A stretch of DNA of 59,570 bases. Source: Terracidiphilus sp. Lineage in GTDB: Bacteria > Acidobacteriota > Terriglobia > Terriglobales > Acidobacteriaceae. The stretch spans positions 1 to 59,570 of the forward strand of contig DASQSP010000212.1 of NCBI GenBank assembly GCA_035642355.1. The letters are read 5' to 3'. The position numbers were made by a program, and so were the translations under genes. Within the stretch, counting starts at the first letter, position 1. Each line of letters starts with the position of its first letter. A model generated the notes under the pieces. It had not been told where the DNA came from. It saw only the letters and a program-made list of their open reading frames with translations, and did no database searches. Positions 1 through 59,570 of the stretch are shown here, piece by piece.

Positions 1-2
1 GC

Positions 3-140
3 ATCGAACGCTGCTTCAACAAACTCAAACACTTCCGCCGGTTCGCCACACGCTACTGCAAGACCATCCAGGCTTTCCGCGCCTTCACCGCTCTCGCTTG
101 CGCTTGGCTACACCTCAAACTATATGTGGATACGCCCTAG
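3..140 (+). mobile_element. 3' end of IS5-family (IS427-like) transposase and right end of the element, truncated by window start
   Basis: Frame 3 reads IERCFNKLKHFRRFATRYCKT...AW, the typical IS5/IS427 C-terminal motif. The TAG stop lies in the terminal ...GTGGATACGCCCTAG, ending in a CTAG target-like site. Confidence 0.85.
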
Positions 141-200
141 CGAAATCGTACTGGCGCGCGCATCGTCGACGATCTTGGTATCGATTAAGTCGTACATGCA

Positions 201-231
201 ATAAAGGCCCTGCTCTCACAAGCAGGGCCTT
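201..231 (-). terminator. Intrinsic terminator of atp operon
   Basis: AAGGCCCTGCT-ctcaca-AGCAGGGCCTT hairpin followed by T-rich sequence on the minus strand, just after the atpC stop. Confidence 0.7.
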
Positions 232-256
232 CGTCTCGCAATCGTTCAAACAAACG

Positions 257-691
257 CTAGTGCGCAGCCACCGTCTTCTTCTGCGCCGAGGCAACCTTGG
301 CCTCCGCTTCGGCAATCACGGCCAGCGCCTCCACATAGGCCTCTTCGCTGTCGCCTGCGTTCTTCCACTCCTGCTCGCCGCGCTCACGCTGCTTCTCCGC
401 CCGCGCCACGTCAATCGCCTCGGGCTTGAGCGCATCGTTGGCCAGAATCGTCACCCGATCCGGCAGCACCTCCACAAAGCCCCAGCTCACGTTGTAGATC
501 TGCCCATCCAGCTCGCCGCCGTGCACAGTCACGTCGCCCGCGCCCAGCTCCGCCAGCAGCGGCGCGTGGCCGTAGAGCGGCTCCAGATAGCCCGACTTCG
601 ACGGCAGCTCGACCGCATCGGCCAGCGCCTCAAAGAGAACGCGCTCCGGCGTCACCAGCCGTACGCGCAGTTGATTGCTTGCTTCCGCCAT
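257..691 (-). CDS. atpC: ATP synthase F1 epsilon subunit
   Basis: LVTPERVLF...LPSKSGYL...GHAPLL...GFVEV motif; position after atpD. Confidence 0.97.
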   Translation of the reverse strand: MAEASNQLRVRLVTPERVLFEALADAVELPSKSGYLEPLYGHAPLLAELGAGDVTVHGGELDGQIYNVSWGFVEVLPDRVTILANDALKPEAIDVARAEKQRERGEQEWKNAGDSEEAYVEALAVIAEAEAKVASAQKKTVAAH

Positions 692-702
692 AAATACCCT
701 TT

Positions 703-757
703 GAGCTTCTAGCTCCTAGCTTCTAGCTAAAAGCTAGAGGCTAGAAGCTGAAAGCTG
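703..757. repeat. Inverted heptamer array (TAGCTYC / GAAGCTA)
   Basis: Period-7 units in two opposed arms between atpD and atpC. Confidence 0.8.
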
Positions 758-760
758 TCG

Positions 761-2334
<1,574 letters not shown>

Positions 2335-2339
2335 CGTTC

Positions 2340-3410
<1,071 letters not shown>

Positions 3411-3414
3411 AACT

Positions 3415-3502
3415 TAGCTGCTAGCTCCTAGCCTCTAGCTTCTAGTCATTCTCTTTTGCTTCCAGCCTTGAGCTAGTAGCTAGAGGTTAGAAGCTAGTGG
3501 CT
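3415..3502. repeat. Inverted heptamer array (CTAGCTY / AGCTAGA)
   Basis: Period-7 arms between atpA and atpG. Confidence 0.8.
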
Positions 3503-3506
3503 GCTT

Positions 3507-5042
<1,536 letters not shown>

Positions 5043-5057
5043 CTCTGCGTTCCTTTG

Positions 5058-5195
5058 AGTGGTCAGTGATCAGCGGTCAGTGGTCGGCCTGTTTGTTACC
5101 GGCGCCGACATTTCCAACCGAAGATCCTGACTGCTTACTGCGATTACCAATCTCAAAAACCGATCCCAAACCATCGATCACCGATCACTGATCAC
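5058..5195. repeat. Inverted heptamer array (AGTGATC / GATCACT)
   Basis: Opposed period-7 arms at both ends of the atpH-atpA gap. Confidence 0.7.
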
Positions 5196-5734
5196 TATCC
5201 TGCAATCAATGCTTCCTTCAACCGCGCCAGCCGCCCGCGCACGGAGCCGTCGTAAACCGTGGACCCGATGCGCACCACCGCGCCGCCCAAAATCGACGCA
5301 TCCTGCTTGAAGTTCGCCTCGACGCGCGCGCCTGCCAGTTTGCCCACGCCTTCGAGCAGCGTCTTCTGTTCGTCCGCGCCCAGCGGACGCGCGGTCACAA
5401 TCTCCGCCTGGCGAATGCCCAGCCGCGCCTGCAATTCCTTGCGATACGCCGCAGCCACTTCATGCACCTGGCCGATGCGGTCGTTGTCGATGAGCACGGC
5501 CAGCAGGTTGCGCAGCTCTTTATCCATGCCGAGCTTCGCATTCAGCTTGTCAAGAATGCCGACCTTCTGCGCAGCCGTCACAGCCGGATTCTCAAAGAAT
5601 GTCTGAAGCTCAGCGCTGCCGTCCCATGTAGCTTCAAAGTCTGCCATCTGCCGGTCGAGCGCGGCGGTGTCGAGCCTGCGCTCGGTCACCACATCGAGAA
5701 ACGCCTGCGCATAGCGGGAGACAAAGGCGGCCAT
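5195..5734 (-). CDS. atpH: ATP synthase delta subunit
   Basis: SRYAQA N-terminus, ILGGAVVRIGSTVYDGSVRGRL C-terminus. Confidence 0.97.
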   Translation of the reverse strand: MAAFVSRYAQAFLDVVTERRLDTAALDRQMADFEATWDGSAELQTFFENPAVTAAQKVGILDKLNAKLGMDKELRNLLAVLIDNDRIGQVHEVAAAYRKELQARLGIRQAEIVTARPLGADEQKTLLEGVGKLAGARVEANFKQDASILGGAVVRIGSTVYDGSVRGRLARLKEALIAG

Positions 5735-6477
5735 TAGTTGAGTCCACCTTTCGTTACATCGCCCAAAAACTCGGCAATCAGCGCCCTGTCGGTCTCCGCC
5801 GTCAGCACCATTTGCTTCGCGGCCTGCTCAATCGCCAGTTCGGCGGCAAAGGTGCGCAGCCCGCGCCGGGCCTGCGCGGCGGCAGAGGCAATCTCCTGCT
5901 CCGCCGCGGCCACGATGCGCGTGCTTTCTTCGCCAATGGCCGCCTTGATGCGCGCTTCGTCGTTCTTCGCTTCGTCTTCCACTTGCGCGCGAATCGCCGC
6001 AATCTCCGTATCCAGGCTCGCGAGCTTCGCTTCCACCGCGCTTAACCGGCTCTTGGCCTCATCGGTCGCTTTGCGCGCGGAACTCAAATCCTGCTTCAGC
6101 GTCTCGGTGCGCTTGCGCAGCATCCTGGGCATGATGCGCGCCAGCGGAATCGCGATGCCGAAGAAGATGATGGCAAAGTTGATCAATTCGAACAGAAGCG
6201 CTGTCCGGTCCACGCCCATGTGCAGGGCTTTAGCGATCGACCGCACCATCGGCGTGTGGCGGAAGACGTCTTCGTCCTCGGCCGTCGTTTCGTTAGATCC
6301 CACTTTCTCGATAGCGGCATCGGCGCCATTTTGACCGGGGTGCGCAGCCTGCGCTGCCGGTGTTGCCTCCTGCGCCAGCGCGCGCTGCGAAGCGGCGGCC
6401 CCAGACAGCAGTGCTGCCAGCACCAGAGCCGGAAGAACCTTATGGGAGTTGCGAAGCGTCAAACGGAAGAGTTTCAA
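5734..6477 (-). CDS. atpF: ATP synthase F0 subunit b with N-terminal extension
   Basis: INFAII TM segment followed by a long coiled coil; operon position. Confidence 0.9.
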   Translation of the reverse strand: MKLFRLTLRNSHKVLPALVLAALLSGAAASQRALAQEATPAAQAAHPGQNGADAAIEKVGSNETTAEDEDVFRHTPMVRSIAKALHMGVDRTALLFELINFAIIFFGIAIPLARIMPRMLRKRTETLKQDLSSARKATDEAKSRLSAVEAKLASLDTEIAAIRAQVEDEAKNDEARIKAAIGEESTRIVAAAEQEIASAAAQARRGLRTFAAELAIEQAAKQMVLTAETDRALIAEFLGDVTKGGLN

Positions 6478-6932
6478 CGGGTACCCCCGGCCGTGGCGGG
6501 CAGCACCGCGCGAACCACCTGGCTGGCCAGCTCGGCCACCGAGCCCTGCACCGTCTGGCGCGCCTGCGCCGCGTCGGCCTCGATCTCTGTGCGGGCCTGA
6601 TGCACTTTTGCGCCGGCAGCCTTGCGGGCGGCGTCCAGGGCGGCATCACGCTCGGCGTTCCACTGCTTGATACGCTCCTCGCGCGCTTTGAAGATCACGG
6701 CCCGTGCCTGGCGCAACTTGGCGGCATATTCGGCCGCCCGCTCCTCGGCCTGGGCAATGGCTTTCTCGGCGTCCTCCACCGCCCCGGCGGTCCGGGCGCG
6801 GCGCTGCTTCAGGGCCGCGCTCAGCGGTCCCTGGACCAGGAACTGGTAAGCCAAAACCAATACGATGAACAACAAAGAGGTGGGGATGGCCCCGAGGAAG
6901 TACCCCTCTAGCTGCTGGAAGATCTCTTGCAT
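6474..6932 (-). CDS. ATP synthase F0 subunit b'
   Basis: N-terminal TM, PL..AL..RR motif, coiled coil; overlaps the atpF start. Confidence 0.9.
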   Translation of the reverse strand: MQEIFQQLEGYFLGAIPTSLLFIVLVLAYQFLVQGPLSAALKQRRARTAGAVEDAEKAIAQAEERAAEYAAKLRQARAVIFKAREERIKQWNAERDAALDAARKAAGAKVHQARTEIEADAAQARQTVQGSVAELASQVVRAVLPATAGGTR

Positions 6933-7103
6933 TCAGGCACCGAACATTTCAGGCGGTCTACTCGTGTATCAAAGCTGCGAGTCCATTGAGGGTGGAACAC
7001 CTTCTTGTATCAGGCGCGCACGCCCAAGGTCAACGCGCACGGGCCTCTCCTCACCGGATACGCTCTGGCTCTCGCGCATCCGCGATTTTTAACAAGAATT
7101 GTG

Positions 7104-7131
7104 TTGAATTCCCTCCGAACAGGCCCATACT
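7104..7131 (+). promoter_or_regulatory. Putative sigma70 promoter TTGAAT-16-CATACT
   Basis: Hexamers directly upstream of the hairpin-rich 7138-7225 segment. Confidence 0.4.
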
Positions 7132-7137
7132 GAGATT

Positions 7138-7225
7138 ACCACCCAGACCCGGTTCAGGGTCCAGCGGGCAGGCGGCTTCGGGAAGTCTCTCCACTCCCCA
7201 GGCTGTTTGCCCGCTTCTTAATTTT
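7138..7225 (+). ncRNA. Candidate small structured RNA (possibly Acido-1-like)
   Basis: Short GACCC/GGGTC hairpin, then a long stem AGCGGGCAGGCGGCTT...AGGCTGTTTGCCCGCT with several G.U pairs, then a T-rich tail. Confidence 0.5.
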
Positions 7226-7384
7226 ACGGGGCATTTTGCCCGCCTTTCCCAGACATCTTCCCCGCCCGCCTCGACTCCGCAGCCAGATTCCCCGTCTACT
7301 TCCCTAACGGCCGCTCCGGGCCAGCCCGCCAAAGCATCAGCGGCGGGTCAGCCCCGGCCGGTCCCATCGGAGGAACGTCCCGTC

Positions 7385-7870
7385 ATGCGCAAACCGCTTC
7401 TCGCCCTCGCCCTCGGCAGCCTGCTTTGCTGCGGCATCGCCACCGCTCCCGCACAGGACAACCCGCAACCTCAGCAGGACGGCCAGTACAGCCGCGGACC
7501 GGGCGGAGGCCCGGGCGGCGGTCAGGGCCGCGCGAATCCCGACCGCCAGCTTGAGCGCCTCACCGGCGAGCTCGGCCTCTCCAGCGACCAGCAGGCGCAG
7601 ATCCGCCCCATCCTCGTCGACCGCCAGCAGAAGACGCAGGCCCTGTTTCAGAACCAGTCGCTCTCCGAGCAGGATCGCCGCCAACAGATGCGCGCCATCT
7701 CCGAGGCCAGCCGCGCCGCCACCAGGGCCGTGCTCACCGACGACCAGAAGCAGAAGTTTGACGCCATACAGGACCAGCGCGGCCGCCGCGGCGGACGGCA
7801 GGGCCGCCAGGGCCAGCCTGAAGAGCAGAGCCCGCCCGAAGGACAGGCCCCGCCCCAACCGCAGCAGTAG
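7385..7870 (+). CDS. Secreted Spy/CpxP-like helical protein
   Basis: Signal peptide; LGLSSDQQAQI and VLTDDQKQKF (LTXXQ-like) motifs; start set at MRKPLL. Confidence 0.7.
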   Translation: MRKPLLALALGSLLCCGIATAPAQDNPQPQQDGQYSRGPGGGPGGGQGRANPDRQLERLTGELGLSSDQQAQIRPILVDRQQKTQALFQNQSLSEQDRRQQMRAISEASRAATRAVLTDDQKQKFDAIQDQRGRRGGRQGRQGQPEEQSPPEGQAPPQPQQ

Positions 7871-7873
7871 GGG

Positions 7874-9442
7874 TTACTTCGTCGAGCTGACGATAAACGC
7901 CGACAGGTCGGCCTTCAGCCTGTGCAGCGCGTCCACGTTCAGGTAGATCATGTGCCCGGACGGGTAGTAGCCGAAATGCACGTTGCCGCGCAGCTCGGGC
8001 TCCAGGCCCATGTGGTCCAGGTCAAACTCGGTCGCGAAGAACGGCGTGGCTAGATCGAAGTAGCCGTTAGCGGAGAAGACCTGCAGGTGCGGCTCCTCGC
8101 GGATTGCGCCTGCCAGGTCGCCCGCCACATAGGGCGCGGCCTGCGCGCCGCCCCGGCCACCTGGACCGCTGGTGGGCCGGTGCTTCCAGTCCCACTCGCC
8201 AATGGTGTTGGCGCTGGGCCGGTAGTCATCGGTTGTGTCGTACTTCAGGTCGTGCTGCAGATAGTCGTGCAGCGCGGCCACAAACGCGCCCTTGATGCCC
8301 GCTTCGGTTGCATCGTAGCTCGGGTTCTCGCCCGCCGCGTCCATGTCCTCGCCCTCAAAGCGCATGTCATAGCGGCCCAGCGTCCGCCGGTCGCCGCGCA
8401 GTACCTCCTTGCGGAACCGCGTGGGGGAAATGCGCAGGTTGGCCTCCTTCACGTAGTCCACGCTCAGGCCGGTAAAGTGCGCCACCTGCTGGGCAATCTC
8501 GTCCCGTTGCGCCGCGGGCAGCTTGTCGCCCATGAACAGCGCGTCAGCGTAAGGCCCGGCGGCAAACTCGCGCGCCTGCTGCACCCACGCCGCCATGTCC
8601 GCCGGCTTGTTGGGAATCTTGTCGAAGTACCACGCCGCCGCCGCATAACTCGGCAGGTTGAAGACATAGCCCATGTCATAGCCCGGCGACTCCACAAAGT
8701 AGTTCAAAATCGACGAGATCAGCACAATGCCGTTCAACTGCACGCCGTCGTTGCTCAGCATACCCGCCAAACCCGCCGACCGCGTGGTTCCATACGACTC
8801 GCCGATCAGAAACTTCGGCGAGTTCCACCGCTCATTCACCGTCAGGTAGCGCTGAATAAACCTGTCGAAAGCCCGCAGGTCCTGATCCACGCCCGCGAAA
8901 TCCTTCACCGTTCCCTTGCCCACCGCGCGCGAGTAGCCGGTCAGCGGCGCATCTATAAATACGAGATCGGTCTTGTCCAGCAGCGAGTCCTGATTCGGCA
9001 CCAGCTTGAACGGCGGCCCCGGCGTCGGCTTGGGGCTGTCCGTCTCCACGCGCACCGGCGCGAACGAGCCCATGTGCAGCCACAGCGTGGCCGAACCCGG
9101 CCCGCCGTTGTAAAGGAAGCTCACCGGCCGCGTGCCCGGCTCCGCGCCGTCCAGCGTATAGGCCACGTAGAAGATGCTGCCGTAGGGCTTCTCCTCTTCG
9201 TCGCGGATGATCAGGTTGCCGGCCGTCGCCGTGTACTTCAGCACCTTCCCGTCCAGCGTCAGCTCGTGGTGCGTCACCACGGGCTTTTCCGGCGGAACCG
9301 GCGTCATGTCCTTGTCGGTGTCCTTGTGGTCGGCGTCCTTGTGCTGCTCCATCGCGGCGGGCGGTTTCTGATCCTGCGCGTTGGCCGCGCTCAAAGAGCC
9401 TGCGAATATCAAGGCAAGCATGAATAGAAGACTACGTTTCAT
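7874..9442 (-). CDS. S10 family serine carboxypeptidase
   Basis: NGGPGS, GESYG nucleophile motif, SGHMIY; signal peptide. Confidence 0.93.
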   Translation of the reverse strand: MKRSLLFMLALIFAGSLSAANAQDQKPPAAMEQHKDADHKDTDKDMTPVPPEKPVVTHHELTLDGKVLKYTATAGNLIIRDEEEKPYGSIFYVAYTLDGAEPGTRPVSFLYNGGPGSATLWLHMGSFAPVRVETDSPKPTPGPPFKLVPNQDSLLDKTDLVFIDAPLTGYSRAVGKGTVKDFAGVDQDLRAFDRFIQRYLTVNERWNSPKFLIGESYGTTRSAGLAGMLSNDGVQLNGIVLISSILNYFVESPGYDMGYVFNLPSYAAAAWYFDKIPNKPADMAAWVQQAREFAAGPYADALFMGDKLPAAQRDEIAQQVAHFTGLSVDYVKEANLRISPTRFRKEVLRGDRRTLGRYDMRFEGEDMDAAGENPSYDATEAGIKGAFVAALHDYLQHDLKYDTTDDYRPSANTIGEWDWKHRPTSGPGGRGGAQAAPYVAGDLAGAIREEPHLQVFSANGYFDLATPFFATEFDLDHMGLEPELRGNVHFGYYPSGHMIYLNVDALHRLKADLSAFIVSSTK

Positions 9443-9467
9443 CGGCAATTAACCCCCAGGTGATCTT

Positions 9468-9596
9468 AACTGACCACTGACCACTGACGGCTGACGGCTG
9501 AAAGCTGAGGGCTGAAAGCTGAGGGCTGAAAGCTGAGGGCTGAAAGCTGAGGGCTGAAAGCTGAGGGCTGAAAGCTGAGGGCTGAGGGCTGAAAGC
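9468..9596. repeat. Heptamer-based tandem array with six perfect GCTGAAAGCTGAGG copies (9497-9580)
   Basis: Directly visible tandem repeat between bshC and the S10 peptidase. Confidence 0.95.
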
Positions 9597-9608
9597 GAAC
9601 GGCTGTCC

Positions 9609-11225
9609 TCACAGCCACAGCGAGGCATGGCTGCAGCAGGTCGAAGCCGCCGCTTCCGCCGTCAGCCGCTCCGCCAGCTCAAGCCCGTAGCGGCCGAAGT
9701 AGTAGGCCGCGCCGTGCATCCGCTCCTGCAGCACGCCGCCGGGAAAGACCGCGCGGCTGATCGCATCGGCGTGGCGCTTCAGGCTCTCTTCGCGCTGCAT
9801 CTGGAAGTTCGCCGCCAACCGACGCAGCCGGTTCATCTGGTAGCGCATCTTGCGCGCCGCCGTGTCGCCCGAGCGGCCCAGGCCCGCATCGAGCGCGTGC
9901 ATCCACGCGAGCAGCGGCGTCAGCTCTTCGTCCAGCGCGTTGCCTGCCGCGGCCAGCCTGGTCTTGCCCTCTACCGGCATCGCCCGCGCCGCCAGCAACT
10001 GCGCCAGCGAGTCGGCGTTCTCCTGAAACACGCGATCCAATGTCAGCTCATGCGTGCGCAGCAGCTCGCCCATCGCCGGCTCAATCAGCGTGGCGGAGAA
10101 ACGCGGCTCCGCATGAGTCATGCGCCCCAGAATCTTCTCAAACAGCACCGCCGACTGCGCAAAATACGCAATCTCCGCCGGCCCCCCGATAGTCAGTGAC
10201 GTCGAGAACAGAAAGTCCTGAAACACCGGCCGCAGCAGCGCCGCCGGCGAAATCCGCTCCGGCTCCGCTTCCAGAATTCCCACCAGCTCCGCCGTCGAAT
10301 ACCTGTCGCGCCCCGCCAGCCACACCCCCGCGGGCTCGGCGGCGCTGGGCGGCTCGCGCTTCAGCGCCACCCGCGCGCCGGTCTTCGCATCGATCAAGAA
10401 CAGCAGGCTCGAATGCGCCGCCACCGCCACCTGCGCGTGATACCCCGCCGCCGTCAGCGCACTATTGCGCTCATCGAGCGCCGCATGCAGCTCGTCCGCC
10501 CGCTCAAGAGCCGCGCGCAGCACCGGCGCGCCCAGCCGATGCGCCTCGCGCCCCTCGGCATCGAAGATCAGCAACCCCTGCGCGGCAAACACCCTGGCAT
10601 AAAACTCCGCAAACGCCTGCCCAAAGGTGCGCCCCGGCGTGTATGCCGCGGCCAGAGCCTCCATCGCGTCCGAGTAGCCCACCAGCTCCCACGCCTGTTC
10701 GAGCAGCGGCAGAATCGTCTCATCCAGCACCACCCCGCCCACCCGCACCGGCGCCGCCGGAGCCTTGTCGTAGACCAGCCTGGTCAGCTCCCGCCGCGAT
10801 GGAAACACAACATGATCGATCTCCGCAAAATCGTGGTCCTCGGTCGCCAGCCAGAACACCGCCGCATGGGGCCTGCCCGCCTCGCTCGCCTTCCGCGCCC
10901 GCGCCACCGCCGTGGCCGCCTTGAGCGGCACAAACATCGGCCCACCCAACAGCCCCACCTGCTGCCCCGTCACAACGATTCCGGCCCCGCCGCGCAAACT
11001 CGCGAGCGCCGCCCTGCCCGCATCCCCCGCCTGAGGGTTCTGCGCCGCCAGCAAATCGACCAGTTCAGTCCAGTGCGCGGGCAGCGCCGGGCGCGCCTGC
11101 CAGCCCGCATCGAAGGGAACAAATCCGTAGAAGGGCCGCACCCCTGCGGCGGCCGCGCAAAACTCCGCGAAGAGCCGGGTCAGGCCCGGCGCCACAGCTG
11201 CTGGATGACAGTCTGCTATCGACAA
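9609..11225 (-). CDS. bshC: Bacillithiol biosynthesis cysteine-adding enzyme
   Basis: VVTGQQVGLLGGP, FWLATEDHDFAEI, GGPAEIAYFAQ, LQER motifs. Start placed at TTG 11225 because the longer ORF start lies within a MITE. Confidence 0.88.
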   Translation of the reverse strand: MSIADCHPAAVAPGLTRLFAEFCAAAAGVRPFYGFVPFDAGWQARPALPAHWTELVDLLAAQNPQAGDAGRAALASLRGGAGIVVTGQQVGLLGGPMFVPLKAATAVARARKASEAGRPHAAVFWLATEDHDFAEIDHVVFPSRRELTRLVYDKAPAAPVRVGGVVLDETILPLLEQAWELVGYSDAMEALAAAYTPGRTFGQAFAEFYARVFAAQGLLIFDAEGREAHRLGAPVLRAALERADELHAALDERNSALTAAGYHAQVAVAAHSSLLFLIDAKTGARVALKREPPSAAEPAGVWLAGRDRYSTAELVGILEAEPERISPAALLRPVFQDFLFSTSLTIGGPAEIAYFAQSAVLFEKILGRMTHAEPRFSATLIEPAMGELLRTHELTLDRVFQENADSLAQLLAARAMPVEGKTRLAAAGNALDEELTPLLAWMHALDAGLGRSGDTAARKMRYQMNRLRRLAANFQMQREESLKRHADAISRAVFPGGVLQERMHGAAYYFGRYGLELAERLTAEAAASTCCSHASLWL

Positions 11226-11246
11226 CGCGTTCACTTCCAGTTCTAA

Positions 11247-11365
11247 GGAACCTCTGATCAAGTCGATGTTTTGAAAGGGCACGGCTTTAGCCGTGCCGTA
11301 AGTAGCGCAAATTTAACTGGGCTTTAGCCCCTGAGGGAATGCGCTGTGACTTAATCAGACCTTCC
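11247..11365. mobile_element. 119-bp MITE, IS5-like TIRs, carrying family-A REP core
   Basis: GGAACCTCTGATCAAGTC / GACTTAATCAGACCTTCC (15/18 inverted match), flanked by CTAA and TTAA. Internal GGCACGGCTTTAGCCGTGCC...GGGCTTTAGCCCC. Confidence 0.8.
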
Positions 11366-11521
11366 TTAATGGTCAGCTTCGAGCCCCGGTCTTCACATCC
11401 GGTCGCGGCTCGCGGAATTCGGCTCAGTTAAGGATGCCATGCCGGGCCGAATCGATGCACAACGGTGCGCTGGCTTATCCTGAGACTTCACCGATTCCCG
11501 CTCCCAAGGAGAACGCCCTCG

Positions 11522-12175
11522 ATGCCCAGCAAGCCCAAGGCGGCCAAACCCGCCAAGCCCAAAAAGCTGAAAGCCCCAAAAGCCAAGCCCGCCGCCGTTG
11601 CCGCGGCAAAGCTCATCAGCTCCGTCGTCGTCTACGACGGCAAGCTCTTCAAGGTGCGCCACGACAAGCTCGTCGAACCCGACGGCAAGCCCCAGGAGCG
11701 CGACGTCATCCGCCACAACGGCAGCGTCGTCATCCTCGCCCTCGACAGCTCCAAGAGCAGGAAGGATCCCTGGCTCGTCATCGAGCGCCAGTATCGCCAC
11801 GCCGCCAACCAGTATCTATGGGAGCTGCCCGCAGGCAAGCTGGATGCGGGCGAAGAAGCTATGGATGGCGCCAAACGCGAGCTCGAGGAAGAGACCGGCT
11901 ACCGCGCCAAAAAATGGAAGCCCCTGGTCGAGTACTACGCCAGCCCCGGCTTCCTCGGCGAATCCATGAAGGTGTTTTTGGCCGAGGGCCTCATCGCCGG
12001 TGACGCCCACCCCGAAGCGGACGAGCACATCGAGTTTCGCCTCGTGAAGCTCTCCGAAGTGCTCAAGATGATCGACAAGGGCGCCATCCTCGACGGCAAA
12101 ACCCTCACCACGGTGCTCCTCTACGCGCGCCTCATCGGCAAAAAATCCGCCAAGAAGAAGAACAAGAAAAAATAG
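11522..12175 (+). CDS. NUDIX hydrolase (ADP-ribose pyrophosphatase-like)
   Basis: ELPAGKLDAGEE...AKRELEEETG Nudix box. Confidence 0.93.
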   Translation: MPSKPKAAKPAKPKKLKAPKAKPAAVAAAKLISSVVVYDGKLFKVRHDKLVEPDGKPQERDVIRHNGSVVILALDSSKSRKDPWLVIERQYRHAANQYLWELPAGKLDAGEEAMDGAKRELEEETGYRAKKWKPLVEYYASPGFLGESMKVFLAEGLIAGDAHPEADEHIEFRLVKLSEVLKMIDKGAILDGKTLTTVLLYARLIGKKSAKKKNKKK

Positions 12176-12196
12176 CAGCACACGAGAGGCCAGCCC

Positions 12197-12308
12197 GGTG
12201 CCCCATCCATGCGCAGCATGGGTGGAAAACCACAAAAGCCGCATCGAGCAAACGCCGGGTGCCCCATCCATCGCGCGTCCTGTGCGCGATGGGTGAGAAA
12301 CCACGAAC
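12197..12308 (+). repeat. Two tandem family-B REP-like palindromes
   Basis: GGTGCCCCATCCAT...ATGGGTG...AAACCAC twice (12197-12236, 12257-12308). Confidence 0.85.
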
Positions 12309-12343
12309 CGCGTCAGGGTACAACCCGGAGCAGCTTTGTAACA

Positions 12344-12495
12344 GGGCACGAGTTTACTCGTGCCGTAAATGCCTGAAATTCAACCCCTGGGCTTCAGCCC
12401 CTGCTGAACTTTCCTAACCGGGCATGTGCTTTCCCGCAGCCTGTTCAGTCGTGCCGTATCTGTCGCAAAATGAAATGGGGTTTTAATCCCCAGGG
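12344..12495 (+). repeat. Family-A REP core plus a truncated second copy
   Basis: GGGCACGAGTTTACTCGTGCC...GGGCTTCAGCCCC, then TTCAGTCGTGCCG...GGGGTTTTAATCCCC. Confidence 0.8.
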
Positions 12496-12557
12496 ATCGG
12501 TTGTCGCGAACCGACGACCTACCCAAGCCCGCGAGGCGAGCCGTGCCGCACTGCCCC

Positions 12558-13190
12558 ATGAAGTTCCGTTACCTGCGCGGCCTGCTGCCCGCCCAGCCGC
12601 GCATTCTCGACATCGGCTGCGGCAACCACTCGCCGACGCTCACCCGCCGCTGGTTCCCGGACTGCACTTACTCCGGCGCGGACATCCAGCAGTACAACAA
12701 CAGCGAAGCCGACCTCGCCGCAATGGACGCCTTCTATCCCGTCGGCGCGGACGGCTCCGGCTACGACGCCATCCCCGGCAGCAGCTTCGACCTCGTGCTC
12801 CTCAATCACGTCGTCGAGCACATGGCCGACCCCGCCCCCATCGTGGCCGCGCTCTGCGCCAAGCTCGCGCCCGGCGGCTACATCTGGATCGCCTTCCCCT
12901 CGCTGCGCAGCCTCGCGCTGCCCCACTCCGACGACGAAACCCTCAACTTCTGCGACGACCCGACCCACATCCGCGTCCCCGATGTGCGCGAAGTCTCCAA
13001 CATCCTCCTCGCCCACGGCGTCGCCATCGTACACGCCGGCCGCTCGCGCGAAGGCCTGCTCACCACCCTCGGCGACATCGTCAAGCTGGCCAAACGCCTG
13101 GTGCGCCGCGCCTTCACCGGCCGCTTCTCCGGCCGGGGCATGTGGTACATCCTCGGCTTCGAGGATCACGTTCTGGGCCGCCGCCGCTAA
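12558..13190 (+). CDS. Class I SAM-dependent methyltransferase
   Basis: ILDIGCG motif I, FDLVLLNHVVEH, LAPGG. Confidence 0.9.
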   Translation: MKFRYLRGLLPAQPRILDIGCGNHSPTLTRRWFPDCTYSGADIQQYNNSEADLAAMDAFYPVGADGSGYDAIPGSSFDLVLLNHVVEHMADPAPIVAALCAKLAPGGYIWIAFPSLRSLALPHSDDETLNFCDDPTHIRVPDVREVSNILLAHGVAIVHAGRSREGLLTTLGDIVKLAKRLVRRAFTGRFSGRGMWYILGFEDHVLGRRR

Positions 13191-13431
13191 CTCTTTTCCG
13201 CACAAAAAAATCACACCGCAATTCCTGACTTAGAGTGCCCTCCAACCTGGAAAAATCAGGTACTTCGCCGGGCCCACCCTGGCTCGCCGTCTCCCCGCTT
13301 TTCATCCGATCAATCAATTCGCTCAAAAAACGCTCAACCTTTCGGGCGGCTATTTCGTCATAAACATTGGCGGCTCACCCTCCGTTCCGGTCGTGGGCCG
13401 CTCGAATTCAAACCGCAAGAAAGGCAAGCCT

Positions 13432-13662
13432 GTGGCTCAGTACAAAGGCAAAGTCAAGTGGTTCAATAATGCCAAGGGCTACGGATTCATCGGGCGCGAG
13501 GACGGCCCGGATGTGTTCGTCCATTACTCGGCAATTCAATTGGATGGTTACAAAACCCTGAAAGAGGGCGACGACGTCGAGTTCGACATCGTGGAGGGCC
13601 AGAAGGGCCCGCAAGCTGACGGCGTGGCGCGTCTGCGCGACGTCGCTCACACCGCAGCCTGA
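13432..13662 (+). CDS. cspA: Cold-shock protein
   Basis: [15 protein letters not shown] and [12 protein letters not shown] motifs; GTG start. Confidence 0.95.
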
Positions 13663-13876
13663 TCGCCCTGATCGCTTGTAACCCTGCGGCACGCGTAGCC
13701 GAAGTGTGCCTTCTGCTCTAACGCGCCCGTGTGTCTTCGACGGCAGCCCCCCACCGTCTGCCGCAGCGCGGAATACCAGGGTTGCGCGCGCCCCGCACAC
13801 AGGCCACGCGTTGGCCCCCAGGCGCGTCTTCTCTCCGCCCCGGCCTGCCCCATGACAGCACTGCCTCCGCATCGTA

Positions 13877-14055
13877 GTGTAGTGCGTCACGCAGATGCGC
13901 GTTTAACCGTTTAACGGTTTTTGAAGGGTGCGGGCTTTAGCCCGTACGTTAAGCCTGCAAATTCAACCGGGCTTTAGCCCCTGAGGAAATGCGGTCTGAC
14001 AAACCTTCAACATTCAGGGAGTGGAATGACGTATGTTATTTCCGACGCACTACAG
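13877..14055. mobile_element. 179-bp MITE, TA-flanked (IS630-like ends), carrying family-A REP core
   Basis: TA-GTGTAGTGCGTC ... GACGCACTACAG-TA (11/12 inverted match). Core GCGGGCTTTAGCCCGTAC...GGGCTTTAGCCCCTGAG at 13925-13986. Confidence 0.7.
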
Positions 14056-14097
14056 TAGATGCTGTTCGCAGACAGCCTTTATTGCGGAGACTCGCAT

Positions 14098-15840
14098 TTG
14101 GACAACCCCACCATCGCCCACCGGCTTTCTGAAACCGCCGACCTGATGGAGATCGACGGCGCCGACAGCTTCCGCATCCGCAGCTATCGCCGCGCCGCCG
14201 AAGCCGCCGAGCAAACCACCGTCGATCTTGTCGCCGCCGCTGCCGACACCGCGCGCCTGCTCGAGATTCCCGGCATCGGCAAAAGCATGGCCGCCCATCT
14301 CCAGGCCATCATCGCCACCGGCTCGCTATCGTCGCGCGATGAACTCGTCGCAAAATATGGCACCGGCATTCTCGACCTGCTCAAGCTGCCCGGCATGGGC
14401 CCCAAAACCATCGCGCTCTTCTGGTCCGCCGCGCAAATCTCTTCCATCGATCAGCTCGCCCAGGCCATTGAAGCCGGAGCGCTCGCCGGCCTGCCCCGCA
14501 TGGGCCCCAAGCAGCTCGACAAGCTGCGCAAAGGCATCGAGGACTACCGCCGCAGCGCCGGCCGTTTCCGCATCGACGAAGCCGAGGACGCCGCCAACCG
14601 CATCATCGCGTATCTGATGGCCTTCAACGGCATCGAGCGCGTCACCCCCGCCGGCAGCCTCCGCCGCGGCCGCGAGACCTGCGGCGATTTAGACCTGCTC
14701 GTCACCGGCCCCTGCTGCCGGCCCGAGCATACCGAAGCCGCGGTCAACTACATCGCCGCCTATCCCGGCATCCACAGCATCATCGCCAAGGGCGAAAACA
14801 AGATCAGCTTCTATCTCTCCAACAGCCTCCAGGTCGACGTGCGCCTGCTGCCCTCCGAGTCCTACGGCGCGGCCCTGCAATACTTCACCGGCTCCAAGGC
14901 GCATAATGTTTCGCTGCGCCAGCGCGCCCTCAAAATGGGCTACACCCTCAGCGAGTGGTCCCTCGCCCGCCTCGATGACAATTCAGTCGTGGCCGCCGCC
15001 ACCGAGGAAGAGATATACTCCGCCCTCGGCATGGACTGGATGCAGCCCGAGATGCGCGAAAACCTCGGCGAAATCGAGAGTGCCGCGCACCACGAGCTGC
15101 CGAAGCTCATCGAGATCGAAGACATTCGCGGCGACGTGCACATGCACACCACCGCCACCGACGGTCACAACTCCATCCGCGAGATGGCCGACGCCGCCCT
15201 CGCCCGCGGCTACCAGTACATCGCCATTACGGACCACTCCAAGAACCTGGCCATGACCAATGGTCTCGATGAGAAGCGCGCCCTCGAGCACATCAAGCGA
15301 ATCCGAGAGGTCGACGCCGAGATGGAAGGCCGCATCCGCATCTTCCCCGGCATCGAGGTCGACATCCTCGCCGACGGCGCGCTCGACCTCGACAACGAAG
15401 TCCTCGCGCAAATGGAAGTGGTCATCGCCAGCGTCCACACGCGCCTCGACCAGCCCCGCGACGAGATGACCGCGCGCGTCCTCCGCGCCCTCGAAAACCC
15501 CTACACGCGCATCCTCGGCCACCCCACCGGCCGCCTGCTACTGCGCCGCGAGCCCTTCGATCTCGACATCGGCCAGGTCCTGCGCCGCGCCGCCGAACTG
15601 GGCGTGGCCGTGGAGCATAACGCCGCACCCGAGCGCCTCGACCTGAGCGACCGCGACCTGCGCCTCGCCAAGGAAACCGGCTGCAAGATCGTCATCAACA
15701 CCGACGCCCACGACACCCGCCACCTGGCCAAAATGATCTACGGCATCCGCCAGCTCAAGCGCGCCTGGCTCGGCCCCGCCGACATCCTCAACACCAAAGG
15801 CCCGGGCGACTTCCTCGCCGCGCTGCGGCCGCGCCCCTGA
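14098..15840 (+). CDS. polX: DNA polymerase X / PHP exonuclease
   Basis: GSLRRG..TCGDLDLL, YFTGSKAHN, HMHT..TDG and DAH PHP motifs; TTG start after GGAGA. Confidence 0.95.
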   Translation: MDNPTIAHRLSETADLMEIDGADSFRIRSYRRAAEAAEQTTVDLVAAAADTARLLEIPGIGKSMAAHLQAIIATGSLSSRDELVAKYGTGILDLLKLPGMGPKTIALFWSAAQISSIDQLAQAIEAGALAGLPRMGPKQLDKLRKGIEDYRRSAGRFRIDEAEDAANRIIAYLMAFNGIERVTPAGSLRRGRETCGDLDLLVTGPCCRPEHTEAAVNYIAAYPGIHSIIAKGENKISFYLSNSLQVDVRLLPSESYGAALQYFTGSKAHNVSLRQRALKMGYTLSEWSLARLDDNSVVAAATEEEIYSALGMDWMQPEMRENLGEIESAAHHELPKLIEIEDIRGDVHMHTTATDGHNSIREMADAALARGYQYIAITDHSKNLAMTNGLDEKRALEHIKRIREVDAEMEGRIRIFPGIEVDILADGALDLDNEVLAQMEVVIASVHTRLDQPRDEMTARVLRALENPYTRILGHPTGRLLLRREPFDLDIGQVLRRAAELGVAVEHNAAPERLDLSDRDLRLAKETGCKIVINTDAHDTRHLAKMIYGIRQLKRAWLGPADILNTKGPGDFLAALRPRP

Positions 15841-15952
15841 CCGCGGAATTCGTTGCACTCAACGCCGCCCGTAGAAAAGATCCATCGACACCATCGCGTT
15901 GAAATCGCAGGATATTTCGGCGACGGAAACCGATTTCGGTCAAGACGATCTG

Positions 15953-15981
15953 TTGCACTAAGTGAACATTTGGTGCATACT
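15953..15981 (+). promoter_or_regulatory. Putative sigma70 promoter TTGCAC-17-CATACT
   Basis: Canonical spacing upstream of the hairpin leader of the NYN gene. Confidence 0.55.
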
Positions 15982-15987
15982 CAACTC

Positions 15988-16047
15988 AACCCACCTGCGG
16001 CGTGCCGCAGGCCCAGAGGCCGTTGCGCGCAAGCGTGGCGGCCTTTT
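15988..16047 (+). ncRNA. Candidate ~60-nt leader/small RNA ending in terminator
   Basis: CCTGCGG-cgtg-CCGCAGG hairpin, then AGGCCGTTGCGC-GCAA-GCGTGGCGGCCT-TTT. Confidence 0.5.
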
Positions 16048-16065
16048 GCATTTAGAATGCGGAAC

Positions 16066-16716
16066 ATGAAGACGGTGGTCTATGTTGACGGCTTCAACCT
16101 CTACTACCGTGCATTGAAAGGTTCGCGCCATAAGTGGCTGAATCTCCACGCGCTCTGCGAGGCAGCACTGCCGAAGAACTGCATCCTTGCACAAATTAAC
16201 TACTACACGGCAAGGGTTTCAGGAAGCCGCAACCCCAGCTCACCGAGAGATCAGAACACCTACCTCAAAGCTCTTGGGACGCTCCCGAATCTGCGGGTGC
16301 ATTTTGGCAATTTTCAAGTCACAAAAACCAGGATGCCTGTGGCACTGCCACTGCGCTTCTGGCCGCTGGGGGCCACTCCGTTCCCGGTTCCAGAATCGCT
16401 CAAGGCAATCAAGACAGAAGAAAAGGGCTCCGATGTAAACCTAGCGGCTCATCTGGTACGGGATGCCCTGACGGGCGTCTTTGAGCACGCCGCAGTGATC
16501 ACGAACGACACCGACTTGAAAGAGCCGATTCGCATCGTCGTTGAAGAGGCAAACCTTCCGCTGACGCTTCTCACGCCGGTGCCCCGCCCTTCACCCGACC
16601 TGCAGGGGCTTGCGACGCATGTTCGAAATCTGGAGGCCTATCTAGGCGTAAGCCAGTTCCCTAGCACGGTGGTTGCTTCGGACGGGCACACAATGTCGAA
16701 ACCCGCTGACTGGTGA
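16066..16716 (+). CDS. NYN (LabA/DUF88, PIN-like) domain protein
   Basis: VYVDGFNLYY, EEKGSDVNLA, ITNDTDL acidic active-site motifs. Confidence 0.92.
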   Translation: MKTVVYVDGFNLYYRALKGSRHKWLNLHALCEAALPKNCILAQINYYTARVSGSRNPSSPRDQNTYLKALGTLPNLRVHFGNFQVTKTRMPVALPLRFWPLGATPFPVPESLKAIKTEEKGSDVNLAAHLVRDALTGVFEHAAVITNDTDLKEPIRIVVEEANLPLTLLTPVPRPSPDLQGLATHVRNLEAYLGVSQFPSTVVASDGHTMSKPADW

Positions 16717-16836
16717 AAATCGCCGAGCGGTAACCAGCCGCTTGCACTGGAAGATAGGCACTCGACAGTACGAAAGCCCCTATTTACCCGGATTCCCTCG
16801 CCGAGTAGAGCGCAACAGCGCTAAGATAAAAGCGCC

Positions 16837-17472
16837 ATGAGTCTGCTGCAGCAATCACCGGCCGAATTGGACGACGCCGCCAGGGGCGAGTCGCTCACCA
16901 AGGGCACCAGCCACATTGTCATCGCGGCCATCGTGGCCGCCGTCGTGGTCTCAGCCGCCATCGCCATCTATGTCATCGCCGGGCAAAAGCCGCCCGTGGC
17001 CACGGGCGAGGTTCTTGACGTGTGGGCGCGGCCTACGCATGTGGTCACGCCGGGCTTTGACGCCAATGGCGCGGCCATGTCCCAGTCCACCTATGACCAG
17101 GTGCTGGTGTTTACCCGCGTCCGCCTGCACAACCAGAGCAAGGCGCCGCTCTTTCTGCACGAGATTCTCACCAACATCACGCTGCCCGATGGCACTATCG
17201 ACTCCAGCACCGCCACCACCGCATCGCAATACGACCGCTTCTTCCTGGCCTATCCGCAGTTTGCGCAGTGGCATGCGCCGGCGCTCAAAACAGACGAGCT
17301 GACCCTCGAGGCCGGCCAGACCGTCGAGGGCACATTCGTGACTTCGTTCAAAATGGCGAAAGACACCTGGGACGCCCGCAAGGCTCTGGACTACACCGTC
17401 AACTTCCGCTATCAGCCGCTGGTCAAGCTCACGCCCCCGGTCTCGGTTCAGGTCTCCGTTACTGACCGCTAG
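16837..17472 (+). CDS. Hypothetical membrane-anchored protein
   Basis: Single N-terminal TM, beta-rich domain, genome-like codon usage. Confidence 0.75.
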   Translation: MSLLQQSPAELDDAARGESLTKGTSHIVIAAIVAAVVVSAAIAIYVIAGQKPPVATGEVLDVWARPTHVVTPGFDANGAAMSQSTYDQVLVFTRVRLHNQSKAPLFLHEILTNITLPDGTIDSSTATTASQYDRFFLAYPQFAQWHAPALKTDELTLEAGQTVEGTFVTSFKMAKDTWDARKALDYTVNFRYQPLVKLTPPVSVQVSVTDR

Positions 17473-18292
17473 GCGGCGCGGCCGCGCTCTTCGGCGTCGA
17501 GAGATACCCGCTAATCTGGTTCTTCGAACCGATGGTGTTCACCACAATCTCATACAGCGCCGGCTCCTTGCCGCTGTAGAACTGCAGCGGCTCGTCCACG
17601 TTGCGGTCCTTCTTCTCGTAGCTGCGGTCGTCCGCATACACCACCAGCGTAAACTTGCTCTTCTTCACGTCGGTCTTCTTCAACTCCAGGCTCACCGTGC
17701 CTACCGGCTTCTTCTCGCCCTTGGTCAGCGTGAACTCGTAGTAGTTGCGGTCGCCCTTGTGCTTCAGAACCTCCAGCTCGTCGCGGTTACGCGCAATCAG
17801 GCTGGAGTGGTCGCTCAGGTCGCCCTTCATCGAGGTCAACTGTGCAATGGCCCCGGCCACATCGGTCTGGGTCTTGCCCAGGTCGGTCTTCACGCCGCCC
17901 ACGTCGGTCTTCACCGTGCTCAGGTCGCTTGAAACCGCGCTCACCTGCGCGGCCGTCTGCTGTTGCGCCGACTCCAGCTTCTTGCTCTCCTGCTCCTGGC
18001 GCGCAACGATCGCGTCCGCCCGCTGGTCGAGCTGCTTCTGCGTCAGGCCCAGGCTCTTGCCCAGTTCGTCGGTGGCCACGCGCAGCCGCGCATCGGTCTC
18101 GCGCAAGTCCGCCGCCAGCTTCACGCTCCGCTGGTTGGCTTCGTTCATCGCCGCTTCCTGCCGCGTCAGCCGGCCGCTTAGCGTATAGGCCCACACCAGC
18201 CCGCCCAGCGCCAGCACCAGCGCCGCGCCAATCACCGCCAGCAGCGCGCCGGAGTGCGTTCTCTGAACATTCTCCTCAAGCTCTTCGCTCAT
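17459..18292 (-). CDS. Hypothetical membrane-anchored coiled-coil protein
   Basis: TM, long coiled coil, C-terminal RNYYEFTL beta domain. Confidence 0.8.
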   Translation of the reverse strand: MSEELEENVQRTHSGALLAVIGAALVLALGGLVWAYTLSGRLTRQEAAMNEANQRSVKLAADLRETDARLRVATDELGKSLGLTQKQLDQRADAIVARQEQESKKLESAQQQTAAQVSAVSSDLSTVKTDVGGVKTDLGKTQTDVAGAIAQLTSMKGDLSDHSSLIARNRDELEVLKHKGDRNYYEFTLTKGEKKPVGTVSLELKKTDVKKSKFTLVVYADDRSYEKKDRNVDEPLQFYSGKEPALYEIVVNTIGSKNQISGYLSTPKSAAAPPSGQ

Positions 18293-18718
18293 TGCTTCTC
18301 CTCCGGGGTCGTGGCAGTCTGTTGCCATGCCGCAGCCACGCCTGTGCGCTCATCCTATCTCGTTTCAGGCCGATGCGGAAAGCCTTCCCCTGTTGTTTCA
18401 GGCCCCGCAACGTTACCCTCGAACCCGCCGCTCAGCCCTCGTCCCACACCCGCCGTGACAACCCATCAATCGCTACGCTATAAAGGATTTTGCCGCTCTG
18501 TTCACCACCACCGCTGCCACGGCAATCTTCAAGCTGATTGAACGCACCCTGGACCGGGCTCTTCGCGTCTCATTTGAGGGGCCGCTCGGGTCACAAAGGC
18601 AAAGCCCAGCCCGGCCATGCATTCCCGCTGAATCCGCCGCTGGACGGCGCGTTTCGGCCGATCAACATAGCAGTGTCTAACCGAACCGTATCTAACCGAA
18701 TGAGGGAGTCCAAAGTCC

Positions 18719-19858
18719 ATGTCTACAGCTGCTGCCGCCGGTAAAGGTCTGGAAGGAATTGTCGCCGCAAACTCCGGCATCTGCTGGATCGACGGCGACG
18801 CGGGCGTGCTCGCCTATCGCGGCATCGACGTCCACGAGCTGGCCCTCAACTCCACCTTCGAGGAGTCCACCTACCTGCTCTGGAACGGCCACCTGCCCAA
18901 CGCCTCAGCCCTGCGCGCCTTTCAGGCCGAGCTAGCCGCCGCTCGCGAGCTCGACCCCCGCGTCCTCGACCTGCTGCGCAGCTTTCCGCCCAACGCCACG
19001 CCCATGGAAGTGCTGCGCACCGCCGTCTCCGCGCTCAGCTTCTACGATGCCGACGAGAACGACAACACCCACGACGCCAACGTGCGCAAAGCCTTCCGCC
19101 TCACCGCGCAAATGGCCATGCTGGTCGCCGTCTACGACCGCATCCGCAAGGGCCTCGAAGTGATCTCGCCAGACCGCTCCCTCTCCCACGCCGGCAACTT
19201 CCTCTGGATGCTCAACGGCGTCAAGCCCTCTGAGACCGCCACCCGCACCCTCGACATCGCGCTGATCCTCCACGCCGACCACGAGTTCAACGCCTCCACC
19301 TTCGCCGCCCGCGTCATCGCCGCCACCCTGTCTGACATTCACTCCGCCGTCACCGGCGCCATCGGCGCGCTCAAGGGCCCGCTGCACGGCGGCGCCAACG
19401 AGGCGGTGATGCGCCTGCTCCACGCTATCGACAAGGAAGGCGCCGACCCCGTCGCGTACGTAAAGAACATGCTCGCCGCCAGGCAGAAGATCTCCGGCTT
19501 CGGCCATCGCGTCTACAAGACCGAGGACCCCCGCGCCACCCACCTGCGCCGCATGAGCGAGCAGCTCGGCAAAGACTCCGGCAGCCCCAAGTGGTTTGAC
19601 ATGTCCCGCGCCATCGAGCTCTACATCAATCAGGAGAAGAAGCTCAACGCCAACGTCGACTTCTACTCCGCCTCGACTTACACCATGCTGGGCATCGACA
19701 TCGATCTGTTCACGCCCATCTTCGCCGTCAGCCGCATCGCCGGCTGGGCCGCCCACGTCATCGAGCAGCTCGACGACAACCGCCTCATCCGCCCCCGCGC
19801 CGAGTACATCGGCCCCGTCTACCCCGCCCCCTGGCTCCCCATCGACCAGCGCAGCTAA
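18719..19858 (+). CDS. gltA: Citrate synthase
   Basis: HADHEFNASTF, GPLHGGANE, GFGHRVYK, ANVDFYS. Confidence 0.95.
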   Translation: MSTAAAAGKGLEGIVAANSGICWIDGDAGVLAYRGIDVHELALNSTFEESTYLLWNGHLPNASALRAFQAELAAARELDPRVLDLLRSFPPNATPMEVLRTAVSALSFYDADENDNTHDANVRKAFRLTAQMAMLVAVYDRIRKGLEVISPDRSLSHAGNFLWMLNGVKPSETATRTLDIALILHADHEFNASTFAARVIAATLSDIHSAVTGAIGALKGPLHGGANEAVMRLLHAIDKEGADPVAYVKNMLAARQKISGFGHRVYKTEDPRATHLRRMSEQLGKDSGSPKWFDMSRAIELYINQEKKLNANVDFYSASTYTMLGIDIDLFTPIFAVSRIAGWAAHVIEQLDDNRLIRPRAEYIGPVYPAPWLPIDQRS

Positions 19859-19892
19859 GCGCCTGCGTATGCCCCAACCGTTGGTCGACTGT

Positions 19893-19927
19893 GGGTGCCC
19901 CCGGTCCCTAGCTTTTGGGGACCGGGG
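19893..19927 (+). repeat. Family-B REP upstream of RAYT
   Basis: GGGTGCCCCCGGTCCC...GGGGACCGGGG hairpin. Confidence 0.85.
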
Positions 19928-19983
19928 ATAGAAAACTCACTCTCCACAACTGAAAGGTTTCCCTTGGAGTATCCTCGTAACGC

Positions 19984-20559
19984 ATGAAGGGCAAGCGCAT
20001 CCGTTACCAGCAGACCGGCGAATTCCACTTCCTCACCTTCAGTTGTTATCGACGTCGAGCCTACTTATCGGCACCTGCGGCCATGGAACTTTTCGAAGAC
20101 GCGCTGGAGCGCGTTCGCCTGCGTTATCTTTTTGCGGTGGCCGGCTACGTCGTCATGCCGGAGCATGTGCATCTTCTGGTCAACGAGCCCAGGCGAGCCC
20201 TTTTATCCCGGACCATCCAAGCCCTGAAGTTGTCAGTCTCGATGCGCAGCCGGGAAAGGCCCTTCTGGCAGGCCCACTATTATGACTTCAACATCTCTTC
20301 CCACGAGAAGTTTGTGGAGAAGCTGCGCTACATTCACCGCAACCCTGTGGCGCGCGGTTTAGTGACAAAGCCCGAAGACTGGGCGTGGTCGAGTTACCTC
20401 CACTATCAAACGGGCATGCGCGGAACCATTGAAATCGAATCCGAATGGACAGCCCGCGAGAGAGGCTGGCAACTGCCCGGCTGGATGCGCAATCACGAGC
20501 CCGACTCCCCTAAATCCCCGGTCTCCAAAGGCGAGAGACCGGGGGCACCCTCAACTTGA
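19984..20559 (+). mobile_element. REP-associated tyrosine transposase (RAYT, Y1 HUH)
   Basis: FLTFSCY, VVMPEHVHLL (HUH), FWQ..YYD, YIHRNPV, WAWSSY; flanked by inverted REPs. Confidence 0.93.
20516..20550 (-). repeat. Family-B REP overlapping RAYT 3' end
   Basis: Reverse complement GGGTGCCCCCGGTCTC...GAGACCGGGG. Confidence 0.85.
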
Positions 20560-20607
20560 TGTATTCTTCCTTTTGAGATAGGGGCCACCCGCCAGACACG
20601 GGAAAGC

Positions 20608-21162
20608 ATGGCATTACGCCAAAATGGCATCGAAACATCGGGCAAGGTTAATTCACTGCAGCGCTTTGGCCGATCTGGGCACATGGTCCTCTACACCTTC
20701 ACTGCAAACGGCGTCACCGTTTACGGCAAGGCGACGGTTTCCTCAGCGTCGATGGAAAGCCTTCATGAATCAAGCATCCTCACTGTGAGGTTTCTATCTT
20801 CAAATCCCTCGATTAATCAACCTCTTGTATCCGAGCAGTCCCTATTGCAGATATGGGATATGATTTTAATTCCTATGCCGTTCCTGGGAATTTTAGGCGT
20901 GCTCTTTGTGATTCTTAACAGGCGTCGGCACTTGCTTTCGATGGGGGCGCCAGCCGTCGGCCTTGTAACGGAGTGTAATTTCAACGGACGTTCATTTTTG
21001 GTCAAATATGAGTTTGTTACTGATGCCCAGGTGACTATTAAGGGCGCGGGATGGTCCCAAGACTTACAAAAATCTGGTCAGCGACTTTGGATTCTCTATC
21101 TGTCGAAAAATCCCCGTAGAAACCGCCCTTACCCCTTCTCGGATTACAAATTGGAAGAGTGA
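20608..21162 (+). CDS. AT-rich DUF3592-like membrane protein, possibly 5'-truncated
   Basis: Two G..V...Y.F...Y..NP repeats separated by a TM; bracketed by 22-bp inverted repeats. Confidence 0.6.
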   Translation: MALRQNGIETSGKVNSLQRFGRSGHMVLYTFTANGVTVYGKATVSSASMESLHESSILTVRFLSSNPSINQPLVSEQSLLQIWDMILIPMPFLGILGVLFVILNRRRHLLSMGAPAVGLVTECNFNGRSFLVKYEFVTDAQVTIKGAGWSQDLQKSGQRLWILYLSKNPRRNRPYPFSDYKLEE

Positions 21163-21236
21163 ACAAGGTAGATAGAGAAGCACCGTGGCGGGTGGCTCCG
21201 ATCTCAATAACGTTTCAACCCCGCCGAAGATGCTGT

Positions 21237-21270
21237 GGGTGCCCCCGGTCCCTCGCCGTTGGGGACCGGG
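21237..21270 (+). repeat. Family-B REP
   Basis: GGGTGCCCCCGGTCCCTCGCCGTTGGGGACCGGGG. Confidence 0.85.
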
Positions 21271-21348
21271 GTTTTAAGACTCACTACGGCAGGTGCACGG
21301 GAAAGCAAAAACCAATTCCCTCTCAATCCTCGAAAACAGATTGAACTA

Positions 21349-21921
21349 TCAAGAAGCCGCATCCCCTCGAACCGGCTCCCACAGCTCGATCGGGTTCTGT
21401 TCCGGGTCATGCAGCCGGGCAAACCGGCCATAGGGATACGCCTGCGGGTCAACCGTGACTTCGACGCCCGCGGCGCGAAGCTGTGCCGCCATCTTGTCCA
21501 GGTCGCGGACGCGAAAATTGACCATCCACATCTGCTGTGGGTCGCCCATGTATTTGCTCGTGAGCGAAAACGGTTGAAACGCCGTAGTCCCCGCCTCCGT
21601 GTGCCATGCTTCGGCCTTCGCGCCGCTGGGCGTCAAACCCACTCCCAGGTGACTGCGATACCACTCCGCGAGCCCCTTGGGATCGTGCGCGCGAAAAAAC
21701 AAGCCGCCGATTCCGAGCACGCGCTCCGCAGGCACGCGCTCAACAGCCGCGCTCTCGCTCGCAGGCGAATCGCCATGCGCGGGCGTTTGTAAGCCGTCCG
21801 CAATCGCTTCTCCGGCGAAGTCCTTCTCCGGCCTCTCCGCCGAGGCAGCGCCGCCCTTTACGACCGGCCACCCGGTTGCGCACGCGAGAAAGTAGAGCAC
21901 CGTTCGTCTCTTGATCGGCAT
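21349..21921 (-). CDS. VOC/glyoxalase family protein (start uncertain)
   Basis: ERVLGIGGLFFRAHDP..LAEWY, MVNFRV.DLD, GRFA.L.DPE.NPIELWEP. Confidence 0.88.
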   Translation of the reverse strand: MPIKRRTVLYFLACATGWPVVKGGAASAERPEKDFAGEAIADGLQTPAHGDSPASESAAVERVPAERVLGIGGLFFRAHDPKGLAEWYRSHLGVGLTPSGAKAEAWHTEAGTTAFQPFSLTSKYMGDPQQMWMVNFRVRDLDKMAAQLRAAGVEVTVDPQAYPYGRFARLHDPEQNPIELWEPVRGDAAS

Positions 21922-22279
21922 GGGTCTCCCCCTGTCACGATGGTTTACGCATAACATACTTTAACGGCAGCGCGCGGCCCCGGTCCCCGTGATCTTTCAA
22001 AGTCCCGTTGAGAGTGGCCCCCGAAGACCTCCGCGGGCTTTGCGTGTTAATTCGCGAAAACGCGCATACTGGATTCAGGCGTGGGATGCACTAGAACCCC
22101 CATCGGCGCCCTGCGAAGCATCCGGAAACAGCCCCAGGGAGTCGAAACCTGCTTCCGGCACAAGGATGTGTCCTAAGCCGCGGTGTAGCGAACTTTCCGG
22201 GGCTGGATCGATATTGAGGGGACTCTGGCGCATGCGGAGTGAGGATTTGTCCACACTCCACATGCGCTGGAGTCTTCGG

Positions 22280-25200
22280 TTACTGGTTAATTACTACTGA
22301 GACCGCCGCCGTTTGAGTAATTGCAGCTCCGCCCGAGGTTGACGTAGATGTAATCGTCACGACCGCACTGCTTGCCGTTCCGGAGCCTGACCCATTGCTG
22401 CTATTGCTACTGCTGCCGCATCCGGTTGCCGAAAGCGCCAGCACCATGCCGAATAGCATCATCAGCGAAGTCCCGAGCACGCCAGCCATTCTCTTCCGTC
22501 GTCTCGGCCAGAACAGCAGCAGGGCCTGCGCTATAGCCAGTCCGCCTGCTATTCCGCCCCATGGATGCACGCTGCGGCGGTTCATCGCCGTCGCGCCCGT
22601 GGCGGTCGCGATGCTCACCTGCACAGAGCCGGTCTGCCCGCCTGTGAGCGACAGACCCGCGGCGGGATTAAAGGTGCAGGTTGCTCCCGTGGGAAGCCCC
22701 GAACACGTAGACGTGATGGTGCCGTTGAAGGTCGGGTTCGTGGCAAAGTTCAATGTCAAGCTGCCCGCCTGCCCGGACGTAACGTTGATGGTCTGCGGCG
22801 TGGCCGTGAGCGAAAACGACGGAGCGAGCGGTTGCACGACCAGGCTCAGCGCAGCCGAGGTGGCCGCCTCGTGGTTCGAGTCGCCGCTGTATGCGGCTGT
22901 GATGGTGTTGGTCCCAGCCGGCAGTCCCGACGCGGCAAACTCCACCGTGTTGCCGCCGCTCAGCGTAACGCTGCCCAATTGCGTTCCTCCGGAAGCGAAA
23001 GTCACACTTCCAGTTGGCGCCGGCGAACCCTTGGGTACACGAACAACCGCCTGCAACTGTGCGGTTCCTCCCTGCGCCACGGTGGCAGAGGCCGCGGTAA
23101 GGGCAACGGAACTGCCTCCCTGATTCACATAGACGGTGGAAACAAATCCCAGCCCGGGGCCTTTCGCCAGCAGATCGGGCAGCCCATCTCCGTTGAAGTC
23201 GCCCACCAGGCTGGCTGCTGCAAACGGACCTGAGGGCGGCTCCAGCACATTGATGGGCTCGCCAAACGTTCCGTTTCCGGCGCCGGGGAGAATGGAGAGA
23301 CCAAAATACTGGGTTGGCCCTGCCAGTGTCTGGAATACGGTGGCAATCAGCTCGGGCAGTCCGTCCCCGTTGAGATCGGCGTACTGCACGTCCGTGACTT
23401 CCGCACCGGGAGCAATCAAGACAGGCTGTCCAAACGAAAAATCACCGTTGCCCTGCAGCAATACGATTCCGACTGTGCTGGGATCCGGAGATTGTCCTGG
23501 AGTGGTAACGTCGCCCAGAGAAAGCAAGGTTAAATCCTGCTTTCCGTCTGCGTTGTAATCGCCAATTTGCATTCCGGTAATTTTCCAGGTGCTCAGCGCA
23601 GTCTTCGCATTTGCGATATCGAAGGTGCCATCGCCATTGCCCTGGAGGACGGTAATCAGGCTGGGCGTCGCACCGATATAAGATGTTGCGAGCCCATCCA
23701 ACACGGCCAGGTCCAGCTTGCCATCGCCATCGAAGTCGCTCAGGAGAACTTGGGCCACCGCGGAGCCATAAGGTGTGAATGTGACGTTGAATCCTCCCTT
23801 GCCATCCCCCAGACCAACAAAATAGCCAGACGTATTTCCGGCATACGACAACACGAAATCCAGATTGCCATCGCCATTGATATCTCCGATATCTACATTG
23901 CCATCCGAGGAGATCGACGCGGGCACGGGAAGGTCGAGCGGAATTGGCGCGCCAAGGGTTCCGTCCGGCTGGCCCAGGGCAACCGAAAGACCATTCGGCG
24001 TGAGCAGCAGGAGATCGAGGTGGCCGTCATTATTGAAATCGGCCAGCCTGGGCACAACGCCCTCCACGCCGGAACTAAACAAAATGGCAGCCGGGATGGC
24101 CGTTGAGAAACTGAATCCACCTTTGCCGTTGCTCAGGCCGAAGTCGATGTCCGGGGCCCCGGTCTGATTGGCATTCGTGTAATCGAGAGTCAGCACATCT
24201 GCCAGCCCATCGCTGTTCACATCGCCAGCCGCGAGCACCACGATGTTGCCTGCCAGATCGGTATTGCTGGGCGAGACCGCCGAAATATTGTTGGGCGCTA
24301 CCGCGCGCGGCGCCGTGAATCTTCCATTTCCCAATCCGTGAACCAGTAAGAAGGCGCCGTAGGCGCCGTCTGCCACGGGGACGTCGAGATTGCCATCGCC
24401 ATCGAAATCCGCGGGAGCCGGCTCCTGCGGGCTGAATGCCAGGCCTCCATTGAAGCTGTTGATGGCGAACTGCGCGTCAGGAGTTGCACTGAAGCCGCCG
24501 GTGCCGTTGCCGGGGTATACCGCCATCGAACCAGGGTTCGATATCAGGAGATCGGGTATGCCGTCGTTATTGAAATCGCCTACCTGCAACATTTGTGCGA
24601 ATTGTTGTAGTGGCAAAGTATTGCTCAGCACCGTGCTTGGCGCGCCAAACGTTCCGTCGCCAACGCCCAGCGCCAATTGGGCGGTTCCGTCGCCGGGGAG
24701 ATAAACCAGGTCCGGATGCCCATCGCCGTTCATGTCCGCAACCTGAAACGCGGGACCTTCCCCGCCGGAACCCGCGTTGAAGCTGAATGCGGATGCCGCC
24801 GTCTGCATCGGGCCAAAGGTGCCGTTTGCGCTGCCCAGGGCGACAGAGATGACCATCTGAGAGGTATCAGTATCGAAATATTCGAGCAGAGTATCAGGAT
24901 TCCCGTCCCCATTTACATCGCTCATCAAGACAAACTGACCAGGAACGAAGAAATTGTATTGCAGGAAATCCGGAACCGAGGTGTCGACCTCCGGGGAAGG
25001 AGTCAGGTTTCCGTGGCCGTCATTGAGAAACGTCTGTTCCGCAATCACGCTGGGAAAGCCTCCTGCAATTTGCACCGTCACCACATCGGGCTTGCCGTCG
25101 TGATTCACATCCGCAACCGCAATGCCGCCGCCTCCGCTACCGAACAAAGGATTGAAGCTTGCTCCCGCCGTGGACGAAACCGGCGTAAGGGTAACGTTGC

Positions 25201-25840
25201 CAAAGGTGCCATCGCCGTTGCTTAGAAAGACCAGCAGATTGTTGCCGAATTCGTCCACCGCAACGATGTCGTCGATGCCATCTCCGTTCAGGTCTCCCAC
25301 GCCGGCGGTAAGAATACTGGTAATGCCGGATGCAGGAGCACTCGAGTAGGAGCTGTTGCTGGAAGCAAGCGTGAAGTTGCCCTTGCCGTCACTGGCGAGC
25401 AGGTTCAGTGTTCCGTCTTGCTGAAGGGTGGCCACATCCAGAGAGTTCTGGTTGCGAAAATGCCCGGAGAGAGCCACAAAAAGCGGATTCCCATCTTGCG
25501 GCGCTGTTGCGGCGATATACGGCGTGGGGGAAAAGCCCGGGAAATTGGCAAGTCCGGCAAGGTACGGCTGCGCGGACACATTATTGGTTTTGGCGATAAC
25601 CCTGGGCTGCGCTCCGTTTGCCGGCTTCAAGTCGCTGAAGATTGCCAGGCGCCGAGGCTTGGGCATCGCTGCCGGCGTATTCTGCTGAGCCCGCAGCGCC
25701 GCGATACGGGCGCTCTTTTGATTGGGAGAGACCTGCGAAGCTCCTTGTGCGGAGCTATCCGTTACACCAAGGGCCAGGAAGAACGCGCATGTGAGCGCTC
25801 CAAGAAACTTCTGAAGAAAACGGGTCTGCATTGCTGTCAA
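22280..25840 (-). CDS. Large secreted FG-GAP/VCBS repeat protein with Ig-like (Big_3) domains
   Basis: Many DxNxDGxxD...GNGDGTF repeats; PTGSVTF...ITAAYSGDSNH Ig domain; C-terminal TM hairpin. Confidence 0.92.
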   Translation of the reverse strand: MTAMQTRFLQKFLGALTCAFFLALGVTDSSAQGASQVSPNQKSARIAALRAQQNTPAAMPKPRRLAIFSDLKPANGAQPRVIAKTNNVSAQPYLAGLANFPGFSPTPYIAATAPQDGNPLFVALSGHFRNQNSLDVATLQQDGTLNLLASDGKGNFTLASSNSSYSSAPASGITSILTAGVGDLNGDGIDDIVAVDEFGNNLLVFLSNGDGTFGNVTLTPVSSTAGASFNPLFGSGGGGIAVADVNHDGKPDVVTVQIAGGFPSVIAEQTFLNDGHGNLTPSPEVDTSVPDFLQYNFFVPGQFVLMSDVNGDGNPDTLLEYFDTDTSQMVISVALGSANGTFGPMQTAASAFSFNAGSGGEGPAFQVADMNGDGHPDLVYLPGDGTAQLALGVGDGTFGAPSTVLSNTLPLQQFAQMLQVGDFNNDGIPDLLISNPGSMAVYPGNGTGGFSATPDAQFAINSFNGGLAFSPQEPAPADFDGDGNLDVPVADGAYGAFLLVHGLGNGRFTAPRAVAPNNISAVSPSNTDLAGNIVVLAAGDVNSDGLADVLTLDYTNANQTGAPDIDFGLSNGKGGFSFSTAIPAAILFSSGVEGVVPRLADFNNDGHLDLLLLTPNGLSVALGQPDGTLGAPIPLDLPVPASISSDGNVDIGDINGDGNLDFVLSYAGNTSGYFVGLGDGKGGFNVTFTPYGSAVAQVLLSDFDGDGKLDLAVLDGLATSYIGATPSLITVLQGNGDGTFDIANAKTALSTWKITGMQIGDYNADGKQDLTLLSLGDVTTPGQSPDPSTVGIVLLQGNGDFSFGQPVLIAPGAEVTDVQYADLNGDGLPELIATVFQTLAGPTQYFGLSILPGAGNGTFGEPINVLEPPSGPFAAASLVGDFNGDGLPDLLAKGPGLGFVSTVYVNQGGSSVALTAASATVAQGGTAQLQAVVRVPKGSPAPTGSVTFASGGTQLGSVTLSGGNTVEFAASGLPAGTNTITAAYSGDSNHEAATSAALSLVVQPLAPSFSLTATPQTINVTSGQAGSLTLNFATNPTFNGTITSTCSGLPTGATCTFNPAAGLSLTGGQTGSVQVSIATATGATAMNRRSVHPWGGIAGGLAIAQALLLFWPRRRKRMAGVLGTSLMMLFGMVLALSATGCGSSSNSSNGSGSGTASSAVVTITSTSTSGGAAITQTAAVSVVINQ

Positions 25841-26110
25841 TCTCCAATCAAAATGTGATGCTGCAAATTCTGGAGAGACTTACAGAACATAGTTCACACT
25901 CTCCCTGTGGCGCGCCTAATCCTAACGGCAAGCGGAGATTTATTTCAATTAAATTTTATTTAGTGACAAAATAATGACAATTGTTTAATGTTGGATGCAA
26001 TAAGATTCTCGACTTGAATGATGGTCTGAGAAAAAATCGTTGCCAAAACGCAGGCGGCCATGTATTTCGATCATCTGTAAGTAAATTCCAACCGAAACTT
26101 CTGGAGAAAT

Positions 26111-29100
26111 ATGGCTCGCCAAATCTCATTCAACCGGTGTAAAGCCGCTCTCTTGCCCGTTCTCTGCCTGTTGGCGCCTTTCTGCCTGGTACCCACCGTC
26201 AGTGCCGCGGCACAAACCCAGCCATCCAGCACCGCACCTGCGCCGCTTATCACGCGGCCGATCGATGACACCCGTCTGGTAGAGCTCAAGGGCAACGTCC
26301 ATCCCGCCGTGCGCACTGCCACCGACCTTGGCCCCGCAAGCGACACCCTTGTGCTGCGCCGCATGATCCTGCTGCTCAAGCGGAGCCCCGCGCAGCAGGC
26401 CGCGCTCGACAAGCTGGTAGACAGCCAGAAGAACCCGAACTCGCCGCAATATCACAAGTGGCTTACGCCGGCCCAATTCGGCGCCCAGTTCGGCGTCACG
26501 CCGCAAGACATGTCAACCATCACGGGCTGGCTGCAATCGCACGGATTCACTGTGGAATCCGTGGCCAACGGCAAAAACGCGATCACCTTCTCCGGCACCA
26601 ACGCACAACTGGAATCGGCTTTTCATACCACCATACATCAGTACCGGAGCGCACCGTCCAAAGCGGTGCAAACGAATACGGCGCCCAGCGCAGTCGTCCC
26701 CCCCGTCAACTTGCTGCACTACGCCAACGCCACAAACCCCAGCATTCCCGAGGCTCTGGCTCCGGCGATCGCAGGCATCGTATCGCTCAACAATTTTCCC
26801 ATCGCGACGCAGAGCGTGGTGGCCGGCCTGGCCAGGCCACAGGCAGGCAGCAACAAGTGGCAGTTGACGCAAACCGTCAATCCCGCGCCGCAGTTCAACA
26901 CTTCCATCGGCACCGCGACTTATCACGCCGTCTCTCCCAGCGACTTTGCCACTATTTACAACGTGCAGCCGTTGTGGGACGCGGGCATTGACGGCACCGG
27001 GCAAACCATCGCCATTGTGAACCGCAGCAATATCAACCCGGCCGACGTAGACTCGTTCCGCAGCTTCTTCGGCCTCCCCGCCAAGCGCCTGAATGTCATC
27101 GTCAACGGGCCCGACCCGGGCCTGGTTCAGGGAGATGAAGGCGAAGCCGATGTCGACGTGGAATGGTCTGGCGCGGTCGCGAAAAACGCTACGGTGGATC
27201 TGGTCGTCTCCGCTTCGACGGCAGCCACCGACGGCATCGATCTTTCCGCGCTGTACATTGTCGACAACAATCTCGCCCCGATCATGAGCACCAGCTTCGG
27301 CGGCTGTGAGATGTTCCTGGGCAACGGTGGCAATCAGTTCTACAACGGGCTATGGGAGCAGGCCGCTTCCCAGGGCATCACGGCTCTCGTTTCCTCCGGC
27401 GATTCGGGTTCCGCCGCCTGCGACCAGAACAATCCGAACGGAGCAGCGCAAGACGGTTTTACCGTAAGCGGACTAGCTTCTACCCCATTCGATACCGCGG
27501 TTGGCGGCACCGACCTCTACGGCACGGAAATCAACCCTAACGCATACTGGAGCACCACCAACAATCCCACCACGCAGCAGTCCGCCCTGGGGTATATACA
27601 GGAACTGCCCTGGAATAACGGTTGCGGCAATCCGCAGCTTCTGGCCATCCTGCAAAATTTCGACGGCGTCACGGCCACTACCGGGGAAGCTCTATGCAGT
27701 TCCGGCCAGGAAAATTTTCTCGGCGTGGTAGGCGGCAGCGGCGGTCCCAGCAATTGCACCGTTTCCGACCCTCAAACCGCAACCTGCATCAGCGGCTACC
27801 CCAAACCCACCTTCCAAACCGGTGTGCCCGGCATTCCCAACGACTCCGCCCGCGATCTCCCGGACGTTTCGCTCTTCGCCGGCAATGGGCTCTGGGGAAG
27901 CTTCTATGTCTTTTGCGAGTCGGACGGAACACCTGACGGCCAGTGCGGCTTCAGCTCCGGCGACGCGGAGTACCTCGCTGTGGGAGGCACCTCAGTCTCC
28001 TCTCCCTCGTTCGCCGGCATCATAGCGCTGGTGGAGCAGAAGACCAATTCCATCCAGGGCAATGTGAACTACGACCTGTACAAGCTGGCCGCCGCGCAGT
28101 TCACGGCGGGCACCTCGTGCGACTCTTCCACGGTGTCCGACGGCAGTTCCTGCGTCTTTTATGACGTCGCGTCCGACTCCCAATTCAACCTTCCGGGCAG
28201 CAACGCGGTGCCCTGCCTCAGCGGCTATGCCGACTGCACGCCGACGAATCCGAACGATCTGTTCAGTGTTCTTCCCGGCTGGAATTCCACTCCCGGCTAT
28301 GACACCGCCACCGGTCTGGGTACCCTCAATGCCGCCAACCTGGTGAATACATGGAGCACGGCATCGGCAAACCTGACGGCAACAACAACCACGCTGGCGT
28401 TGAACTCCGCCAGCATTGCCTATGGATCGACAGGCGGCACGATCTCCGTCGCCGACAGCAACGGCAGCGGTTCCGGCGGCGCCATTCCGGATGGGGATGT
28501 CTCCCTGACCAATGCGCCCGGCAGCACGCCTACTTTGGGTATAGGCCCATTCACGCTTGACAGCGAAGGCTCGGCTACGTTTGCGACCTACACTCTCGCG
28601 CCTGGAACCTATTCGATCGTTGGGCACTATGCGGGTGACGCCACGTTTGCCGCGAGCAACTCGGCCGCGACCAGCCTGGTTATCACGCAGGCAGCCACGA
28701 CCGCGACCACAATCGCCAGCCGCACGGCCTTATCGACCGGCGAGAGCGTTACGCTGAGCACGACAATCAAAGACATTTCCGCCGGCCTTAACCCTACCGG
28801 CCTGGTCACCTACACCGATACGGCCAACGGCGTAACTCTGGGAAGCCAACTGGTGCTGCCCGCTACAGACAGCAATGGCAACTCGATCGGAACCGCAAGC
28901 ATCAACATTGCCGGCAAGCGCCTGAGCCAGGGCAACAACAGCATCGCGGCCACATATTCGGGAGATGCCAATTACGTCGCAGCCACCGCGGCGCCCGTGT
29001 CCATCTCCTATACCGGGCCGTTCTCGCTCACTTCGGCGAGTACGTCGGTCTCCATCACCTCCGGCAGTTCCGCCACCGCGGCTCTTACGATTGCGGCCAA

Positions 29101-29821
29101 TGGCGCTCCACTGCCTACCGCCGTTTCATTCTCCTGTCCCGCGGCTCCGGCAGGAATCACCTGCTCATTCAGCCCGGCCACCATTGCGGCAGGGGCTAGT
29201 TCCGGACAGTCCACTCTCACCATCAACGGAGTCTTTCCCGCCACTTCCACCAGCAATGTGCGCCGCGCCGCGGTCGCGCACAATACCCATGCCGGCCTCT
29301 TGACGGCAACCGGCGGCATCGCTCTGTCGGCCATGTGCCTCATGTTCGTGGCTCCGGGCAAGCGCCGCCGCTATGGGTGCCTGCTCCTCTGCATCACGGC
29401 GGCCATCTCCTTGGTTCCGCTCGGTTGTAACGGCAGCAGCGCGCACACACTTACCGCCACGTCAACCACGGTCGCGGCTACCCCGGCAAGCGGCGTGCAA
29501 GGCTCCACCTTCACATTCATGTCCACGGTCAGCGGTTCGAGCGGAACCGGGACGCCTACGGGGACGGTAACGTTCTCCGACGGCAGCTCGACGCTCGGCA
29601 TGGGCACGGTATCCAACGGCACGGCGAGCTTCAGCTCCACCACGCTGGCGCTCGGATCGCATTCCGTTGTTGCCACCTACAGTGGAGACACGAATTTCGC
29701 CCCCTCCAACTCTGGCACTCCAGCAACCGCCGACGTCCAGTACTCGGCCAACCTCACAGTGGCCGCGACGGATTCGCTCGGCAACACAACCAGCATTCAA
29801 ATTCCCGTCACCGTCCAGTAA
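26111..29821 (+). CDS. S53 (sedolisin-like) peptidase with pro-domain and Ig-like repeats
   Basis: YHKWLTPAQF pro-domain, EADVDVEW, SGDSG, GGTSVSSP, GYDTATGLG; three Big_3-type repeats. Confidence 0.93.
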   Translation: MARQISFNRCKAALLPVLCLLAPFCLVPTVSAAAQTQPSSTAPAPLITRPIDDTRLVELKGNVHPAVRTATDLGPASDTLVLRRMILLLKRSPAQQAALDKLVDSQKNPNSPQYHKWLTPAQFGAQFGVTPQDMSTITGWLQSHGFTVESVANGKNAITFSGTNAQLESAFHTTIHQYRSAPSKAVQTNTAPSAVVPPVNLLHYANATNPSIPEALAPAIAGIVSLNNFPIATQSVVAGLARPQAGSNKWQLTQTVNPAPQFNTSIGTATYHAVSPSDFATIYNVQPLWDAGIDGTGQTIAIVNRSNINPADVDSFRSFFGLPAKRLNVIVNGPDPGLVQGDEGEADVDVEWSGAVAKNATVDLVVSASTAATDGIDLSALYIVDNNLAPIMSTSFGGCEMFLGNGGNQFYNGLWEQAASQGITALVSSGDSGSAACDQNNPNGAAQDGFTVSGLASTPFDTAVGGTDLYGTEINPNAYWSTTNNPTTQQSALGYIQELPWNNGCGNPQLLAILQNFDGVTATTGEALCSSGQENFLGVVGGSGGPSNCTVSDPQTATCISGYPKPTFQTGVPGIPNDSARDLPDVSLFAGNGLWGSFYVFCESDGTPDGQCGFSSGDAEYLAVGGTSVSSPSFAGIIALVEQKTNSIQGNVNYDLYKLAAAQFTAGTSCDSSTVSDGSSCVFYDVASDSQFNLPGSNAVPCLSGYADCTPTNPNDLFSVLPGWNSTPGYDTATGLGTLNAANLVNTWSTASANLTATTTTLALNSASIAYGSTGGTISVADSNGSGSGGAIPDGDVSLTNAPGSTPTLGIGPFTLDSEGSATFATYTLAPGTYSIVGHYAGDATFAASNSAATSLVITQAATTATTIASRTALSTGESVTLSTTIKDISAGLNPTGLVTYTDTANGVTLGSQLVLPATDSNGNSIGTASINIAGKRLSQGNNSIAATYSGDANYVAATAAPVSISYTGPFSLTSASTSVSITSGSSATAALTIAANGAPLPTAVSFSCPAAPAGITCSFSPATIAAGASSGQSTLTINGVFPATSTSNVRRAAVAHNTHAGLLTATGGIALSAMCLMFVAPGKRRRYGCLLLCITAAISLVPLGCNGSSAHTLTATSTTVAATPASGVQGSTFTFMSTVSGSSGTGTPTGTVTFSDGSSTLGMGTVSNGTASFSSTTLALGSHSVVATYSGDTNFAPSNSGTPATADVQYSANLTVAATDSLGNTTSIQIPVTVQ

Positions 29822-29841
29822 CCGCGAAGACCTGCAACCCA

Positions 29842-29880
29842 GGCGGTATCTTCCTCATGGGAAGGTACCGCCATTTTCTT
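29842..29880 (+). terminator. Intrinsic terminator
   Basis: GGCGGTATCTTCC...GGAAGGTACCGCC followed by ATTTTCTTT. Confidence 0.7.
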
Positions 29881-29975
29881 TCCACTTGCTATTTGTCTAG
29901 CCAGCATAAATAATGCAAAATCGTGCATCTGCTGGCATCTCTTCAGAAACAGGACGTCGCTGCATCTATTTCCCT

Positions 29976-30536
29976 ATGATCGGAACGAAAAACACGAAGA
30001 TCGACAAGACAGACCTCCGAATTCTCGCTGAACTGCAAATGAACTCCGGTCGGCCCGTCTATGAGCTGGCTCATCGGCTTGGCCTCTCCATGGCTTCCTG
30101 TGCGCGACGTATAAAGCGCCTGGAAACGGCCGGCGTCATTGAGCGCTATGTTGCATTGCTGAACTCGGAGCAGCTTGACGTAGATCTCGATATATTCGTC
30201 AATATCCGCCTCAGCCGTCACATCCATAAAGAGAAGCAGGAGTTTCGTAACTTTGTGAGCACAATTCCGGAGGTGCTCGCCTGCTATTCGCTCACCGGCG
30301 ATTCCGATTTTCTGCTGCACATCCGTATCGCCGGCGTGAAGGAATTCAACGTCTGGATTGAGAAATATCTCACAGGTCTCCCGCATCTTTCCACCACGCA
30401 CTCCAGTGTTTGCCTGGAACGTCTTAAATTCACCACGGCTGTCCCGTTCAAAGCTGAAAATAGCGGGCCGCTTGGCAAGACGCCTAAAAGCAAATCTCCC
30501 CAGAAGAAGCCTGGCAGAAAACCAGCCAAAGCCTGA
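29976..30536 (+). CDS. Lrp/AsnC family transcriptional regulator
   Basis: DKTDLRILAELQ HTH, RIKRLE..GVI, TGDSDFLL RAM domain. Confidence 0.93.
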   Translation: MIGTKNTKIDKTDLRILAELQMNSGRPVYELAHRLGLSMASCARRIKRLETAGVIERYVALLNSEQLDVDLDIFVNIRLSRHIHKEKQEFRNFVSTIPEVLACYSLTGDSDFLLHIRIAGVKEFNVWIEKYLTGLPHLSTTHSSVCLERLKFTTAVPFKAENSGPLGKTPKSKSPQKKPGRKPAKA

Positions 30537-30814
30537 TGCTGAGCTTGCCCCCGCAAGACGACGCTGGCTGTGGCGCGTGAAGGTGCCATCACTCCGCCGC
30601 AGCCTGAGATCGCCCGGACTCCGAAGCAGGAGCAGAGCCGGGGCATGGATATTGGACTGAGTCTCTGACAACATCGGGAAAAGACGCGAACAACCGCCTG
30701 TCCGTCCCACTGTTTCAAGGGCATGGCAGCCAAATTGCGAAACTTGCGCAAATCCCGCACAGCCAAAAATCGCCACATTATCTATTACAAAATCACCGAT
30801 AAATGGAAATTTTC

Positions 30815-31594
30815 TCACCCTCGGGATGACATGGCTTGAGTTGACGAAGCCAACGGCGCGGTGGGCTGGCTGGCTAGTTCGGCGACGGCGGTACGGAGGC
30901 GGGCGGTCAGCTCTTCGGTCTGGCGGAGGGTCATGCCCTTGGTTTGGATGGGTTCGCCGACTGCGAGGGTTACCGGGCAGGGATGGAAGTGGTGGGTGTG
31001 GATGGGCAGCAGGTCATAGACGCCGCTGAGGCCGATGGGGACGAGCGGGACCTGGGCGCGGATGGCAAGGAAGGCTGCGCCGGCCAGAAATTCGCGGAGT
31101 TCGCCGGTGTTGGTGCGGCCGCCCTCGGGGAAGACGAACAGCGGCATGCCGGCGCGGAGGGCGCGGGCGCCGGCGCCGAGGCTGGAGAGCGAGGCGTGGG
31201 GATTGTCGGTGTCAATGGGGAGCTGGCCGGAGCGGTTGAGATGCCAGCCGATGAAGGGCAGTCCCCAAAGCTGCTTGCGGGCCAGGATGCGGAACTGGAA
31301 CGGGAGGGTCGCAAAAATGACCGGCGTATCCATATAGGACGTGTGGTTGGAGGCGTAGACGGCGACGGGGTGTTGGCGGAGGTTGGCCGCGCCGCGCACG
31401 GTGAGGCGCGCACCGGAGAAGAAGACACAGCCGCGGGCCCATACGTGGGCGATGGCGTGCTGCACGCGTCCGGGCTTGTCAAACAAGGAAGACAGCAGGG
31501 AGAGCGTGCCGCAGAGGGCGGTCCAGAGCAGGAAGAACGGTGCCCGGAAGACGTTGGAGCGGCAGCGGGCGAGGAACGGGAGCGGCCGGGTCAT
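30815..31594 (-). CDS. plsC: 1-acyl-sn-glycerol-3-phosphate acyltransferase
   Basis: NHTSYMD and FPEGGR motifs. Confidence 0.92.
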   Translation of the reverse strand: MTRPLPFLARCRSNVFRAPFFLLWTALCGTLSLLSSLFDKPGRVQHAIAHVWARGCVFFSGARLTVRGAANLRQHPVAVYASNHTSYMDTPVIFATLPFQFRILARKQLWGLPFIGWHLNRSGQLPIDTDNPHASLSSLGAGARALRAGMPLFVFPEGGRTNTGELREFLAGAAFLAIRAQVPLVPIGLSGVYDLLPIHTHHFHPCPVTLAVGEPIQTKGMTLRQTEELTARLRTAVAELASQPTAPLASSTQAMSSRG

Positions 31595-33171
31595 GGTTTG
31601 TCCTCGGCGAGTAAAAACGCGCGGGCTTCTCCAACGAGGTAGACGGAGCCGGAGATGACGATGACCGCAGGGGTTCTCTCAGGGGCTAAAGCCCCTTTTT
31701 TATGGTGCGGGCTTGCGGCACGACTGAAGTCGTGCCCTGACGCGGGGGTCTGCGGCTCTTGTCCGGCTTGGGTGGCGCGTGCCATTACGAGGGCTTCTGC
31801 GACGGAGGCGGCGGCTTGCGCGGGTGTGCCGGTGGAGGCGGCGGCGGCGAGCAGCTCGGCCATTGGCGTGGCGCGAGGACTGGTGATGGGCGCGAAGACG
31901 ACGCGATCGAAGAGTGGGAAGAGTATCTGCGCCATTTCTGCGAGGGGCTTGTCGCGCAGGCAACTGAAGACCAGGGTGAGGGGTGTGCCTTCGGGCACGA
32001 GCTGACGCAGGCCGGCGCGGAGGGCCCATGCGCCGGCGGGATTGTGTGCGACGTCCAAAATCCACTGCGTGGAGGCTAACCCTTTGGAGGAGTGTGTTGT
32101 GATGCGTTCCAGGCGCGCGGGCCATTGCGTGTTGCGGACGCCTGCGGAGATGGAGGCGGGCGTGATGGGCAGATTGTGGCGCTCGGCGAGCTCGACGGCG
32201 GCAGCGATGGCGAGGGCGATGTTGCGGTGCTGGTGCGCGCCGTGGAGGGGTGAGTCGATTTCGATCTCTTCACCGAGAGCCGTGATGGTGTAGGGCGCCG
32301 GGGCTAAAGCCCCTTCATTCATTGGCGCCGTTGCGTACGGGCTGAAGCCCGTACCCTTCGCCGGAGTTGAAGCCCCTTCTTGTTTTTTTGCGAAGCTTTC
32401 GGCACGACTGAAGTCGTGCCCTGACACGGACGGCATGTACGGAACGGCGCTGAGGGCGCGGACGTTGAGCGCGAGGGCGATTTCGCCGATGGCGTGATTG
32501 GCCTCGGGGTGCTGGGGCAGGGTGATGAGGGTGCCGTTGGGGCGAAGGATTCCGGCTTTCTCGCGGGCGATGGCGGCGATGGTGGAGCCGAGCCATTCGG
32601 TGTGGTCGAGGGAGATGTCGGTGATGACGGAGAGCAGCGGATCGACGATGTTGGTGGCGTCGAGGCGGCCGCCCATGCCGACTTCGAGGACGGCGAAGTC
32701 GACTGGACCTGCTCCCGACGCGCCCTCGGCGAAGTGGAGGAAGGCCAGGGCGGTGAGGCATTCAAAGAAGCTGGGCAACTGGGCGAGCTTCCGATCCATG
32801 ACGAGTTGCTGGCCTGTGTCGTGGACGCGGAAGTAGAGCGCGGCGAATTGCTCGTCGGAGATTTCGACGCCGCTGACGCGGATGCGCTCATTGGGGCGGG
32901 TAAGGTGCGGCGAGGTGTAGAGGCCGGTGCGCAGCCCCGCCGCGGCGGACAGGCCCGACTCATTCAGAATGGAGGCGAGCGTGGCGGCAGTGGAGCCTTT
33001 GCCGTTGGTTCCGGCGATGAGGACCGCGGGGAATTTGCGATGCGGGTTGCCGAGGGCTTTGAGCAGGACGCCGATCTCGTCGAGAGAGAACTTGCGCCGC
33101 GGCTGGCCTGGCTGGGTGTGCAGCTCAGGGGTCATGGCGGCGAGCTGGTCGATGGCGGCGGCGTAGGACAT
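31591..33171 (-). CDS. folC: Folylpolyglutamate/dihydrofolate synthase with two in-frame REP insertions
   Basis: AGTNGKGS, LYTSPHL, EVGMGGRLDATN, DVAHNP, SGSVYLVGE. Confidence 0.95.
   Translation of the reverse strand: MSYAAAIDQLAAMTPELHTQPGQPRRKFSLDEIGVLLKALGNPHRKFPAVLIAGTNGKGSTAATLASILNESGLSAAAGLRTGLYTSPHLTRPNERIRVSGVEISDEQFAALYFRVHDTGQQLVMDRKLAQLPSFFECLTALAFLHFAEGASGAGPVDFAVLEVGMGGRLDATNIVDPLLSVITDISLDHTEWLGSTIAAIAREKAGILRPNGTLITLPQHPEANHAIGEIALALNVRALSAVPYMPSVSGHDFSRAESFAKKQEGASTPAKGTGFSPYATAPMNEGALAPAPYTITALGEEIEIDSPLHGAHQHRNIALAIAAAVELAERHNLPITPASISAGVRNTQWPARLERITTHSSKGLASTQWILDVAHNPAGAWALRAGLRQLVPEGTPLTLVFSCLRDKPLAEMAQILFPLFDRVVFAPITSPRATPMAELLAAAASTGTPAQAAASVAEALVMARATQAGQEPQTPASGHDFSRAASPHHKKGALAPERTPAVIVISGSVYLVGEARAFLLAEDKP
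31678..31740 (-). repeat. Family-A REP core in frame in folC
   Basis: TCAGGGCACGACTTCAGTCGTGCC...GGGGCTTTAGCCCCTGAG encodes SGHDFSRAASPHHKKGALAPE. Confidence 0.92.
32299..32424 (-). repeat. Two tandem family-A REP cores in frame in folC
   Basis: Encodes SGHDFSRAESFAKKQEGASTPAKGTGFSPYATAPMNEGALAP. Confidence 0.92.
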
Positions 33172-33256
33172 GAAGACTTCAGTATAGAAGGCAGGGATTG
33201 GCCGCAACGAGAGCGCAAAACACATCGGGCCTCTTCCACGCGCGCGGAAGAGGCCC

Positions 33257-33290
33257 GACTGATCACTGACGACTGATCACTGACAACTGT
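33257..33290. repeat. Heptamer array (ACTGATC/ACTGACR)
   Basis: Period-7 tandem directly after the sod stop. Confidence 0.75.
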
Positions 33291-33292
33291 AC

Positions 33293-33916
33293 TTAGCCTT
33301 TGGCGACGGCGAAGCGCTTGTTGACTTCGGCCCAGTTGACCAGATTCCACCACGCGGCCAGGTAGTCGGGGCGCTTGTTCTGGTACTTGAGGTAGTAGGC
33401 ATGCTCCCACACGTCGTTGCCGAGGATGGGATAGAGGCCCTGCGAGAGCGGTGAGTCCTGGTTGGGCGTGGTGATGACCTTGAGCTTGCCGCCCTGGAAG
33501 ACCAGCCAGCCCCAGCCGGAGCCGAACTGCTTGGCGGTGGTCTCGTTAAAGGTCTTTTTGAAAGCCTCGAAGTCGCCGAAGTCGGCGGTGATCTGCGCAG
33601 CAATCGCGCCGGAGGGCGCGCCGCCAATGCCAGCCGTATTCGCCGGGCCCATGATGCTCCAGAACATGCTGTGGTTGGAGTTGCCGCCGCCGTTGTTGCG
33701 CACCGCGCCGCGGATGTCTTCGGGGATGGCGTTGAGGTCGCGGATGAGGTCGTCGGCGCTCTTGGCGGCCAGCTCAGGATGCTTCTCAAGCGCGGCATTC
33801 ACGTTGTTGATGTAGGCCTGGTGATGCTTGTCGTGGTGCAGGTGCATGGTCTCGGCGTCGATAAAAGGCTCGAGAGCCGCGTAATCGTAGGGCAGCGGGG
33901 CAAGGGTGTATGCCAT
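33293..33916 (-). CDS. sodA: Fe/Mn superoxide dismutase
   Basis: [24 protein letters not shown]. Confidence 0.93.
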
Positions 33917-34286
33917 GTGGGAGATCTCCTCAGTTCGGATTGTACTGCGATTGGTATTGCGATGGCCGGCCATCCGGGCCGTGCGCGGGCCATTTTGGGA
34001 GATGGCCCGGCGCGCTGCAACCGAATCTTTACATTGGCCCCCGCGCCTTTGTGATTGGATGGAACCGGCGGGTTTGCTGTTGTCTCACGGTGAAATGGAT
34101 GCGGGCAGGCGGGCAAAGGTGCGAAACTTTCCTTTCACCCCACAATGTGGGCCGTAGTCCGTCCTTGCCGCCCTTTTTGGGCAACCAGGACGCAACCTTC
34201 CGCTGTGCGGATCATCCATCAAACAGAAATGGCAGAATGGGCAGGTACATCTTGACTTCTCCAACCCGGCAGTCTGGTATCGAAGC

Positions 34287-36797
34287 GTGAGCGAACAACA
34301 TCTTTATCGCTGGCTCGACCTGCAGGGCGAAGCCTTTGGCGGTCCCGGCCTTGTGCCGCGCTGGACCTCGAGTGTGAAGGATGCGATCGGCACGTCGTAC
34401 GCGGCCTCCAGCCGCATCTGGTTCACATGCTCGCACGGCGTCCTCAACGAGATCTACCACCCCACCATCGACTGCGCCCAGGTGCGCGACATGGAGTTCC
34501 TGGTCACCGATGGCGAGACCTTCGCGCACGAAGAGAAGCGCGACCTGATCACCACCTTCGAGTACATCCACCCGGAGGCGCTGGGGGTTCGCTACATCAA
34601 CCGCGACCCGGACAACCGCTACACGCTGACCAAGGAGATCGTCTGCGACCCGCACCACTCGGTGGTGCTGCAGCATGTGCGGCTGGAAGGCCATCCCGAC
34701 CTGCTGCCGCGGCTCAAGGTCTATGCCCTGCTGGCCCCGCATCTTGACGGCGGCGGCGCGGGCAACACGGCGCGCGCGGTGGACATTGCCGGCCACAGGA
34801 TGGCGCTGGCGTGGAAGAATCACTGGTCGCTGGCCATGGACGCGAGCTGCGGCTTCAGCCGGTTGAGCTGCGGCTTTGTGGGCGCGAGCGATGGCTGGAG
34901 CGATGTGATGGGCCACCACCGCATGGAGTGGGAATTCGGCTCGGCGACCAACGGCAACATCGCTATCACCGGCGAGCTGGACCTGGACGGGGCCATTGCG
35001 CCGGACGGCTCGCGGGTGTTTGTGGTCGCGATTGGCATTGGCGAGGGCCACCACACCGCGGTGCAAAAGACGGTGAACGCGCTGGCTGCTCCGTTCGAGA
35101 ATCATCGCGCGCGCTTTATCGAGCAGTGGCAGCGGGTGGCCAACCCCGAGTGGCTGGGGGCCAAATCCGGCGATGGCGGCAAGCTGATGCGCGCCAGCCA
35201 CAACGTGCTGCTGGCGCACGAGGACAAGACCTTCTCCGGCGCGTTTGTGGCCTCGGCGTCCATCCCGTGGGGACAGGCCAAGAGCGACGACGACCTGGGC
35301 GGCTATCACCTGGTGTGGACCCGCGACATGGTGCAGACCGCCACGGCGCTGCTGGCCTGCGGCCGCGTGGAAACCGCGCGCCGCGCCCTCGTCTATCTCG
35401 CCTGCACGCAGAAGCCCGACGGCGGCTTCGCGCAGAACTTCTGGGTGGATGGACGGCCCTATTGGAGCGGCCAGCAGCTCGACGAGGTTGCCTTCCCCAT
35501 CATCCTGGCGTGGCGGCTGTGGCAGGCCAAGGGCCTGGGCGACATGCGCATCTTCGCCTTTGTAGAGCGCGCCGCCGGCTACCTGCTGCGCCATGCGCCC
35601 ATCACCCACCAGGATCGCTGGGAAGAGAACGCGGGCTACTCGCCTTCCACGCTGTCCGCGGTGATTTCCGGGCTGATTTGCGCGGCGGAGATTGCGCGCG
35701 CCCATGACTCGAACGAGCTGGCCGTCTATTACGAGGAGTTCGCCGACTGGATCGAGAGCCACCTCGAAGACTGGACCGTGACCGACGACGGCGTTCTGTT
35801 GCCGGAGGTGAAGCGCCACTATATGCGCATCCGGCCGCCGGAGCAGGGGGAAGCCTATGCCTGCGAGGGCTGCGGCACGGAGATCGTCCACATCAACAAC
35901 CGGCAGCCGGGCACGCGCATGGACTTCGAGGCCCGCGAGATCATCGATGCGGGCTTTCTGGAGCTGGTGCGCTACGGCATTCGCCGGGCCGACGATCCGC
36001 TGGTGGCCGACTCGCTCAAAGTGGTGGACGCAGTGCTCAAGCGCGGCCTGCCGCAGGGCCCCGGATGGCTGCGCTACAACTGGGACGGCTATGGCCAGCG
36101 GGCCGACGGCGGACCATTCGAGGGCTGGGGCCAGGGCCGCGTGTGGCCGCTGCTGACCGGCGAGCGCGCCCACTTCGAGCTGGCCGCGGGCCGGGATATT
36201 GCCTCCTTCATCAAGACCTACGAGCGCTTTGCCACCACCGGCCAGATGCTGCCCGAGCAGGTGTGGGACGAGCCCAACCGCCCCGGCATGCGCCTGCAAC
36301 TGGGCCAGCCGGCGGGCTCGGCGGTGCCGCTGGTGTGGGCCCACGCCGAATACCTGAAGCTGCTGCGCTCGGCCCTGGACGGCAAGGTCTTCGACCGCAT
36401 CGAGCCGGTCTACACGCGCTATTGCGAGCCGCAAGGGCGCGCGAAGGTGCGGCGCGGCATGGAGTTCTACAGCTTCCGCCGGCCCATCCAGACGATGCCC
36501 GCCGGAGGCACGCTGCGGGTGACCGATGCGAACCGCTTTACCATCACCTGGTCGGCCGATGGCTGGAAGACGAGCAACATCACCGCCAGCCGAAGCCTGG
36601 GCTCGGCGGGCTTTGCCGCGGACCTGCCGACGGCCCCGGCCAACGGCACGGAAACCGGCGAGGGCGCATTATCATGGACTCTCCAATGGGCCGGCGACGG
36701 GAGCTGGCTTGGTTACAATGTGAACGTCAGGCTTGAATCCCAGACGCCCGGCCAGATGCCCGGCCAAGCGTCAGGAAAGACACGAAGCAAGAAGTAA
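34287..36797 (+). CDS. GH15 glucoamylase/glucodextranase
   Basis: ASASIPWG, YHLVWTRD, QLDEVAFPI, DRWEE, LPEQVWD, PLVWAHAEY. Confidence 0.93.
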   Translation: MSEQHLYRWLDLQGEAFGGPGLVPRWTSSVKDAIGTSYAASSRIWFTCSHGVLNEIYHPTIDCAQVRDMEFLVTDGETFAHEEKRDLITTFEYIHPEALGVRYINRDPDNRYTLTKEIVCDPHHSVVLQHVRLEGHPDLLPRLKVYALLAPHLDGGGAGNTARAVDIAGHRMALAWKNHWSLAMDASCGFSRLSCGFVGASDGWSDVMGHHRMEWEFGSATNGNIAITGELDLDGAIAPDGSRVFVVAIGIGEGHHTAVQKTVNALAAPFENHRARFIEQWQRVANPEWLGAKSGDGGKLMRASHNVLLAHEDKTFSGAFVASASIPWGQAKSDDDLGGYHLVWTRDMVQTATALLACGRVETARRALVYLACTQKPDGGFAQNFWVDGRPYWSGQQLDEVAFPIILAWRLWQAKGLGDMRIFAFVERAAGYLLRHAPITHQDRWEENAGYSPSTLSAVISGLICAAEIARAHDSNELAVYYEEFADWIESHLEDWTVTDDGVLLPEVKRHYMRIRPPEQGEAYACEGCGTEIVHINNRQPGTRMDFEAREIIDAGFLELVRYGIRRADDPLVADSLKVVDAVLKRGLPQGPGWLRYNWDGYGQRADGGPFEGWGQGRVWPLLTGERAHFELAAGRDIASFIKTYERFATTGQMLPEQVWDEPNRPGMRLQLGQPAGSAVPLVWAHAEYLKLLRSALDGKVFDRIEPVYTRYCEPQGRAKVRRGMEFYSFRRPIQTMPAGGTLRVTDANRFTITWSADGWKTSNITASRSLGSAGFAADLPTAPANGTETGEGALSWTLQWAGDGSWLGYNVNVRLESQTPGQMPGQASGKTRSKK

Positions 36798-36865
36798 AAC
36801 GATTTATTTTGGTGCAGCGCCTCCCAGCAATGACCCGGCAATGAATGAAAGGACCGCATACCGCA

Positions 36866-38866
36866 ATGACCGCCACGCTTTCGGCAACCTCCCTCGACCA
36901 GCTCTCCATCGACACCCTGCGCATTCTCGCGGTGGACACGGTGGAAAAGGCCAAAAGCGGCCACCCCGGCGCGCCGCTGGGCTGCGCCCCCATCGCCTAC
37001 CTGCTCTACCACAAGCTGATGAAGCACAACCCGAAGCAGGTGAAGTGGGCGGACCGCGACCGCTTTGTGCTGTCGAACGGTCATGCCTCGGCGCTGCTCT
37101 ACGGCTCGCTGTTTCTCTCCGGCTACAAGCTCACGCTCGACGACCTGAAGAGCTTCCGCCAGTTGCACTCGATCACGCCGGGCCATCCCGAGGCGGGCGA
37201 GACCGAAGGCGTTGAGGTCACCACTGGTCCGCTGGGTCAGGGCTTCGCCATGGCCGTGGGCCTGGCCATGGCCGAGAAGCATCTGGGGGCGGTCTATAAC
37301 AAGCCGGGCTTCGAGATTGTCGATCACTACACCTATACGTTGTGCGGCGACGGCGACCTGATGGAAGGCATCTCGCACGAGGCGGCCTCGCTGGCCGGAA
37401 CCCTGGGCCTGGGCAAGCTGATCGCGCTCTACGACGACAACCTGATCTCGCTCGACGGCCCCACCGAGTTGAGCTTTACCGAGGACGTGCTGAAGCGCTT
37501 CGAGGCCTACCACTGGCATGTGCAGATCGTGGAAGACGGCAACGACCTCGCGGGTATCGAGAAGGCCATCGAAAACGCCAAGGCCGAGACCACCCGGCCC
37601 TCGTTCATCGCGGTGCGCACCGTCATCGGCTACGGCAGCCCCAAGGCCGGAACTAACAAGGTTCACGGCGAGGCGCTGGGCGCGGCGGACACCGCGGCGA
37701 CCAAGAAGTTCTTCGGCTTCCCTGAAGACCAGAGCTTTTATGTGCCCGACGATGCGCTGGCCAACTGGCGCAAGGCTATCGACCGCGGCGCGGCGGATGA
37801 AGCCGCGTGGCGGAAGCGCTTCGAGAGCTATCGCGCGCAGTTCCCCGAGCTGGCCGCGGAGTTCGAGCGCACCCAGAAGGGCGCGCGCAGGGCTGGCTGG
37901 GAGCAGGCGCTGCCCAGCTACTCGCCGGAGAAGCAGCAGGCCACGCGCAACGCGGGCGGCGCGATCATGAACGCGATTGCCGGCGCGGTGCCGGAGCTGT
38001 TCGGCGGCGCGGCCGACCTGACGGCCTCGACAAAAACCATCTTCAAGCCGGGCGCCAACTTCCACCTCGATCCGGCCGGCCGCAACGTCTTCTTCGGCGT
38101 GCGCGAGTTCGCCATGTGCGCCGCGGTCAACGGCATGGCCAAGCACGGCGGCCTGGTGCCCTTCGGGTCCACCTTCTTCACCTTCTCCGACTACTGCAAG
38201 CCGGCCATCCGGCTGGCCGCGCTGATGCACGCGCACTCGCTGTTCGTCTTCACCCACGACTCGGTCGCTCTCGGCGAAGACGGCCCCACGCACCAGCCCA
38301 TCGATCAGCTCACCATGCTGCGCGCCATCGCGTTCCTCACCGACTTTCGCCCCGCGGACGCCAACGAGACGGCGGCGTGCTGGCGTCTGGCTCTCGAGCG
38401 CAGCGGGCCAAGCTTCTTCGCGCTCACGCGGCAGGACCTGCCGGTGATCGACCCCAAGGCCATTGACGTGTATTGCGGCGTGAGCAAGGGAGCCTACGTT
38501 CTTGAAGACGCGCCCAACCCGCGGATCGTGCTCATCGGCACCGGCTCCGAGGTGTGGCTGTGCGTCGAGGCCAAGAAGCTGCTCGCCGCGGAAGGAATCG
38601 CCGCGCGCGTGGTCAGCTTGCCCAGTTGGGAGATCTTCGGCGAGCAAACGGCTGCCTATCAGGCCAGTGTGCTGCTGTCCGGCGTGCCCCGTCTCGCGGT
38701 CGAAGCCGGTTCGCCGATCGCATGGTGGAAATACGTCGGCCTCGATGGCGACGTGGTGGGTCTCGACCGCTTTGGCGCGTCCGCGCCGGGCCCGGCGGCG
38801 ATGGCCGATCTGGGATTCACCGGCGCGAATGTAGCGGCGCGCGCCAAGGCGCTGGTGAAGAAGTAA
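36866..38866 (+). CDS. tkt: Transketolase
   Basis: [31 protein letters not shown]. Confidence 0.98.
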
Positions 38867-38982
38867 CAAGAACGAGTGAACAGTGATCGGTTGTCAGAGA
38901 TCAGTTGAACCCGCGCCAGTAGCGATCGGTCTCTGTTCCCTGATCTCCGTTCTCTGATCTCTGTTTTCTGATCTCTGTTTTC
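38864..38982. repeat. Inverted heptamer array (CAGWGAT / ATCTCTG)
   Basis: Period-7 arms between tkt and rpiB. Confidence 0.7.
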
Positions 38983-38995
38983 ACCGAGGAAAGAA

Positions 38996-39457
38996 ATGAA
39001 ACTCGTCATCAGCTCCGATCACGCCGGCTTCGAACTGAAGGAAGAGGTGCGCGCCCATCTCGCCAGGGCCGGCCATGAGATTGTCGATCTCGGCGCATTC
39101 ACCTGCGATCCAGAGGACGATTACCCCGACTTTGCCGAGCGCGTGGGCGAGGCCATCAAAGCCGGCGCGGCCCATCGCGGCATTCTCATCTGCGGCTCCG
39201 GCGTGGGCGTTTCCATCGCCGCCAACAAGATTCCCGGTGTGCGCGCCGCCATGTGCCACGACACTTACTCCGCGCATCAGGGCGTGGAACACGACGACAT
39301 GAATGTGCTGGTGATGGGCGCGCGCATCATCGGCGCGGCCCTCGCCTTCGAGCTGGCGGAGAGTTTTATCAAGGCGAAGTTCATCTCCAATGAAGTGCGT
39401 TTCACGCGGCGCTTCGACAAGGTGCTGGCCATCGAGGCCAGGTATCAGCGCGGCTGA
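38996..39457 (+). CDS. rpiB: Ribose-5-phosphate isomerase B
   Basis: SDHAG..LK, DYPD, CGSGVG.SIAANK. Confidence 0.96.
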   Translation: MKLVISSDHAGFELKEEVRAHLARAGHEIVDLGAFTCDPEDDYPDFAERVGEAIKAGAAHRGILICGSGVGVSIAANKIPGVRAAMCHDTYSAHQGVEHDDMNVLVMGARIIGAALAFELAESFIKAKFISNEVRFTRRFDKVLAIEARYQRG

Positions 39458-39520
39458 GCCTGAATCGCTCAGCCTTTTCTTTTCCGCTGTCAACGAAACA
39501 TCTATCTGCACGAGGCGCCG

Positions 39521-40132
39521 ATGTTCCCCTTTGACGTAATCCTTTTCGATGTCGGCGGCGTGCTGCTGACCAACGGCTGGGACCACTGCGAGCGCGCGGT
39601 GGTGCTCGACCGGTTCAAGCTCGACCGCGCCGAGTTTGAAGCGCGCCACCCGGGCCCCAACGATGCGTGGGAGCGCGACGCGATCACCGCGCGTCAGTAT
39701 CTGGACGAGACGATTTTCTATGAGCCGCGGGCCTTTTCACATCAGGAGTTTCTGGACGCCATGTTTGCCCAATCCGTACCACTGGATGACGGTGCGTTGG
39801 GAATCCTCGCTGAGCTGGCGGCATCGGACAAATGCATGCTGGGCGTGCTGAACAATGAGGCGCGCGAGCCCAACGACTACCGCTTCAGCACCTTCGGCCT
39901 GCGCTCGTTCATTCAGGTTGCATTCAGCTCGTGTTATCTTGGGCTGCGCAAGCCGGGCAGTGAGATCTATCGCCGGGCATTGGAAATTGTGGGCAAGCCG
40001 CCGGCTCGCGTGCTGTTTATCGACGACCGCGCGGAGAATGCGGCCGCGGCAGCCGCGGCCGGCATGAAGGCCATTCGCTTTGAAGGCGCCGCGCCGTTGC
40101 GGCGCGAGCTTGAGAGTCTCGAAGTTCTATAA
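39521..40132 (+). CDS. HAD family phosphatase
   Basis: FDVGGVL motif I, KP, FIDD. Confidence 0.9.
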   Translation: MFPFDVILFDVGGVLLTNGWDHCERAVVLDRFKLDRAEFEARHPGPNDAWERDAITARQYLDETIFYEPRAFSHQEFLDAMFAQSVPLDDGALGILAELAASDKCMLGVLNNEAREPNDYRFSTFGLRSFIQVAFSSCYLGLRKPGSEIYRRALEIVGKPPARVLFIDDRAENAAAAAAAGMKAIRFEGAAPLRRELESLEVL

Positions 40133-40156
40133 CCGAATCCCGAAGGAGAGAGCGAC

Positions 40157-41062
40157 ATGCAACTAGGATTGATCGGCCTCGGCAAAATGGGCGGCAACAT
40201 GGCGGAGCGGCTGCATCTGGGCGGCCATGAGGTAGTGGGCTTCGACTTCAGCGCGGAAGCCGTGGCGCGGCTGACGGCCTCGGGCAACGTGGGCGCTTCC
40301 AGCCTTGAAGATATGGTCAAAAAGTTGAAGGGCCGGAGAGCCATCTGGATCATGGTGCCGCAGGGCAAGCCGGTGGACGACACCATCGCCAAGCTCGAGC
40401 CGTTCCTCAACCCCGGCGACATCCTGATCGACGGCGGCAACTCGAATTACAAGGACTCGATGCGCCACTACAAGGAAGTCACGGCCAAGGGCTTTCAGTT
40501 TGTGGACGTGGGCACCTCGGGCGGCGTGTGGGGCCTGAAAGAGGGCTACAGCATGATGATTGGCGGCGACAAGGATGCCGTCGATTACATCACGCCTGTT
40601 CTCGAGACGCTGGCGCCCGGCAAGACGCAGGGCTGGGGCCATGTGGGTCCGGCCGGCGCGGGCCACTTTGTGAAGATGGTGCACAACGGCATTGAGTACG
40701 GCCTGATGCAGGCCTACGCCGAGGGCTTCACCATCATGGAGAAGAAGGAAGAGCTCAACCTCGACCTGGCGCAAATCTCCGAGATCTGGCGTTACGGCAG
40801 CGTGGTGCGCAGTTGGCTGCTCGACCTGACCGCCGATGCGCTCTCGAAGAATCCCACGCTCGATGGGCTCGAAGCCTTCGTGGCCGACTCCGGCGAAGGC
40901 CGCTGGACCGTCTTCGAAGCCATCGACCTCAACGTCTCCGCGCCGGTCATCACCGAGTCGCTGATTCGCCGCATCCGCTCGCGCGAAGACAACAACTTTA
41001 CCGACCGCATGCTGGCTATTATGCGCAACGCCTTCGGCGGTCACGCGGTGAAGAAAGATTAA
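40157..41062 (+). CDS. gnd: 6-phosphogluconate dehydrogenase (short type)
   Basis: IGLGKMG, DGGNS, KMVHNGIEYG, DSGEGRW, R..FGGH. Confidence 0.97.
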   Translation: MQLGLIGLGKMGGNMAERLHLGGHEVVGFDFSAEAVARLTASGNVGASSLEDMVKKLKGRRAIWIMVPQGKPVDDTIAKLEPFLNPGDILIDGGNSNYKDSMRHYKEVTAKGFQFVDVGTSGGVWGLKEGYSMMIGGDKDAVDYITPVLETLAPGKTQGWGHVGPAGAGHFVKMVHNGIEYGLMQAYAEGFTIMEKKEELNLDLAQISEIWRYGSVVRSWLLDLTADALSKNPTLDGLEAFVADSGEGRWTVFEAIDLNVSAPVITESLIRRIRSREDNNFTDRMLAIMRNAFGGHAVKKD

Positions 41063-41065
41063 GTA

Positions 41066-41317
41066 CGAGTTCACAGTTCTTAGTTCGCAGTTCACAGTGC
41101 GATCAGTTGCGAGCTACGAACTGTGAACCAAGGAAGCTCTGATTCAGCCGATCAAAGACTCCGCAGGGGCTAAAGCCCCTCTCATTTTGACGACTCATAC
41201 GGCACGACTGAAGTCGTGCCCTGTTACAAAGCGGCCTTGTTCAGAGGTTCTCTACGAACTGTGAACCAAGAACTGTGAACTAAGAACTACGAACTGTGAA
41301 TTAACAACTGAGAACTG
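41066..41317. repeat. Inverted heptamer array (AGTTCAC / GAACTGT) interrupted by MITE
   Basis: Period-7 arms between gnd and zwf. Confidence 0.85.
41132..41251. mobile_element. 120-bp MITE, IS5-like TIRs, carrying family-A REP core (reverse orientation)
   Basis: GGAAGCTCTGA ... TCAGAGGTTCT ends resemble the 11247 element. Core CAGGGGCTAAAGCCCC...GGCACGACTGAAGTCGTGCC. Confidence 0.72.
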
Positions 41318-41343
41318 TTTTCACGTCCCGGAGGTCCGTACCC

Positions 41344-42906
41344 ATGGCAACCACGCAGATCAAAATCAATCCCGAAGACCTGGCTCAGGTTCCTCACTCC
41401 GGCGAGCGAGTTCCCGAGCCCGGCATCATCGTCATCTTCGGCGCCTCCGGCGACCTGACCAAGCGCAAGCTGTTGCCTGCGCTCTTTCATCTGGAGCAGG
41501 CCGGCCTGCTGCCCAAGAAGCTCGCCATTGTGGGCGTGGCGCGTCGGCCGCTGGGCGACGCGTTCGCGGCAGACATGCGCGAGGGCGTGGTGGAGTTCGG
41601 CGGCGTGGACAAGAACGATCCCCTGCTTGAGGCCTTCATCAAAAATGTGAGCTACTTTGCGCTCACCTTCGACGATGCCTCGCACTACGCGGGCCTCGAG
41701 GCGGAGCTCGATCGCATCGCCCAGGAGAAAGGCATCGGTCCCAACCGGCTCTTCTATCTCGCCACCGCGCCCGAGTACTTTGCGCCCATCGTCGAGAACC
41801 TGGGCGCGCAGGGCATGGCGCAGCCGGAGAAAGGCCGCACCGGCGTGGTGATCGAAAAGCCCTTCGGCCACGATCTCGCCAGCGCCCGCGCGCTCAACCA
41901 CGATGTGAACGCCGTCTTCGAGGAGAGCCAGGTCTTCCGCATCGACCACTACCTGGGCAAGGAGACGGTGCAGAATATTTTGGTGTTCCGCTTCGCCAAC
42001 GGCATCTTCGAGCCCATCTGGAACCGCAACTACATCGACCATGTGCAAATCACGGCGGCCGAGACGCTGGGTGTCGAAGGCCGCGGGCCGTTCTATGAGA
42101 AGGCCGGCGCGCTGCGCGATGTGGTGCAAAATCACGTCATGGAACTGCTGAGCTTTGTCACCATGGAGCCGCCCTCGAGCTTCGAGGCCGAGAGCGTCCG
42201 CAGCGAAAAGGTGAAGGTCTGGAAGTCGATTCCCAGCATTCCGGTTCACGACGCGGTGCGCGGCCAGTATGGCCCCGGCGTCATCGGCGGCAAGAAAGTC
42301 ATCGGCTATCGCGAGGAAGAGCGCGTCGATCCCGCGTCCGGCACGGAGACCTATGCGGCCTTCCGCCTGGGCATTGAGAACTGGCGCTGGGCTGGCGTGC
42401 CCTTCTATCTGCGCGCGGGCAAGCGGCTCAAGCAGCGCGCCACCGAGATCAGTATCCAGTTCAAGCAACCGCCTCTGTTGATCTTCAATCGCATGCAGGC
42501 AGCAGGCCCCTGCGCGGAGATTCAGCCCAACCTGCTCACCATCCGCATCCAGCCGGACGAGGGCATCGCGCTGCGCTTTGGGGCCAAGGTGCCGGGCACG
42601 CCCAACATGGCGGTTTGCCCGGTCAACATGGACTTCGACTACGCTGCGGCCTTTGGCACCAGCAAGGCCAACGGCTATGAGCGGCTGCTGCTGGACGCCA
42701 TGCTGGGCGACCAGACACTGTTCTCGCACCGCGACGGCGTCGAAACCAATTGGTCGCTCTACACGCCGGTGCTCGAAGAGTGGGCGGCAAAGAAGACCGA
42801 GGTCTTTCCCAACTACGCCGCCGGCGCCTGGGGCCCGGACTGCTCCGACCGCCTGCTCGAGAAGGACGGCCACGCCTGGCGGAATGACTTCAGCGCGAAG
42901 AGCTGA
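41344..42906 (+). CDS. zwf: Glucose-6-phosphate 1-dehydrogenase
   Basis: GASGDL, EKPFG, RIDHYLGKE. Confidence 0.98.
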   Translation: MATTQIKINPEDLAQVPHSGERVPEPGIIVIFGASGDLTKRKLLPALFHLEQAGLLPKKLAIVGVARRPLGDAFAADMREGVVEFGGVDKNDPLLEAFIKNVSYFALTFDDASHYAGLEAELDRIAQEKGIGPNRLFYLATAPEYFAPIVENLGAQGMAQPEKGRTGVVIEKPFGHDLASARALNHDVNAVFEESQVFRIDHYLGKETVQNILVFRFANGIFEPIWNRNYIDHVQITAAETLGVEGRGPFYEKAGALRDVVQNHVMELLSFVTMEPPSSFEAESVRSEKVKVWKSIPSIPVHDAVRGQYGPGVIGGKKVIGYREEERVDPASGTETYAAFRLGIENWRWAGVPFYLRAGKRLKQRATEISIQFKQPPLLIFNRMQAAGPCAEIQPNLLTIRIQPDEGIALRFGAKVPGTPNMAVCPVNMDFDYAAAFGTSKANGYERLLLDAMLGDQTLFSHRDGVETNWSLYTPVLEEWAAKKTEVFPNYAAGAWGPDCSDRLLEKDGHAWRNDFSAKS

Positions 42907-42926
42907 ACGCTCACATGCTTCGCAAC

Positions 42927-42964
42927 AAAGGGCTGCGCGATTGATTGCGCGGCCCTTGCTCTTT
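42927..42964 (+). terminator. Probable terminator after zwf
   Basis: AAGGGCTGCGC...GCGCGGCCCTT followed by GCTCTTT. Confidence 0.55.
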
Positions 42965-42982
42965 ATATCAATTCGGATATAA
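42963..42982. promoter_or_regulatory. Palindromic TA operator overlapping TATAAT
   Basis: TTATATC-aattcg-GATATAA just before the toxin ATG. Confidence 0.6.
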
Positions 42983-42989
42983 TAAGACG

Positions 42990-43316
42990 ATGAAGCCGCT
43001 CCGGTTTCTTGGTGACTCGCTCAAGGCCCTTCGGGATTTTCCGAAGGATGCGCGCCAGACCGCCGGCTATCAACTCGACAAGGTACAAAACGGAAAAGCG
43101 CCGAGCGACTCCAAACCGATGCCTGCAATCGGCAAGGGCGTGGAGGAGATCCGAATCTGGGAGGACTCGGGAACGTACCGGGTTATTTACACAGCGCGCA
43201 TGCGAGATGCGATCTATGTACTCCATGCCTTCCAGAAAAAGACGCAGGCAACGTCAAAGCGCGACATAGAGATAGCCAGACAGCGTCTGGCCGAGGTGCT
43301 CGGAGGTTCCCGATGA
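42990..43316 (+). CDS. RelE/HigB (Gp49-like) toxin
   Basis: LRDFP, GYQL..VQ.G..P, GVEEIRI, YRVIY, YVLHAFQKKTQ.T. Confidence 0.92.
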   Translation: MKPLRFLGDSLKALRDFPKDARQTAGYQLDKVQNGKAPSDSKPMPAIGKGVEEIRIWEDSGTYRVIYTARMRDAIYVLHAFQKKTQATSKRDIEIARQRLAEVLGGSR

Positions 43317-43603
43317 AAAAAGCGAAGCCCGAAAAATATCGGAGTGTTTGGGATGCGCTGGCGGACACGCCGGAAGAAGCGGCTAATCTTCGCCTGCGCT
43401 CCGCTCTGATGCAGCAGATCACCGGGATTCTTGCCGCGAACCACTGGACTCAGGCCGAAGCTGCGGTCCGCTGCGGAGTGACCCAGCCGCGCATCAACGA
43501 TCTGTTGCGCGGCCGTATCGCGCGCTTCTCACTTGACGCACTGGTGAACATTGCCGCCGCGTTGGGCCGCAAGGTTTCCCTGACGCTCGTCGACGCTGCC
43601 TGA
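43313..43603 (+). CDS. HigA-like XRE (HTH_37) antitoxin
   Basis: SVWDAL.DTPEEAANL.LRS, TQ..AA...GVTQPRI..L..G.I..FSLD.L; ATGA overlap with toxin. Confidence 0.92.
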   Translation: MKKAKPEKYRSVWDALADTPEEAANLRLRSALMQQITGILAANHWTQAEAAVRCGVTQPRINDLLRGRIARFSLDALVNIAAALGRKVSLTLVDAA

Positions 43604-43760
43604 CGCGCGTCAATTCGGCTACTCCCGCACCACCTGCCCAGAATGCCGTCCGGGTGATTGCCAACGCGACGAGACAATCCGATGACAAAGGAATGACGAG
43701 TAGAGAGCCTCCGCGAAAGTAAACTAGGCCGTATCGAAAACGGTGTTCGCTGGAGGTTCG

Positions 43761-44711
43761 ATGAAATCGTTTCGCACGATCTACGCCAGAGATCTGGATT
43801 CCGTATCTCTCAGGAATGAGGTCGAGACTTACGGATATGTGTTCATCCGGGACCTGCTGCCGAAGAGGGACCTGGGGCAGCTGCTCGGCGAAATGATTGG
43901 GATTGCATCGGATGAGGGCTGGATGATGGAGGGGTCGGTGCCATCGGAACGCATCGCGAATCCGGCCATGGCGTGCTCTGATCCTGATCCTAAGTACAAG
44001 CAGGCCGCAAATCGCGCGTTCCGCCTGGAGCGGCTGCACGCGTTGACGCATCATCCGGTGTTGACCGGTGTTATGAAGCGGCTGACGGGTCCGCGCCTTC
44101 TGGTTCATCCCAAGCCCATTGCGCGGATGATCTTCCCCAACTGCGAGGGCGCCCTTTTGCATGCGCATCAGGACAACTCGGGAATTGCGGGAAGCTCCGA
44201 GAGCTACACCGTGTGGATGCCGCTGCATGACTGCCTTGAGGGACAGGGGACGCTCGAGATCAAGGAAGCTTCGCACTTGTTTGGGCTGCAACACACCGAC
44301 GGATACATCAATCCGGAGACCGCACAGGGCGGCGATTGGGTAGGCGGACGGATCAATGCGGGCGATGTGGCGATTTTTCACAGCCTGACGGTGCATAGCT
44401 CCACATTAAGCACCTCGAACCAGATCCGTTTTTCGGTGGATTGCCGGTTTCAAAGCTATGACGAAGCCGTCTCGCCGCTGGAGATCGTGTTTCCCAACCA
44501 ATCTAAAGGCGGACGCACCTGGGAAAGCACTTACGCGGATTGGAAGCATGACGATTTGAAGTATTATTGGCGGGATTTGCCTTTGCGACTGAAGCCCTCG
44601 ATGGCCGAGATGGCCGCGCAGGCCGAGAAGGCTGACAGCGCCGAGAAGCGGGCGCGCTACACCATGATGATGGAACTGATTGAGCGAGAGATCCCCATGC
44701 TGGTGCAGTGA
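43761..44711 (+). CDS. Phytanoyl-CoA dioxygenase (PhyH) family 2OG-Fe(II) oxygenase
   Basis: HQD, TVWMPL.D, GDVAIFHSLTVH, R.SVD.R. Confidence 0.9.
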   Translation: MKSFRTIYARDLDSVSLRNEVETYGYVFIRDLLPKRDLGQLLGEMIGIASDEGWMMEGSVPSERIANPAMACSDPDPKYKQAANRAFRLERLHALTHHPVLTGVMKRLTGPRLLVHPKPIARMIFPNCEGALLHAHQDNSGIAGSSESYTVWMPLHDCLEGQGTLEIKEASHLFGLQHTDGYINPETAQGGDWVGGRINAGDVAIFHSLTVHSSTLSTSNQIRFSVDCRFQSYDEAVSPLEIVFPNQSKGGRTWESTYADWKHDDLKYYWRDLPLRLKPSMAEMAAQAEKADSAEKRARYTMMMELIEREIPMLVQ

Positions 44712-44745
44712 GCAGAGCTACGCGACCGCGCGGACAGCTTTACTG

Positions 44746-45417
44746 CTACTCCCGCACCACCTTCACCAGAATCCCATCCGGCAGCTCGCCCTCAATCAGG
44801 TGCACCACGCCGTTCTTCACCAGCCCCTCAAAAACCTGCCGCTGCGGCCTCGCAGGTGAGCTGGGTGCAGGTGAGCCGGGTGCCCCACCTTCGCCGTCCG
44901 CCGCCAGCGGACGGTTAAGGTGGGACGGCCCTGTCGGCGCACCACTCAGGCCGGGCCTCTTCCCCATCCCCCGGTCCATGGCTTCGTTGGCCAGCCGGTC
45001 GGCTTCCTTGTTGCCGCCGCGCAGGGTGTGGCCCATCTGGAACTTCTCCAGGCGCGCGGCCTCGCGCCTGGCCTCTTCCCACAGCGGCTTGAGGCCGGGG
45101 CTGTTGACCTTGTAGCGGCCCTTCATCTGGTTGACCATCAGCTCGGAGTCCGAGATGACCTTGAGGTGGCTGACGTGGTTGGCGTTGGCCCACTTGAGCA
45201 CGGCCAGCAGGCCGGCATACTCGGCATAGTTATTGGTCTGCTTGCCCAGAAACTCGCTCAGCCGCGCCACCACGCGGCCGTTGGGGTCCTCCACCACCGC
45301 GCCAAAGCCCGCCGGCCCCGGATTGCCGCGCGAGCCGCCGTCACAGTGGGCCGTAAACCAGCCGCCGCTCTTCGCTTTGCCGCCCGCTTCCATCTCGCCA
45401 AATAATGTGCTGTTCAT
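44746..45417 (-). CDS. rnhA: Ribonuclease HI family protein with REP-derived linker
   Basis: DGGSRGNPG, TNNYAEY, SDSEL, NKEADRLAN. Confidence 0.9.
   Translation of the reverse strand: MNSTLFGEMEAGGKAKSGGWFTAHCDGGSRGNPGPAGFGAVVEDPNGRVVARLSEFLGKQTNNYAEYAGLLAVLKWANANHVSHLKVISDSELMVNQMKGRYKVNSPGLKPLWEEARREAARLEKFQMGHTLRGGNKEADRLANEAMDRGMGKRPGLSGAPTGPSHLNRPLAADGEGGAPGSPAPSSPARPQRQVFEGLVKNGVVHLIEGELPDGILVKVVRE
44878..44925 (+). repeat. Family-B REP in frame in RNase H gene
   Basis: GGGTGCCCCACCTT-CCGTCCGC/GCGGACGG-AAGGTGGGA hairpin; encodes SHLNRPLAADGEGGAP on the minus strand. Confidence 0.78.
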
Positions 45418-45574
45418 CGTTTACAAGTGTACCGGGCCGGATAGCGCGCGGCCCTGCCCGTCACGGAAGTACCGCGCGCGCCCTCGGCCCGCAGCGGCCC
45501 GGAAGGCTCACGAAAGCCCCATCGGCGCGTCCATCCAGAGGCGAATACTCCATTTTGAGCGGAGCAGCAACCAG

Positions 45575-46321
45575 ATGGCGAGTGAAGCGGTAAGCGTTCT
45601 TTCCGCGGCCCCGGCAACCAGGGCCCGTTTGGCCAGTTTGGCTCGTTTGCCGTGGGCAGCCGGCCAGGGGATACAATCCATCCCAGGCATGGCTGCGACC
45701 AGGGCAATCGACGGACCCGACCGCGCCGCGGAGCGCCTGCGGGCCCGCGCGCCGGAGATGGAGCTGATCCGCGAGGCGCAGGCCGGCTCGCGCGCTGCCT
45801 TTGACGCGCTGGTGCGGCAGTATGAGCAGCAGGTTCTGCGCCTGGCCATGCATCTGACCGGCTCCGAGCACGACGCCGAGGACATTTACCAGGAAGCTTT
45901 TCTGAAGGCCTTCCGCTACATCGGCAACTTCCGGTTCGAGTGCTCGTTTTACACGTGGATTTACCGGATCGTCACCAACCTCTGCCTGGATCAGCTGCGC
46001 CGCCGCAAGACCCGCCGCGAAGATCAGGCGGTGATGGTGGATTACGCCGGGGACGAGATCGACCTGCTGGCTTCGGTGTCGGACAATCGCTCCTTCGCCA
46101 GCCCCGACCGCGAGCTGGACCGCAAGGTGCTGGGCGAACACATTCAGGCAGCGCTGGGCAAGCTCACCCCGCGCGAGCGCATGGTTTTTGAGCTGAAGCA
46201 CTACCAGGGTCTCCGCCTGCGCACCATCGGAGAGATGTTGAGCACCACCGAAGAAACCGCCAAGAATACGCTGTTCAGGGCGACGAAGAAGTTGCGCGCG
46301 CAGTTGGCGAGTGTGCGCTAG
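45575..46321 (+). CDS. ECF sigma-70 factor
   Basis: DAEDIYQEAFL, FYTWIYRI..N..LD, region 4 HTH. Confidence 0.95.
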   Translation: MASEAVSVLSAAPATRARLASLARLPWAAGQGIQSIPGMAATRAIDGPDRAAERLRARAPEMELIREAQAGSRAAFDALVRQYEQQVLRLAMHLTGSEHDAEDIYQEAFLKAFRYIGNFRFECSFYTWIYRIVTNLCLDQLRRRKTRREDQAVMVDYAGDEIDLLASVSDNRSFASPDRELDRKVLGEHIQAALGKLTPRERMVFELKHYQGLRLRTIGEMLSTTEETAKNTLFRATKKLRAQLASVR

Positions 46322-46406
46322 GCAGACAGCCGGCCCATCGAGGCGGCGATTGCGACTCTTTACCCGGTTTGCACCACTGATTTTGAGGCTATGAGGGCGT
46401 AACACC

Positions 46407-47438
46407 ATGAATTGCGAACTTGCTCATGAACGCGTGGTCCTGGCGGCTTATGGCGAGCTGCCCGATGAACAGGCGCACGAACTCGAGCGGCATCTCGTCG
46501 GCTGCGCGGAGTGCGTGGCCGAGCGCCGCCAACTGCAGGCGCTGCAAACGCTGGCCGAGCTGCACCCGGTAACGGAGCCGCCGGCCAACCTGGTGGCCCG
46601 CTCCCGCATGCGTCTGGAAGAGGCGCTCGACGCTCTGCCGCCCAAGCGCTGGCTGGAGCGGTTCGGCGAGCGCATCGTCAACAACTTTGCCCGTCTGCAG
46701 TCGGCGCCTGTGGCCGCGGCGCTGCTGCTGGTTGCCGGCCTCGGCGCAGGCTCGCTGGGCGGCTATGAAGTGGCGCAGGGCCGGGCGGCGCATTCCGCCG
46801 GACAAACAAATGGGCAGGCCGCGCCGGCCTCCACAATCCAGCCCGCTGCGTCGCAGTCGGCCGCCCCGGTTATGCCCCAGACAATCACGCCGGACTCAGT
46901 TACGCCGGACACGGTCGCCAACATATCGAGCATCGTGCAGCAGCCCAACAGCAACGTTGTCGAAGTCAGCTACAACCAGGTGGTTCCGCAGCGGGTGCAG
47001 GGCTCGCTCGAGGATCCGGCCATTCGCCAGTTGCTCATGATGGCCTCTGAAGATGCGGCCTCCACGGGCATCCGCGACGACTCCGTGGGTCTGCTGGCGG
47101 CCGAGTGCCGCGCCGGCCGCAGTTGCAACGCCGCGGGCATCCGCGACGCGCTGATGGTGGCGCTGCGCTACGACCGGAATGCCGGCGTGCGGCAAAAGGC
47201 TCTGCACGGCCTCGAGCCCTACGTGGCCGAAGATATGCGGGTGCGCGATTCGGTGCTCGAGGCGCTGCTGAACGACAGCGATCCCCGCATTCGCACGGAA
47301 GCCATCGGCGTTCTGGAACCGGTTGAAGCCGACACCACCGTGCGCCAGGTGCTGTACACGGTGGCCAACTCCGACCGGAGCCCCCAAATCCGCACCGTCT
47401 CCCGGCAGTTGCTGAGCCGGGCGCCGCAGTTTCAATAG
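46407..47438 (+). CDS. Anti-sigma factor (zf-HC2, TM, HEAT repeats)
   Basis: HLVGCAEC ZAS motif; follows the ECF sigma. Confidence 0.88.
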   Translation: MNCELAHERVVLAAYGELPDEQAHELERHLVGCAECVAERRQLQALQTLAELHPVTEPPANLVARSRMRLEEALDALPPKRWLERFGERIVNNFARLQSAPVAAALLLVAGLGAGSLGGYEVAQGRAAHSAGQTNGQAAPASTIQPAASQSAAPVMPQTITPDSVTPDTVANISSIVQQPNSNVVEVSYNQVVPQRVQGSLEDPAIRQLLMMASEDAASTGIRDDSVGLLAAECRAGRSCNAAGIRDALMVALRYDRNAGVRQKALHGLEPYVAEDMRVRDSVLEALLNDSDPRIRTEAIGVLEPVEADTTVRQVLYTVANSDRSPQIRTVSRQLLSRAPQFQ

Positions 47439-47501
47439 CATCGAGCGGGCACCTTCGCCAAAGAGCGAACGGGCCGTGAATAGAAGATTGAGGGAGAAAC
47501 G

Positions 47502-48470
47502 ATGAAGCACTTTTCGAGGCCTTGCCGCAAGACCATCTCATCGCGAGGCCTTGCCTTGGCGCTCGCGTGCAGCGCCGTATGCATGGTTTATTCCGCATCG
47601 GCGCAAACCGCGGGCCTGGCGCCTTCCGCGCTGCAACTGCCCAGCCCGCTGCTGTCCAGTCCAGTTCTTTCCAGTCCGGCGCCGCGCGCAAGCGCGCAGG
47701 GCTACCTGGGCGTGCTGGTGGGCGACGTTGACACCGACACTGCGACCAGGCTCAAGCTGAAGGAAGCGCGCGGCGCCGTGGTCACGCTCATCGATCACGA
47801 TGCTCCCGCGGCGCAGGCCGGCGTGCGCGTCAACGATGTGGTGTTGGAGATCAACGGGCAGGCCATCGGGGGCGCGGAGCAGTTCACGCGCATCCTCAGG
47901 GAGATGCCGGCGGGGCGCACCATCAGCATGATTGTGTGCCGCGACGGCGCGCCGCACACCGTGACCGTGGAGCTGGCCGACCGCAAGAAAATGGAGCACG
48001 ACGTGTGGAAGAATCTCGACACCGGCGCGGACGCATCCGGTTCCGCGCCGGTGCTGGGCATTCTGCCGGGCGCCTCGGGCGATGTGCCGTCGGGCGGCTT
48101 TCACAATCCCTTTGGCGGCAGCGCGCTCAACGTGGGCGCCATGGTGGAGCCGCTGGCCGCGCAGATGGCCGAGTATCTCGGCATTCAGTCCGGCCTGATG
48201 GTGAAGCAGGTGGCGCGCAAGAGCGAGGCGGCCAACGCGGGGCTCAAGGCCTTCGACATCATCCTCAAGGTCGGCGCGGAGTCCATCGCCACCACCGCGG
48301 ACTGGGACCGCGCGCTGCGCGCCAACCGGAATAAGACTGTGCAGATCACGGTGCTGCGCGACCGCAGGCAGCAGGTCATCACGCTGCAGGTGGACTCCAA
48401 GCGCCATCGCTCCGCATTGCAGCAGCCGCCGCAAGCACAGCAGGCGGAGGGATTGGCGCCGTCGGCTTAG
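47502..48470 (+). CDS. Secreted tandem-PDZ domain protein
   Basis: GYLGV, PAAQAGV..NDVVLEING, second PDZ; signal peptide. Confidence 0.88.
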   Translation: MKHFSRPCRKTISSRGLALALACSAVCMVYSASAQTAGLAPSALQLPSPLLSSPVLSSPAPRASAQGYLGVLVGDVDTDTATRLKLKEARGAVVTLIDHDAPAAQAGVRVNDVVLEINGQAIGGAEQFTRILREMPAGRTISMIVCRDGAPHTVTVELADRKKMEHDVWKNLDTGADASGSAPVLGILPGASGDVPSGGFHNPFGGSALNVGAMVEPLAAQMAEYLGIQSGLMVKQVARKSEAANAGLKAFDIILKVGAESIATTADWDRALRANRNKTVQITVLRDRRQQVITLQVDSKRHRSALQQPPQAQQAEGLAPSA

Positions 48471-48792
48471 CCAGGAGCCTTGAAAAGGCAAGATGGGTAT
48501 GCATTTGACTCAGGTCAGTCCAACCGACTGGGATTGGCAGCACTGCAAAAATCCGGTGGCCTTCACTGGCGGATTTATAATCGAGTTTCGGCATGGAACA
48601 GTTTCCATCCTCTAGGTGTCTATAACAATATGAGTGCTGACAGATTCACATCTAGGGTGGCTTTGCCACCTGCAGGCTTCAGTGTGATTCTACTGCGGTG
48701 CGTCTTTGCGACGTTTTGTTATCCGATTTCTCAGGGAATCGCTTAGTAGAGTTGAACTGCATTCCTTTCATCCGGCGCTCAACAGGAGACGG

Positions 48793-48952
48793 TATGCGAG
48801 CCGCGCCGTTATTTTTCTTCTTGATCTGCCTTTCGTCGTGCGCCGCGCAGGCCTCGGATTCTCCGAAGTCACCGAAGCCGTTCCTGATCTCCGTCGATCA
48901 ACCGGCATTCCTCGGCGAGCCCATCTGGGTGAACGAAAAGACTCGTCCGTAA
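48793..48952 (+). pseudogene. Truncated secreted-protein gene fragment
   Basis: GGAGA RBS, signal-peptide-like MRAAPLFFFLICLSSCAAQA, early stop. Confidence 0.35.
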
Positions 48953-49577
48953 AAATAAATTGCCGTGACGAAATGTCCATACTGACGGGAAAACTCCACG
49001 ATGGCCGCAGGGAGCGCATCTTCCGTGACGAAAGGCTGAAGGTACCGGCAGGTGCCCGGTCATCGATCCTGTCCCGCGGTTGCCTCGTAGACGGAAGAGT
49101 GTGCCCATTCATCGCAGTTTTGTCGCCGTTAGTGGGCCGCGTGAATGCGGCGGGAGGACCATCGTTCGTTGCGGAATTGTATCCGCGCGCCCCGGCTCGA
49201 CGGGTCTCCCGTTCATCGTCCACCGCGGCGGACGATGAACGGGGCATAGACCGTCAGCACAGACCGTCAGATTCGAACGCCCCAATTTGGGAGCGGTGAG
49301 TGGGCCACCTGCCCGTCGGTTTTTCTGAATGGGGCTGTTGCTAAAATGGGCACTGCGGTACGAAAGTGTGCGGGCCTCGATTTCGCGCGGGGTTGCGGCT
49401 TAGAATAGGCGCAGTGACCTGCCTGAGTCTGCCGAGCAGGAAAAAAATGCGGACTGCGGACGGCTACGAAGCGAGCGCGTGCGTGGAAAACCGGAGATGA
49501 TAGGCCAGCGAACTGGCCAGTGCCTTGGCAACCCCCCAGTCCCACCAGGACAGAAAAGGAAAATTCTCTTGAGCGCA

Positions 49578-50078
49578 ATGTGGAAACCAACTCAGTCTGG
49601 ACCCGGATCTTCGCCAACCCCCGAGCCGCAGCGCCCGGCTGCTCCCGCAGCACCGGCGTTTGAGCCTGCCCGCAGTGCCCCGCCGGCTGCCGCCTCCACT
49701 GCCTCGACGGGCGAGCAGGCGACCATCGGCAAGGGCCTGTTCATCAAGGGCGAGATCACCGGCTCCGAGTCCTTGTATATCGACGGCAAGATTGAGGGCA
49801 CGATCAATCTGCCGGGCAACCGGCTCACGGTGGGCCGCAACGGGCAGGTGAATGCGGCCATCAACGCGCGCGAGATTGTGGTGCTGGGCAAGGTGAAGGG
49901 CAACGTGTCGGCCACTGACCGCGTGGACATTCGCGCGGAGGGCGCGCTGACCGGCGATGTCTCCGCGGCGCGCATCAGCATTGAGGATGGCGCGTTCTTC
50001 AAGGGCGGCATCGACATCAAGAAGGCGGATGGCGGGAAGCCCACGGCGGTGCCGGAGCCAGTCAAAGCCACGGCCTAA
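49578..50078 (+). CDS. Bactofilin (polymer-forming cytoskeletal protein)
   Basis: ATIGKGLFIKGEI, LYIDG.IEG, ISIEDGAFFKG. Confidence 0.93.
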   Translation: MWKPTQSGPGSSPTPEPQRPAAPAAPAFEPARSAPPAAASTASTGEQATIGKGLFIKGEITGSESLYIDGKIEGTINLPGNRLTVGRNGQVNAAINAREIVVLGKVKGNVSATDRVDIRAEGALTGDVSAARISIEDGAFFKGGIDIKKADGGKPTAVPEPVKATA

Positions 50079-50153
50079 GCTCGCAGAACAGGTTGCGCGA
50101 AGGCCCTCTGCGAAGGTGGAGGGCCTCAGACTGCCAACAAAGTAAAGGTCTAT

Positions 50154-50235
50154 CCCTCAGGGGCTAAAGCCGCGTTGAATCTTATGGACGCAGGTATATC
50201 GACGCCGGATTTTTCGACACGGGAAAGCGCGAATG
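50154..50235. repeat. Degenerate REP fragments (family-A arm and family-B tail)
   Basis: CCTCAGGGGCTAAAGCC and GACACGGGAAAGCGCGAAT. Confidence 0.5.
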
Positions 50236-50324
50236 CACGGCGTCCAGCTTGCCATTGCCGCACCTCGCCCGCGATACTCGCCTTAGGCTGCGCACGCAGC
50301 CGCATCTTCCCCAGCGAGACCATA

Positions 50325-51133
50325 TTGGAGCGTGAATTTCATACCGCGCGGCTCCTCCACAAGGAGTGCATCTCAGAGCTCGCGCAGACTTACCACTTCG
50401 AATTCGTCCTCGACGACCTCGAAGCCTTCCCCTTCATCCCCGGCCAGTTCATCTCCGCCGTGGCTGAGGACCGCACCGGCCACGAGCAGACGCGCGCCTA
50501 CTCGCTGGCCTCCGCGCCGCGCGCCAATCGGTTTGACCTTTGCCTCAACCGCGTCGAGGGCGGCTTCTTTTCCAATCGCCTTGCCGATTTGCCCGACGTT
50601 CCCGTCGGCGGCCTCGTCCGCGTCTACGGCCCCAACGGCTTCTTCACTCTCCGCGAGCCGGTGACGGACTCGCTGCTGGTCGCAACGGGAACCGGCGTCG
50701 CGCCCATGCGCGGATTCTTGCAGCATTTGTTTCCGCAAGACGGCCCGCACGCCGGAGAAGATCGCAGCCAGGGCAAGGAAATCTGGCTTGTGTATGGAAC
50801 GCGCCACGAGACCGAGCTCTACTATCGCGCCGAGTTCGAGGCTCTGGCCGCGCGCCACGCCAACTTCCACTACCTGCCCGCGCTCAGTCGCGACGCGGAG
50901 AATTGGACGGGCTTCGCGGCTACGTGCAGGACCACGTCGCCAAGATCGTGGAAGATCGCGTCGCGCGCTTAGGCCCGTCGTCTGCAATCGATCCTTCCAC
51001 GCCGCCCAATGAGCTGAGATTCGATATCAACGCCTACATCTGCGGCCTCAACGACATGATCACTGCCGTCCGCGACCGCCTGAAAACCTTCGGCTGGCAT
51101 CGCAAACAGATCGTCGTCGAACGCTACGATTGA
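50325..51133 (+). pseudogene. Ferredoxin-NADP reductase-like oxidoreductase, frameshifted near 50910
   Basis: RAYSLAS and ATGTGVAP in one frame; RGYVQD and YICG...ERY in another. Confidence 0.85.
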
Positions 51134-51406
51134 TACGCACGGTCCTTGCGGGCTTCGCTAAAACATGCCCGATCAATCTGACTTGTGGACATTGCGGATC
51201 GGCGGGCTTGAGCGTGTGTGGGGAGTTTTCTCGGAAGGCGCATACCAAATCATCTTTGGGGCCCCCAGCCACCTAATCTATCCGACGAATTAGTAGCCTG
51301 TGCGGGTAAGGTCATTTCAGCCATTCGGAAATAGGATTCTCATTCCTCCAGGGTTCTTGATAAAGTTCACAGTGGTCTTGAACTTGAGGGTGTCAGGGAG
51401 AATACG

Positions 51407-52048
51407 TTATGCGGCATTGCTGGCGTGCTTGCCCGCCACTGGAACTTTGGCGGGCTTGCGCAACACCCAGGTGGTCATGCAGCGATAGTCCTGCACGATG
51501 GTGGTCTTGAGCGGGTCGACGAGCACGCCGCCCAGCTCGCTGGTTAGGCGCAGCAGCATTCTTTCATCGACTAAAAACCACGCAGAGCCGTCGCCCACGC
51601 GATAGATGTTGGGGCGGAGCTGCTCGAAGTCCATGCCGATGCGCGAGCCGAGGCGGCAAAAGACCATGCCGCCGGGGCGAAGCACGCGCCACAGCTCTTT
51701 GAGCATGGCGAGGAAGTGCTGGCCGTCGCGCGCGAAGTGCAGGACTGAGTTGCAGAGGACGACATCGGCGAAGTCGTCGGGGAAGGGCAGCTTTTCGAGG
51801 AGCGCGACGCGGAAGTTTTCATCGGGCAGATCGGTGCCGAGCGAGACGGAGAGCTGGCGCACATGCTCCACGGCGGCGGGGTCGGCATCGACGGCGAAGA
51901 CCTCGCAGCCCTCGCGCAGCAGATGGACCAGATTGCGTCCGTAGCCGCAGCCGGCGTCGAGCACGCGCATGGGGGCGGCGATGTTGCCGCGCAAAATCTG
52001 ATCGAAGACGTAGATGTCGATCTGGCCGAACTGCTCTTGTATCGTGAT
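51407..52048 (-). CDS. Class I SAM-dependent methyltransferase (start uncertain, ATC?)
   Basis: VLDAGCGYGRN, VLHFA, LRPGG; coding-like frame continues upstream to TIQEQFGQIDIY. Confidence 0.85.
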   Translation of the reverse strand: MTIQEQFGQIDIYVFDQILRGNIAAPMRVLDAGCGYGRNLVHLLREGCEVFAVDADPAAVEHVRQLSVSLGTDLPDENFRVALLEKLPFPDDFADVVLCNSVLHFARDGQHFLAMLKELWRVLRPGGMVFCRLGSRIGMDFEQLRPNIYRVGDGSAWFLVDERMLLRLTSELGGVLVDPLKTTIVQDYRCMTTWVLRKPAKVPVAGKHASNAA

Positions 52049-52094
52049 TGGTTTCCCTGCTCTCTGGCGCCTGACTGGAGACTACGCCTGGCTC

Positions 52095-52149
52095 TGACTT
52101 ACTCTTGACTTACTCTTGACTTACTATTGACTTACTCATGACTTACTCC
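52095..52149. repeat. Five tandem 11-mers TGACTTACTCT
   Basis: Directly visible; the rightmost unit contains the tyrA stop codon. Confidence 0.95.
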
Positions 52150-53003
52150 TGGCGAAAGCGGTTGGCTTTGTCGAACTCGTCGCGCAGGTCGGGGGTGCGC
52201 AGGTTTTCGCGGATGTGCGCGAGGCGCTGCTCGAGGGCGAGCAACGCAGCCTGGATGGGCGCGGTGTTGGAGAGCGCAATGTCGCGCCACATGGAGTAAG
52301 GGCTGGCGCCGAGGCGCGTCATCTCGCGCAGGCCGCGGCCGCCCACGTCTTTCATCTCCGGCGCCTGGCCAAGGTCGTCCTCAAGAAGCGCGCTGAGCGC
52401 GGTGGCGACAAACTGCGGCAGGTGGCTGACCCATGCCACGAGCTCGTCGTGGCGTTCGGCGTCGAGGTCAATGCTGCGCGCGCCCATCGCGGCCACCCAC
52501 GCGCGCCATTCTTTGATCAGAGCTTCTGCGTGCGGCGTGCGCTGCCATGCGGGATCGTCGGTGAACAGCCACACCGCGCCGCGAAACAACTCTGCATCGG
52601 CGAGCGCCGCGCCGCCGCGTTCTTTGCCCGCCATCGGGTGTCCGGGCAGAAATGCCGCGCGGCCGGTGCGATTGAAGAGCCGATCGGCTGCGCCGGTGAT
52701 CTGCGCCTTGGTCGAGCCGACGTCGGTGATGAGATGCTCGGGGCCGAGGACGCCGGAGAACTGCTCCATCCAATCGAGGATGGCGAAGACGGGCACTGCG
52801 AGCAGCACGACCTGACTTGCGCGCGCGGCCTGGATTGGATCGGCGGCGATGGAGTCGATTGCGCCTATGCCAAGCGCGATCTGCGCCTGCTCGGGGTCAC
52901 GGTTCCAGCCAACAATGGAGCCTGTGAACCCGGATGCGCGCAAGGCCAGGCCCACCGATGCACCCAGCAGGCCCGTGCCTAGTATGGCGATGCGCTCAAT
53001 CAT
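52143..53003 (-). CDS. tyrA: Prephenate/arogenate dehydrogenase
   Basis: ILGTGLLG, DVGSTK, HPMAGKE, HD..VA.VSHLP; start at MIERIA. Confidence 0.93.
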   Translation of the reverse strand: MIERIAILGTGLLGASVGLALRASGFTGSIVGWNRDPEQAQIALGIGAIDSIAADPIQAARASQVVLLAVPVFAILDWMEQFSGVLGPEHLITDVGSTKAQITGAADRLFNRTGRAAFLPGHPMAGKERGGAALADAELFRGAVWLFTDDPAWQRTPHAEALIKEWRAWVAAMGARSIDLDAERHDELVAWVSHLPQFVATALSALLEDDLGQAPEMKDVGGRGLREMTRLGASPYSMWRDIALSNTAPIQAALLALEQRLAHIRENLRTPDLRDEFDKANRFRQE

Positions 53004-53045
53004 GCTGTTTGTATTATGCGGGGTCCGACGCGGGCATCGTGAGGA

Positions 53046-53086
53046 TCGTGCTTTCCCAGGTCTCAGAAGCGAGACCTGGGGCACCC
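53046..53086 (-). repeat. Family-B REP between aroF and tyrA
   Basis: Reverse complement GGGTGCCCCAGGTCTC...GAGACCTGGGAAAGCACG. Confidence 0.85.
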
Positions 53087-53139
53087 ATGTTTGTGCGGAT
53101 AGCAGGACCGCAAAAAACAATCGCCAGTACAAAACTTGG

Positions 53140-54156
53140 CTACAGCGCTCTGCCCACCGCCGCGGCGATGACGCGCAGCTCTGTCATCAGCTTATCGAAC
53201 TGGTCAAGGTACAAGGTCTGCGCCGCGTCCGATGCGGCCTTGTCGGCGTTGGGGTGCACCTCGACGAGGATCGCGTCTGCGCCCGCGGCCACCGCGGCCT
53301 TGGCCATCGGCGCCACCATGTCGCGGTGGCCGGTGCCGTGCGAAGGGTCGGCCACGATGGGCAGGTGCGAGAGCTTCTTCACGACCGGGATCGCGGAGAT
53401 GTCCATGGTGTTGCGCGTGGCGGTCTCATAGGTGCGGATGCCGCGCTCGCAGAGGATGATGTTGTAGTTGCCGCCGGAGAGGATGTATTCGCTCGAGAGC
53501 AGCATCTCCTCAATGCTGGCGGCGATGCCGCGCTTGAGCAGCACGGGTTTTTCGACCTGGCCCAGCTCGCGCAGCAGGTTGAAGTTCTGCATGTTGCGCG
53601 CGCCCACCTGGAAGAGATCGACAAATTGCAGCATGGGCTCGATCTGCGCGATCTCCATCACTTCGCTGACGACGAGAAGCCCGTGGGCGTCGGCGGCTTC
53701 GCGCATCAGTTCGAGGCCGGGAATGCCCATGCCCTGAAATGCGTAAGGCGAGCTGCGCGGTTTGAAAGCTCCGCCGCGCAGAAACGCTCCGCCCGCCGCT
53801 TTGACGCGCGCGGCGGTCTCGAATATCTGGTCTTTGTCTTCGATGGAGCATGGCCCCGCCATGGCGACGACCTGCGTGCCGCCGACCTTGACGCCGTTGC
53901 GGAATTCGACAACCGTGCCCTCGGGCCGGAAGCCGCGCCCGGCCAGCTTGTACGGCGCGCTGATGCGGTGCACATGCTCGACGCCCGGCAACACTTCGAA
54001 TTTGCTCAGGTCCACGGCGGACGTGGGCCCCACGCCGGCCAGAATGGTCTGGCTCGCGCCGGTGGTGCGGTGAACTCCCACGCCAGCTTCCGTCATCGCT
54101 TCGATCACGGCGTCAATCTGTTCTTCGCTGGCCTTCTCCTGCATGGCTACGATCAT
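53140..54156 (-). CDS. aroF: DAHP synthase (type I beta)
   Basis: AGPCSIE, KPRSSPY.FQG, GARNMQN, DPSH. Confidence 0.96.
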   Translation of the reverse strand: MIVAMQEKASEEQIDAVIEAMTEAGVGVHRTTGASQTILAGVGPTSAVDLSKFEVLPGVEHVHRISAPYKLAGRGFRPEGTVVEFRNGVKVGGTQVVAMAGPCSIEDKDQIFETAARVKAAGGAFLRGGAFKPRSSPYAFQGMGIPGLELMREAADAHGLLVVSEVMEIAQIEPMLQFVDLFQVGARNMQNFNLLRELGQVEKPVLLKRGIAASIEEMLLSSEYILSGGNYNIILCERGIRTYETATRNTMDISAIPVVKKLSHLPIVADPSHGTGHRDMVAPMAKAAVAAGADAILVEVHPNADKAASDAAQTLYLDQFDKLMTELRVIAAAVGRAL

Positions 54157-54500
54157 TGCTTGTTCCCTGTCTCCGGCGCCTGTGCGCCTGTGCCTTTGCC
54201 CGATTGCTCAGCGGCAGCCTGGGCGTTCCTCTCCGATGCCAACTCGTTCCTCTGCAGCGCCCGCATCACGTCGACAATGCGCTCGTAGATATGCACCAGC
54301 TCGATGTCCGGCAGTGGGCCCTGGTTGTGGGCGCGCACATTGGCGAAGATGATTTTTTCGCGGGCCGGCTCATAGACCGGCAGCGAGGTCTGCACCTTGA
54401 GGTGACCGATCATCAGCGCGGCACTGGCCCGCTCGTTGAGCAGCGCAACGAGCTTCCGGTCCAGCACATCGATTTCGGCTCGCAATTCTTCCAGCGTCAT
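54153..54500 (-). CDS. Chorismate mutase (AroQ type)
   Basis: LR.EID.LD..LV.LLNER, YEPARE. Confidence 0.9.
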   Translation of the reverse strand: MTLEELRAEIDVLDRKLVALLNERASAALMIGHLKVQTSLPVYEPAREKIIFANVRAHNQGPLPDIELVHIYERIVDVMRALQRNELASERNAQAAAEQSGKGTGAQAPETGNKQ

Positions 54501-54531
54501 TCGACTCCTCGGGTTGAAAGCTGCGATCTCG

Positions 54532-54652
54532 GGAAGTAGGTCAGTTTGAAACCGTTTTGAAAGGGCATGACTTCAGTCGTGCCGTATGCGTCGCAAAATG
54601 AGATGAGGCTTTAGCCACTGAGGGATGGGTTGTCACAAACTGACCTACTACC
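54532..54652. mobile_element. 121-bp MITE with 17-bp TIRs and 8-bp target duplication, carrying family-A REP core
   Basis: GGAAGTAGGTCAGTTTG / CAAACTGACCTACTACC (16/17), flanked by CGATCTCG and CTATCTCG. Confidence 0.88.
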
Positions 54653-54684
54653 CTATCTCGGGATACATCGACTCTGGTTTCGCT

Positions 54685-55467
54685 CTACCGGGTCAGCGCC
54701 GCCGCAGGCTGGCGCAGACCCCTGATAAATCGGGCCACCGCGCCGGGCGCTGCTTCGGGAGTCGATTTCTCGATCAGCTCCACGATTGCGCTGCCGATCA
54801 CCGCCGCATCGGCGAACTCCGCCACCTGGGCGACGTGTTCCGCGTTGGAGATGCCGAACCCCACGGCCACCGGCAGCGAAGTCCATCGCCGTATACGGGC
54901 GACCAGCGACGCGGCATCCGCGGTCATGCTCTGCTGCTTGCCGGTGATGCCGGTGCGCGAGATGGCGTAGACAAATCCCTTGCTGTGCGCGGCGATGGCC
55001 TGCAGCCGATCATCGGGGCTGGTGGGCGCGGCCAGAAAGATGGGCGCAAGATTCACGCGGGCCATTTCTGCCAGATACTCGCCCGCCTCTTCCACAATAA
55101 TGTCGGTCACCAGCACGCCATCGGCACCGGCAGCGGCTGCATCGTCTGCAAACTTGCGCAGGCCGTAGCGCAGGATGGGATTGAAGTAGCTGAAGATGAC
55201 GAGGCCGGCTGCGGGCCGCGCGGCGCGAATCTCGGCAGCGAGCGCGAGCACATCTTTGAGGCGCGTACCTTTGGACACAGCACGCTCGCTGGCGCGCTGA
55301 ATCACGGGACCGTCGGCCAGCGGATCGCTGAAGGGTACGCCGAGCTCGATCACATCCGCGCCCGCATCGATGGCCTCAAGCGCGATCGAGCGCGTGGCTT
55401 CGAGCGAGGGGTCGCCGGCGGTGAGATACACCACCAGGCCCGGTTTGTGCTGGAATTCGATCGCCAT
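54685..55467 (-). CDS. trpA: Tryptophan synthase alpha
   Basis: ELGVPFSDPLADGPVIQ, GITG, VGFGIS. Confidence 0.98.
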   Translation of the reverse strand: MAIEFQHKPGLVVYLTAGDPSLEATRSIALEAIDAGADVIELGVPFSDPLADGPVIQRASERAVSKGTRLKDVLALAAEIRAARPAAGLVIFSYFNPILRYGLRKFADDAAAAGADGVLVTDIIVEEAGEYLAEMARVNLAPIFLAAPTSPDDRLQAIAAHSKGFVYAISRTGITGKQQSMTADAASLVARIRRWTSLPVAVGFGISNAEHVAQVAEFADAAVIGSAIVELIEKSTPEAAPGAVARFIRGLRQPAAALTR

Positions 55468-55481
55468 CGGAGTTCTTCGGA

Positions 55482-56699
55482 TCACGCTCCCCGGAGGTTG
55501 AGCTCGTCGGCGAGGATGCCCATATCCTTGTCGCCGCGCCCGGAGAGGTTGACTACAAGTATGTCATGCGCGGCCATCGTCGGCGCCATGCGCAGGGCCT
55601 CGGCGACGGCGTGCGCGCTCTCGAGCGCGGGCAATATGCCTTCAGTACGCGCGAGCTTGACGACGGCCGCAAGCGCGGCGGCATCGTCCTGCGCGGTGTA
55701 CTCGGCGCGGCCGGAGTCGTGCAGCGCGGCGTGCTCCGGGCCGATGGAAGCGTAGTCGAGACCCGCCGAAACCGAATGCGTGTTGGCGATCTGGCCGTTC
55801 TCATCCTGCAGAACGTAAGAGAACGTGCCTTGCAGCACGCCGGGTTCTCCGCCGTGGAAACGCGCCGCATGCTGGCCGAGCGCGGTGCCGCAGCCGCCCG
55901 CCTCCACGCCGATGAGCCGCACCTGCTTGTCCGGGATGAACTCGTAGAAAGCGCCGATGGCGTTCGAGCCGCCGCCCACGCAAGCGACCACTGCGTGGGG
56001 CAGCCTTCCTTCCTTCTCCAAAATCTGCTCTTTGATCTCGCGGCTGATGACGCGCTGGAAGTCGCGCACCATGGTTGGATAGGGATGCGCGCCCAGCGCC
56101 GAGCCGAGGATGTAGAAGGTGGAACGGACGTTGGTGACCCAGTCGCGCATGGCCTCGCTGATGGCGTCTTTCAGCGTCTTCGAGCCGGACGACACGCTGC
56201 GCACTTCCGAGCCCAGCAGGCGCATGCGCAGCACGTTCAGATCCTGGCGGGCCATGTCCACTTCGCCCATGTAGACGATGCACTCCATGCCGAGCAGCGC
56301 GCAGACTGTGGCGGTGGCCACGCCGTGCTGGCCGGCGCCGGTCTCCGCGATGATGCGCTTTTTGCCCATGCGTTTGGCCAGCAGCGCCTGGCCGAGAGAG
56401 TTGTTGATCTTGTGCGCGCCGGTGTGCAGCAGGTCTTCGCGCTTGAGATAAATTTTTGCCCCGCCCAATTCTTCACTAAGGCGCTTAGCGAAGTAGAGCG
56501 GCGTGGGACGGCCGGCAAAGTTGTGCAGCAGGTCGGCAAGCTCGGCCTGAAAGGCCGCATCGGCCTGCGCTTCGGCATAGGCGTGCTCCAGCTCAAGCAG
56601 AGCGGCCATCAGCGTCTCCGGCACATAGCGGCCGCCGTAGACGCCGAACCGCCCGGGACGCGACTCCGACGGAGCCGATGGAAGAATGACCGATGCCAT
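55482..56699 (-). CDS. trpB: Tryptophan synthase beta
   Basis: [30 protein letters not shown]. Confidence 0.99.
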
Positions 56700-56958
56700 G
56701 GAGCCCTCCTGCACCTGCGCCTGCGCGCGAAATGGGGAACCCTTCAGTGTACAGGGAAGGCGTGCGGCGGGCTGGCCGGGTTAGGTAGCATTCATGCGGT
56801 GGGCGGGCTGAATGTTGATCGACCAGTAACTGTCGAATAGCGGGTTAGCCGCCCGCAACTCGTGAATGGAGCCCGAATAGGCAACCGATACAGTGCATGG
56901 GCAGGCGATACGCGTGAAGGAGGTATACTCTTGCTGCGTCACTCCCTACAAGAGGTGC

Positions 56959-57372
56959 ATGATGAGGAGATTCGTCGTTATCGGCGTAATGCTTGTCTGT
57001 CTTTGTTCAATACATGGTCAAAAGACTCGGCTCGGGCAAACGCCGCCAACACTAGCCACTGTCCATCTACACATTTCCGCATCGCATCTCCGGCTCAACT
57101 GTAGCGGCAGCAGCATTGGCTCCGCCGGGCCTGGCGTCGAATGTGGTTACGGGCTCTATGTAGATGCGATTCTGAATGGCAAGAAGATTGAGCTATGGGG
57201 CGATTCGAAAATTGGGAAACAACGATGGGCACTCGTTGCGCCGGGCGATTACACAGCGCAGCTCACGAGTGACGAACACAACGCCGATCAATCTGTGGTT
57301 AGCCAAAACTATCGACTCCTTCTTCCTGACGGCACCACCTGGTCATGCCAGTTAAGCGGCATCATGGAATAG
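56959..57372 (+). CDS. Hypothetical secreted protein (AT-rich insert)
   Basis: GAGG RBS, signal peptide, antisense to the trp operon. Confidence 0.65.
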   Translation: MMRRFVVIGVMLVCLCSIHGQKTRLGQTPPTLATVHLHISASHLRLNCSGSSIGSAGPGVECGYGLYVDAILNGKKIELWGDSKIGKQRWALVAPGDYTAQLTSDEHNADQSVVSQNYRLLLPDGTTWSCQLSGIME

Positions 57373-57624
57373 CTTCGAAACATTGTGAACGCCTGAGATT
57401 GCGATCAACGAAAACTCAGAGGATTCCGGCAACGCCATTTACTACCGAAAGCGTCATGATCGACCACATTTGAGGGACCTACGCCGGACTAAGCTTTTGC
57501 GCATTCGGGGTTGTTTGTCCCCGATCCGGAAATAGCTCACGAGTAAACACTCTGGAAGTGGAAGGTCCAATTGTAGCGGCAAATGGGCCAGCTGGCCCCT
57601 AAGGAAATGCGGACGGCGACGGTT

Positions 57625-57924
57625 TCAGGCCGCCTTGTTCACGCGCACGCTCACGCGCAGGCCGGCGGCGGTGAGCATGTTCACCAGCATGTCGATGCTG
57701 AAGAGATTGATTTTGCCGCGCATGAGGTTGGAGATGCGCGGCTGCGAGACGCCGAACGCTTCTGCGGCTGCAGTTGGGCTGAGGCCCTCGCGCTCGATGT
57801 GGCGCTTGAGCGCGAGCATGAGAGACGAACGTAGTTTGAGGTTCGCCGCCTCCGTCGGAGATTTCTCGATAGCGTCCCACACGCTTGCGTGGCGCGTGTT
57901 CGGCTTACGCGTAAACGAGGGCAC
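57625..57924 (-). CDS. Orphan HigA-like XRE (HTH_37) protein
   Basis: SVWDAI..SPTEAANLKLRS, GVSQPRISNL.RGKI..FSID.L. Confidence 0.88.
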   Translation of the reverse strand: MPSFTRKPNTRHASVWDAIEKSPTEAANLKLRSSLMLALKRHIEREGLSPTAAAEAFGVSQPRISNLMRGKINLFSIDMLVNMLTAAGLRVSVRVNKAA

Positions 57925-57962
57925 ATTCAGAATTATTTAGAACTTTATATAAATCGAATGCG

Positions 57963-58733
57963 CTATTCGCTCTCGGCGCGGGCGTTGGCGATGAAGGCGC
58001 GCACCTTGGCGGGGTCTTTGCGGCCGGGCGCGGCTTCCACACCGCTGACGACATCGACACCCCAGGGACGCAGTGTGGCAATGGCCTCCGCCACGTTTTC
58101 CGGGTTGAGGCCGCCGGCGGCGATCATCTTCGCGTTACCGCGAAAGAGGGTTTGCGAGGCGCTGGCCCAGTCGAAGGCGATGCCGGTGCCGCCGACGGCG
58201 GTTGCGGTGCGCGAGTCGATGAGGATGCCGTCTATATTTGTGTCAGCGGCCAGTGCGGCGGCTTGCTGTGCGGCGTCCGCGCCGAAGTGAACCACGCTCA
58301 GAATGCGCAGCGCTCGTCCGAACTGCGCGCCGAACTGAGCGCGGAGTTCGGCGGGCAGCTTATTGATCCGGGAAGTAAATAGTGTTGTGCTTTCCCACCC
58401 ATCGCGCATAGAACGCGCGATGGGTAGGGCACCCAAGTCGCGGTATTTAATTGCCGGATCTATAGGCGCGGCACCGGAGTGAAGCTGCACGCCGGTGAGG
58501 CCGGCGACGCGGACGGCCGCTGCAATTTCATCGAGAGACGCGTCGACGAAGACGCCAATTTTCTCAATCTGCGCAGGCAGGTGCGGGGTGATGGCTGCGA
58601 CCTGATCAGCCTTTACGCGGCGCGGACTGGGCGCGAAGACGAAACCAACCGCATCCGCTCCCGCGTCGGCCGCAAGCTCGGCGTCAGCGAGAGAGGTATT
58701 GCCGCAAATTTTGATCCAGAGAGGCATAAGCAT
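57963..58733 (-). CDS. trpF: Phosphoribosylanthranilate isomerase with 34-aa in-frame insertion
   Basis: KICG.T, GFVF..SPR, VQLH, GGTG..FDW, AGGLNPENV, DVVSGVE..PG.KD. Confidence 0.96.
   Translation of the reverse strand: MLMPLWIKICGNTSLADAELAADAGADAVGFVFAPSPRRVKADQVAAITPHLPAQIEKIGVFVDASLDEIAAAVRVAGLTGVQLHSGAAPIDPAIKYRDLGALPIARSMRDGWESTTLFTSRINKLPAELRAQFGAQFGRALRILSVVHFGADAAQQAAALAADTNIDGILIDSRTATAVGGTGIAFDWASASQTLFRGNAKMIAAGGLNPENVAEAIATLRPWGVDVVSGVEAAPGRKDPAKVRAFIANARAESE
58361..58464. mobile_element. TA-flanked MITE (IS630-like ends) carrying family-B REP, in frame in trpF
   Basis: TATTGATCCGGGAAGTAAAT / ATTTAATTGCCGGATCTATA (17/20 inverted match); net 102 bp. Confidence 0.88.
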
Positions 58734-58738
58734 GTTGA

Positions 58739-59170
58739 TTAGAGGATAAGCGGGCCGGCATCGGCGGCAAAGGGGTTCAGGACGCGCACACCTGTGCCTT
58801 CAAAGTGGCTGACGTTGTGGGTGACGACGCTGAGATCGTAAACCAGCGCCATGGCGGCCAGTTGCTTGTCAATTGGGTTTTGGGTGTCGATGCTCATCAG
58901 TTGTCCCCAGGTCTCCGCGCAGGTGAGATCGAAGGCCAGAATGCGCGCAGCAAAATCTTCGTGGACGGTCTGGAGCCAGACTTCCAGGCTGGCTGCCTGG
59001 GGCTGATCGCCGCGGCGGCGCAGGCGCTCGATGCCGCCACGCAGCTCTCCAATGACGAAGACGGGCACGAAGATCTCGTGTTCTTTACGGTCTACAAACT
59101 CGGCGACTCCCGGATCGGCCCGCCTGCCTTTGCGGCGCTCACTCAGAACATTCGTATCAACCAGGTACAT
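58739..59170 (-). CDS. vapC: VapC/FitB PIN-domain toxin
   Basis: YLVDTNVLSE, GEL..G, D..LAA.A, VTHN..HF, NPF. Confidence 0.93.
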   Translation of the reverse strand: MYLVDTNVLSERRKGRRADPGVAEFVDRKEHEIFVPVFVIGELRGGIERLRRRGDQPQAASLEVWLQTVHEDFAARILAFDLTCAETWGQLMSIDTQNPIDKQLAAMALVYDLSVVTHNVSHFEGTGVRVLNPFAADAGPLIL

Positions 59171-59172
59171 GA

Positions 59173-59385
59173 TTATCCGCGCGGAAAGACGAAGTCTTCG
59201 TCGTTGCCGACGTTGGGCATGGCGGCGAGGACTTCATTGAATGAGCGTTTACGCGGCTGCAGCAGAGCGGCCTTGAGGATGGCGCGGTGCTCGGCTTCGG
59301 CGCTGCGGCCGTTGCGGGCGGCCTGCTCCTTGAGAGACTGCACGACGTTTTCTTCCACGTTCCGAACAACCAAGCTAGTCGGCAT
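59173..59385 (-). CDS. FitA-like RHH antitoxin
   Basis: LVVRNV...LK.QAARNGRSAEAEHR.IL; GGAGG RBS. Confidence 0.9.
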   Translation of the reverse strand: MPTSLVVRNVEENVVQSLKEQAARNGRSAEAEHRAILKAALLQPRKRSFNEVLAAMPNVGNDEDFVFPRG

Positions 59386-59398
59386 GGTGCGCCTCCGG

Positions 59399-59445
59399 TG
59401 ATTGCACTGATTGCATTCTAGCACGAAATGCAATCATTGCAATCA
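59399..59445. promoter_or_regulatory. Inverted-repeat operator of FitA/VapC module
   Basis: TGATTGCACTGATTGCATT-N9-AATGCAATCATTGCAATCA (18/19). Confidence 0.75.
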
Positions 59446-59568
59446 TTTCGTGGCGGGTGCAACGGTTCCGGCAAGCAGCGACTCCAGCGCCGCGCCGGGG
59501 TCGGGCTGGCGCATCAGGCTCTCGCCGATCAGCAGCGCGTCAAAGCCGGCGGCGTGCAGGAGGGCCGC
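59443..59568 (-). CDS. trpC: Indole-3-glycerol phosphate synthase, 3' end (truncated by window)
   Basis: AGFDALLIGESLMRQPDPG C-terminal motif; operon position. Confidence 0.88.
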   Translation of the reverse strand, partial: AALLHAAGFDALLIGESLMRQPDPGAALESLLAGTVAPATK

Positions 59569-59570
59569 GT

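Follow-up and report, generated by a model that had tools for sequence, protein, structure and literature searches.

The window analysed here is the whole stretch of 59,570 nt on contig DASQSP010000212.1 (forward strand) of Terracidiphilus sp. assembly GCA_035642355.1, a metagenome bin that is 97% complete and comprises 258 contigs. It contains five MITEs, each built around a core, the term used here for a REP hairpin unit of type A or B; a third type is termed hairpin C. By their ends the elements are labelled T1 (T1a and T1b; IS5-type), T2 and T4 (IS630-type) and T3 (IS1-type). The T1a element (11247..11365, + strand, 119 bp, A core at 11276-11332) starts directly after a stop codon; near-identical copies are present at other genome sites, and its ends resemble IS5 left ends. 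The T1b element (41132..41251, - strand, 120 bp, A core at 41164-41222) lies within a 7-bp tandem array, and its core spacer groups with the IS1-type family. The T2 element (13877..14055, + strand, 179 bp, A core at 13925-13982) has TA on both sides. The T3 element (54532..54652, + strand, 121 bp, A core at 54562-54619) has trpA on one side and a chorismate mutase gene on the other. The T4 element (58363..58462, - strand) encloses a B core at 58393-58434. The first-pass annotation had reported A cores in the first four of these elements, all of which were found where it placed them, and its size of 119-121 bp for three elements agrees with the measured 119 (11247), 120 (41132) and 121 bp (54532). 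The B-core element that it delimited as 58361-58464 is present as well; its first TA belongs to the duplicated target site and not to the element, which therefore spans 58363-58462, or 100 bp plus the duplicated TA. Typical targets are 4-bp YTAR-type sites for IS5, a duplicated TA for IS630 and an 8-9-bp duplication for IS1. The flank duplications in the window are imperfect: the 8-bp duplication claimed at 54532 exists with one mismatch (7/8), and the matches are 3/4 at 11247 and 2/4 at 41132, the latter in the 7-bp tandem array.

Cores without wrappers and partial elements were found in the same window. A RAYT gene of the B-core type (19984..20559, + strand, 191 aa; PF01797; NF047646 105 bits, cut-off 80 bits) has a B core on its 5' side (19893..19927, + strand), and a second, inverted B core (20516..20550, - strand) overlaps its 3' end. 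The earlier mention of naked cores and a RAYT was thus correct in both parts, the RAYT being flanked by B cores and not by A cores. Further naked B cores lie at 21237..21271 (+ strand) and, as a tandem pair, at 12198..12295 (+ strand); a naked variant (44878..44924, + strand) has its loop interrupted by a short, GC-rich insert that resembles a palindrome, and one more B core (53052..53086, - strand) has no matching end pair. A partial T7 MITE with its own A core (12333..12443, + strand; IS5/IS1182-like end at 12443) interrupts the loop of a second A core. Its insertion target follows at 12444..12523 (+ strand, by eye): a decayed MITE of the IS1 type (T3), of which this is the right half. A small hairpin (50101-50126) is followed directly by a single MITE end of the IS1182 type (T9) that includes half an A core (50127..50190, + strand, by eye). 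No match in the window exceeded an Rfam gathering score.

Three insertions are located in frame within two genes. The folC gene (31591..33225, - strand; TIGR01499, 544 aa) has two in-frame REP insertions, a naked A core at 31680..31738 (- strand) and a naked A core with an extra long hairpin at 32298..32421 (- strand); the latter accounts for about 40 codons that are missing from 5/5 relatives, so that for naked cores in folC, too, empty sites exist in 5/5. The trpF gene for phosphoribosylanthranilate isomerase (57963..58733, - strand) contains the T4 element as 34 extra codons. This insertion is missing from all five relatives in a protein comparison, which decided the matter, the DNA alignment of the site being uninformative; the empty orthologous site that the first-pass annotation had suggested looking for is thus found in trpF. 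A candidate empty allele at 13877 in one public run, which contains the stretch and may be the source of the assembly itself, with a weak joint, a depth of 2.6 and 24 letters on one side, was not counted.

Genome-wide, 68/170 A cores lie within end pairs of the same family, as against 2/600 random positions and 0/510 shuffled flanks, and 72/310 B cores lie within matching end pairs, as against 1/930 shuffles; cores occur in MITEs above chance. There are at least eight end types around core A and at least five around core B. The elements are 100-254 bp long, with terminal inverted repeats of 14-25 nt. Three of the four end types described at first are multicopy (24 intact copies of T1, 19 of T3 and 22 of T4); T2 is a single copy in this assembly. 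Target duplications are exact in 14/24 T1 elements (shuffle mean 4.4) and have at most two mismatches in 10/19 T3 elements (shuffle mean 0.8); in the T5 and T7 families they are insignificant (4/13, p 0.06; 2/10, p 0.62). The same wrappers are present in other species. An assembly of 258 contigs and end motifs defined from the elements themselves, on which the counts of wrapped cores depend, could suggest that the inverted repeats arose by chance close to abundant palindromes, or that they are artefacts of the metagenome bin. This explanation can be dismissed with near certainty, being refuted by the controls, the target duplications, the wrappers in other species, the autonomous insertion sequences (ISs) described below and the empty trpF site. 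The five elements are confirmed, and the pattern is larger than first described.

An independent check on the end motifs was provided by a core-blind de novo search. It returned 21 clusters, of which 8 were set aside as 7-bp arrays or palindrome pairs; the other 13 are IS-ended, and a hairpin core is present in 13/13. Among end pairs at most 400 bp long, 140/141 hold a core motif, a figure that is an upper bound because the motif list had 6-mers. The exception, the one coreless pair that a search for such pairs yielded, is longer (219 bp). The word cargo, by which the first-pass annotation described the core, perhaps undersells a unit that occupies the middle of the element and is hardly ever absent.

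The same observations raise the possibility, to which we give distinctly less than even odds, that the hairpin is the working part of the element: one of 100-140 bp would transpose well only if a hairpin at its centre, either extruded or in complex with a bending protein, brings its ends together, and REPs would be the commonest ready-made hairpins. Such a role is compatible with the capture explanation developed below, and IHF sites within Correia MITEs offer a loose precedent in the cited part of PMC10969869. Besides the near-constant core motif, centring points to it. The median asymmetry of 12 A and B families is 0.127 compared with 0.243 under a uniform null (p 0.028), with two families dropped in which the core was missed by the pattern and with a null model of our choice. 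However, T8 (arms of 46 and 149) and T2 (48 and 73) are off-centre, T8 being multicopy nonetheless, and the mode of element formation could also give centring. Hairpin C is in line with a working hairpin too: it is nearly invariant in 27/41 genomes of the genus and is centred between varying IS630-type ends, by score, in 25/27 loci, one per genome (shuffles 0-2), the remaining two loci having one IS630-type end each by eye. In these 27 loci there was no naked copy of hairpin C, Y1 gene or transposase match; a RAYT origin therefore may not cover all wrappers.

The four end types distinguished at first match transposase-bearing ISs of the genus, namely IS5, IS630 (two types) and an IS1-like group. 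The families named from the sequence, IS5, IS630 and IS1, are borne out for IS5 and IS630, and the IS1-like score lies just below the NCBIfam cut-off; the element at 58361 had been taken for a fourth end type, and its TIR is matched by an IS630-type partner, as for 13877. T1 ends lead to IS5 transposases (NF033581, 328-347 bits, cut-off 140; 21 distinct elements). T2 ends were found on 1,169-bp elements in genomes G084 and G109, and the G084 copy encodes an IS630 transposase. In the IS630 profile NF033545 (cut-off 100) the T2 partner scores 277 bits and the T4 partner 217 bits, and the exact identity between T4 and its IS630 end is limited to the first 11 nt. The T3 partner scores 92 and 55 bits in NF033558, below the cut-off of 100, and 27.4 and 23.7 in PF03400 (cut-off 24.1); the matching IS1-like elements have an exact 8-bp duplication in 2/3 complete copies. 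The T5 partner reaches 165 bits against a cut-off of 270, T8 has an IS481 partner and T9 an IS1182 partner, each above cut-off, and the T7 ends equal those of locus L079 over 16 nt. Autonomous IS ends were matched for T1, T2, T3, T4, T5, T7, T8, T9, T16 and C2; T6, T10, T11, T12 and T15 had no partner among the fetched loci. A 16/16 match of the T12 end near the genome's IS630 was rejected, as it belongs to another short element and not to an IS end. Long T3-ended elements in the genome carry passenger genes, with no transposase and no clear duplication. Most partner transposases come from relatives, and the partners of T1, T3, T5 and T7 were absent from searches of the fragmented assembly; any present activity is therefore conjectural.

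The arms resemble the matching IS ends as far as the core. In some families the similarity of the arms to IS ends extends past nt 20 (C2, p<0.001; T16, p 0.008; T7, p 0.018; T9, p 0.04; T8, p 0.014 and 0.04), and 7/15 other comparisons gave p >0.1, with one more at 0.10. A suspected T1-arm remnant in T2 was no longer supported when the first 9 nt, which the two have in common, were left out (p 0.20). In T8 and T9, one end is of the left type and the other of the right type. Both arms of T1, in both subfamilies, are closer to IS5 left than to right ends in 16-18/21 relatives. The latter asymmetry, together with the right-type sequence at each end of the sole coreless pair, would be expected from fold-back copying, in which an IS end beside a REP hairpin is duplicated, inverted, beyond the hairpin, and core centring would then be automatic. 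We consider this origin improbable: it fails for T8 and T9, the arms are not inverted copies past the terminal 16-24 nt, the IS5 relatives are kin and not independent, and the true T1 parent may have two ends of similar sequence, as do the IS5 relatives L335 and L352.

Both cores are associated with RAYT genes. Core A forms inverted doublets on both sides of RAYT genes in 11/12 fetched loci of relatives, where the A-type RAYTs score 111-116 bits in NF047646. The A-type RAYT is present in 26/60 relatives and was not found in the Terracidiphilus assembly, where the best matches have 25-32% identity. B cores adjoin 4/5 Y1 genes of the genome, as an inverted pair around the RAYT at 19984-20559 and next to three more Y1 genes; the fifth is an IS200-like fragment. 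The window cores and the RAYT-flanking cores fit in one alignment. The foot of core A is not GTAG or GTGG, the preceding letters being other and variable, and core B, judged by eye, has no such foot either. The wrapped share of cores has no clear trend with RAYT presence in three genomes (28/72 here, 5/14 in G018 and 1/14 in G013).

Each wrapper family bears mainly a single core variant, whereas naked cores are for the most part unlike one another. Spacer clusters follow the wrappers (12/19 in T5, 9/10 in T1a and 11/23 in T3), and the spacers of 26 unwrapped cores are near-unique. Four intact elements, that at 41132 among them, have a spacer typical of the wrapper of another IS family, and left-right chimeric elements combine T5 with T1 and T6 with T1. 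Such elements would be expected if cores moved by RAYT or recombination into or between existing MITEs, the wrappers being mere landing sites. This is quite improbable as a general account, since no short empty wrapper was found, the core position is fixed per family and the spacers mostly follow the wrappers. Judging by these spacers, exchange of cores between wrappers looks real but minor.

A role at the RNA level was considered as well, in which the host would keep hairpin insertions as 3'-end terminators or stabilisers and purge coreless MITEs. REPs and MITEs have been reported 3' of genes, acting on transcripts (cited sections of PMC3733652 and PMC3184786). B cores favour convergent gene pairs (38/160 naked cores compared with 248/1505 background gaps), and the predicted RNA folds are strong, at -47 to -106 kcal/mol as computed without a shuffle control. 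A-core wrappers, by contrast, are not enriched between convergent genes (1/24, 1/19, 3/13 and 2/10, with a crude gene caller). With in-frame copies within trpF and folC, a window without an Rfam match and the centring left unexplained, we think retention for RNA action unlikely.

We propose that these miniature transposons consist of two IS ends around a REP unit and arose by RAYT capture, loss of the IS body and copying in trans, a reading to which we assign a probability of about 0.7. A RAYT would put a REP inside an insertion sequence, which would then lose its transposase gene, and the IS family's own transposase would copy the element in trans. The spacers suggest one capture per wrapper family, followed by clonal spread through the DDE transposase. 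In vitro, TnpA(REP) of E. coli cuts REP pairs and recombines them, according to the cited part of PMC3333891. As REP cores are both RAYT-flanking and IS-wrapped, they are likely to spread by two separate routes. The two-tier mobility suggested by the first-pass annotation, with HUH-spread palindromes in DDE-moved MITEs, is supported to this extent, mobilisation being read from the anatomy; for the RAYT tier, both cores are RAYT-associated, the window's own RAYT partnering core B only. None of the refuting conditions named in that annotation was borne out when checked. REP loops may also be targets of some of those same IS families: the autonomous ISs L081, L371 and L379 sit within A-core loops that have been duplicated. 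Elements would therefore nest, feeding new wrappers and occasional core swaps. Finally, and least certainly, the elements that spread may be those with a centred hairpin, which would ease the meeting of two ends separated by only about 100 bp. Several observations run against the capture model, among them the A-type RAYT and the partner ISs missed in searches of the assembly, the end types with no partner, the T3 and T5 partners below cut-off, hairpin C and the wrapped share of cores. In addition, no IS-with-core intermediate was found (20/21 IS5 relatives contain no core, the one match being mid-gene, and a scan of other IS loci for internal cores gave flanking matches only), and plain internal deletion does not predict that both T1 arms are IS5-left-like. 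The broader proposition that very short bacterial MITEs need a hairpin at their centre as a hinge between their ends, that the RAYT-REP system provides it, that REP insertion turns any DDE family's IS ends into a spreading MITE and that REPs, carried in such MITEs, outlive the loss of their RAYT is put forward as a rather doubtful extension.

MITEs and REPs are usually treated as separate classes with unrelated enzymes, and the interiors of type II MITEs are mostly of unexplained origin. Here about a dozen unrelated gene-less transposon families share one build, IS ends around a hairpin that is mostly a REP; for almost all MITE families the interior is traceable, and it is common to IS5, IS630, IS1-like, IS481 and IS1182 ends. 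Capture would give REPs a route by which to persist after RAYT loss. The named pairs of MITE and transposase allow a direct test of whether the MITE interior matters for transposition, and repeat catalogues are liable to merge or split these families wrongly.

Type II MITEs, as outlined in the cited part of PMC10969869, are alike in being shorter than 500 bp, in IS similarity mostly at the ends, in target duplications and in presumed movement in trans, whereas the interior here is centred and has an identifiable outside source common to unrelated families. The REP/BIME/REPIN-RAYT systems, in the cited portions of PMC3333891, PMC6006769 and PMC3733652, share hairpin doublets with a variable linker, inverted around a class 2-type Y1 HUH gene, and also many dispersed copies and in-frame insertion in genes; the present cores differ in that no canonical GTAG foot was seen, in that a large share of the copies is enclosed by DDE-type ends and in the A-type RAYT not being found in the same assembly. 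REP-targeting IS1397 and IS621 (PMC3184786) and stem-loop-targeting IS1272 (PMC5678879) are alike in target choice as far as the cited text goes: T7- and T8-type elements enter and duplicate REP loops (loop siting by eye), and T9-type elements lie between the copies of a duplicated hairpin. Here, in contrast to these ISs, non-autonomous derivatives bear the REP that they target. The acidobacterial TIRtrons and TIRYTs, in the part of PMC3733652 that was compared, likewise combine tyrosine transposases with inverted non-GTAG repeats and some dispersed families, while that part does not describe the repeats within DDE-type MITEs; their comparison with cores A and B is by description only. A literature search of mostly open papers, supplements excluded, found none describing one REP in several MITE families. 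The nearest system found is QMITE2 of Coxiella burnetii, which in the cited sections of PMC5896051 is a MITE with terminal repeats, 7-11-nt direct repeats and a REP inside, and which also has REP-only short forms and serves as a target of IS1111. It differs in forming one family, in its REP being read as a truncated MITE and in a main text without a RAYT. Unlike QMITE2, the present case comprises two RAYT-linked REP types, and the ends that enclose them are of 13 or more types and belong to several IS families.

All five elements that the first-pass annotation described in the window are present: two with T1 ends (11247 and 41132), and one each with T2 (13877), T3 (54532) and T4 ends (58361). 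The last one in fact starts at 58363, the TA before it being the duplicated target, and at 11247, 41132 and 54532 the two copies of the target do not match fully. The T2 type occurs once in the assembly, of which the window is contig C212 (2.95 Mb, 258 contigs, 63% GC, completeness rated 97%).

Core A spans about 58 nt and is a doublet in which a variable spacer separates a long hairpin from a short one; core B has one hairpin, preceded by a conserved GC-rich foot. Counted with end motifs drawn from the elements themselves, 68 of the 170 A cores in the genome are enclosed by two ends of one type (T1 24, T3 19, T5 13, T7 10, T6 1, T2 1), versus 2/600 and 0/510 in controls; another 47 show a single end or a mixed pair, and none of these six types adjoins the remaining 55. 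Some of these 55 belong to further wrappers, T8 (254 bp), T9 (119 bp) and T10, and a looser pattern yields ten T6 pairs. With motifs obtained likewise, 72/310 B cores are wrapped by five TA-flanked types (T11 23, T4 22, T12 19, T16 5, T15 3), versus 1/930 in shuffles, 78 are partial and 160 naked. A search blind to the cores returned 21 clusters; eight were set aside as 7-bp arrays or palindrome pairs, and all 13 clusters of IS-ended elements (12 families) contain A, B or a further hairpin, C. By a permissive motif list, a core motif is present in all but one of the 141 end pairs no longer than 400 bp; the exception (C193:79-297) is 219 bp long and resembles an IS5 right end on either side. 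An RNA role of core A for the host is not favoured, as this core shows no excess between convergent genes under a crude gene caller and Rfam gave no match in the window.

Between genes, the window (704-742, 3416-3440, 9456-9605, 41072-41316) and other contigs contain tandem arrays of 7-bp period, many of them paired in inverse orientation around a short spacer or a gene. In many A and B copies a short GC-rich perfect palindrome fills or replaces the hairpin loop, giving elements about 9 bp longer (window 44878; elsewhere, for example, C132:4218, C148:21775 and C240:1589).

Several end types could be assigned to insertion sequences. T1 ends match IS5 elements. T2 ends, whose pattern occurs in 3/120 relatives, match over about 30 nt 1,169-bp elements in genomes G084 and G109, the G084 copy encoding an IS630 transposase. 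T3 ends enclose elements of 2.6-3.4 kb that encode an IS1-like transposase and passenger genes; exact 8-bp duplications flank two of the three. T4 has its first 11 nt in common with an IS630. T8 matches IS481 and T9 matches IS1182, both above cut-off; T7 partners pass the IS5 model, and T5 partners score best on IS1182, below cut-off. No partner of T6, T10, T11, T12 or T15 was found among the fetched loci. Family searches of the assembly gave one region with an IS5-type transposase, three with an IS630-type transposase and no match to DUF772; four contig ends carry an IS5-like start, which shows that insertion sequences are partly unassembled here. Family target rules are YTAR, TA, 8-9 bp and 6 bp. 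Target duplications exceed shuffles for T1 and T3; T5 and T7, whose targets are highly uniform, show no clear excess.

Passenger genes also lie between T3 ends, in some cases together with a transposase and in others without one (C185:17140-18588, C255:17830-19051; fetched loci L054, L059, L288, L289, L292); they include genes for a ClpP-like protease and a P63C-domain protein. A duplicated 20-bp palindrome or A hairpin borders T9 elements (C211:22011-22555, C25:3-161, C71:14708-14826), and the same holds for their IS1182 relative L067.

The second enzyme link is to Y1 transposases. The window RAYT (19984-20559) is flanked by B cores, which adjoin four Y1 genes of the genome; a 184-aa ORF between it and the next B core (20608-21162) has no Pfam match. 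An A-associated RAYT clade was found in 26/60 relatives, with inverted A doublets on either side of the gene at 11 of 12 fetched loci, and the three members tested all pass NF047646; a search of the present assembly found no A-type RAYT.

In trpF the T4 element accounts for 34 extra codons, with TA duplicated at the site, and 5/5 relatives lack it, an empty site of the kind that the first-pass annotation proposed to look for. Naked A cores lie in frame in folC and are absent there from 5/5 relatives, so the core has also moved without IS ends. TrpF (57963-58733) and FolC (31591-33225), both housekeeping enzymes, contain inserts of about 25-45 residues that derive from repeats and are in frame; 24/160 naked B cores lie inside genes (crude gene caller).

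Among the 149/170 A cores scored, spacer type mostly tracks the wrapper and unwrapped cores are mostly unique, which fits a single capture per wrapper family, with copies thereafter made by the DDE transposase. Four intact elements have a spacer of another IS family, so some exchange occurs; one of them is 41132, which falls into the same spacer group as 54532. No insertion sequence with an internal core was found among the IS loci; capture and current activity are both inferred. T7 and T8 ends lie mostly in A-core loops (read by eye), as do their autonomous relatives, and one such nest is in the window (12333-12523). The long hairpin of T7 itself mostly carries a paired double change beside the T7-targeted loop (by eye; window 12343), which might reflect avoidance of self-insertion. 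A T5 end and the beginning of an A core interrupt an IS200-like fragment (C106:7349-7660).

Hairpin C is a palindrome with an 11-bp stem and A and T tracts; it hardly varies in 27/41 genomes of the genus, reaches 45 copies per genome, and has copies in the present genome at C8:19902, C38:8381, C116:7337, C124:2238, C184:282, C219:2978 and C247:1100. At 25 of the 27 fetched loci (L261-L287) it marks the centre of MITEs of about 112 bp, whose arms diverge and whose IS630-type ends come in many variants; one arm tracks the genome's own IS630 left end as far as the hairpin. Neither a naked copy nor a Y1 gene was seen in the 27 loci. Looping is difficult for DNA as short as about 100 bp, and a bolder reading of these sequences is that the core could be a working part, a hinge, in transposition. 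Hairpin C is its sharpest case, and cores lie nearer the middle than under a uniform null (p 0.028, 12 families, two dropped), but T8 and T2 are off-centre.

The T1 element core has a match in 23/24 genomes of the genus and 0/16 of another family, and T1 wrappers are present in other species. A wider scan gave at least 123 core loci, nearly all acidobacterial among the 80 listed. Strong inverted repeats, including new end types, flank 18 of its 127 cores, versus 0-4 with swapped flanks.

The two-tier arrangement behind the proposed mobility, in which palindromes propagated by HUH enzymes would become cargo of MITEs, is real and well supported, its anatomy and both enzyme links being read from sequence. 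Each separate part is already known. MITEs and REPs are handled in reviews as distinct classes (PMC3184786, PMC10969869). Atypical repeats are reported to accompany Y1 genes of Acidobacteria (PMC3733652, PMC6006769), TnpA(REP) biochemistry (PMC3333891) and stem-loop targeting (PMC5678879) have been described, and the consulted passages of PMC11602168 have nothing on shared interiors. Our search found no paper on one REP within several MITE families, a kind of repeat that supplements could list. QMITE2 of Coxiella, a target of IS1111, likewise holds a REP within a MITE (PMC5896051).

What the first reader, a model, noticed from the sequence alone, without database searches (positions are those of the whole stretch)
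31678..32424. folC carries three family-A REP cores in frame at two sites
Seen: the peptide SGHDFSRA...GALAP occurs twice in FolC (about 42 aa from a tandem doublet and about 21 aa from a single core). It is encoded by the same palindromes found intergenically. Both sites use the same orientation and frame, and catalytic motifs remain intact. Inference: repeated independent insertions into surface loops of a normally essential enzyme, with a 63-bp unit that preserves the frame.
Basis: partly seen in the sequence, partly recalled or inferred. Interest (0 to 1): 0.76.

Follow-up and report, generated by a model that had tools for sequence, protein, structure and literature searches.

The report
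Mobile hairpins translated inside folate enzyme
Three copies of a small hairpin-forming repeat, scattered about 200 times through this soil acidobacterium's genome, sit in frame in two predicted surface loops of its only folate-synthesis enzyme FolC, and the same two loops gain or lose such repeats again and again in relatives, likely as tolerated passengers; this kind of event is already known from other bacteria.

Summary
folC (33171-31591, minus strand, 526 aa, the genome's only copy) holds three cores of a dispersed double-hairpin repeat in frame: two in tandem (residues 250-291), one near the C-terminus (478-498). The genome has 203 copies; by my filter only 4 lie inside genes in frame: these 3 and a reversed one in rlmN. 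In the genus the repeat flanks one clade of REP-associated tyrosine transposase (RAYT) genes (28-29 of 30 loci); that clade was not found in this genome. Both sites are low-confidence loops in the predicted structure; motifs are intact, core dN/dS about 0.17. Repeat peptides occupy the same two loops in 17 of 116 related FolC clusters, in several subtypes, not as one clade (AU p 6e-5). RecN, UvrC, RimO and TrmD of relatives show the same habit. One correction: there is no fixed 63-bp frame-keeping unit; frame and orientation are best explained by selection. In-frame intragenic REPs are published for other phyla, and this scan has noted them before in other Acidobacteria genes. New member of a known kind.

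The parts
31591..33171 (-). folC, bifunctional folylpolyglutamate/dihydrofolate synthase, 526 aa; its stop overlaps the start codon of the next gene
   Evidence: TIGR01499 329.7 bits, cut-off 162.65; only folC in the genome; model matches solved FolC/FPGS structures
32401..32427 (-). Site 1, core 1: 7-nt leader plus 20-nt hairpin 1, read as VSGHDFSRA
   Evidence: leader and hairpin are the commonest type beside the RAYT clade
32363..32376 (-). Site 1, core 1: decayed hairpin 2 (reads GASTP)
   Evidence: sequence
32335..32354 (-). Site 1, core 2: variant hairpin 1, read as GTGFSPY; 66 nt after core 1
   Evidence: 19 exact copies of this variant in the genome
32300..32313 (-). Site 1, core 2: intact hairpin 2, read as GALAP
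31717..31743 (-). Site 2 core: leader plus hairpin 1, read as ASGHDFSRA
   Evidence: (family D9)
31678..31695 (-). Site 2: hairpin 2, read as GALAPE; on the opposite strand it is a terminator-like hairpin with a T run
30815..31594 (-). Downstream acyltransferase gene (PlsC-like), start overlapping the folC stop; context, no repeat inside
   Evidence: PF01553 92 bits
19984..20559 (+). A RAYT gene in the window, flanked by a different palindrome family (family B); not the cognate transposase of the folC cores
   Evidence: NF047646 105 bits, cut-off 80; flanks

Best explanation
The three segments are copies of a RAYT-associated double-hairpin REP that likely entered two length-variable, predicted surface loops of FolC and are likely kept as tolerated passengers. 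Steps: (1) a Y1/HUH transposase of the clade that this repeat flanks would copy cores into new sites (association shown, catalysis inferred); (2) nearly all insertions into coding DNA would be removed by selection, leaving 4 interior in-frame cores among about 240 copies (count shown, cause inferred); (3) survivors sit in the few loops that tolerate extra residues, in a frame without stops and mostly in the orientation that puts no hairpin-plus-U terminator into the mRNA (sequence asymmetry shown, causal role inferred); (4) an enlarged loop is a larger harmless target, so further cores pile up, decay or are deleted, which gives tandem arrays and a patchy presence among close relatives (pattern shown, process inferred).
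For: RAYT link: a family hairpin lies within 300 nt of 29 of 30 best loci of one RAYT clade and on both sides, inverted, in 21 of 30 (28 and 20 without two loose matches); NF047646 above cut-off. Rarity in genes: 237 copies at E<0.01, 4 interior and in frame, against roughly 2,170 genes. Loops: pLDDT block means 40-54 over residues 251-290 and 49-71 over 471-500, mean 88 overall; the loop segments span 14-92 and 15-129 residues in 117 FolC clusters. Enzyme maintained: dN/dS 0.11-0.17 against three orthologues with both loops left out, single copy, folP- and folK-type genes present. Turnover: at least 8 and 12 changes of state on a 117-row tree; site-2 carriers rejected as one clade, p-AU 5.8e-5 on a 40-row subset; sisters a few percent apart differ. 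Generality: 18 RecN and 12 UvrC relatives carry arrays at one and two fixed loops; this genome's UvrC and TsaD hold family-B peptides in those loops. Orientation: 70 of 173 copies give a hairpin plus 5 or more T when read in reverse, 0 of 173 forward; the reversed rlmN copy has only 3 T. Inserts have GC3 0.55-0.57 against 0.84 for the core.
Against: No near-identical empty allele was found: the nearest relative is about 81% identical, so insertion ends and any target motif are unknown. The cognate RAYT was not found in this genome (96.6% complete, 258 contigs). Counts of change cannot tell gain from loss. Inserts in relatives were called from protein motifs, with DNA seen for only three loci, and my patterns were written after seeing the insert-biased list. 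Three of four interior cores in one gene is more clustering than even tolerance would give, so some target preference or selection is not excluded. A 10-nt stretch of the site-1 spacer also occurs in the nearest relative's loop, which could mean an older element lost there.
Confidence: 0.74

Rival explanations
1. Insertion is biased toward these sites: the RAYT, or recombination with other copies, would prefer DNA that already holds a hairpin remnant, so old footprints in folC, recN and uvrC are refilled again and again, beyond what loop tolerance explains.
For: Tandem arrays of up to five cores at one loop; different subtypes at the same FolC loop among relatives, and hairpin-2-only remnants; 6 of 17 carriers have both sites; MITE-like units inserted into the loop of other cores.
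Against: Unrelated palindrome families use the same loops, which points to protein tolerance and not to one enzyme's target. The offset of the core inside the loop varies from 9 to 70 residues. The both-sites excess is not significant once kinship is respected (5 independent pairs, median p 0.5).
Confidence: 0.14
2. The inserts were selected for a function: the hairpins would tune mRNA stability or ribosome speed between FolC domains, or the peptides would add an interaction surface.
For: Perfect hairpin 1 in all three cores; one frame and orientation dominate; carriers are mostly DNA-repair and RNA-modification enzymes, a bias also reported in PMC3733652 section 15.
Against: 99 of 116 related FolC clusters have neither insert by my patterns; sisters differ; subtype, number and offset vary; one hairpin 2 is already decayed; the loops are predicted disordered. 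Perfect hairpins also fit recent arrival.
Confidence: 0.07
3. One ancestral insertion per site, followed by many losses and by gene conversion from other copies.
For: Counts of change are undirected; a 10-nt match to the site-1 spacer in the nearest relative; one subclade shares a site-2 GTGFSPY insert.
Against: At least three hairpin subtypes, two reading frames at site 1 and different offsets; carriers are scattered among non-carriers with short loops.
Confidence: 0.04
4. The gene is a relic or an assembly artefact.
For: No expression data; fragmented assembly; contigs break inside the repeated core.
Against: Open frame, only copy, invariant residues present, dN/dS 0.17; every contig piece is colinear with orthologues; other FolC proteins from other sources carry like inserts.
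Confidence: 0.01

Closest known systems
Intragenic GTAG/CGTC REPs (Di Nocera et al. 2013, PMC3733652; sections 15 and 16 read, other passages by search, 4 supplements searched)
   Same: In-frame singles, dimers and groups encoding 20-30 aa or more; two insertions in one gene (O. terrae uvrA); same site in related genes (Xanthomonas recB); bias to DNA-repair and RNA enzymes; linked to Y1 transposases.
   Different: No GTAG or CGTC tag (leaders end in GAAAG, AACAG, GTCAG, GAAGG); two unlike hairpins head to tail; folC not mentioned in the main text or the held supplements; the same loops are refilled across many lineages and by several families.
TIRYT/TIRtrons of Acidobacteria, with 'double palindromic TIRs' (PMC3733652 section 16; figure 9 not held)
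   Same: Tyrosine transposase gene bracketed by inverted, self-complementary repeats that also form a dispersed family (said of Koribacter ORF 1552).
   Different: Whether this is the same sequence family could not be checked without the figure; the sections read describe no in-frame copies for it.
Rickettsia palindromic elements (RPE; from passages of review PMC10969869 and of PMC3733652; the original papers were not held)
   Same: Palindromic repeats fused in frame into unrelated housekeeping proteins with a recurring peptide.
   Different: RPEs are about 150 bp and nearly half are in genes, in an obligate intracellular lineage; here about 65-70 bp, about 2% interior in frame, in a soil lineage, with a candidate transposase.
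REPINs with RAYTs (Bertels and Rainey 2011, PMC3116915; passages read)
   Same: Non-autonomous hairpin elements dependent on a RAYT.
   Different: A REPIN is two inverted copies of one REP; the folC doublet is a direct tandem and each unit has two unlike hairpins.

Membership tests
RAYT-associated REP | Short imperfect palindrome in many dispersed, mostly extragenic copies | tested here: met
   203 copies by pattern, 237 by profile, 4 interior in frame; 146 of 151 genus genomes
RAYT-associated REP | Copies flank a Y1/HUH tyrosine transposase gene in inverted orientation | tested here: met
   (21 of 30 both sides by script, 20 conservatively); NF047646 112-113 bits, cut-off 80
RAYT-associated REP | Cognate RAYT present in the same genome | tested here: inconclusive
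   Not found in G000; found in 86 of 151 genomes searched; the assembly is fragmented and loss is common for these genes
RAYT-associated REP | The RAYT binds and cleaves the element | not testable with these tools
   needs biochemistry
GTAG/CGTC-tagged REP superfamilies | GTAG or CGTC tetranucleotide at the foot of the hairpin | tested here: not met
   the five bases before hairpin 1 are GAAAG 85, AACAG 52, GTCAG 26, GAAGG 26 of 203
REPIN | Two inverted copies of one REP forming a long hairpin | tested here: not met
   folC cores are in direct orientation
MITE | Terminal inverted repeats bracketing the unit | tested here: not met
   no such arms around the folC cores (the one score of 11.5 is a match of folC coding DNA to the second core); 48 of 193 genome copies do have arms
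Rickettsia palindromic element | About 150-bp RPE sequence, frequent in-frame fusion | tested here: not met
   length about 65-70 bp and 4 of 237 interior in frame; sequence homology to RPE not tested; it works like an RPE
FolC/FPGS | Family score, fold, P-loop and other invariant residues | tested here: met
FolC/FPGS | Enzyme activity and expression | not testable with these tools
   no RNA holder listed

The most novel reading that the evidence does not exclude
In this acidobacterial genus a fixed set of loops in housekeeping enzymes (two in FolC, one in RecN, two in UvrC, one each in RimO, TrmD and TrmH) work as reloadable cassette slots: RAYTs preferentially insert, stack and remove hairpin units there, so that peptide modules cycle in and out of essential proteins between near-sister lineages and tune their expression or interactions.
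Probability: 0.12. Interest if true: 0.68.

Novelty: new member of a known kind. Interest (0 to 1): 0.36.

Why it matters
It extends protein-coding palindromes to an abundant soil lineage and ties them to a named transposase clade. Because the same loops are filled repeatedly by several element subtypes and families, the genus is a natural insertion scan: it marks permissive loops in FolC, RecN, UvrC, RimO, TrmD and others, and makes an open question testable, namely whether the bias of intragenic REPs toward DNA-repair and RNA-modifying enzymes comes from loop tolerance, targeting or selection. As a single case it is ordinary.

Tried and rejected
Fixed 63-bp unit: rejected. The window's own RAYT as the mobiliser: it and three of the other four Y1 hits in the genome have family-B flanks; one family-A copy lies about 1 kb from one of them; identity to the cognate clade is only 25-32%. 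Second folC or relic: none found. Known RNA family: only two weak, unrelated Rfam hits at E 0.3-0.7. Internal promoter: none by consensus scan. Use of intergenic copies as terminators: no orientation bias after stop codons, 25 forward and 22 reversed. Expression: no RNA holder listed, no evidence either way; small-share runs held other organisms' folC and repeat copies. A metagenome scan for hairpin 2 next to the last FolC strand gave 1 locus, too few for a test of selection on the insert. A census of family B in coding DNA failed, pattern too strict, 0 matches. Linkage of the two sites: Fisher p 1e-4 ignores kinship; independent pairs were too few. Of 70 folC loci checked at DNA level 3 held family hairpins, one of them found by the pattern itself; the two draws from the genome collection may overlap, so 70 is not a count of genomes. 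Literature: seven searches; the peptides GHDFSRA and GTGFSPY and the two DNA motifs had no occurrence in the 20 listed of 53 papers (the listed hits were for 'galape' in unrelated papers). Ogata et al. 2002 was not held. Figure 9 of PMC3733652 and subscription journals could not be seen and may describe this repeat.

Full report
Observation. The gene on the minus strand at 33171-31591 encodes a 526-residue FolC (TIGR01499, 329.7 bits against a cut-off of 162.65). It is the only folC found in the genome, and its stop overlaps the start of an acyltransferase gene. Site 1 is two cores in direct tandem, 66 nt apart, the first with a decayed second hairpin; site 2 is one complete core. Both fold better than shuffles (z about -3). 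Contigs of a public run that may be the source of this DNA reproduce both sites without a difference and break only inside the repeated core.

The element. Each unit is a short leader, a 20-nt hairpin with a TTCA or TTTA loop, an A-rich spacer and a second 14-nt hairpin. The genome holds 203 copies by pattern and 237 by profile at E<0.01; the hairpin occurs in 146 of 151 genomes of the genus, with no match for the reversed control. The nearest named homologues of this FolC are labelled Terracidiphilus, so the lineage is Acidobacteriaceae. The element has no GTAG or CGTC tag. Among the 30 Y1-transposase loci, four of one clade had the element beside the gene, three of them on both sides. A search with one of these proteins found the clade in 86 of 151 genomes and not in this one. 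Of its 30 best loci, 29 had a family hairpin within 300 nt and 21 had an inverted pair; two matches are loose, so 28 and 20 are the safe counts. The commonest leader there is the one on folC cores 1 and 3. Two of these proteins score above the cut-off for REP-associated tyrosine transposase. The RAYT inside the window belongs to another clade and has other flanks.

Insertion, not ancestry. None of 29 orthologue loci from the genus had the motifs (two are cut before site 2 and one is frameshifted), nor does the nearest relative at about 81% identity. The inserts have GC3 0.55-0.57 against 0.84 in the core, and the core is under purifying selection (dN/dS 0.167, 0.111, 0.163 against three orthologues, both loops and the last residues left out). 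The predicted model (mean pLDDT 88.1) is confident except over the two inserts, where block means fall to 40-54 and 49-71; it matches solved FolC/FPGS structures at E 1e-33 to 1e-27. Site 1 lies between two strands before the interdomain region; site 2 lies between the last-but-one helix and the final strand, at the strand end opposite to the conserved GS motif (inferred). Genes of the folP and folK families are present.

Recurrence. To avoid bias I ranked homologues by residues 1-240 only. Of the 119 other clusters in the top 120, 3 were dropped as incomplete; of the 116 left, 10 carry a family peptide at site 1, 13 at site 2, 17 at either and 6 at both. The patterns were written after seeing the insert-biased list and act on protein only; DNA was seen for three loci. 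Subtype, frame and offset vary (GHDFSRA, GTGFSPY, GRGFSP-like, GYGLQPV; offsets 9-70 residues). The fewest changes of state on a tree built without the loops are 8 and 12; on a 40-row subset holding all 18 carriers the site-2 carriers are rejected as one clade (p-AU 5.8e-5), and several sister pairs a few percent apart differ. These counts cannot tell gain from loss. Peptides of a second palindrome family occur at site 2 in 4 clusters and at a third loop in 7 (assignment to family B by peptide likeness). The broader genus draw shows the habit is patchy: 0 of 29.

FolC is not alone. A search with the site-1 insert gave 63 proteins of 86 candidates at E up to 10. I mapped 47 of them: 18 RecN all at residues 390-399, 12 UvrC at two loops (3 further excinuclease-like proteins aligned poorly), 4 RimO, 4 TrmD, 3 QueA, 2 TrmH, 1 TsaD, mostly at one loop each and often as arrays (names checked for eight proteins). 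This search can only find the forward frame. In this genome those genes lack the family, but UvrC and TsaD hold family-B peptides in the matching loops. Only 4 cores are interior and in frame here: the 3 in folC and a reversed one in rlmN; my coding-score filter may miss others, and a few copies lie at possible N-termini, such as miaA.

Frame and orientation. The hairpin-to-hairpin distance is a multiple of three in only 53 of 175 copies, and the forward frame used in folC is open across 67 of 175; two reverse frames are open in 89 and 91. So the element is not built to keep the frame, and stop codons alone do not favour the forward sense. A terminator may: read in reverse, 70 of 173 copies give a hairpin with five or more T, forward none, and the reversed rlmN copy has three. 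At RAYT genes the forward element precedes the start and the reversed one follows the end. This is an inference; intergenic copies show no orientation bias after stop codons.

Mechanism. Most likely RAYT-driven insertion, filtered by selection, into the few loops that tolerate extra residues; an enlarged loop then collects more units (0.74). Targeting of old footprints (0.14), a selected function (0.07), single origin with losses (0.04) and artefact (0.01) are the rivals. Shown: sequence, copy number, RAYT association, absence in relatives, patchiness. Predicted: loop position. Inferred: transposition by the RAYT, neutrality, translation.

Comparison. Di Nocera et al. 2013 (PMC3733652; sections 15 and 16 read) describe in-frame REPs of 20-30 aa, double insertions in one gene, a bias to repair and RNA enzymes, and Acidobacterial tyrosine transposases with palindromic terminal repeats. 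Quentin et al. 2018 (PMC6006769, author name recalled; passages) note frame-keeping REP insertions in the transposase genes themselves. Rickettsia elements are taken from a review (passages). REPINs (passages) are inverted doublets, which this is not. I found no paper on this repeat family or on folC inserts in seven searches of the held library. Earlier notes of this scan report like cases in eight other Acidobacteria loci, unchecked by me; none on folC.

Verdict. Real and well supported; a new member of a known kind. The recurrent filling of the same loops is the part worth keeping. Interest 0.36.

Noticed in passing
G000:C95:459-1631 (minus strand): rlmN (TIGR00048, 324 bits) carries one core in frame in the reverse orientation, the only other interior copy found in the genome.
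   Followed up: partly
G000:C249:5615-5705: A core lies in frame just before the miaA domain with no ATG between; it may be a translated N-terminal extension or a leader.
   Followed up: partly
G000:C253 (uvrC) and G000:C211 (tsaD): Peptides of a second palindrome family (family B) sit in the loops where relatives carry the folC family.
   Followed up: partly
window 11225-11375 and 54520-54665; G000 C250, C194, C135, C23: 48 of 193 cores lie inside units of about 150 nt with terminal inverted repeats of several types (control 3 of 300); some of these MITE-like units sit in the loop of another core's hairpin, giving nested elements.
   Followed up: partly
window 19889-21285: RAYT gene (19984-20559) with family-B palindromes at 19889-19941, about 20500-20590 and 21233-21285, and an A+T-richer stretch between the last two.
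   Followed up: partly
L139-L168: In this RAYT clade the upstream element's second hairpin ends a few bases before the start codon and the downstream element overlaps or abuts the gene end; several RAYT genes have an internal stop.
   Followed up: no
FolC homologues P0061, P0140, P0142, P0168, P0169, P0174: A third FolC loop (after the RLE motif, residues about 356-370 of the query) is also expanded, up to 77 residues, with family-B-like peptides in 7 of 116 clusters.
   Followed up: partly
window 32325-32334 against L008: Ten bases of the site-1 spacer also occur in the loop of the nearest relative's folC, which has no hairpins; chance or the remnant of an older element.
   Followed up: no
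window 9456-9605, 712-767, 3458-3513, 41100-41316, 33262-33290: Arrays of 7-nt and 14-nt tandem units between genes.
   Followed up: no
window 26111-29821: A 1,236-aa secreted-looking protease-like ORF (label from memory of its motifs, not from a call), preceded by a gene with seven 41-nt repeats at 23167-25118.
   Followed up: no

What the first reader, a model, noticed from the sequence alone, without database searches (positions are those of the whole stretch)
58361..58464. MITE inserted precisely in frame in trpF, adding 34 residues
Seen: 20-bp inverted ends with TA on both sides enclose a family-B palindrome nearly identical to 12257-12308. Removing 102 bp (element plus one TA) converts VQLHSGAAP-[IDPAIKYRDLGALPIARSMRDGWESTTLFTSRIN]-KLPAELR into VQLHSGAAPKLPAELR, with no stop or frameshift. 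Inference: a tolerated coding insertion in a TIM-barrel loop, analogous to Rickettsia palindromic elements but with intact transposon ends.
Basis: partly seen in the sequence, partly recalled or inferred. Interest (0 to 1): 0.8.

Follow-up and report, generated by a model that had tools for sequence, protein, structure and literature searches.

The report
Hairpin-filled mini-transposon inside tryptophan enzyme
A 102-base piece of jumping DNA, made of the two ends of an IS630-type transposon wrapped around one of the host's own hairpin repeats, sits in frame in this bacterium's only detected trpF gene and adds 34 amino acids to a predicted surface loop that the enzyme likely tolerates, a known kind of event with an unusual nested element.

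Summary
Real. The 104-bp stretch (TA + 100 + TA) is one of 35 full-length copies in the genome. Its ends match 1120-bp IS630-family elements found in the same genus (20-23 of 28 bases), although no such partner is in this assembly. Its middle is a REP-like hairpin that also occurs free. Relatives' TrpF lack the 34 residues. The insert follows strand 4; the barrel models intact, the catalytic Cys, Arg and Asp are kept, and no second trpF was found. Being in frame is no feat: 102 is a multiple of three and two to three of six frames are open. Three more genes carry open in-frame copies (pgeF, a prepilin leader, a signal peptide). 4 open copies were seen against 5.7 expected, and 0 stop-bearing against 6.3, so tolerated copies seem to survive near neutrally. 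At least 17 other genus members carry a different REP insert in TrpF. In-frame MITEs and REPs are known (RPE, Correia, ERIC, BRE). The less familiar part is the IS630 shell around a host hairpin, which recurs with other cores in this genome and in Proteobacteria. Enzyme activity is untested. Verdict: new variant of a known kind.

The parts
57963..58733 (-). trpF, phosphoribosylanthranilate isomerase, 256 aa (254 from the second ATG), single open frame
   Evidence: only PF00697 locus in the assembly
58361..58464 (.). MITE copy, TA + 100 bp + TA (102 bp net); on the minus strand it encodes residues 91-124 of TrpF
58361..58362 (.). TA target copy (left)
   Evidence: sequence; empty site reads CC-TA-AG on the coding strand
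58463..58464 (.). TA target copy (right)
   Evidence: sequence
58361..58386 (+). end that matches the right end (3' of the transposase) of IS630-family elements, TA-TTGATCC type
   Evidence: 20-21 of 28 identical to four genus IS630 right ends, 22 of 28 to L150
58437..58464 (-). end that matches the left end of the same IS630 elements, TA-TAGA type
   Evidence: 21-23 of 28 identical
58387..58434 (.). REP-like hairpin core with a GGTG foot; also free in this genome and across the genus
12257..12308 (.). free copy of the REP-like core, without transposon ends
58317..58340 (-). 12-bp tandem duplication (AQFG twice) just downstream in trpF, absent from relatives
   Evidence: sequence; alignment
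54685..56714 (-). trpB and trpA, intact open frames downstream
   Evidence: trpB; trpA named from its sequence and position, not scanned
19893..20560 (+). RAYT-like Y1 transposase gene between inverted GGTG-footed hairpins of a sister type; context only, not shown to be cognate to the core (coordinates approximate)

Best explanation
A non-autonomous element made of the two roughly 26-30-bp ends of an IS630-family insertion sequence around a host REP-like hairpin was likely cut and pasted by an IS630 transposase supplied in trans into the TA of CCTAAG in trpF, and because it adds 102 bp in an open frame the enzyme is predicted to carry a 34-residue surface loop after strand 4 and likely still works. 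Shown: anatomy, copy number, TA flanks, match to IS630 ends, empty state in relatives, open frame, kept catalytic residues. Inferred: mobilisation in trans by a partner that is now lost or unassembled; the REP having been placed between the IS ends earlier (probably by a RAYT-type enzyme) and then carried along; retained activity; near-neutral survival. The insert is most likely tolerated baggage, not a selected new function.
For: Ends: 1094-1117-bp elements with the same ends in Nitrosomonas, Ca. Nitrotoga and Dokdonella records; the intact one scores as IS630 transposase, 252 bits against a cut-off of 100. Homologues occur in 28 of 301 genus genomes, with 1120-bp elements whose left and right ends pair with the MITE's two ends in the same order. 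Target: of 16 copies with both TAs intact, 15 have a pyrimidine before and 16 a purine after. Core: 53 free, 27 in complete shells and 9 half among 89 pattern hits; the stem keeps pairing through changes on both sides. Gene: C10, R39 and D173 align with T. maritima C7, R36 and D126. Only 1 of 80 columns invariant in ten relatives is changed, against 0-6 in the relatives. dN/dS is 0.12 against G003, and the branch is short, 0.10 against 0.16 and 0.25 for its sisters. The model keeps the barrel, TM 0.86 to 1LBM, with low confidence at 88-123 and 177-185. trpD, trpE-like and trpB genes are present. Census: 4 of 35 copies lie inside genes, all open, against 5.7 open and 6.3 stop-bearing expected; P(0 stop-bearing) = 0.002. 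At least 17 genus TrpFs keep a REP-dimer insert elsewhere.
Against: No activity, RNA or peptide data exist; no RNA holder was listed. The site is five residues after H85 on the active-site face. dS to the nearest relative is about 1.0, so dN/dS and branch length mostly reflect time before the insertion. The copy has only 5 rare bases (2 unique, 3 shared with one other copy), so a recently dead gene would also look nearly intact. The operon is interrupted on both sides of trpF by other genes. trpC is cut by the contig end and the rest is not in the assembly. No HisA/PriA family gene reached the cut-off, which suggests pathway genes are missing from the assembly, so a substitute cannot be excluded. 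No autonomous partner is in G000. The census rests on my own simple gene caller, which missed the start of the prepilin gene, and on small numbers. The model used 11 sequences, none covering the insert, so low confidence there is expected either way.
Confidence: 0.75

Rival explanations
1. The insertion cripples or kills TrpF. The gene is a young pseudogene, or a deleterious allele fixed by drift in an organism that takes up tryptophan.
For: The insert is on the catalytic face next to H85. A -49 kcal/mol hairpin lies in the mRNA. Only 5 rare bases in this copy. The operon is interrupted, trpC is incomplete in the assembly, and one otherwise invariant Arg is Ser.
Against: No stop or frameshift; catalytic residues kept; trpB, trpD and trpE-like frames open. 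Stop-bearing copies are absent from genes while open ones persist. Relatives keep other large TrpF inserts across species. Passages in PMC3741200 and PMC9088769 report that beta-alpha loop changes in such barrels, and loop 6 grafts in TrpF, leave activity.
Confidence: 0.15
2. The unit was moved as a hairpin by a RAYT-type single-strand transposase acting on the REP core; the IS630-like ends are passengers.
For: RAYT-like genes between GGTG-footed hairpins are in the genome, while no matching IS630 is. Extra hairpins are nested in some copies.
Against: TA on both sides, YTAR flanks and fixed outer borders fit IS630. The ends match left and right IS ends separately. The same ends enclose unrelated cores, or plain deletion remnants, in other hosts. 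The hairpins flanking the RAYT-like genes are a sister type, not this core.
Confidence: 0.05
3. The insert is removed or skipped at the RNA level, or has been selected for a role (attenuation-like control of trpF, a new binding surface), so it is more than tolerated baggage.
For: A very stable hairpin inside a tryptophan gene; the peptide has one Trp codon; the length stays near 102 bp in several genus genomes.
Against: The same element reads in the opposite orientation in pgeF and in leader peptides. The Trp codon is in the family consensus. Lengths of 99-103 bp net occur in relatives. No Rfam match of any weight. No second carrier was seen among the genus TrpFs examined.
Confidence: 0.03
4. 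Assembly artefact: a repeat was mis-joined into trpF.
For: Metagenome bin in 258 contigs; the repeat is in 35 copies; no single listed contig of X1 spans the whole element.
Against: Exact TA duplication and a clean empty site; contigs reach over both junctions with no other letters and carry this copy's own variants; no empty-site joint; a second contig holds the same protein.
Confidence: 0.02

Closest known systems
IS630-derived bacterial MITEs, e.g. RUP of Streptococcus pneumoniae (107 bp, ends like IS630-Spn1, TA target; PMC2229807 and PMC3049150, passages)
   Same: About 100 bp, no transposase, TA flanks, ends matching an IS630 element, many mostly intergenic copies.
   Different: The middle is a separate host hairpin repeat that also occurs free, not leftover IS sequence. 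Two to three frames are open, whereas RUP is reported to have stops in all six.
Rickettsia palindromic elements (RPE) and other in-frame repeats: 107-bp Correia, ERIC/RU-1, BRE, intragenic GTAG and CGTC REPs (PMC10969869, PMC2229807, PMC2759123, PMC3733652 passages; PMC3184786 section 15)
   Same: Palindromic repeat read in frame inside conserved genes. The RPE-bearing guanylate kinase is reported active with changed substrate affinity (as cited in PMC2229807; original not seen).
   Different: Here the mobilising family can be named from matching ends, the share inside genes is lower (4 of 35 against nearly half for some RPE families), and the host is a free-living soil acidobacterium by inference. 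No sequence relation to RPE was tested.
REP / REPIN elements with RAYT transposases (PMC3733652, PMC6006769, passages)
   Same: The core is a short imperfect hairpin with a four-base foot, in many free copies; RAYT-like genes between such hairpins are in the genome.
   Different: The foot is GGTG, the core is single rather than a doublet, its cognate RAYT was not identified, and here it travels inside IS630 ends. The nearest printed structure I saw is the fusion of degenerate REPs with unrelated stems in terminal repeats flanking some Pseudomonas RAYT genes.

Membership tests
IS630-derived MITE | Short, no transposase, terminal inverted repeats | tested here: met
   104 bp, ends 16 of 20
IS630-derived MITE | TA target duplication | tested here: met
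   16 of 35 copies keep both TAs and 14 keep one; empty sites rebuild relatives' length in trpF and the prepilin
IS630-derived MITE | Ends match an autonomous IS630 element | tested here: met
   20-23 of 28 to genus elements; transposase NF033545 over cut-off
IS630-derived MITE | Multiple dispersed copies | tested here: met
   35 full-length
IS630-derived MITE | Autonomous partner in the same genome | tested here: not met
   No match in G000 at E 1e-30; one 28% hit only; the assembly is incomplete and repeats may be unassembled
IS630-derived MITE | Mobilised in trans by the transposase | not testable with these tools
   needs an assay
REP/RAYT system (for the core) | Short imperfect hairpin with a conserved four-base foot, many free intergenic copies | tested here: met
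   53 free of 89 pattern hits; compensatory changes; the query matches 103 of 151 genus genomes, mostly by the core
REP/RAYT system (for the core) | Same REP flanks a RAYT gene in inverted orientation | tested here: inconclusive
   Two RAYT-like genes are flanked by a sister GGTG hairpin, not this one; one core copy lies about 600 bp from one of them
Rickettsia palindromic elements | Sequence family of Rickettsia (CGTC-tagged or RPE-1 type) | not tested
   No RPE sequence was compared; the foot and host differ, so it is filed as working like an RPE, not as one
Rickettsia palindromic elements | In-frame insertion in several unrelated conserved genes | tested here: met
   trpF, pgeF, prepilin, a secreted protein
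TrpF (PRAI) | Eight-stranded barrel with catalytic Cys and Asp | tested here: met
   Pfam PRAI 129 bits, but below the NCBIfam equivalog cut-offs
TrpF (PRAI) | PRA isomerase activity | not testable with these tools
   needs complementation or kinetics

The most novel reading that the evidence does not exclude
IS630 ends repeatedly and independently package whichever REP-type hairpin their host already has, in Acidobacteriota and Proteobacteria, giving REPs a second, cut-and-paste route of spread that needs no RAYT; and this genus is a large natural experiment in which such repeats enter core enzymes at close to the neutral rate and some, as in the TrpF strand 5-6 segment, persist across species and erode into ordinary protein loops.
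Probability: 0.35. Interest if true: 0.7.

Novelty: new variant of a known kind. Interest (0 to 1): 0.42.

Why it matters
It is a clean, datable case of selfish DNA adding sequence to a metabolic enzyme. Unlike the Rickettsia cases, the transposase family can be named and intact relatives exist, so both movement and tolerance can be tested with simple assays (trpF complementation, transposition in trans). The shell-around-a-host-hairpin build suggests a way for REPs to spread without RAYT. The many independent inserts in one enzyme across one genus offer a series from fresh repeat to eroded loop. It also warns annotators: these repeats create spurious open frames and lower family scores.

Tried and rejected
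Looked for the partner among the three IS630-like loci of G000: no matching ends. Nucleotide search with a genus element found nothing and the protein search one weak hit. Laying that element on run X1 gave no cover, which proves nothing. No RNA holder was listed, so nothing can be said on expression. Rfam gave one chance-level hit. A profile of the 34-residue peptide against 1.84 billion representatives gave 85 hits; the 57 scanned with Pfam showed no recognisable host protein carrying the peptide, and those read were spurious frames or unrelated repeats, so it adds no cases. Long open frames through other copies (C78, C8, C53, C85, C200, C236, C207 and others) had no Pfam match and poor codon scores and were rejected as shadow frames. 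The C123 copy lies upstream of a start codon. Seven copies were flagged as intragenic after excision; four of them (C211, C207, C32, C85) were reassigned as insertions at a gene's 3' end, and C229 was added by hand from alignment. Selection for a length divisible by three was rejected: relatives show 99-103 bp net. One origin for the 17 REP-type TrpF inserts was not established: the quick tree needs 3 changes, the careful tree and the one-clade test did not finish, and the divergent row L264 was left out. In one search, 22 of the 94 loci were dropped as not giving one frame with all motifs, and duplicates were merged to 68 proteins. Two primary papers (PMC2950511, PMC186582) are not held. No supplementary files were read; the list of intragenic REPs in the supplement of PMC3733652 could bear on novelty.

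Full report
Observation. Window 58361-58464 has TA at both ends and lies in a 256-codon frame on the minus strand that scores as phosphoribosylanthranilate isomerase. The ends match each other at 16 of 20 bases and the core matches 12257-12308 at 43 of 52. The strand folds far better than shuffles (z -7.2). All 22 genus TrpFs printed lack the segment, the gap is 34 columns, and no second carrier appeared among 68 distinct single-frame TrpFs from 94 loci, 22 loci being dropped as not single-frame by my motif test. Contigs of one public run reach over both junctions and show no empty site; this run may be the source sample. The lineage is inferred from record titles that carry the same element (Terracidiphilus sp., Acidobacteriaceae, Terriglobales).

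What the element is. A profile search gives 110 hits in the genome, 35 full-length, 22 of them exactly 104 bp. Sixteen keep both TAs; 15 of these have a pyrimidine before and all 16 a purine after. Six of them are 1094-1117-bp elements with the same ends, and the intact frame is an IS630 transposase. Homologues occur in 28 of 301 genus genomes but not in G000. Four 1120-bp genus elements match the window's right end with their left end at 21-23 of 28 bases, and its left end with their right end at 20-21 of 28. That IS630 prefers TA within CTAG is recalled, not from a call. Between the ends lies a hairpin of about 48 bp that also occurs free: 53 free, 27 in complete shells, 9 half. The query matches 103 of 151 genus genomes, mostly through the core, and full length in at least eight. 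Stem and ends both show changes on both sides. So the element is IS right end, host hairpin, IS left end.

The nested build recurs. In G000 a second shell with unrelated ends carries the same core, and two more shells carry other hairpins. In Proteobacteria and one Verrucomicrobiota record, these same ends enclose unrelated palindromes, while plain deletion remnants also exist. In the three such genomes checked, core-only matches occur as well. Five earlier AI notes of this scan report similar IS630 shells with hairpins in other genomes. I did not test them; they came after my own result and are not evidence, but they lowered my sense of rarity. Searches of the library showed no paper on IS630 ends around a REP core, or on these repeats in Acidobacteriota. 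The library lacks most subscription journals, and I saw listings and passages only.

Why it is in frame. 102 bp is 34 codons, and the consensus is open in three of six frames. Among the 22 copies of 104 bp, the frame used in trpF is open in 20 and the other common frame in 14. Four copies lie inside genes, all open: trpF; pgeF in the other orientation, with 39 extra residues against G003; a prepilin leader; and a signal-peptide region. Eleven overlap a gene's 3' end and 20 are intergenic. From 5998 YTAR sites (3748 intergenic, 579 at stops, 1671 inside genes), 5.7 open and 6.3 stop-bearing intragenic copies are expected; 4 and 0 are seen (P 0.33 and 0.002). This suggests that breaking insertions are purged and open ones survive near neutrally. 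It rests on my own codon-score gene caller, on hand reassignment of five copies, and on small numbers.

Is the enzyme alive? The model puts residues 91-124 after strand 4 (81-84) and before helix 125-141, with low confidence at 88-123 and a barrel matching 1LBM at TM 0.86. The alignment had no rows for the insert. C10, R39 and D173 align with T. maritima C7, R36 and D126. PMC9088769 (passages) names Cys and Asp as the acid-base pair, loops 3 and 6 as catalytic, R36 as important, and TrpF as tolerant of loop 6 grafts; the numbers 7 and 126 as catalytic are recalled. PMC3741200 (passages) lists barrels with loop insertions as active. One of 80 otherwise invariant columns is changed, dN/dS is 0.12 and the branch is not long. 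It is the only PRAI-family gene found; trpB, trpD and trpE-like frames are open. Against this: dS is about 1, so these measures are blunt for a recent event; the copy has only 5 rare bases; the site is on the active-site face; other genes interrupt the operon; trpC is cut by the contig end; no HisA/PriA was found over the cut-off; and there are no RNA data. I put retained function at about 0.8.

The genus tolerates such inserts. TrpF was found in 379 of 401 genus genomes. I fetched 35 of those with split or weak matches, chosen for that reason, so what follows is a floor and not a frequency. Seventeen TrpFs carry a REP-dimer insert between strands 5 and 6, one carries tandem palindromes after helix 1, and five carry a non-repeat insert at the strand 5-6 site. 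The carriers are clustered on a quick tree but need three changes; one origin is neither shown nor excluded.

Comparison with what is known. In-frame repeats in conserved genes are established for RPEs, the 107-bp Correia element, ERIC, BRE and REPs (PMC10969869, PMC2229807, PMC2759123, PMC3733652, passages; PMC3184786, passages and section 15). RUP is the standard IS630-linked MITE (PMC2229807, PMC3049150, passages). The element passes the tests for an IS630-derived MITE except for a partner in the same assembly. It works like an RPE but is not filed as one. Its core behaves like a REP, with no cognate RAYT identified (PMC6006769, passages).

Verdict. The event is of a known kind. The variant features are the IS630 shell around a host hairpin, the identifiable transposase clade, near-neutral survival of open copies, and repeated repeat-derived inserts in one enzyme across a genus. 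Interest 0.42. The boldest reading, a general RAYT-free route of REP spread and a genus-wide source of new loops, has probability 0.35 and would deserve 0.7.

Noticed in passing
G000:C228:4884-4987 (L031, L087): Second in-frame copy, opposite orientation, inside pgeF/yfiH; 39 extra residues against G003, i.e. the element plus 15 unexplained bases.
   Followed up: yes
G000:C229:7313-7416 and G000:C71:4404-4507: In-frame copies in a prepilin leader (14 residues before the G|L site once removed, as in G003) and in the signal-peptide region of a conserved secreted protein.
   Followed up: yes
L002, L003, L265, L268, L269, L271, L272, L274-L280, L283, L285, L295: 17 genus TrpFs carry a different REP-dimer insert between strands 5 and 6, some with further nested hairpins; each matches repeats in G000 (14-173 BLAST pieces).
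   Followed up: partly
L267, L273, L281, L282, L286: A supported clade of five TrpFs has a non-repeat insert at the same place, with altered loop 6 residues; it may be an eroded repeat now under selection.
   Followed up: partly
L020 (G008): Two tandem palindromic units add 28 residues after helix 1 of TrpF.
   Followed up: partly
G000:C6:19030, C9:2246, C9:5089, C47:6318, C69:28931, C83:4578: A second TA-bounded shell, 126-128 bp, with unrelated ends around the same REP core; two more shell types carry other hairpins (e.g. C152:136, C218:1354, C184:237, C247:1055). Their transposases were not sought.
   Followed up: partly
L167, L179, L146, L151, L132, L124, L204, L187, L210, L227, L141: The same IS630 ends enclose unrelated palindromes in Gallionella, other Beta- and Gammaproteobacteria and a Verrucomicrobiota record. 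In the three genomes checked, core-only matches also exist.
   Followed up: partly
11 of 35 copies in G000: The copy overlaps the 3' end of a called gene and supplies or rebuilds its stop; about 4 expected from target counts.
   Followed up: partly
G000:C142:10090-13329: A 1080-aa oxidoreductase-like gene reads through free REP copies in frame; relatives not compared.
   Followed up: no
window 58739-59433 and 56893-57924: A VapC-like toxin-antitoxin pair lies between trpC and trpF, and an HTH gene and a hypothetical gene between trpF and trpB; in relatives L232 and L234 these trp genes are adjacent.
   Followed up: partly
window 19893-20560 and G000:C32:8970-9650: Two similar RAYT-like genes, each between inverted GGTG-footed hairpins.
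   Followed up: partly
L341 (G057): Two IS630 copies lie head to tail, about a dozen bases apart.
   Followed up: no
G000 as a whole: No HisA/HisF-family gene over the Pfam cut-off and only the last 40 or so codons of trpC, despite 96.6% completeness.
   Followed up: no
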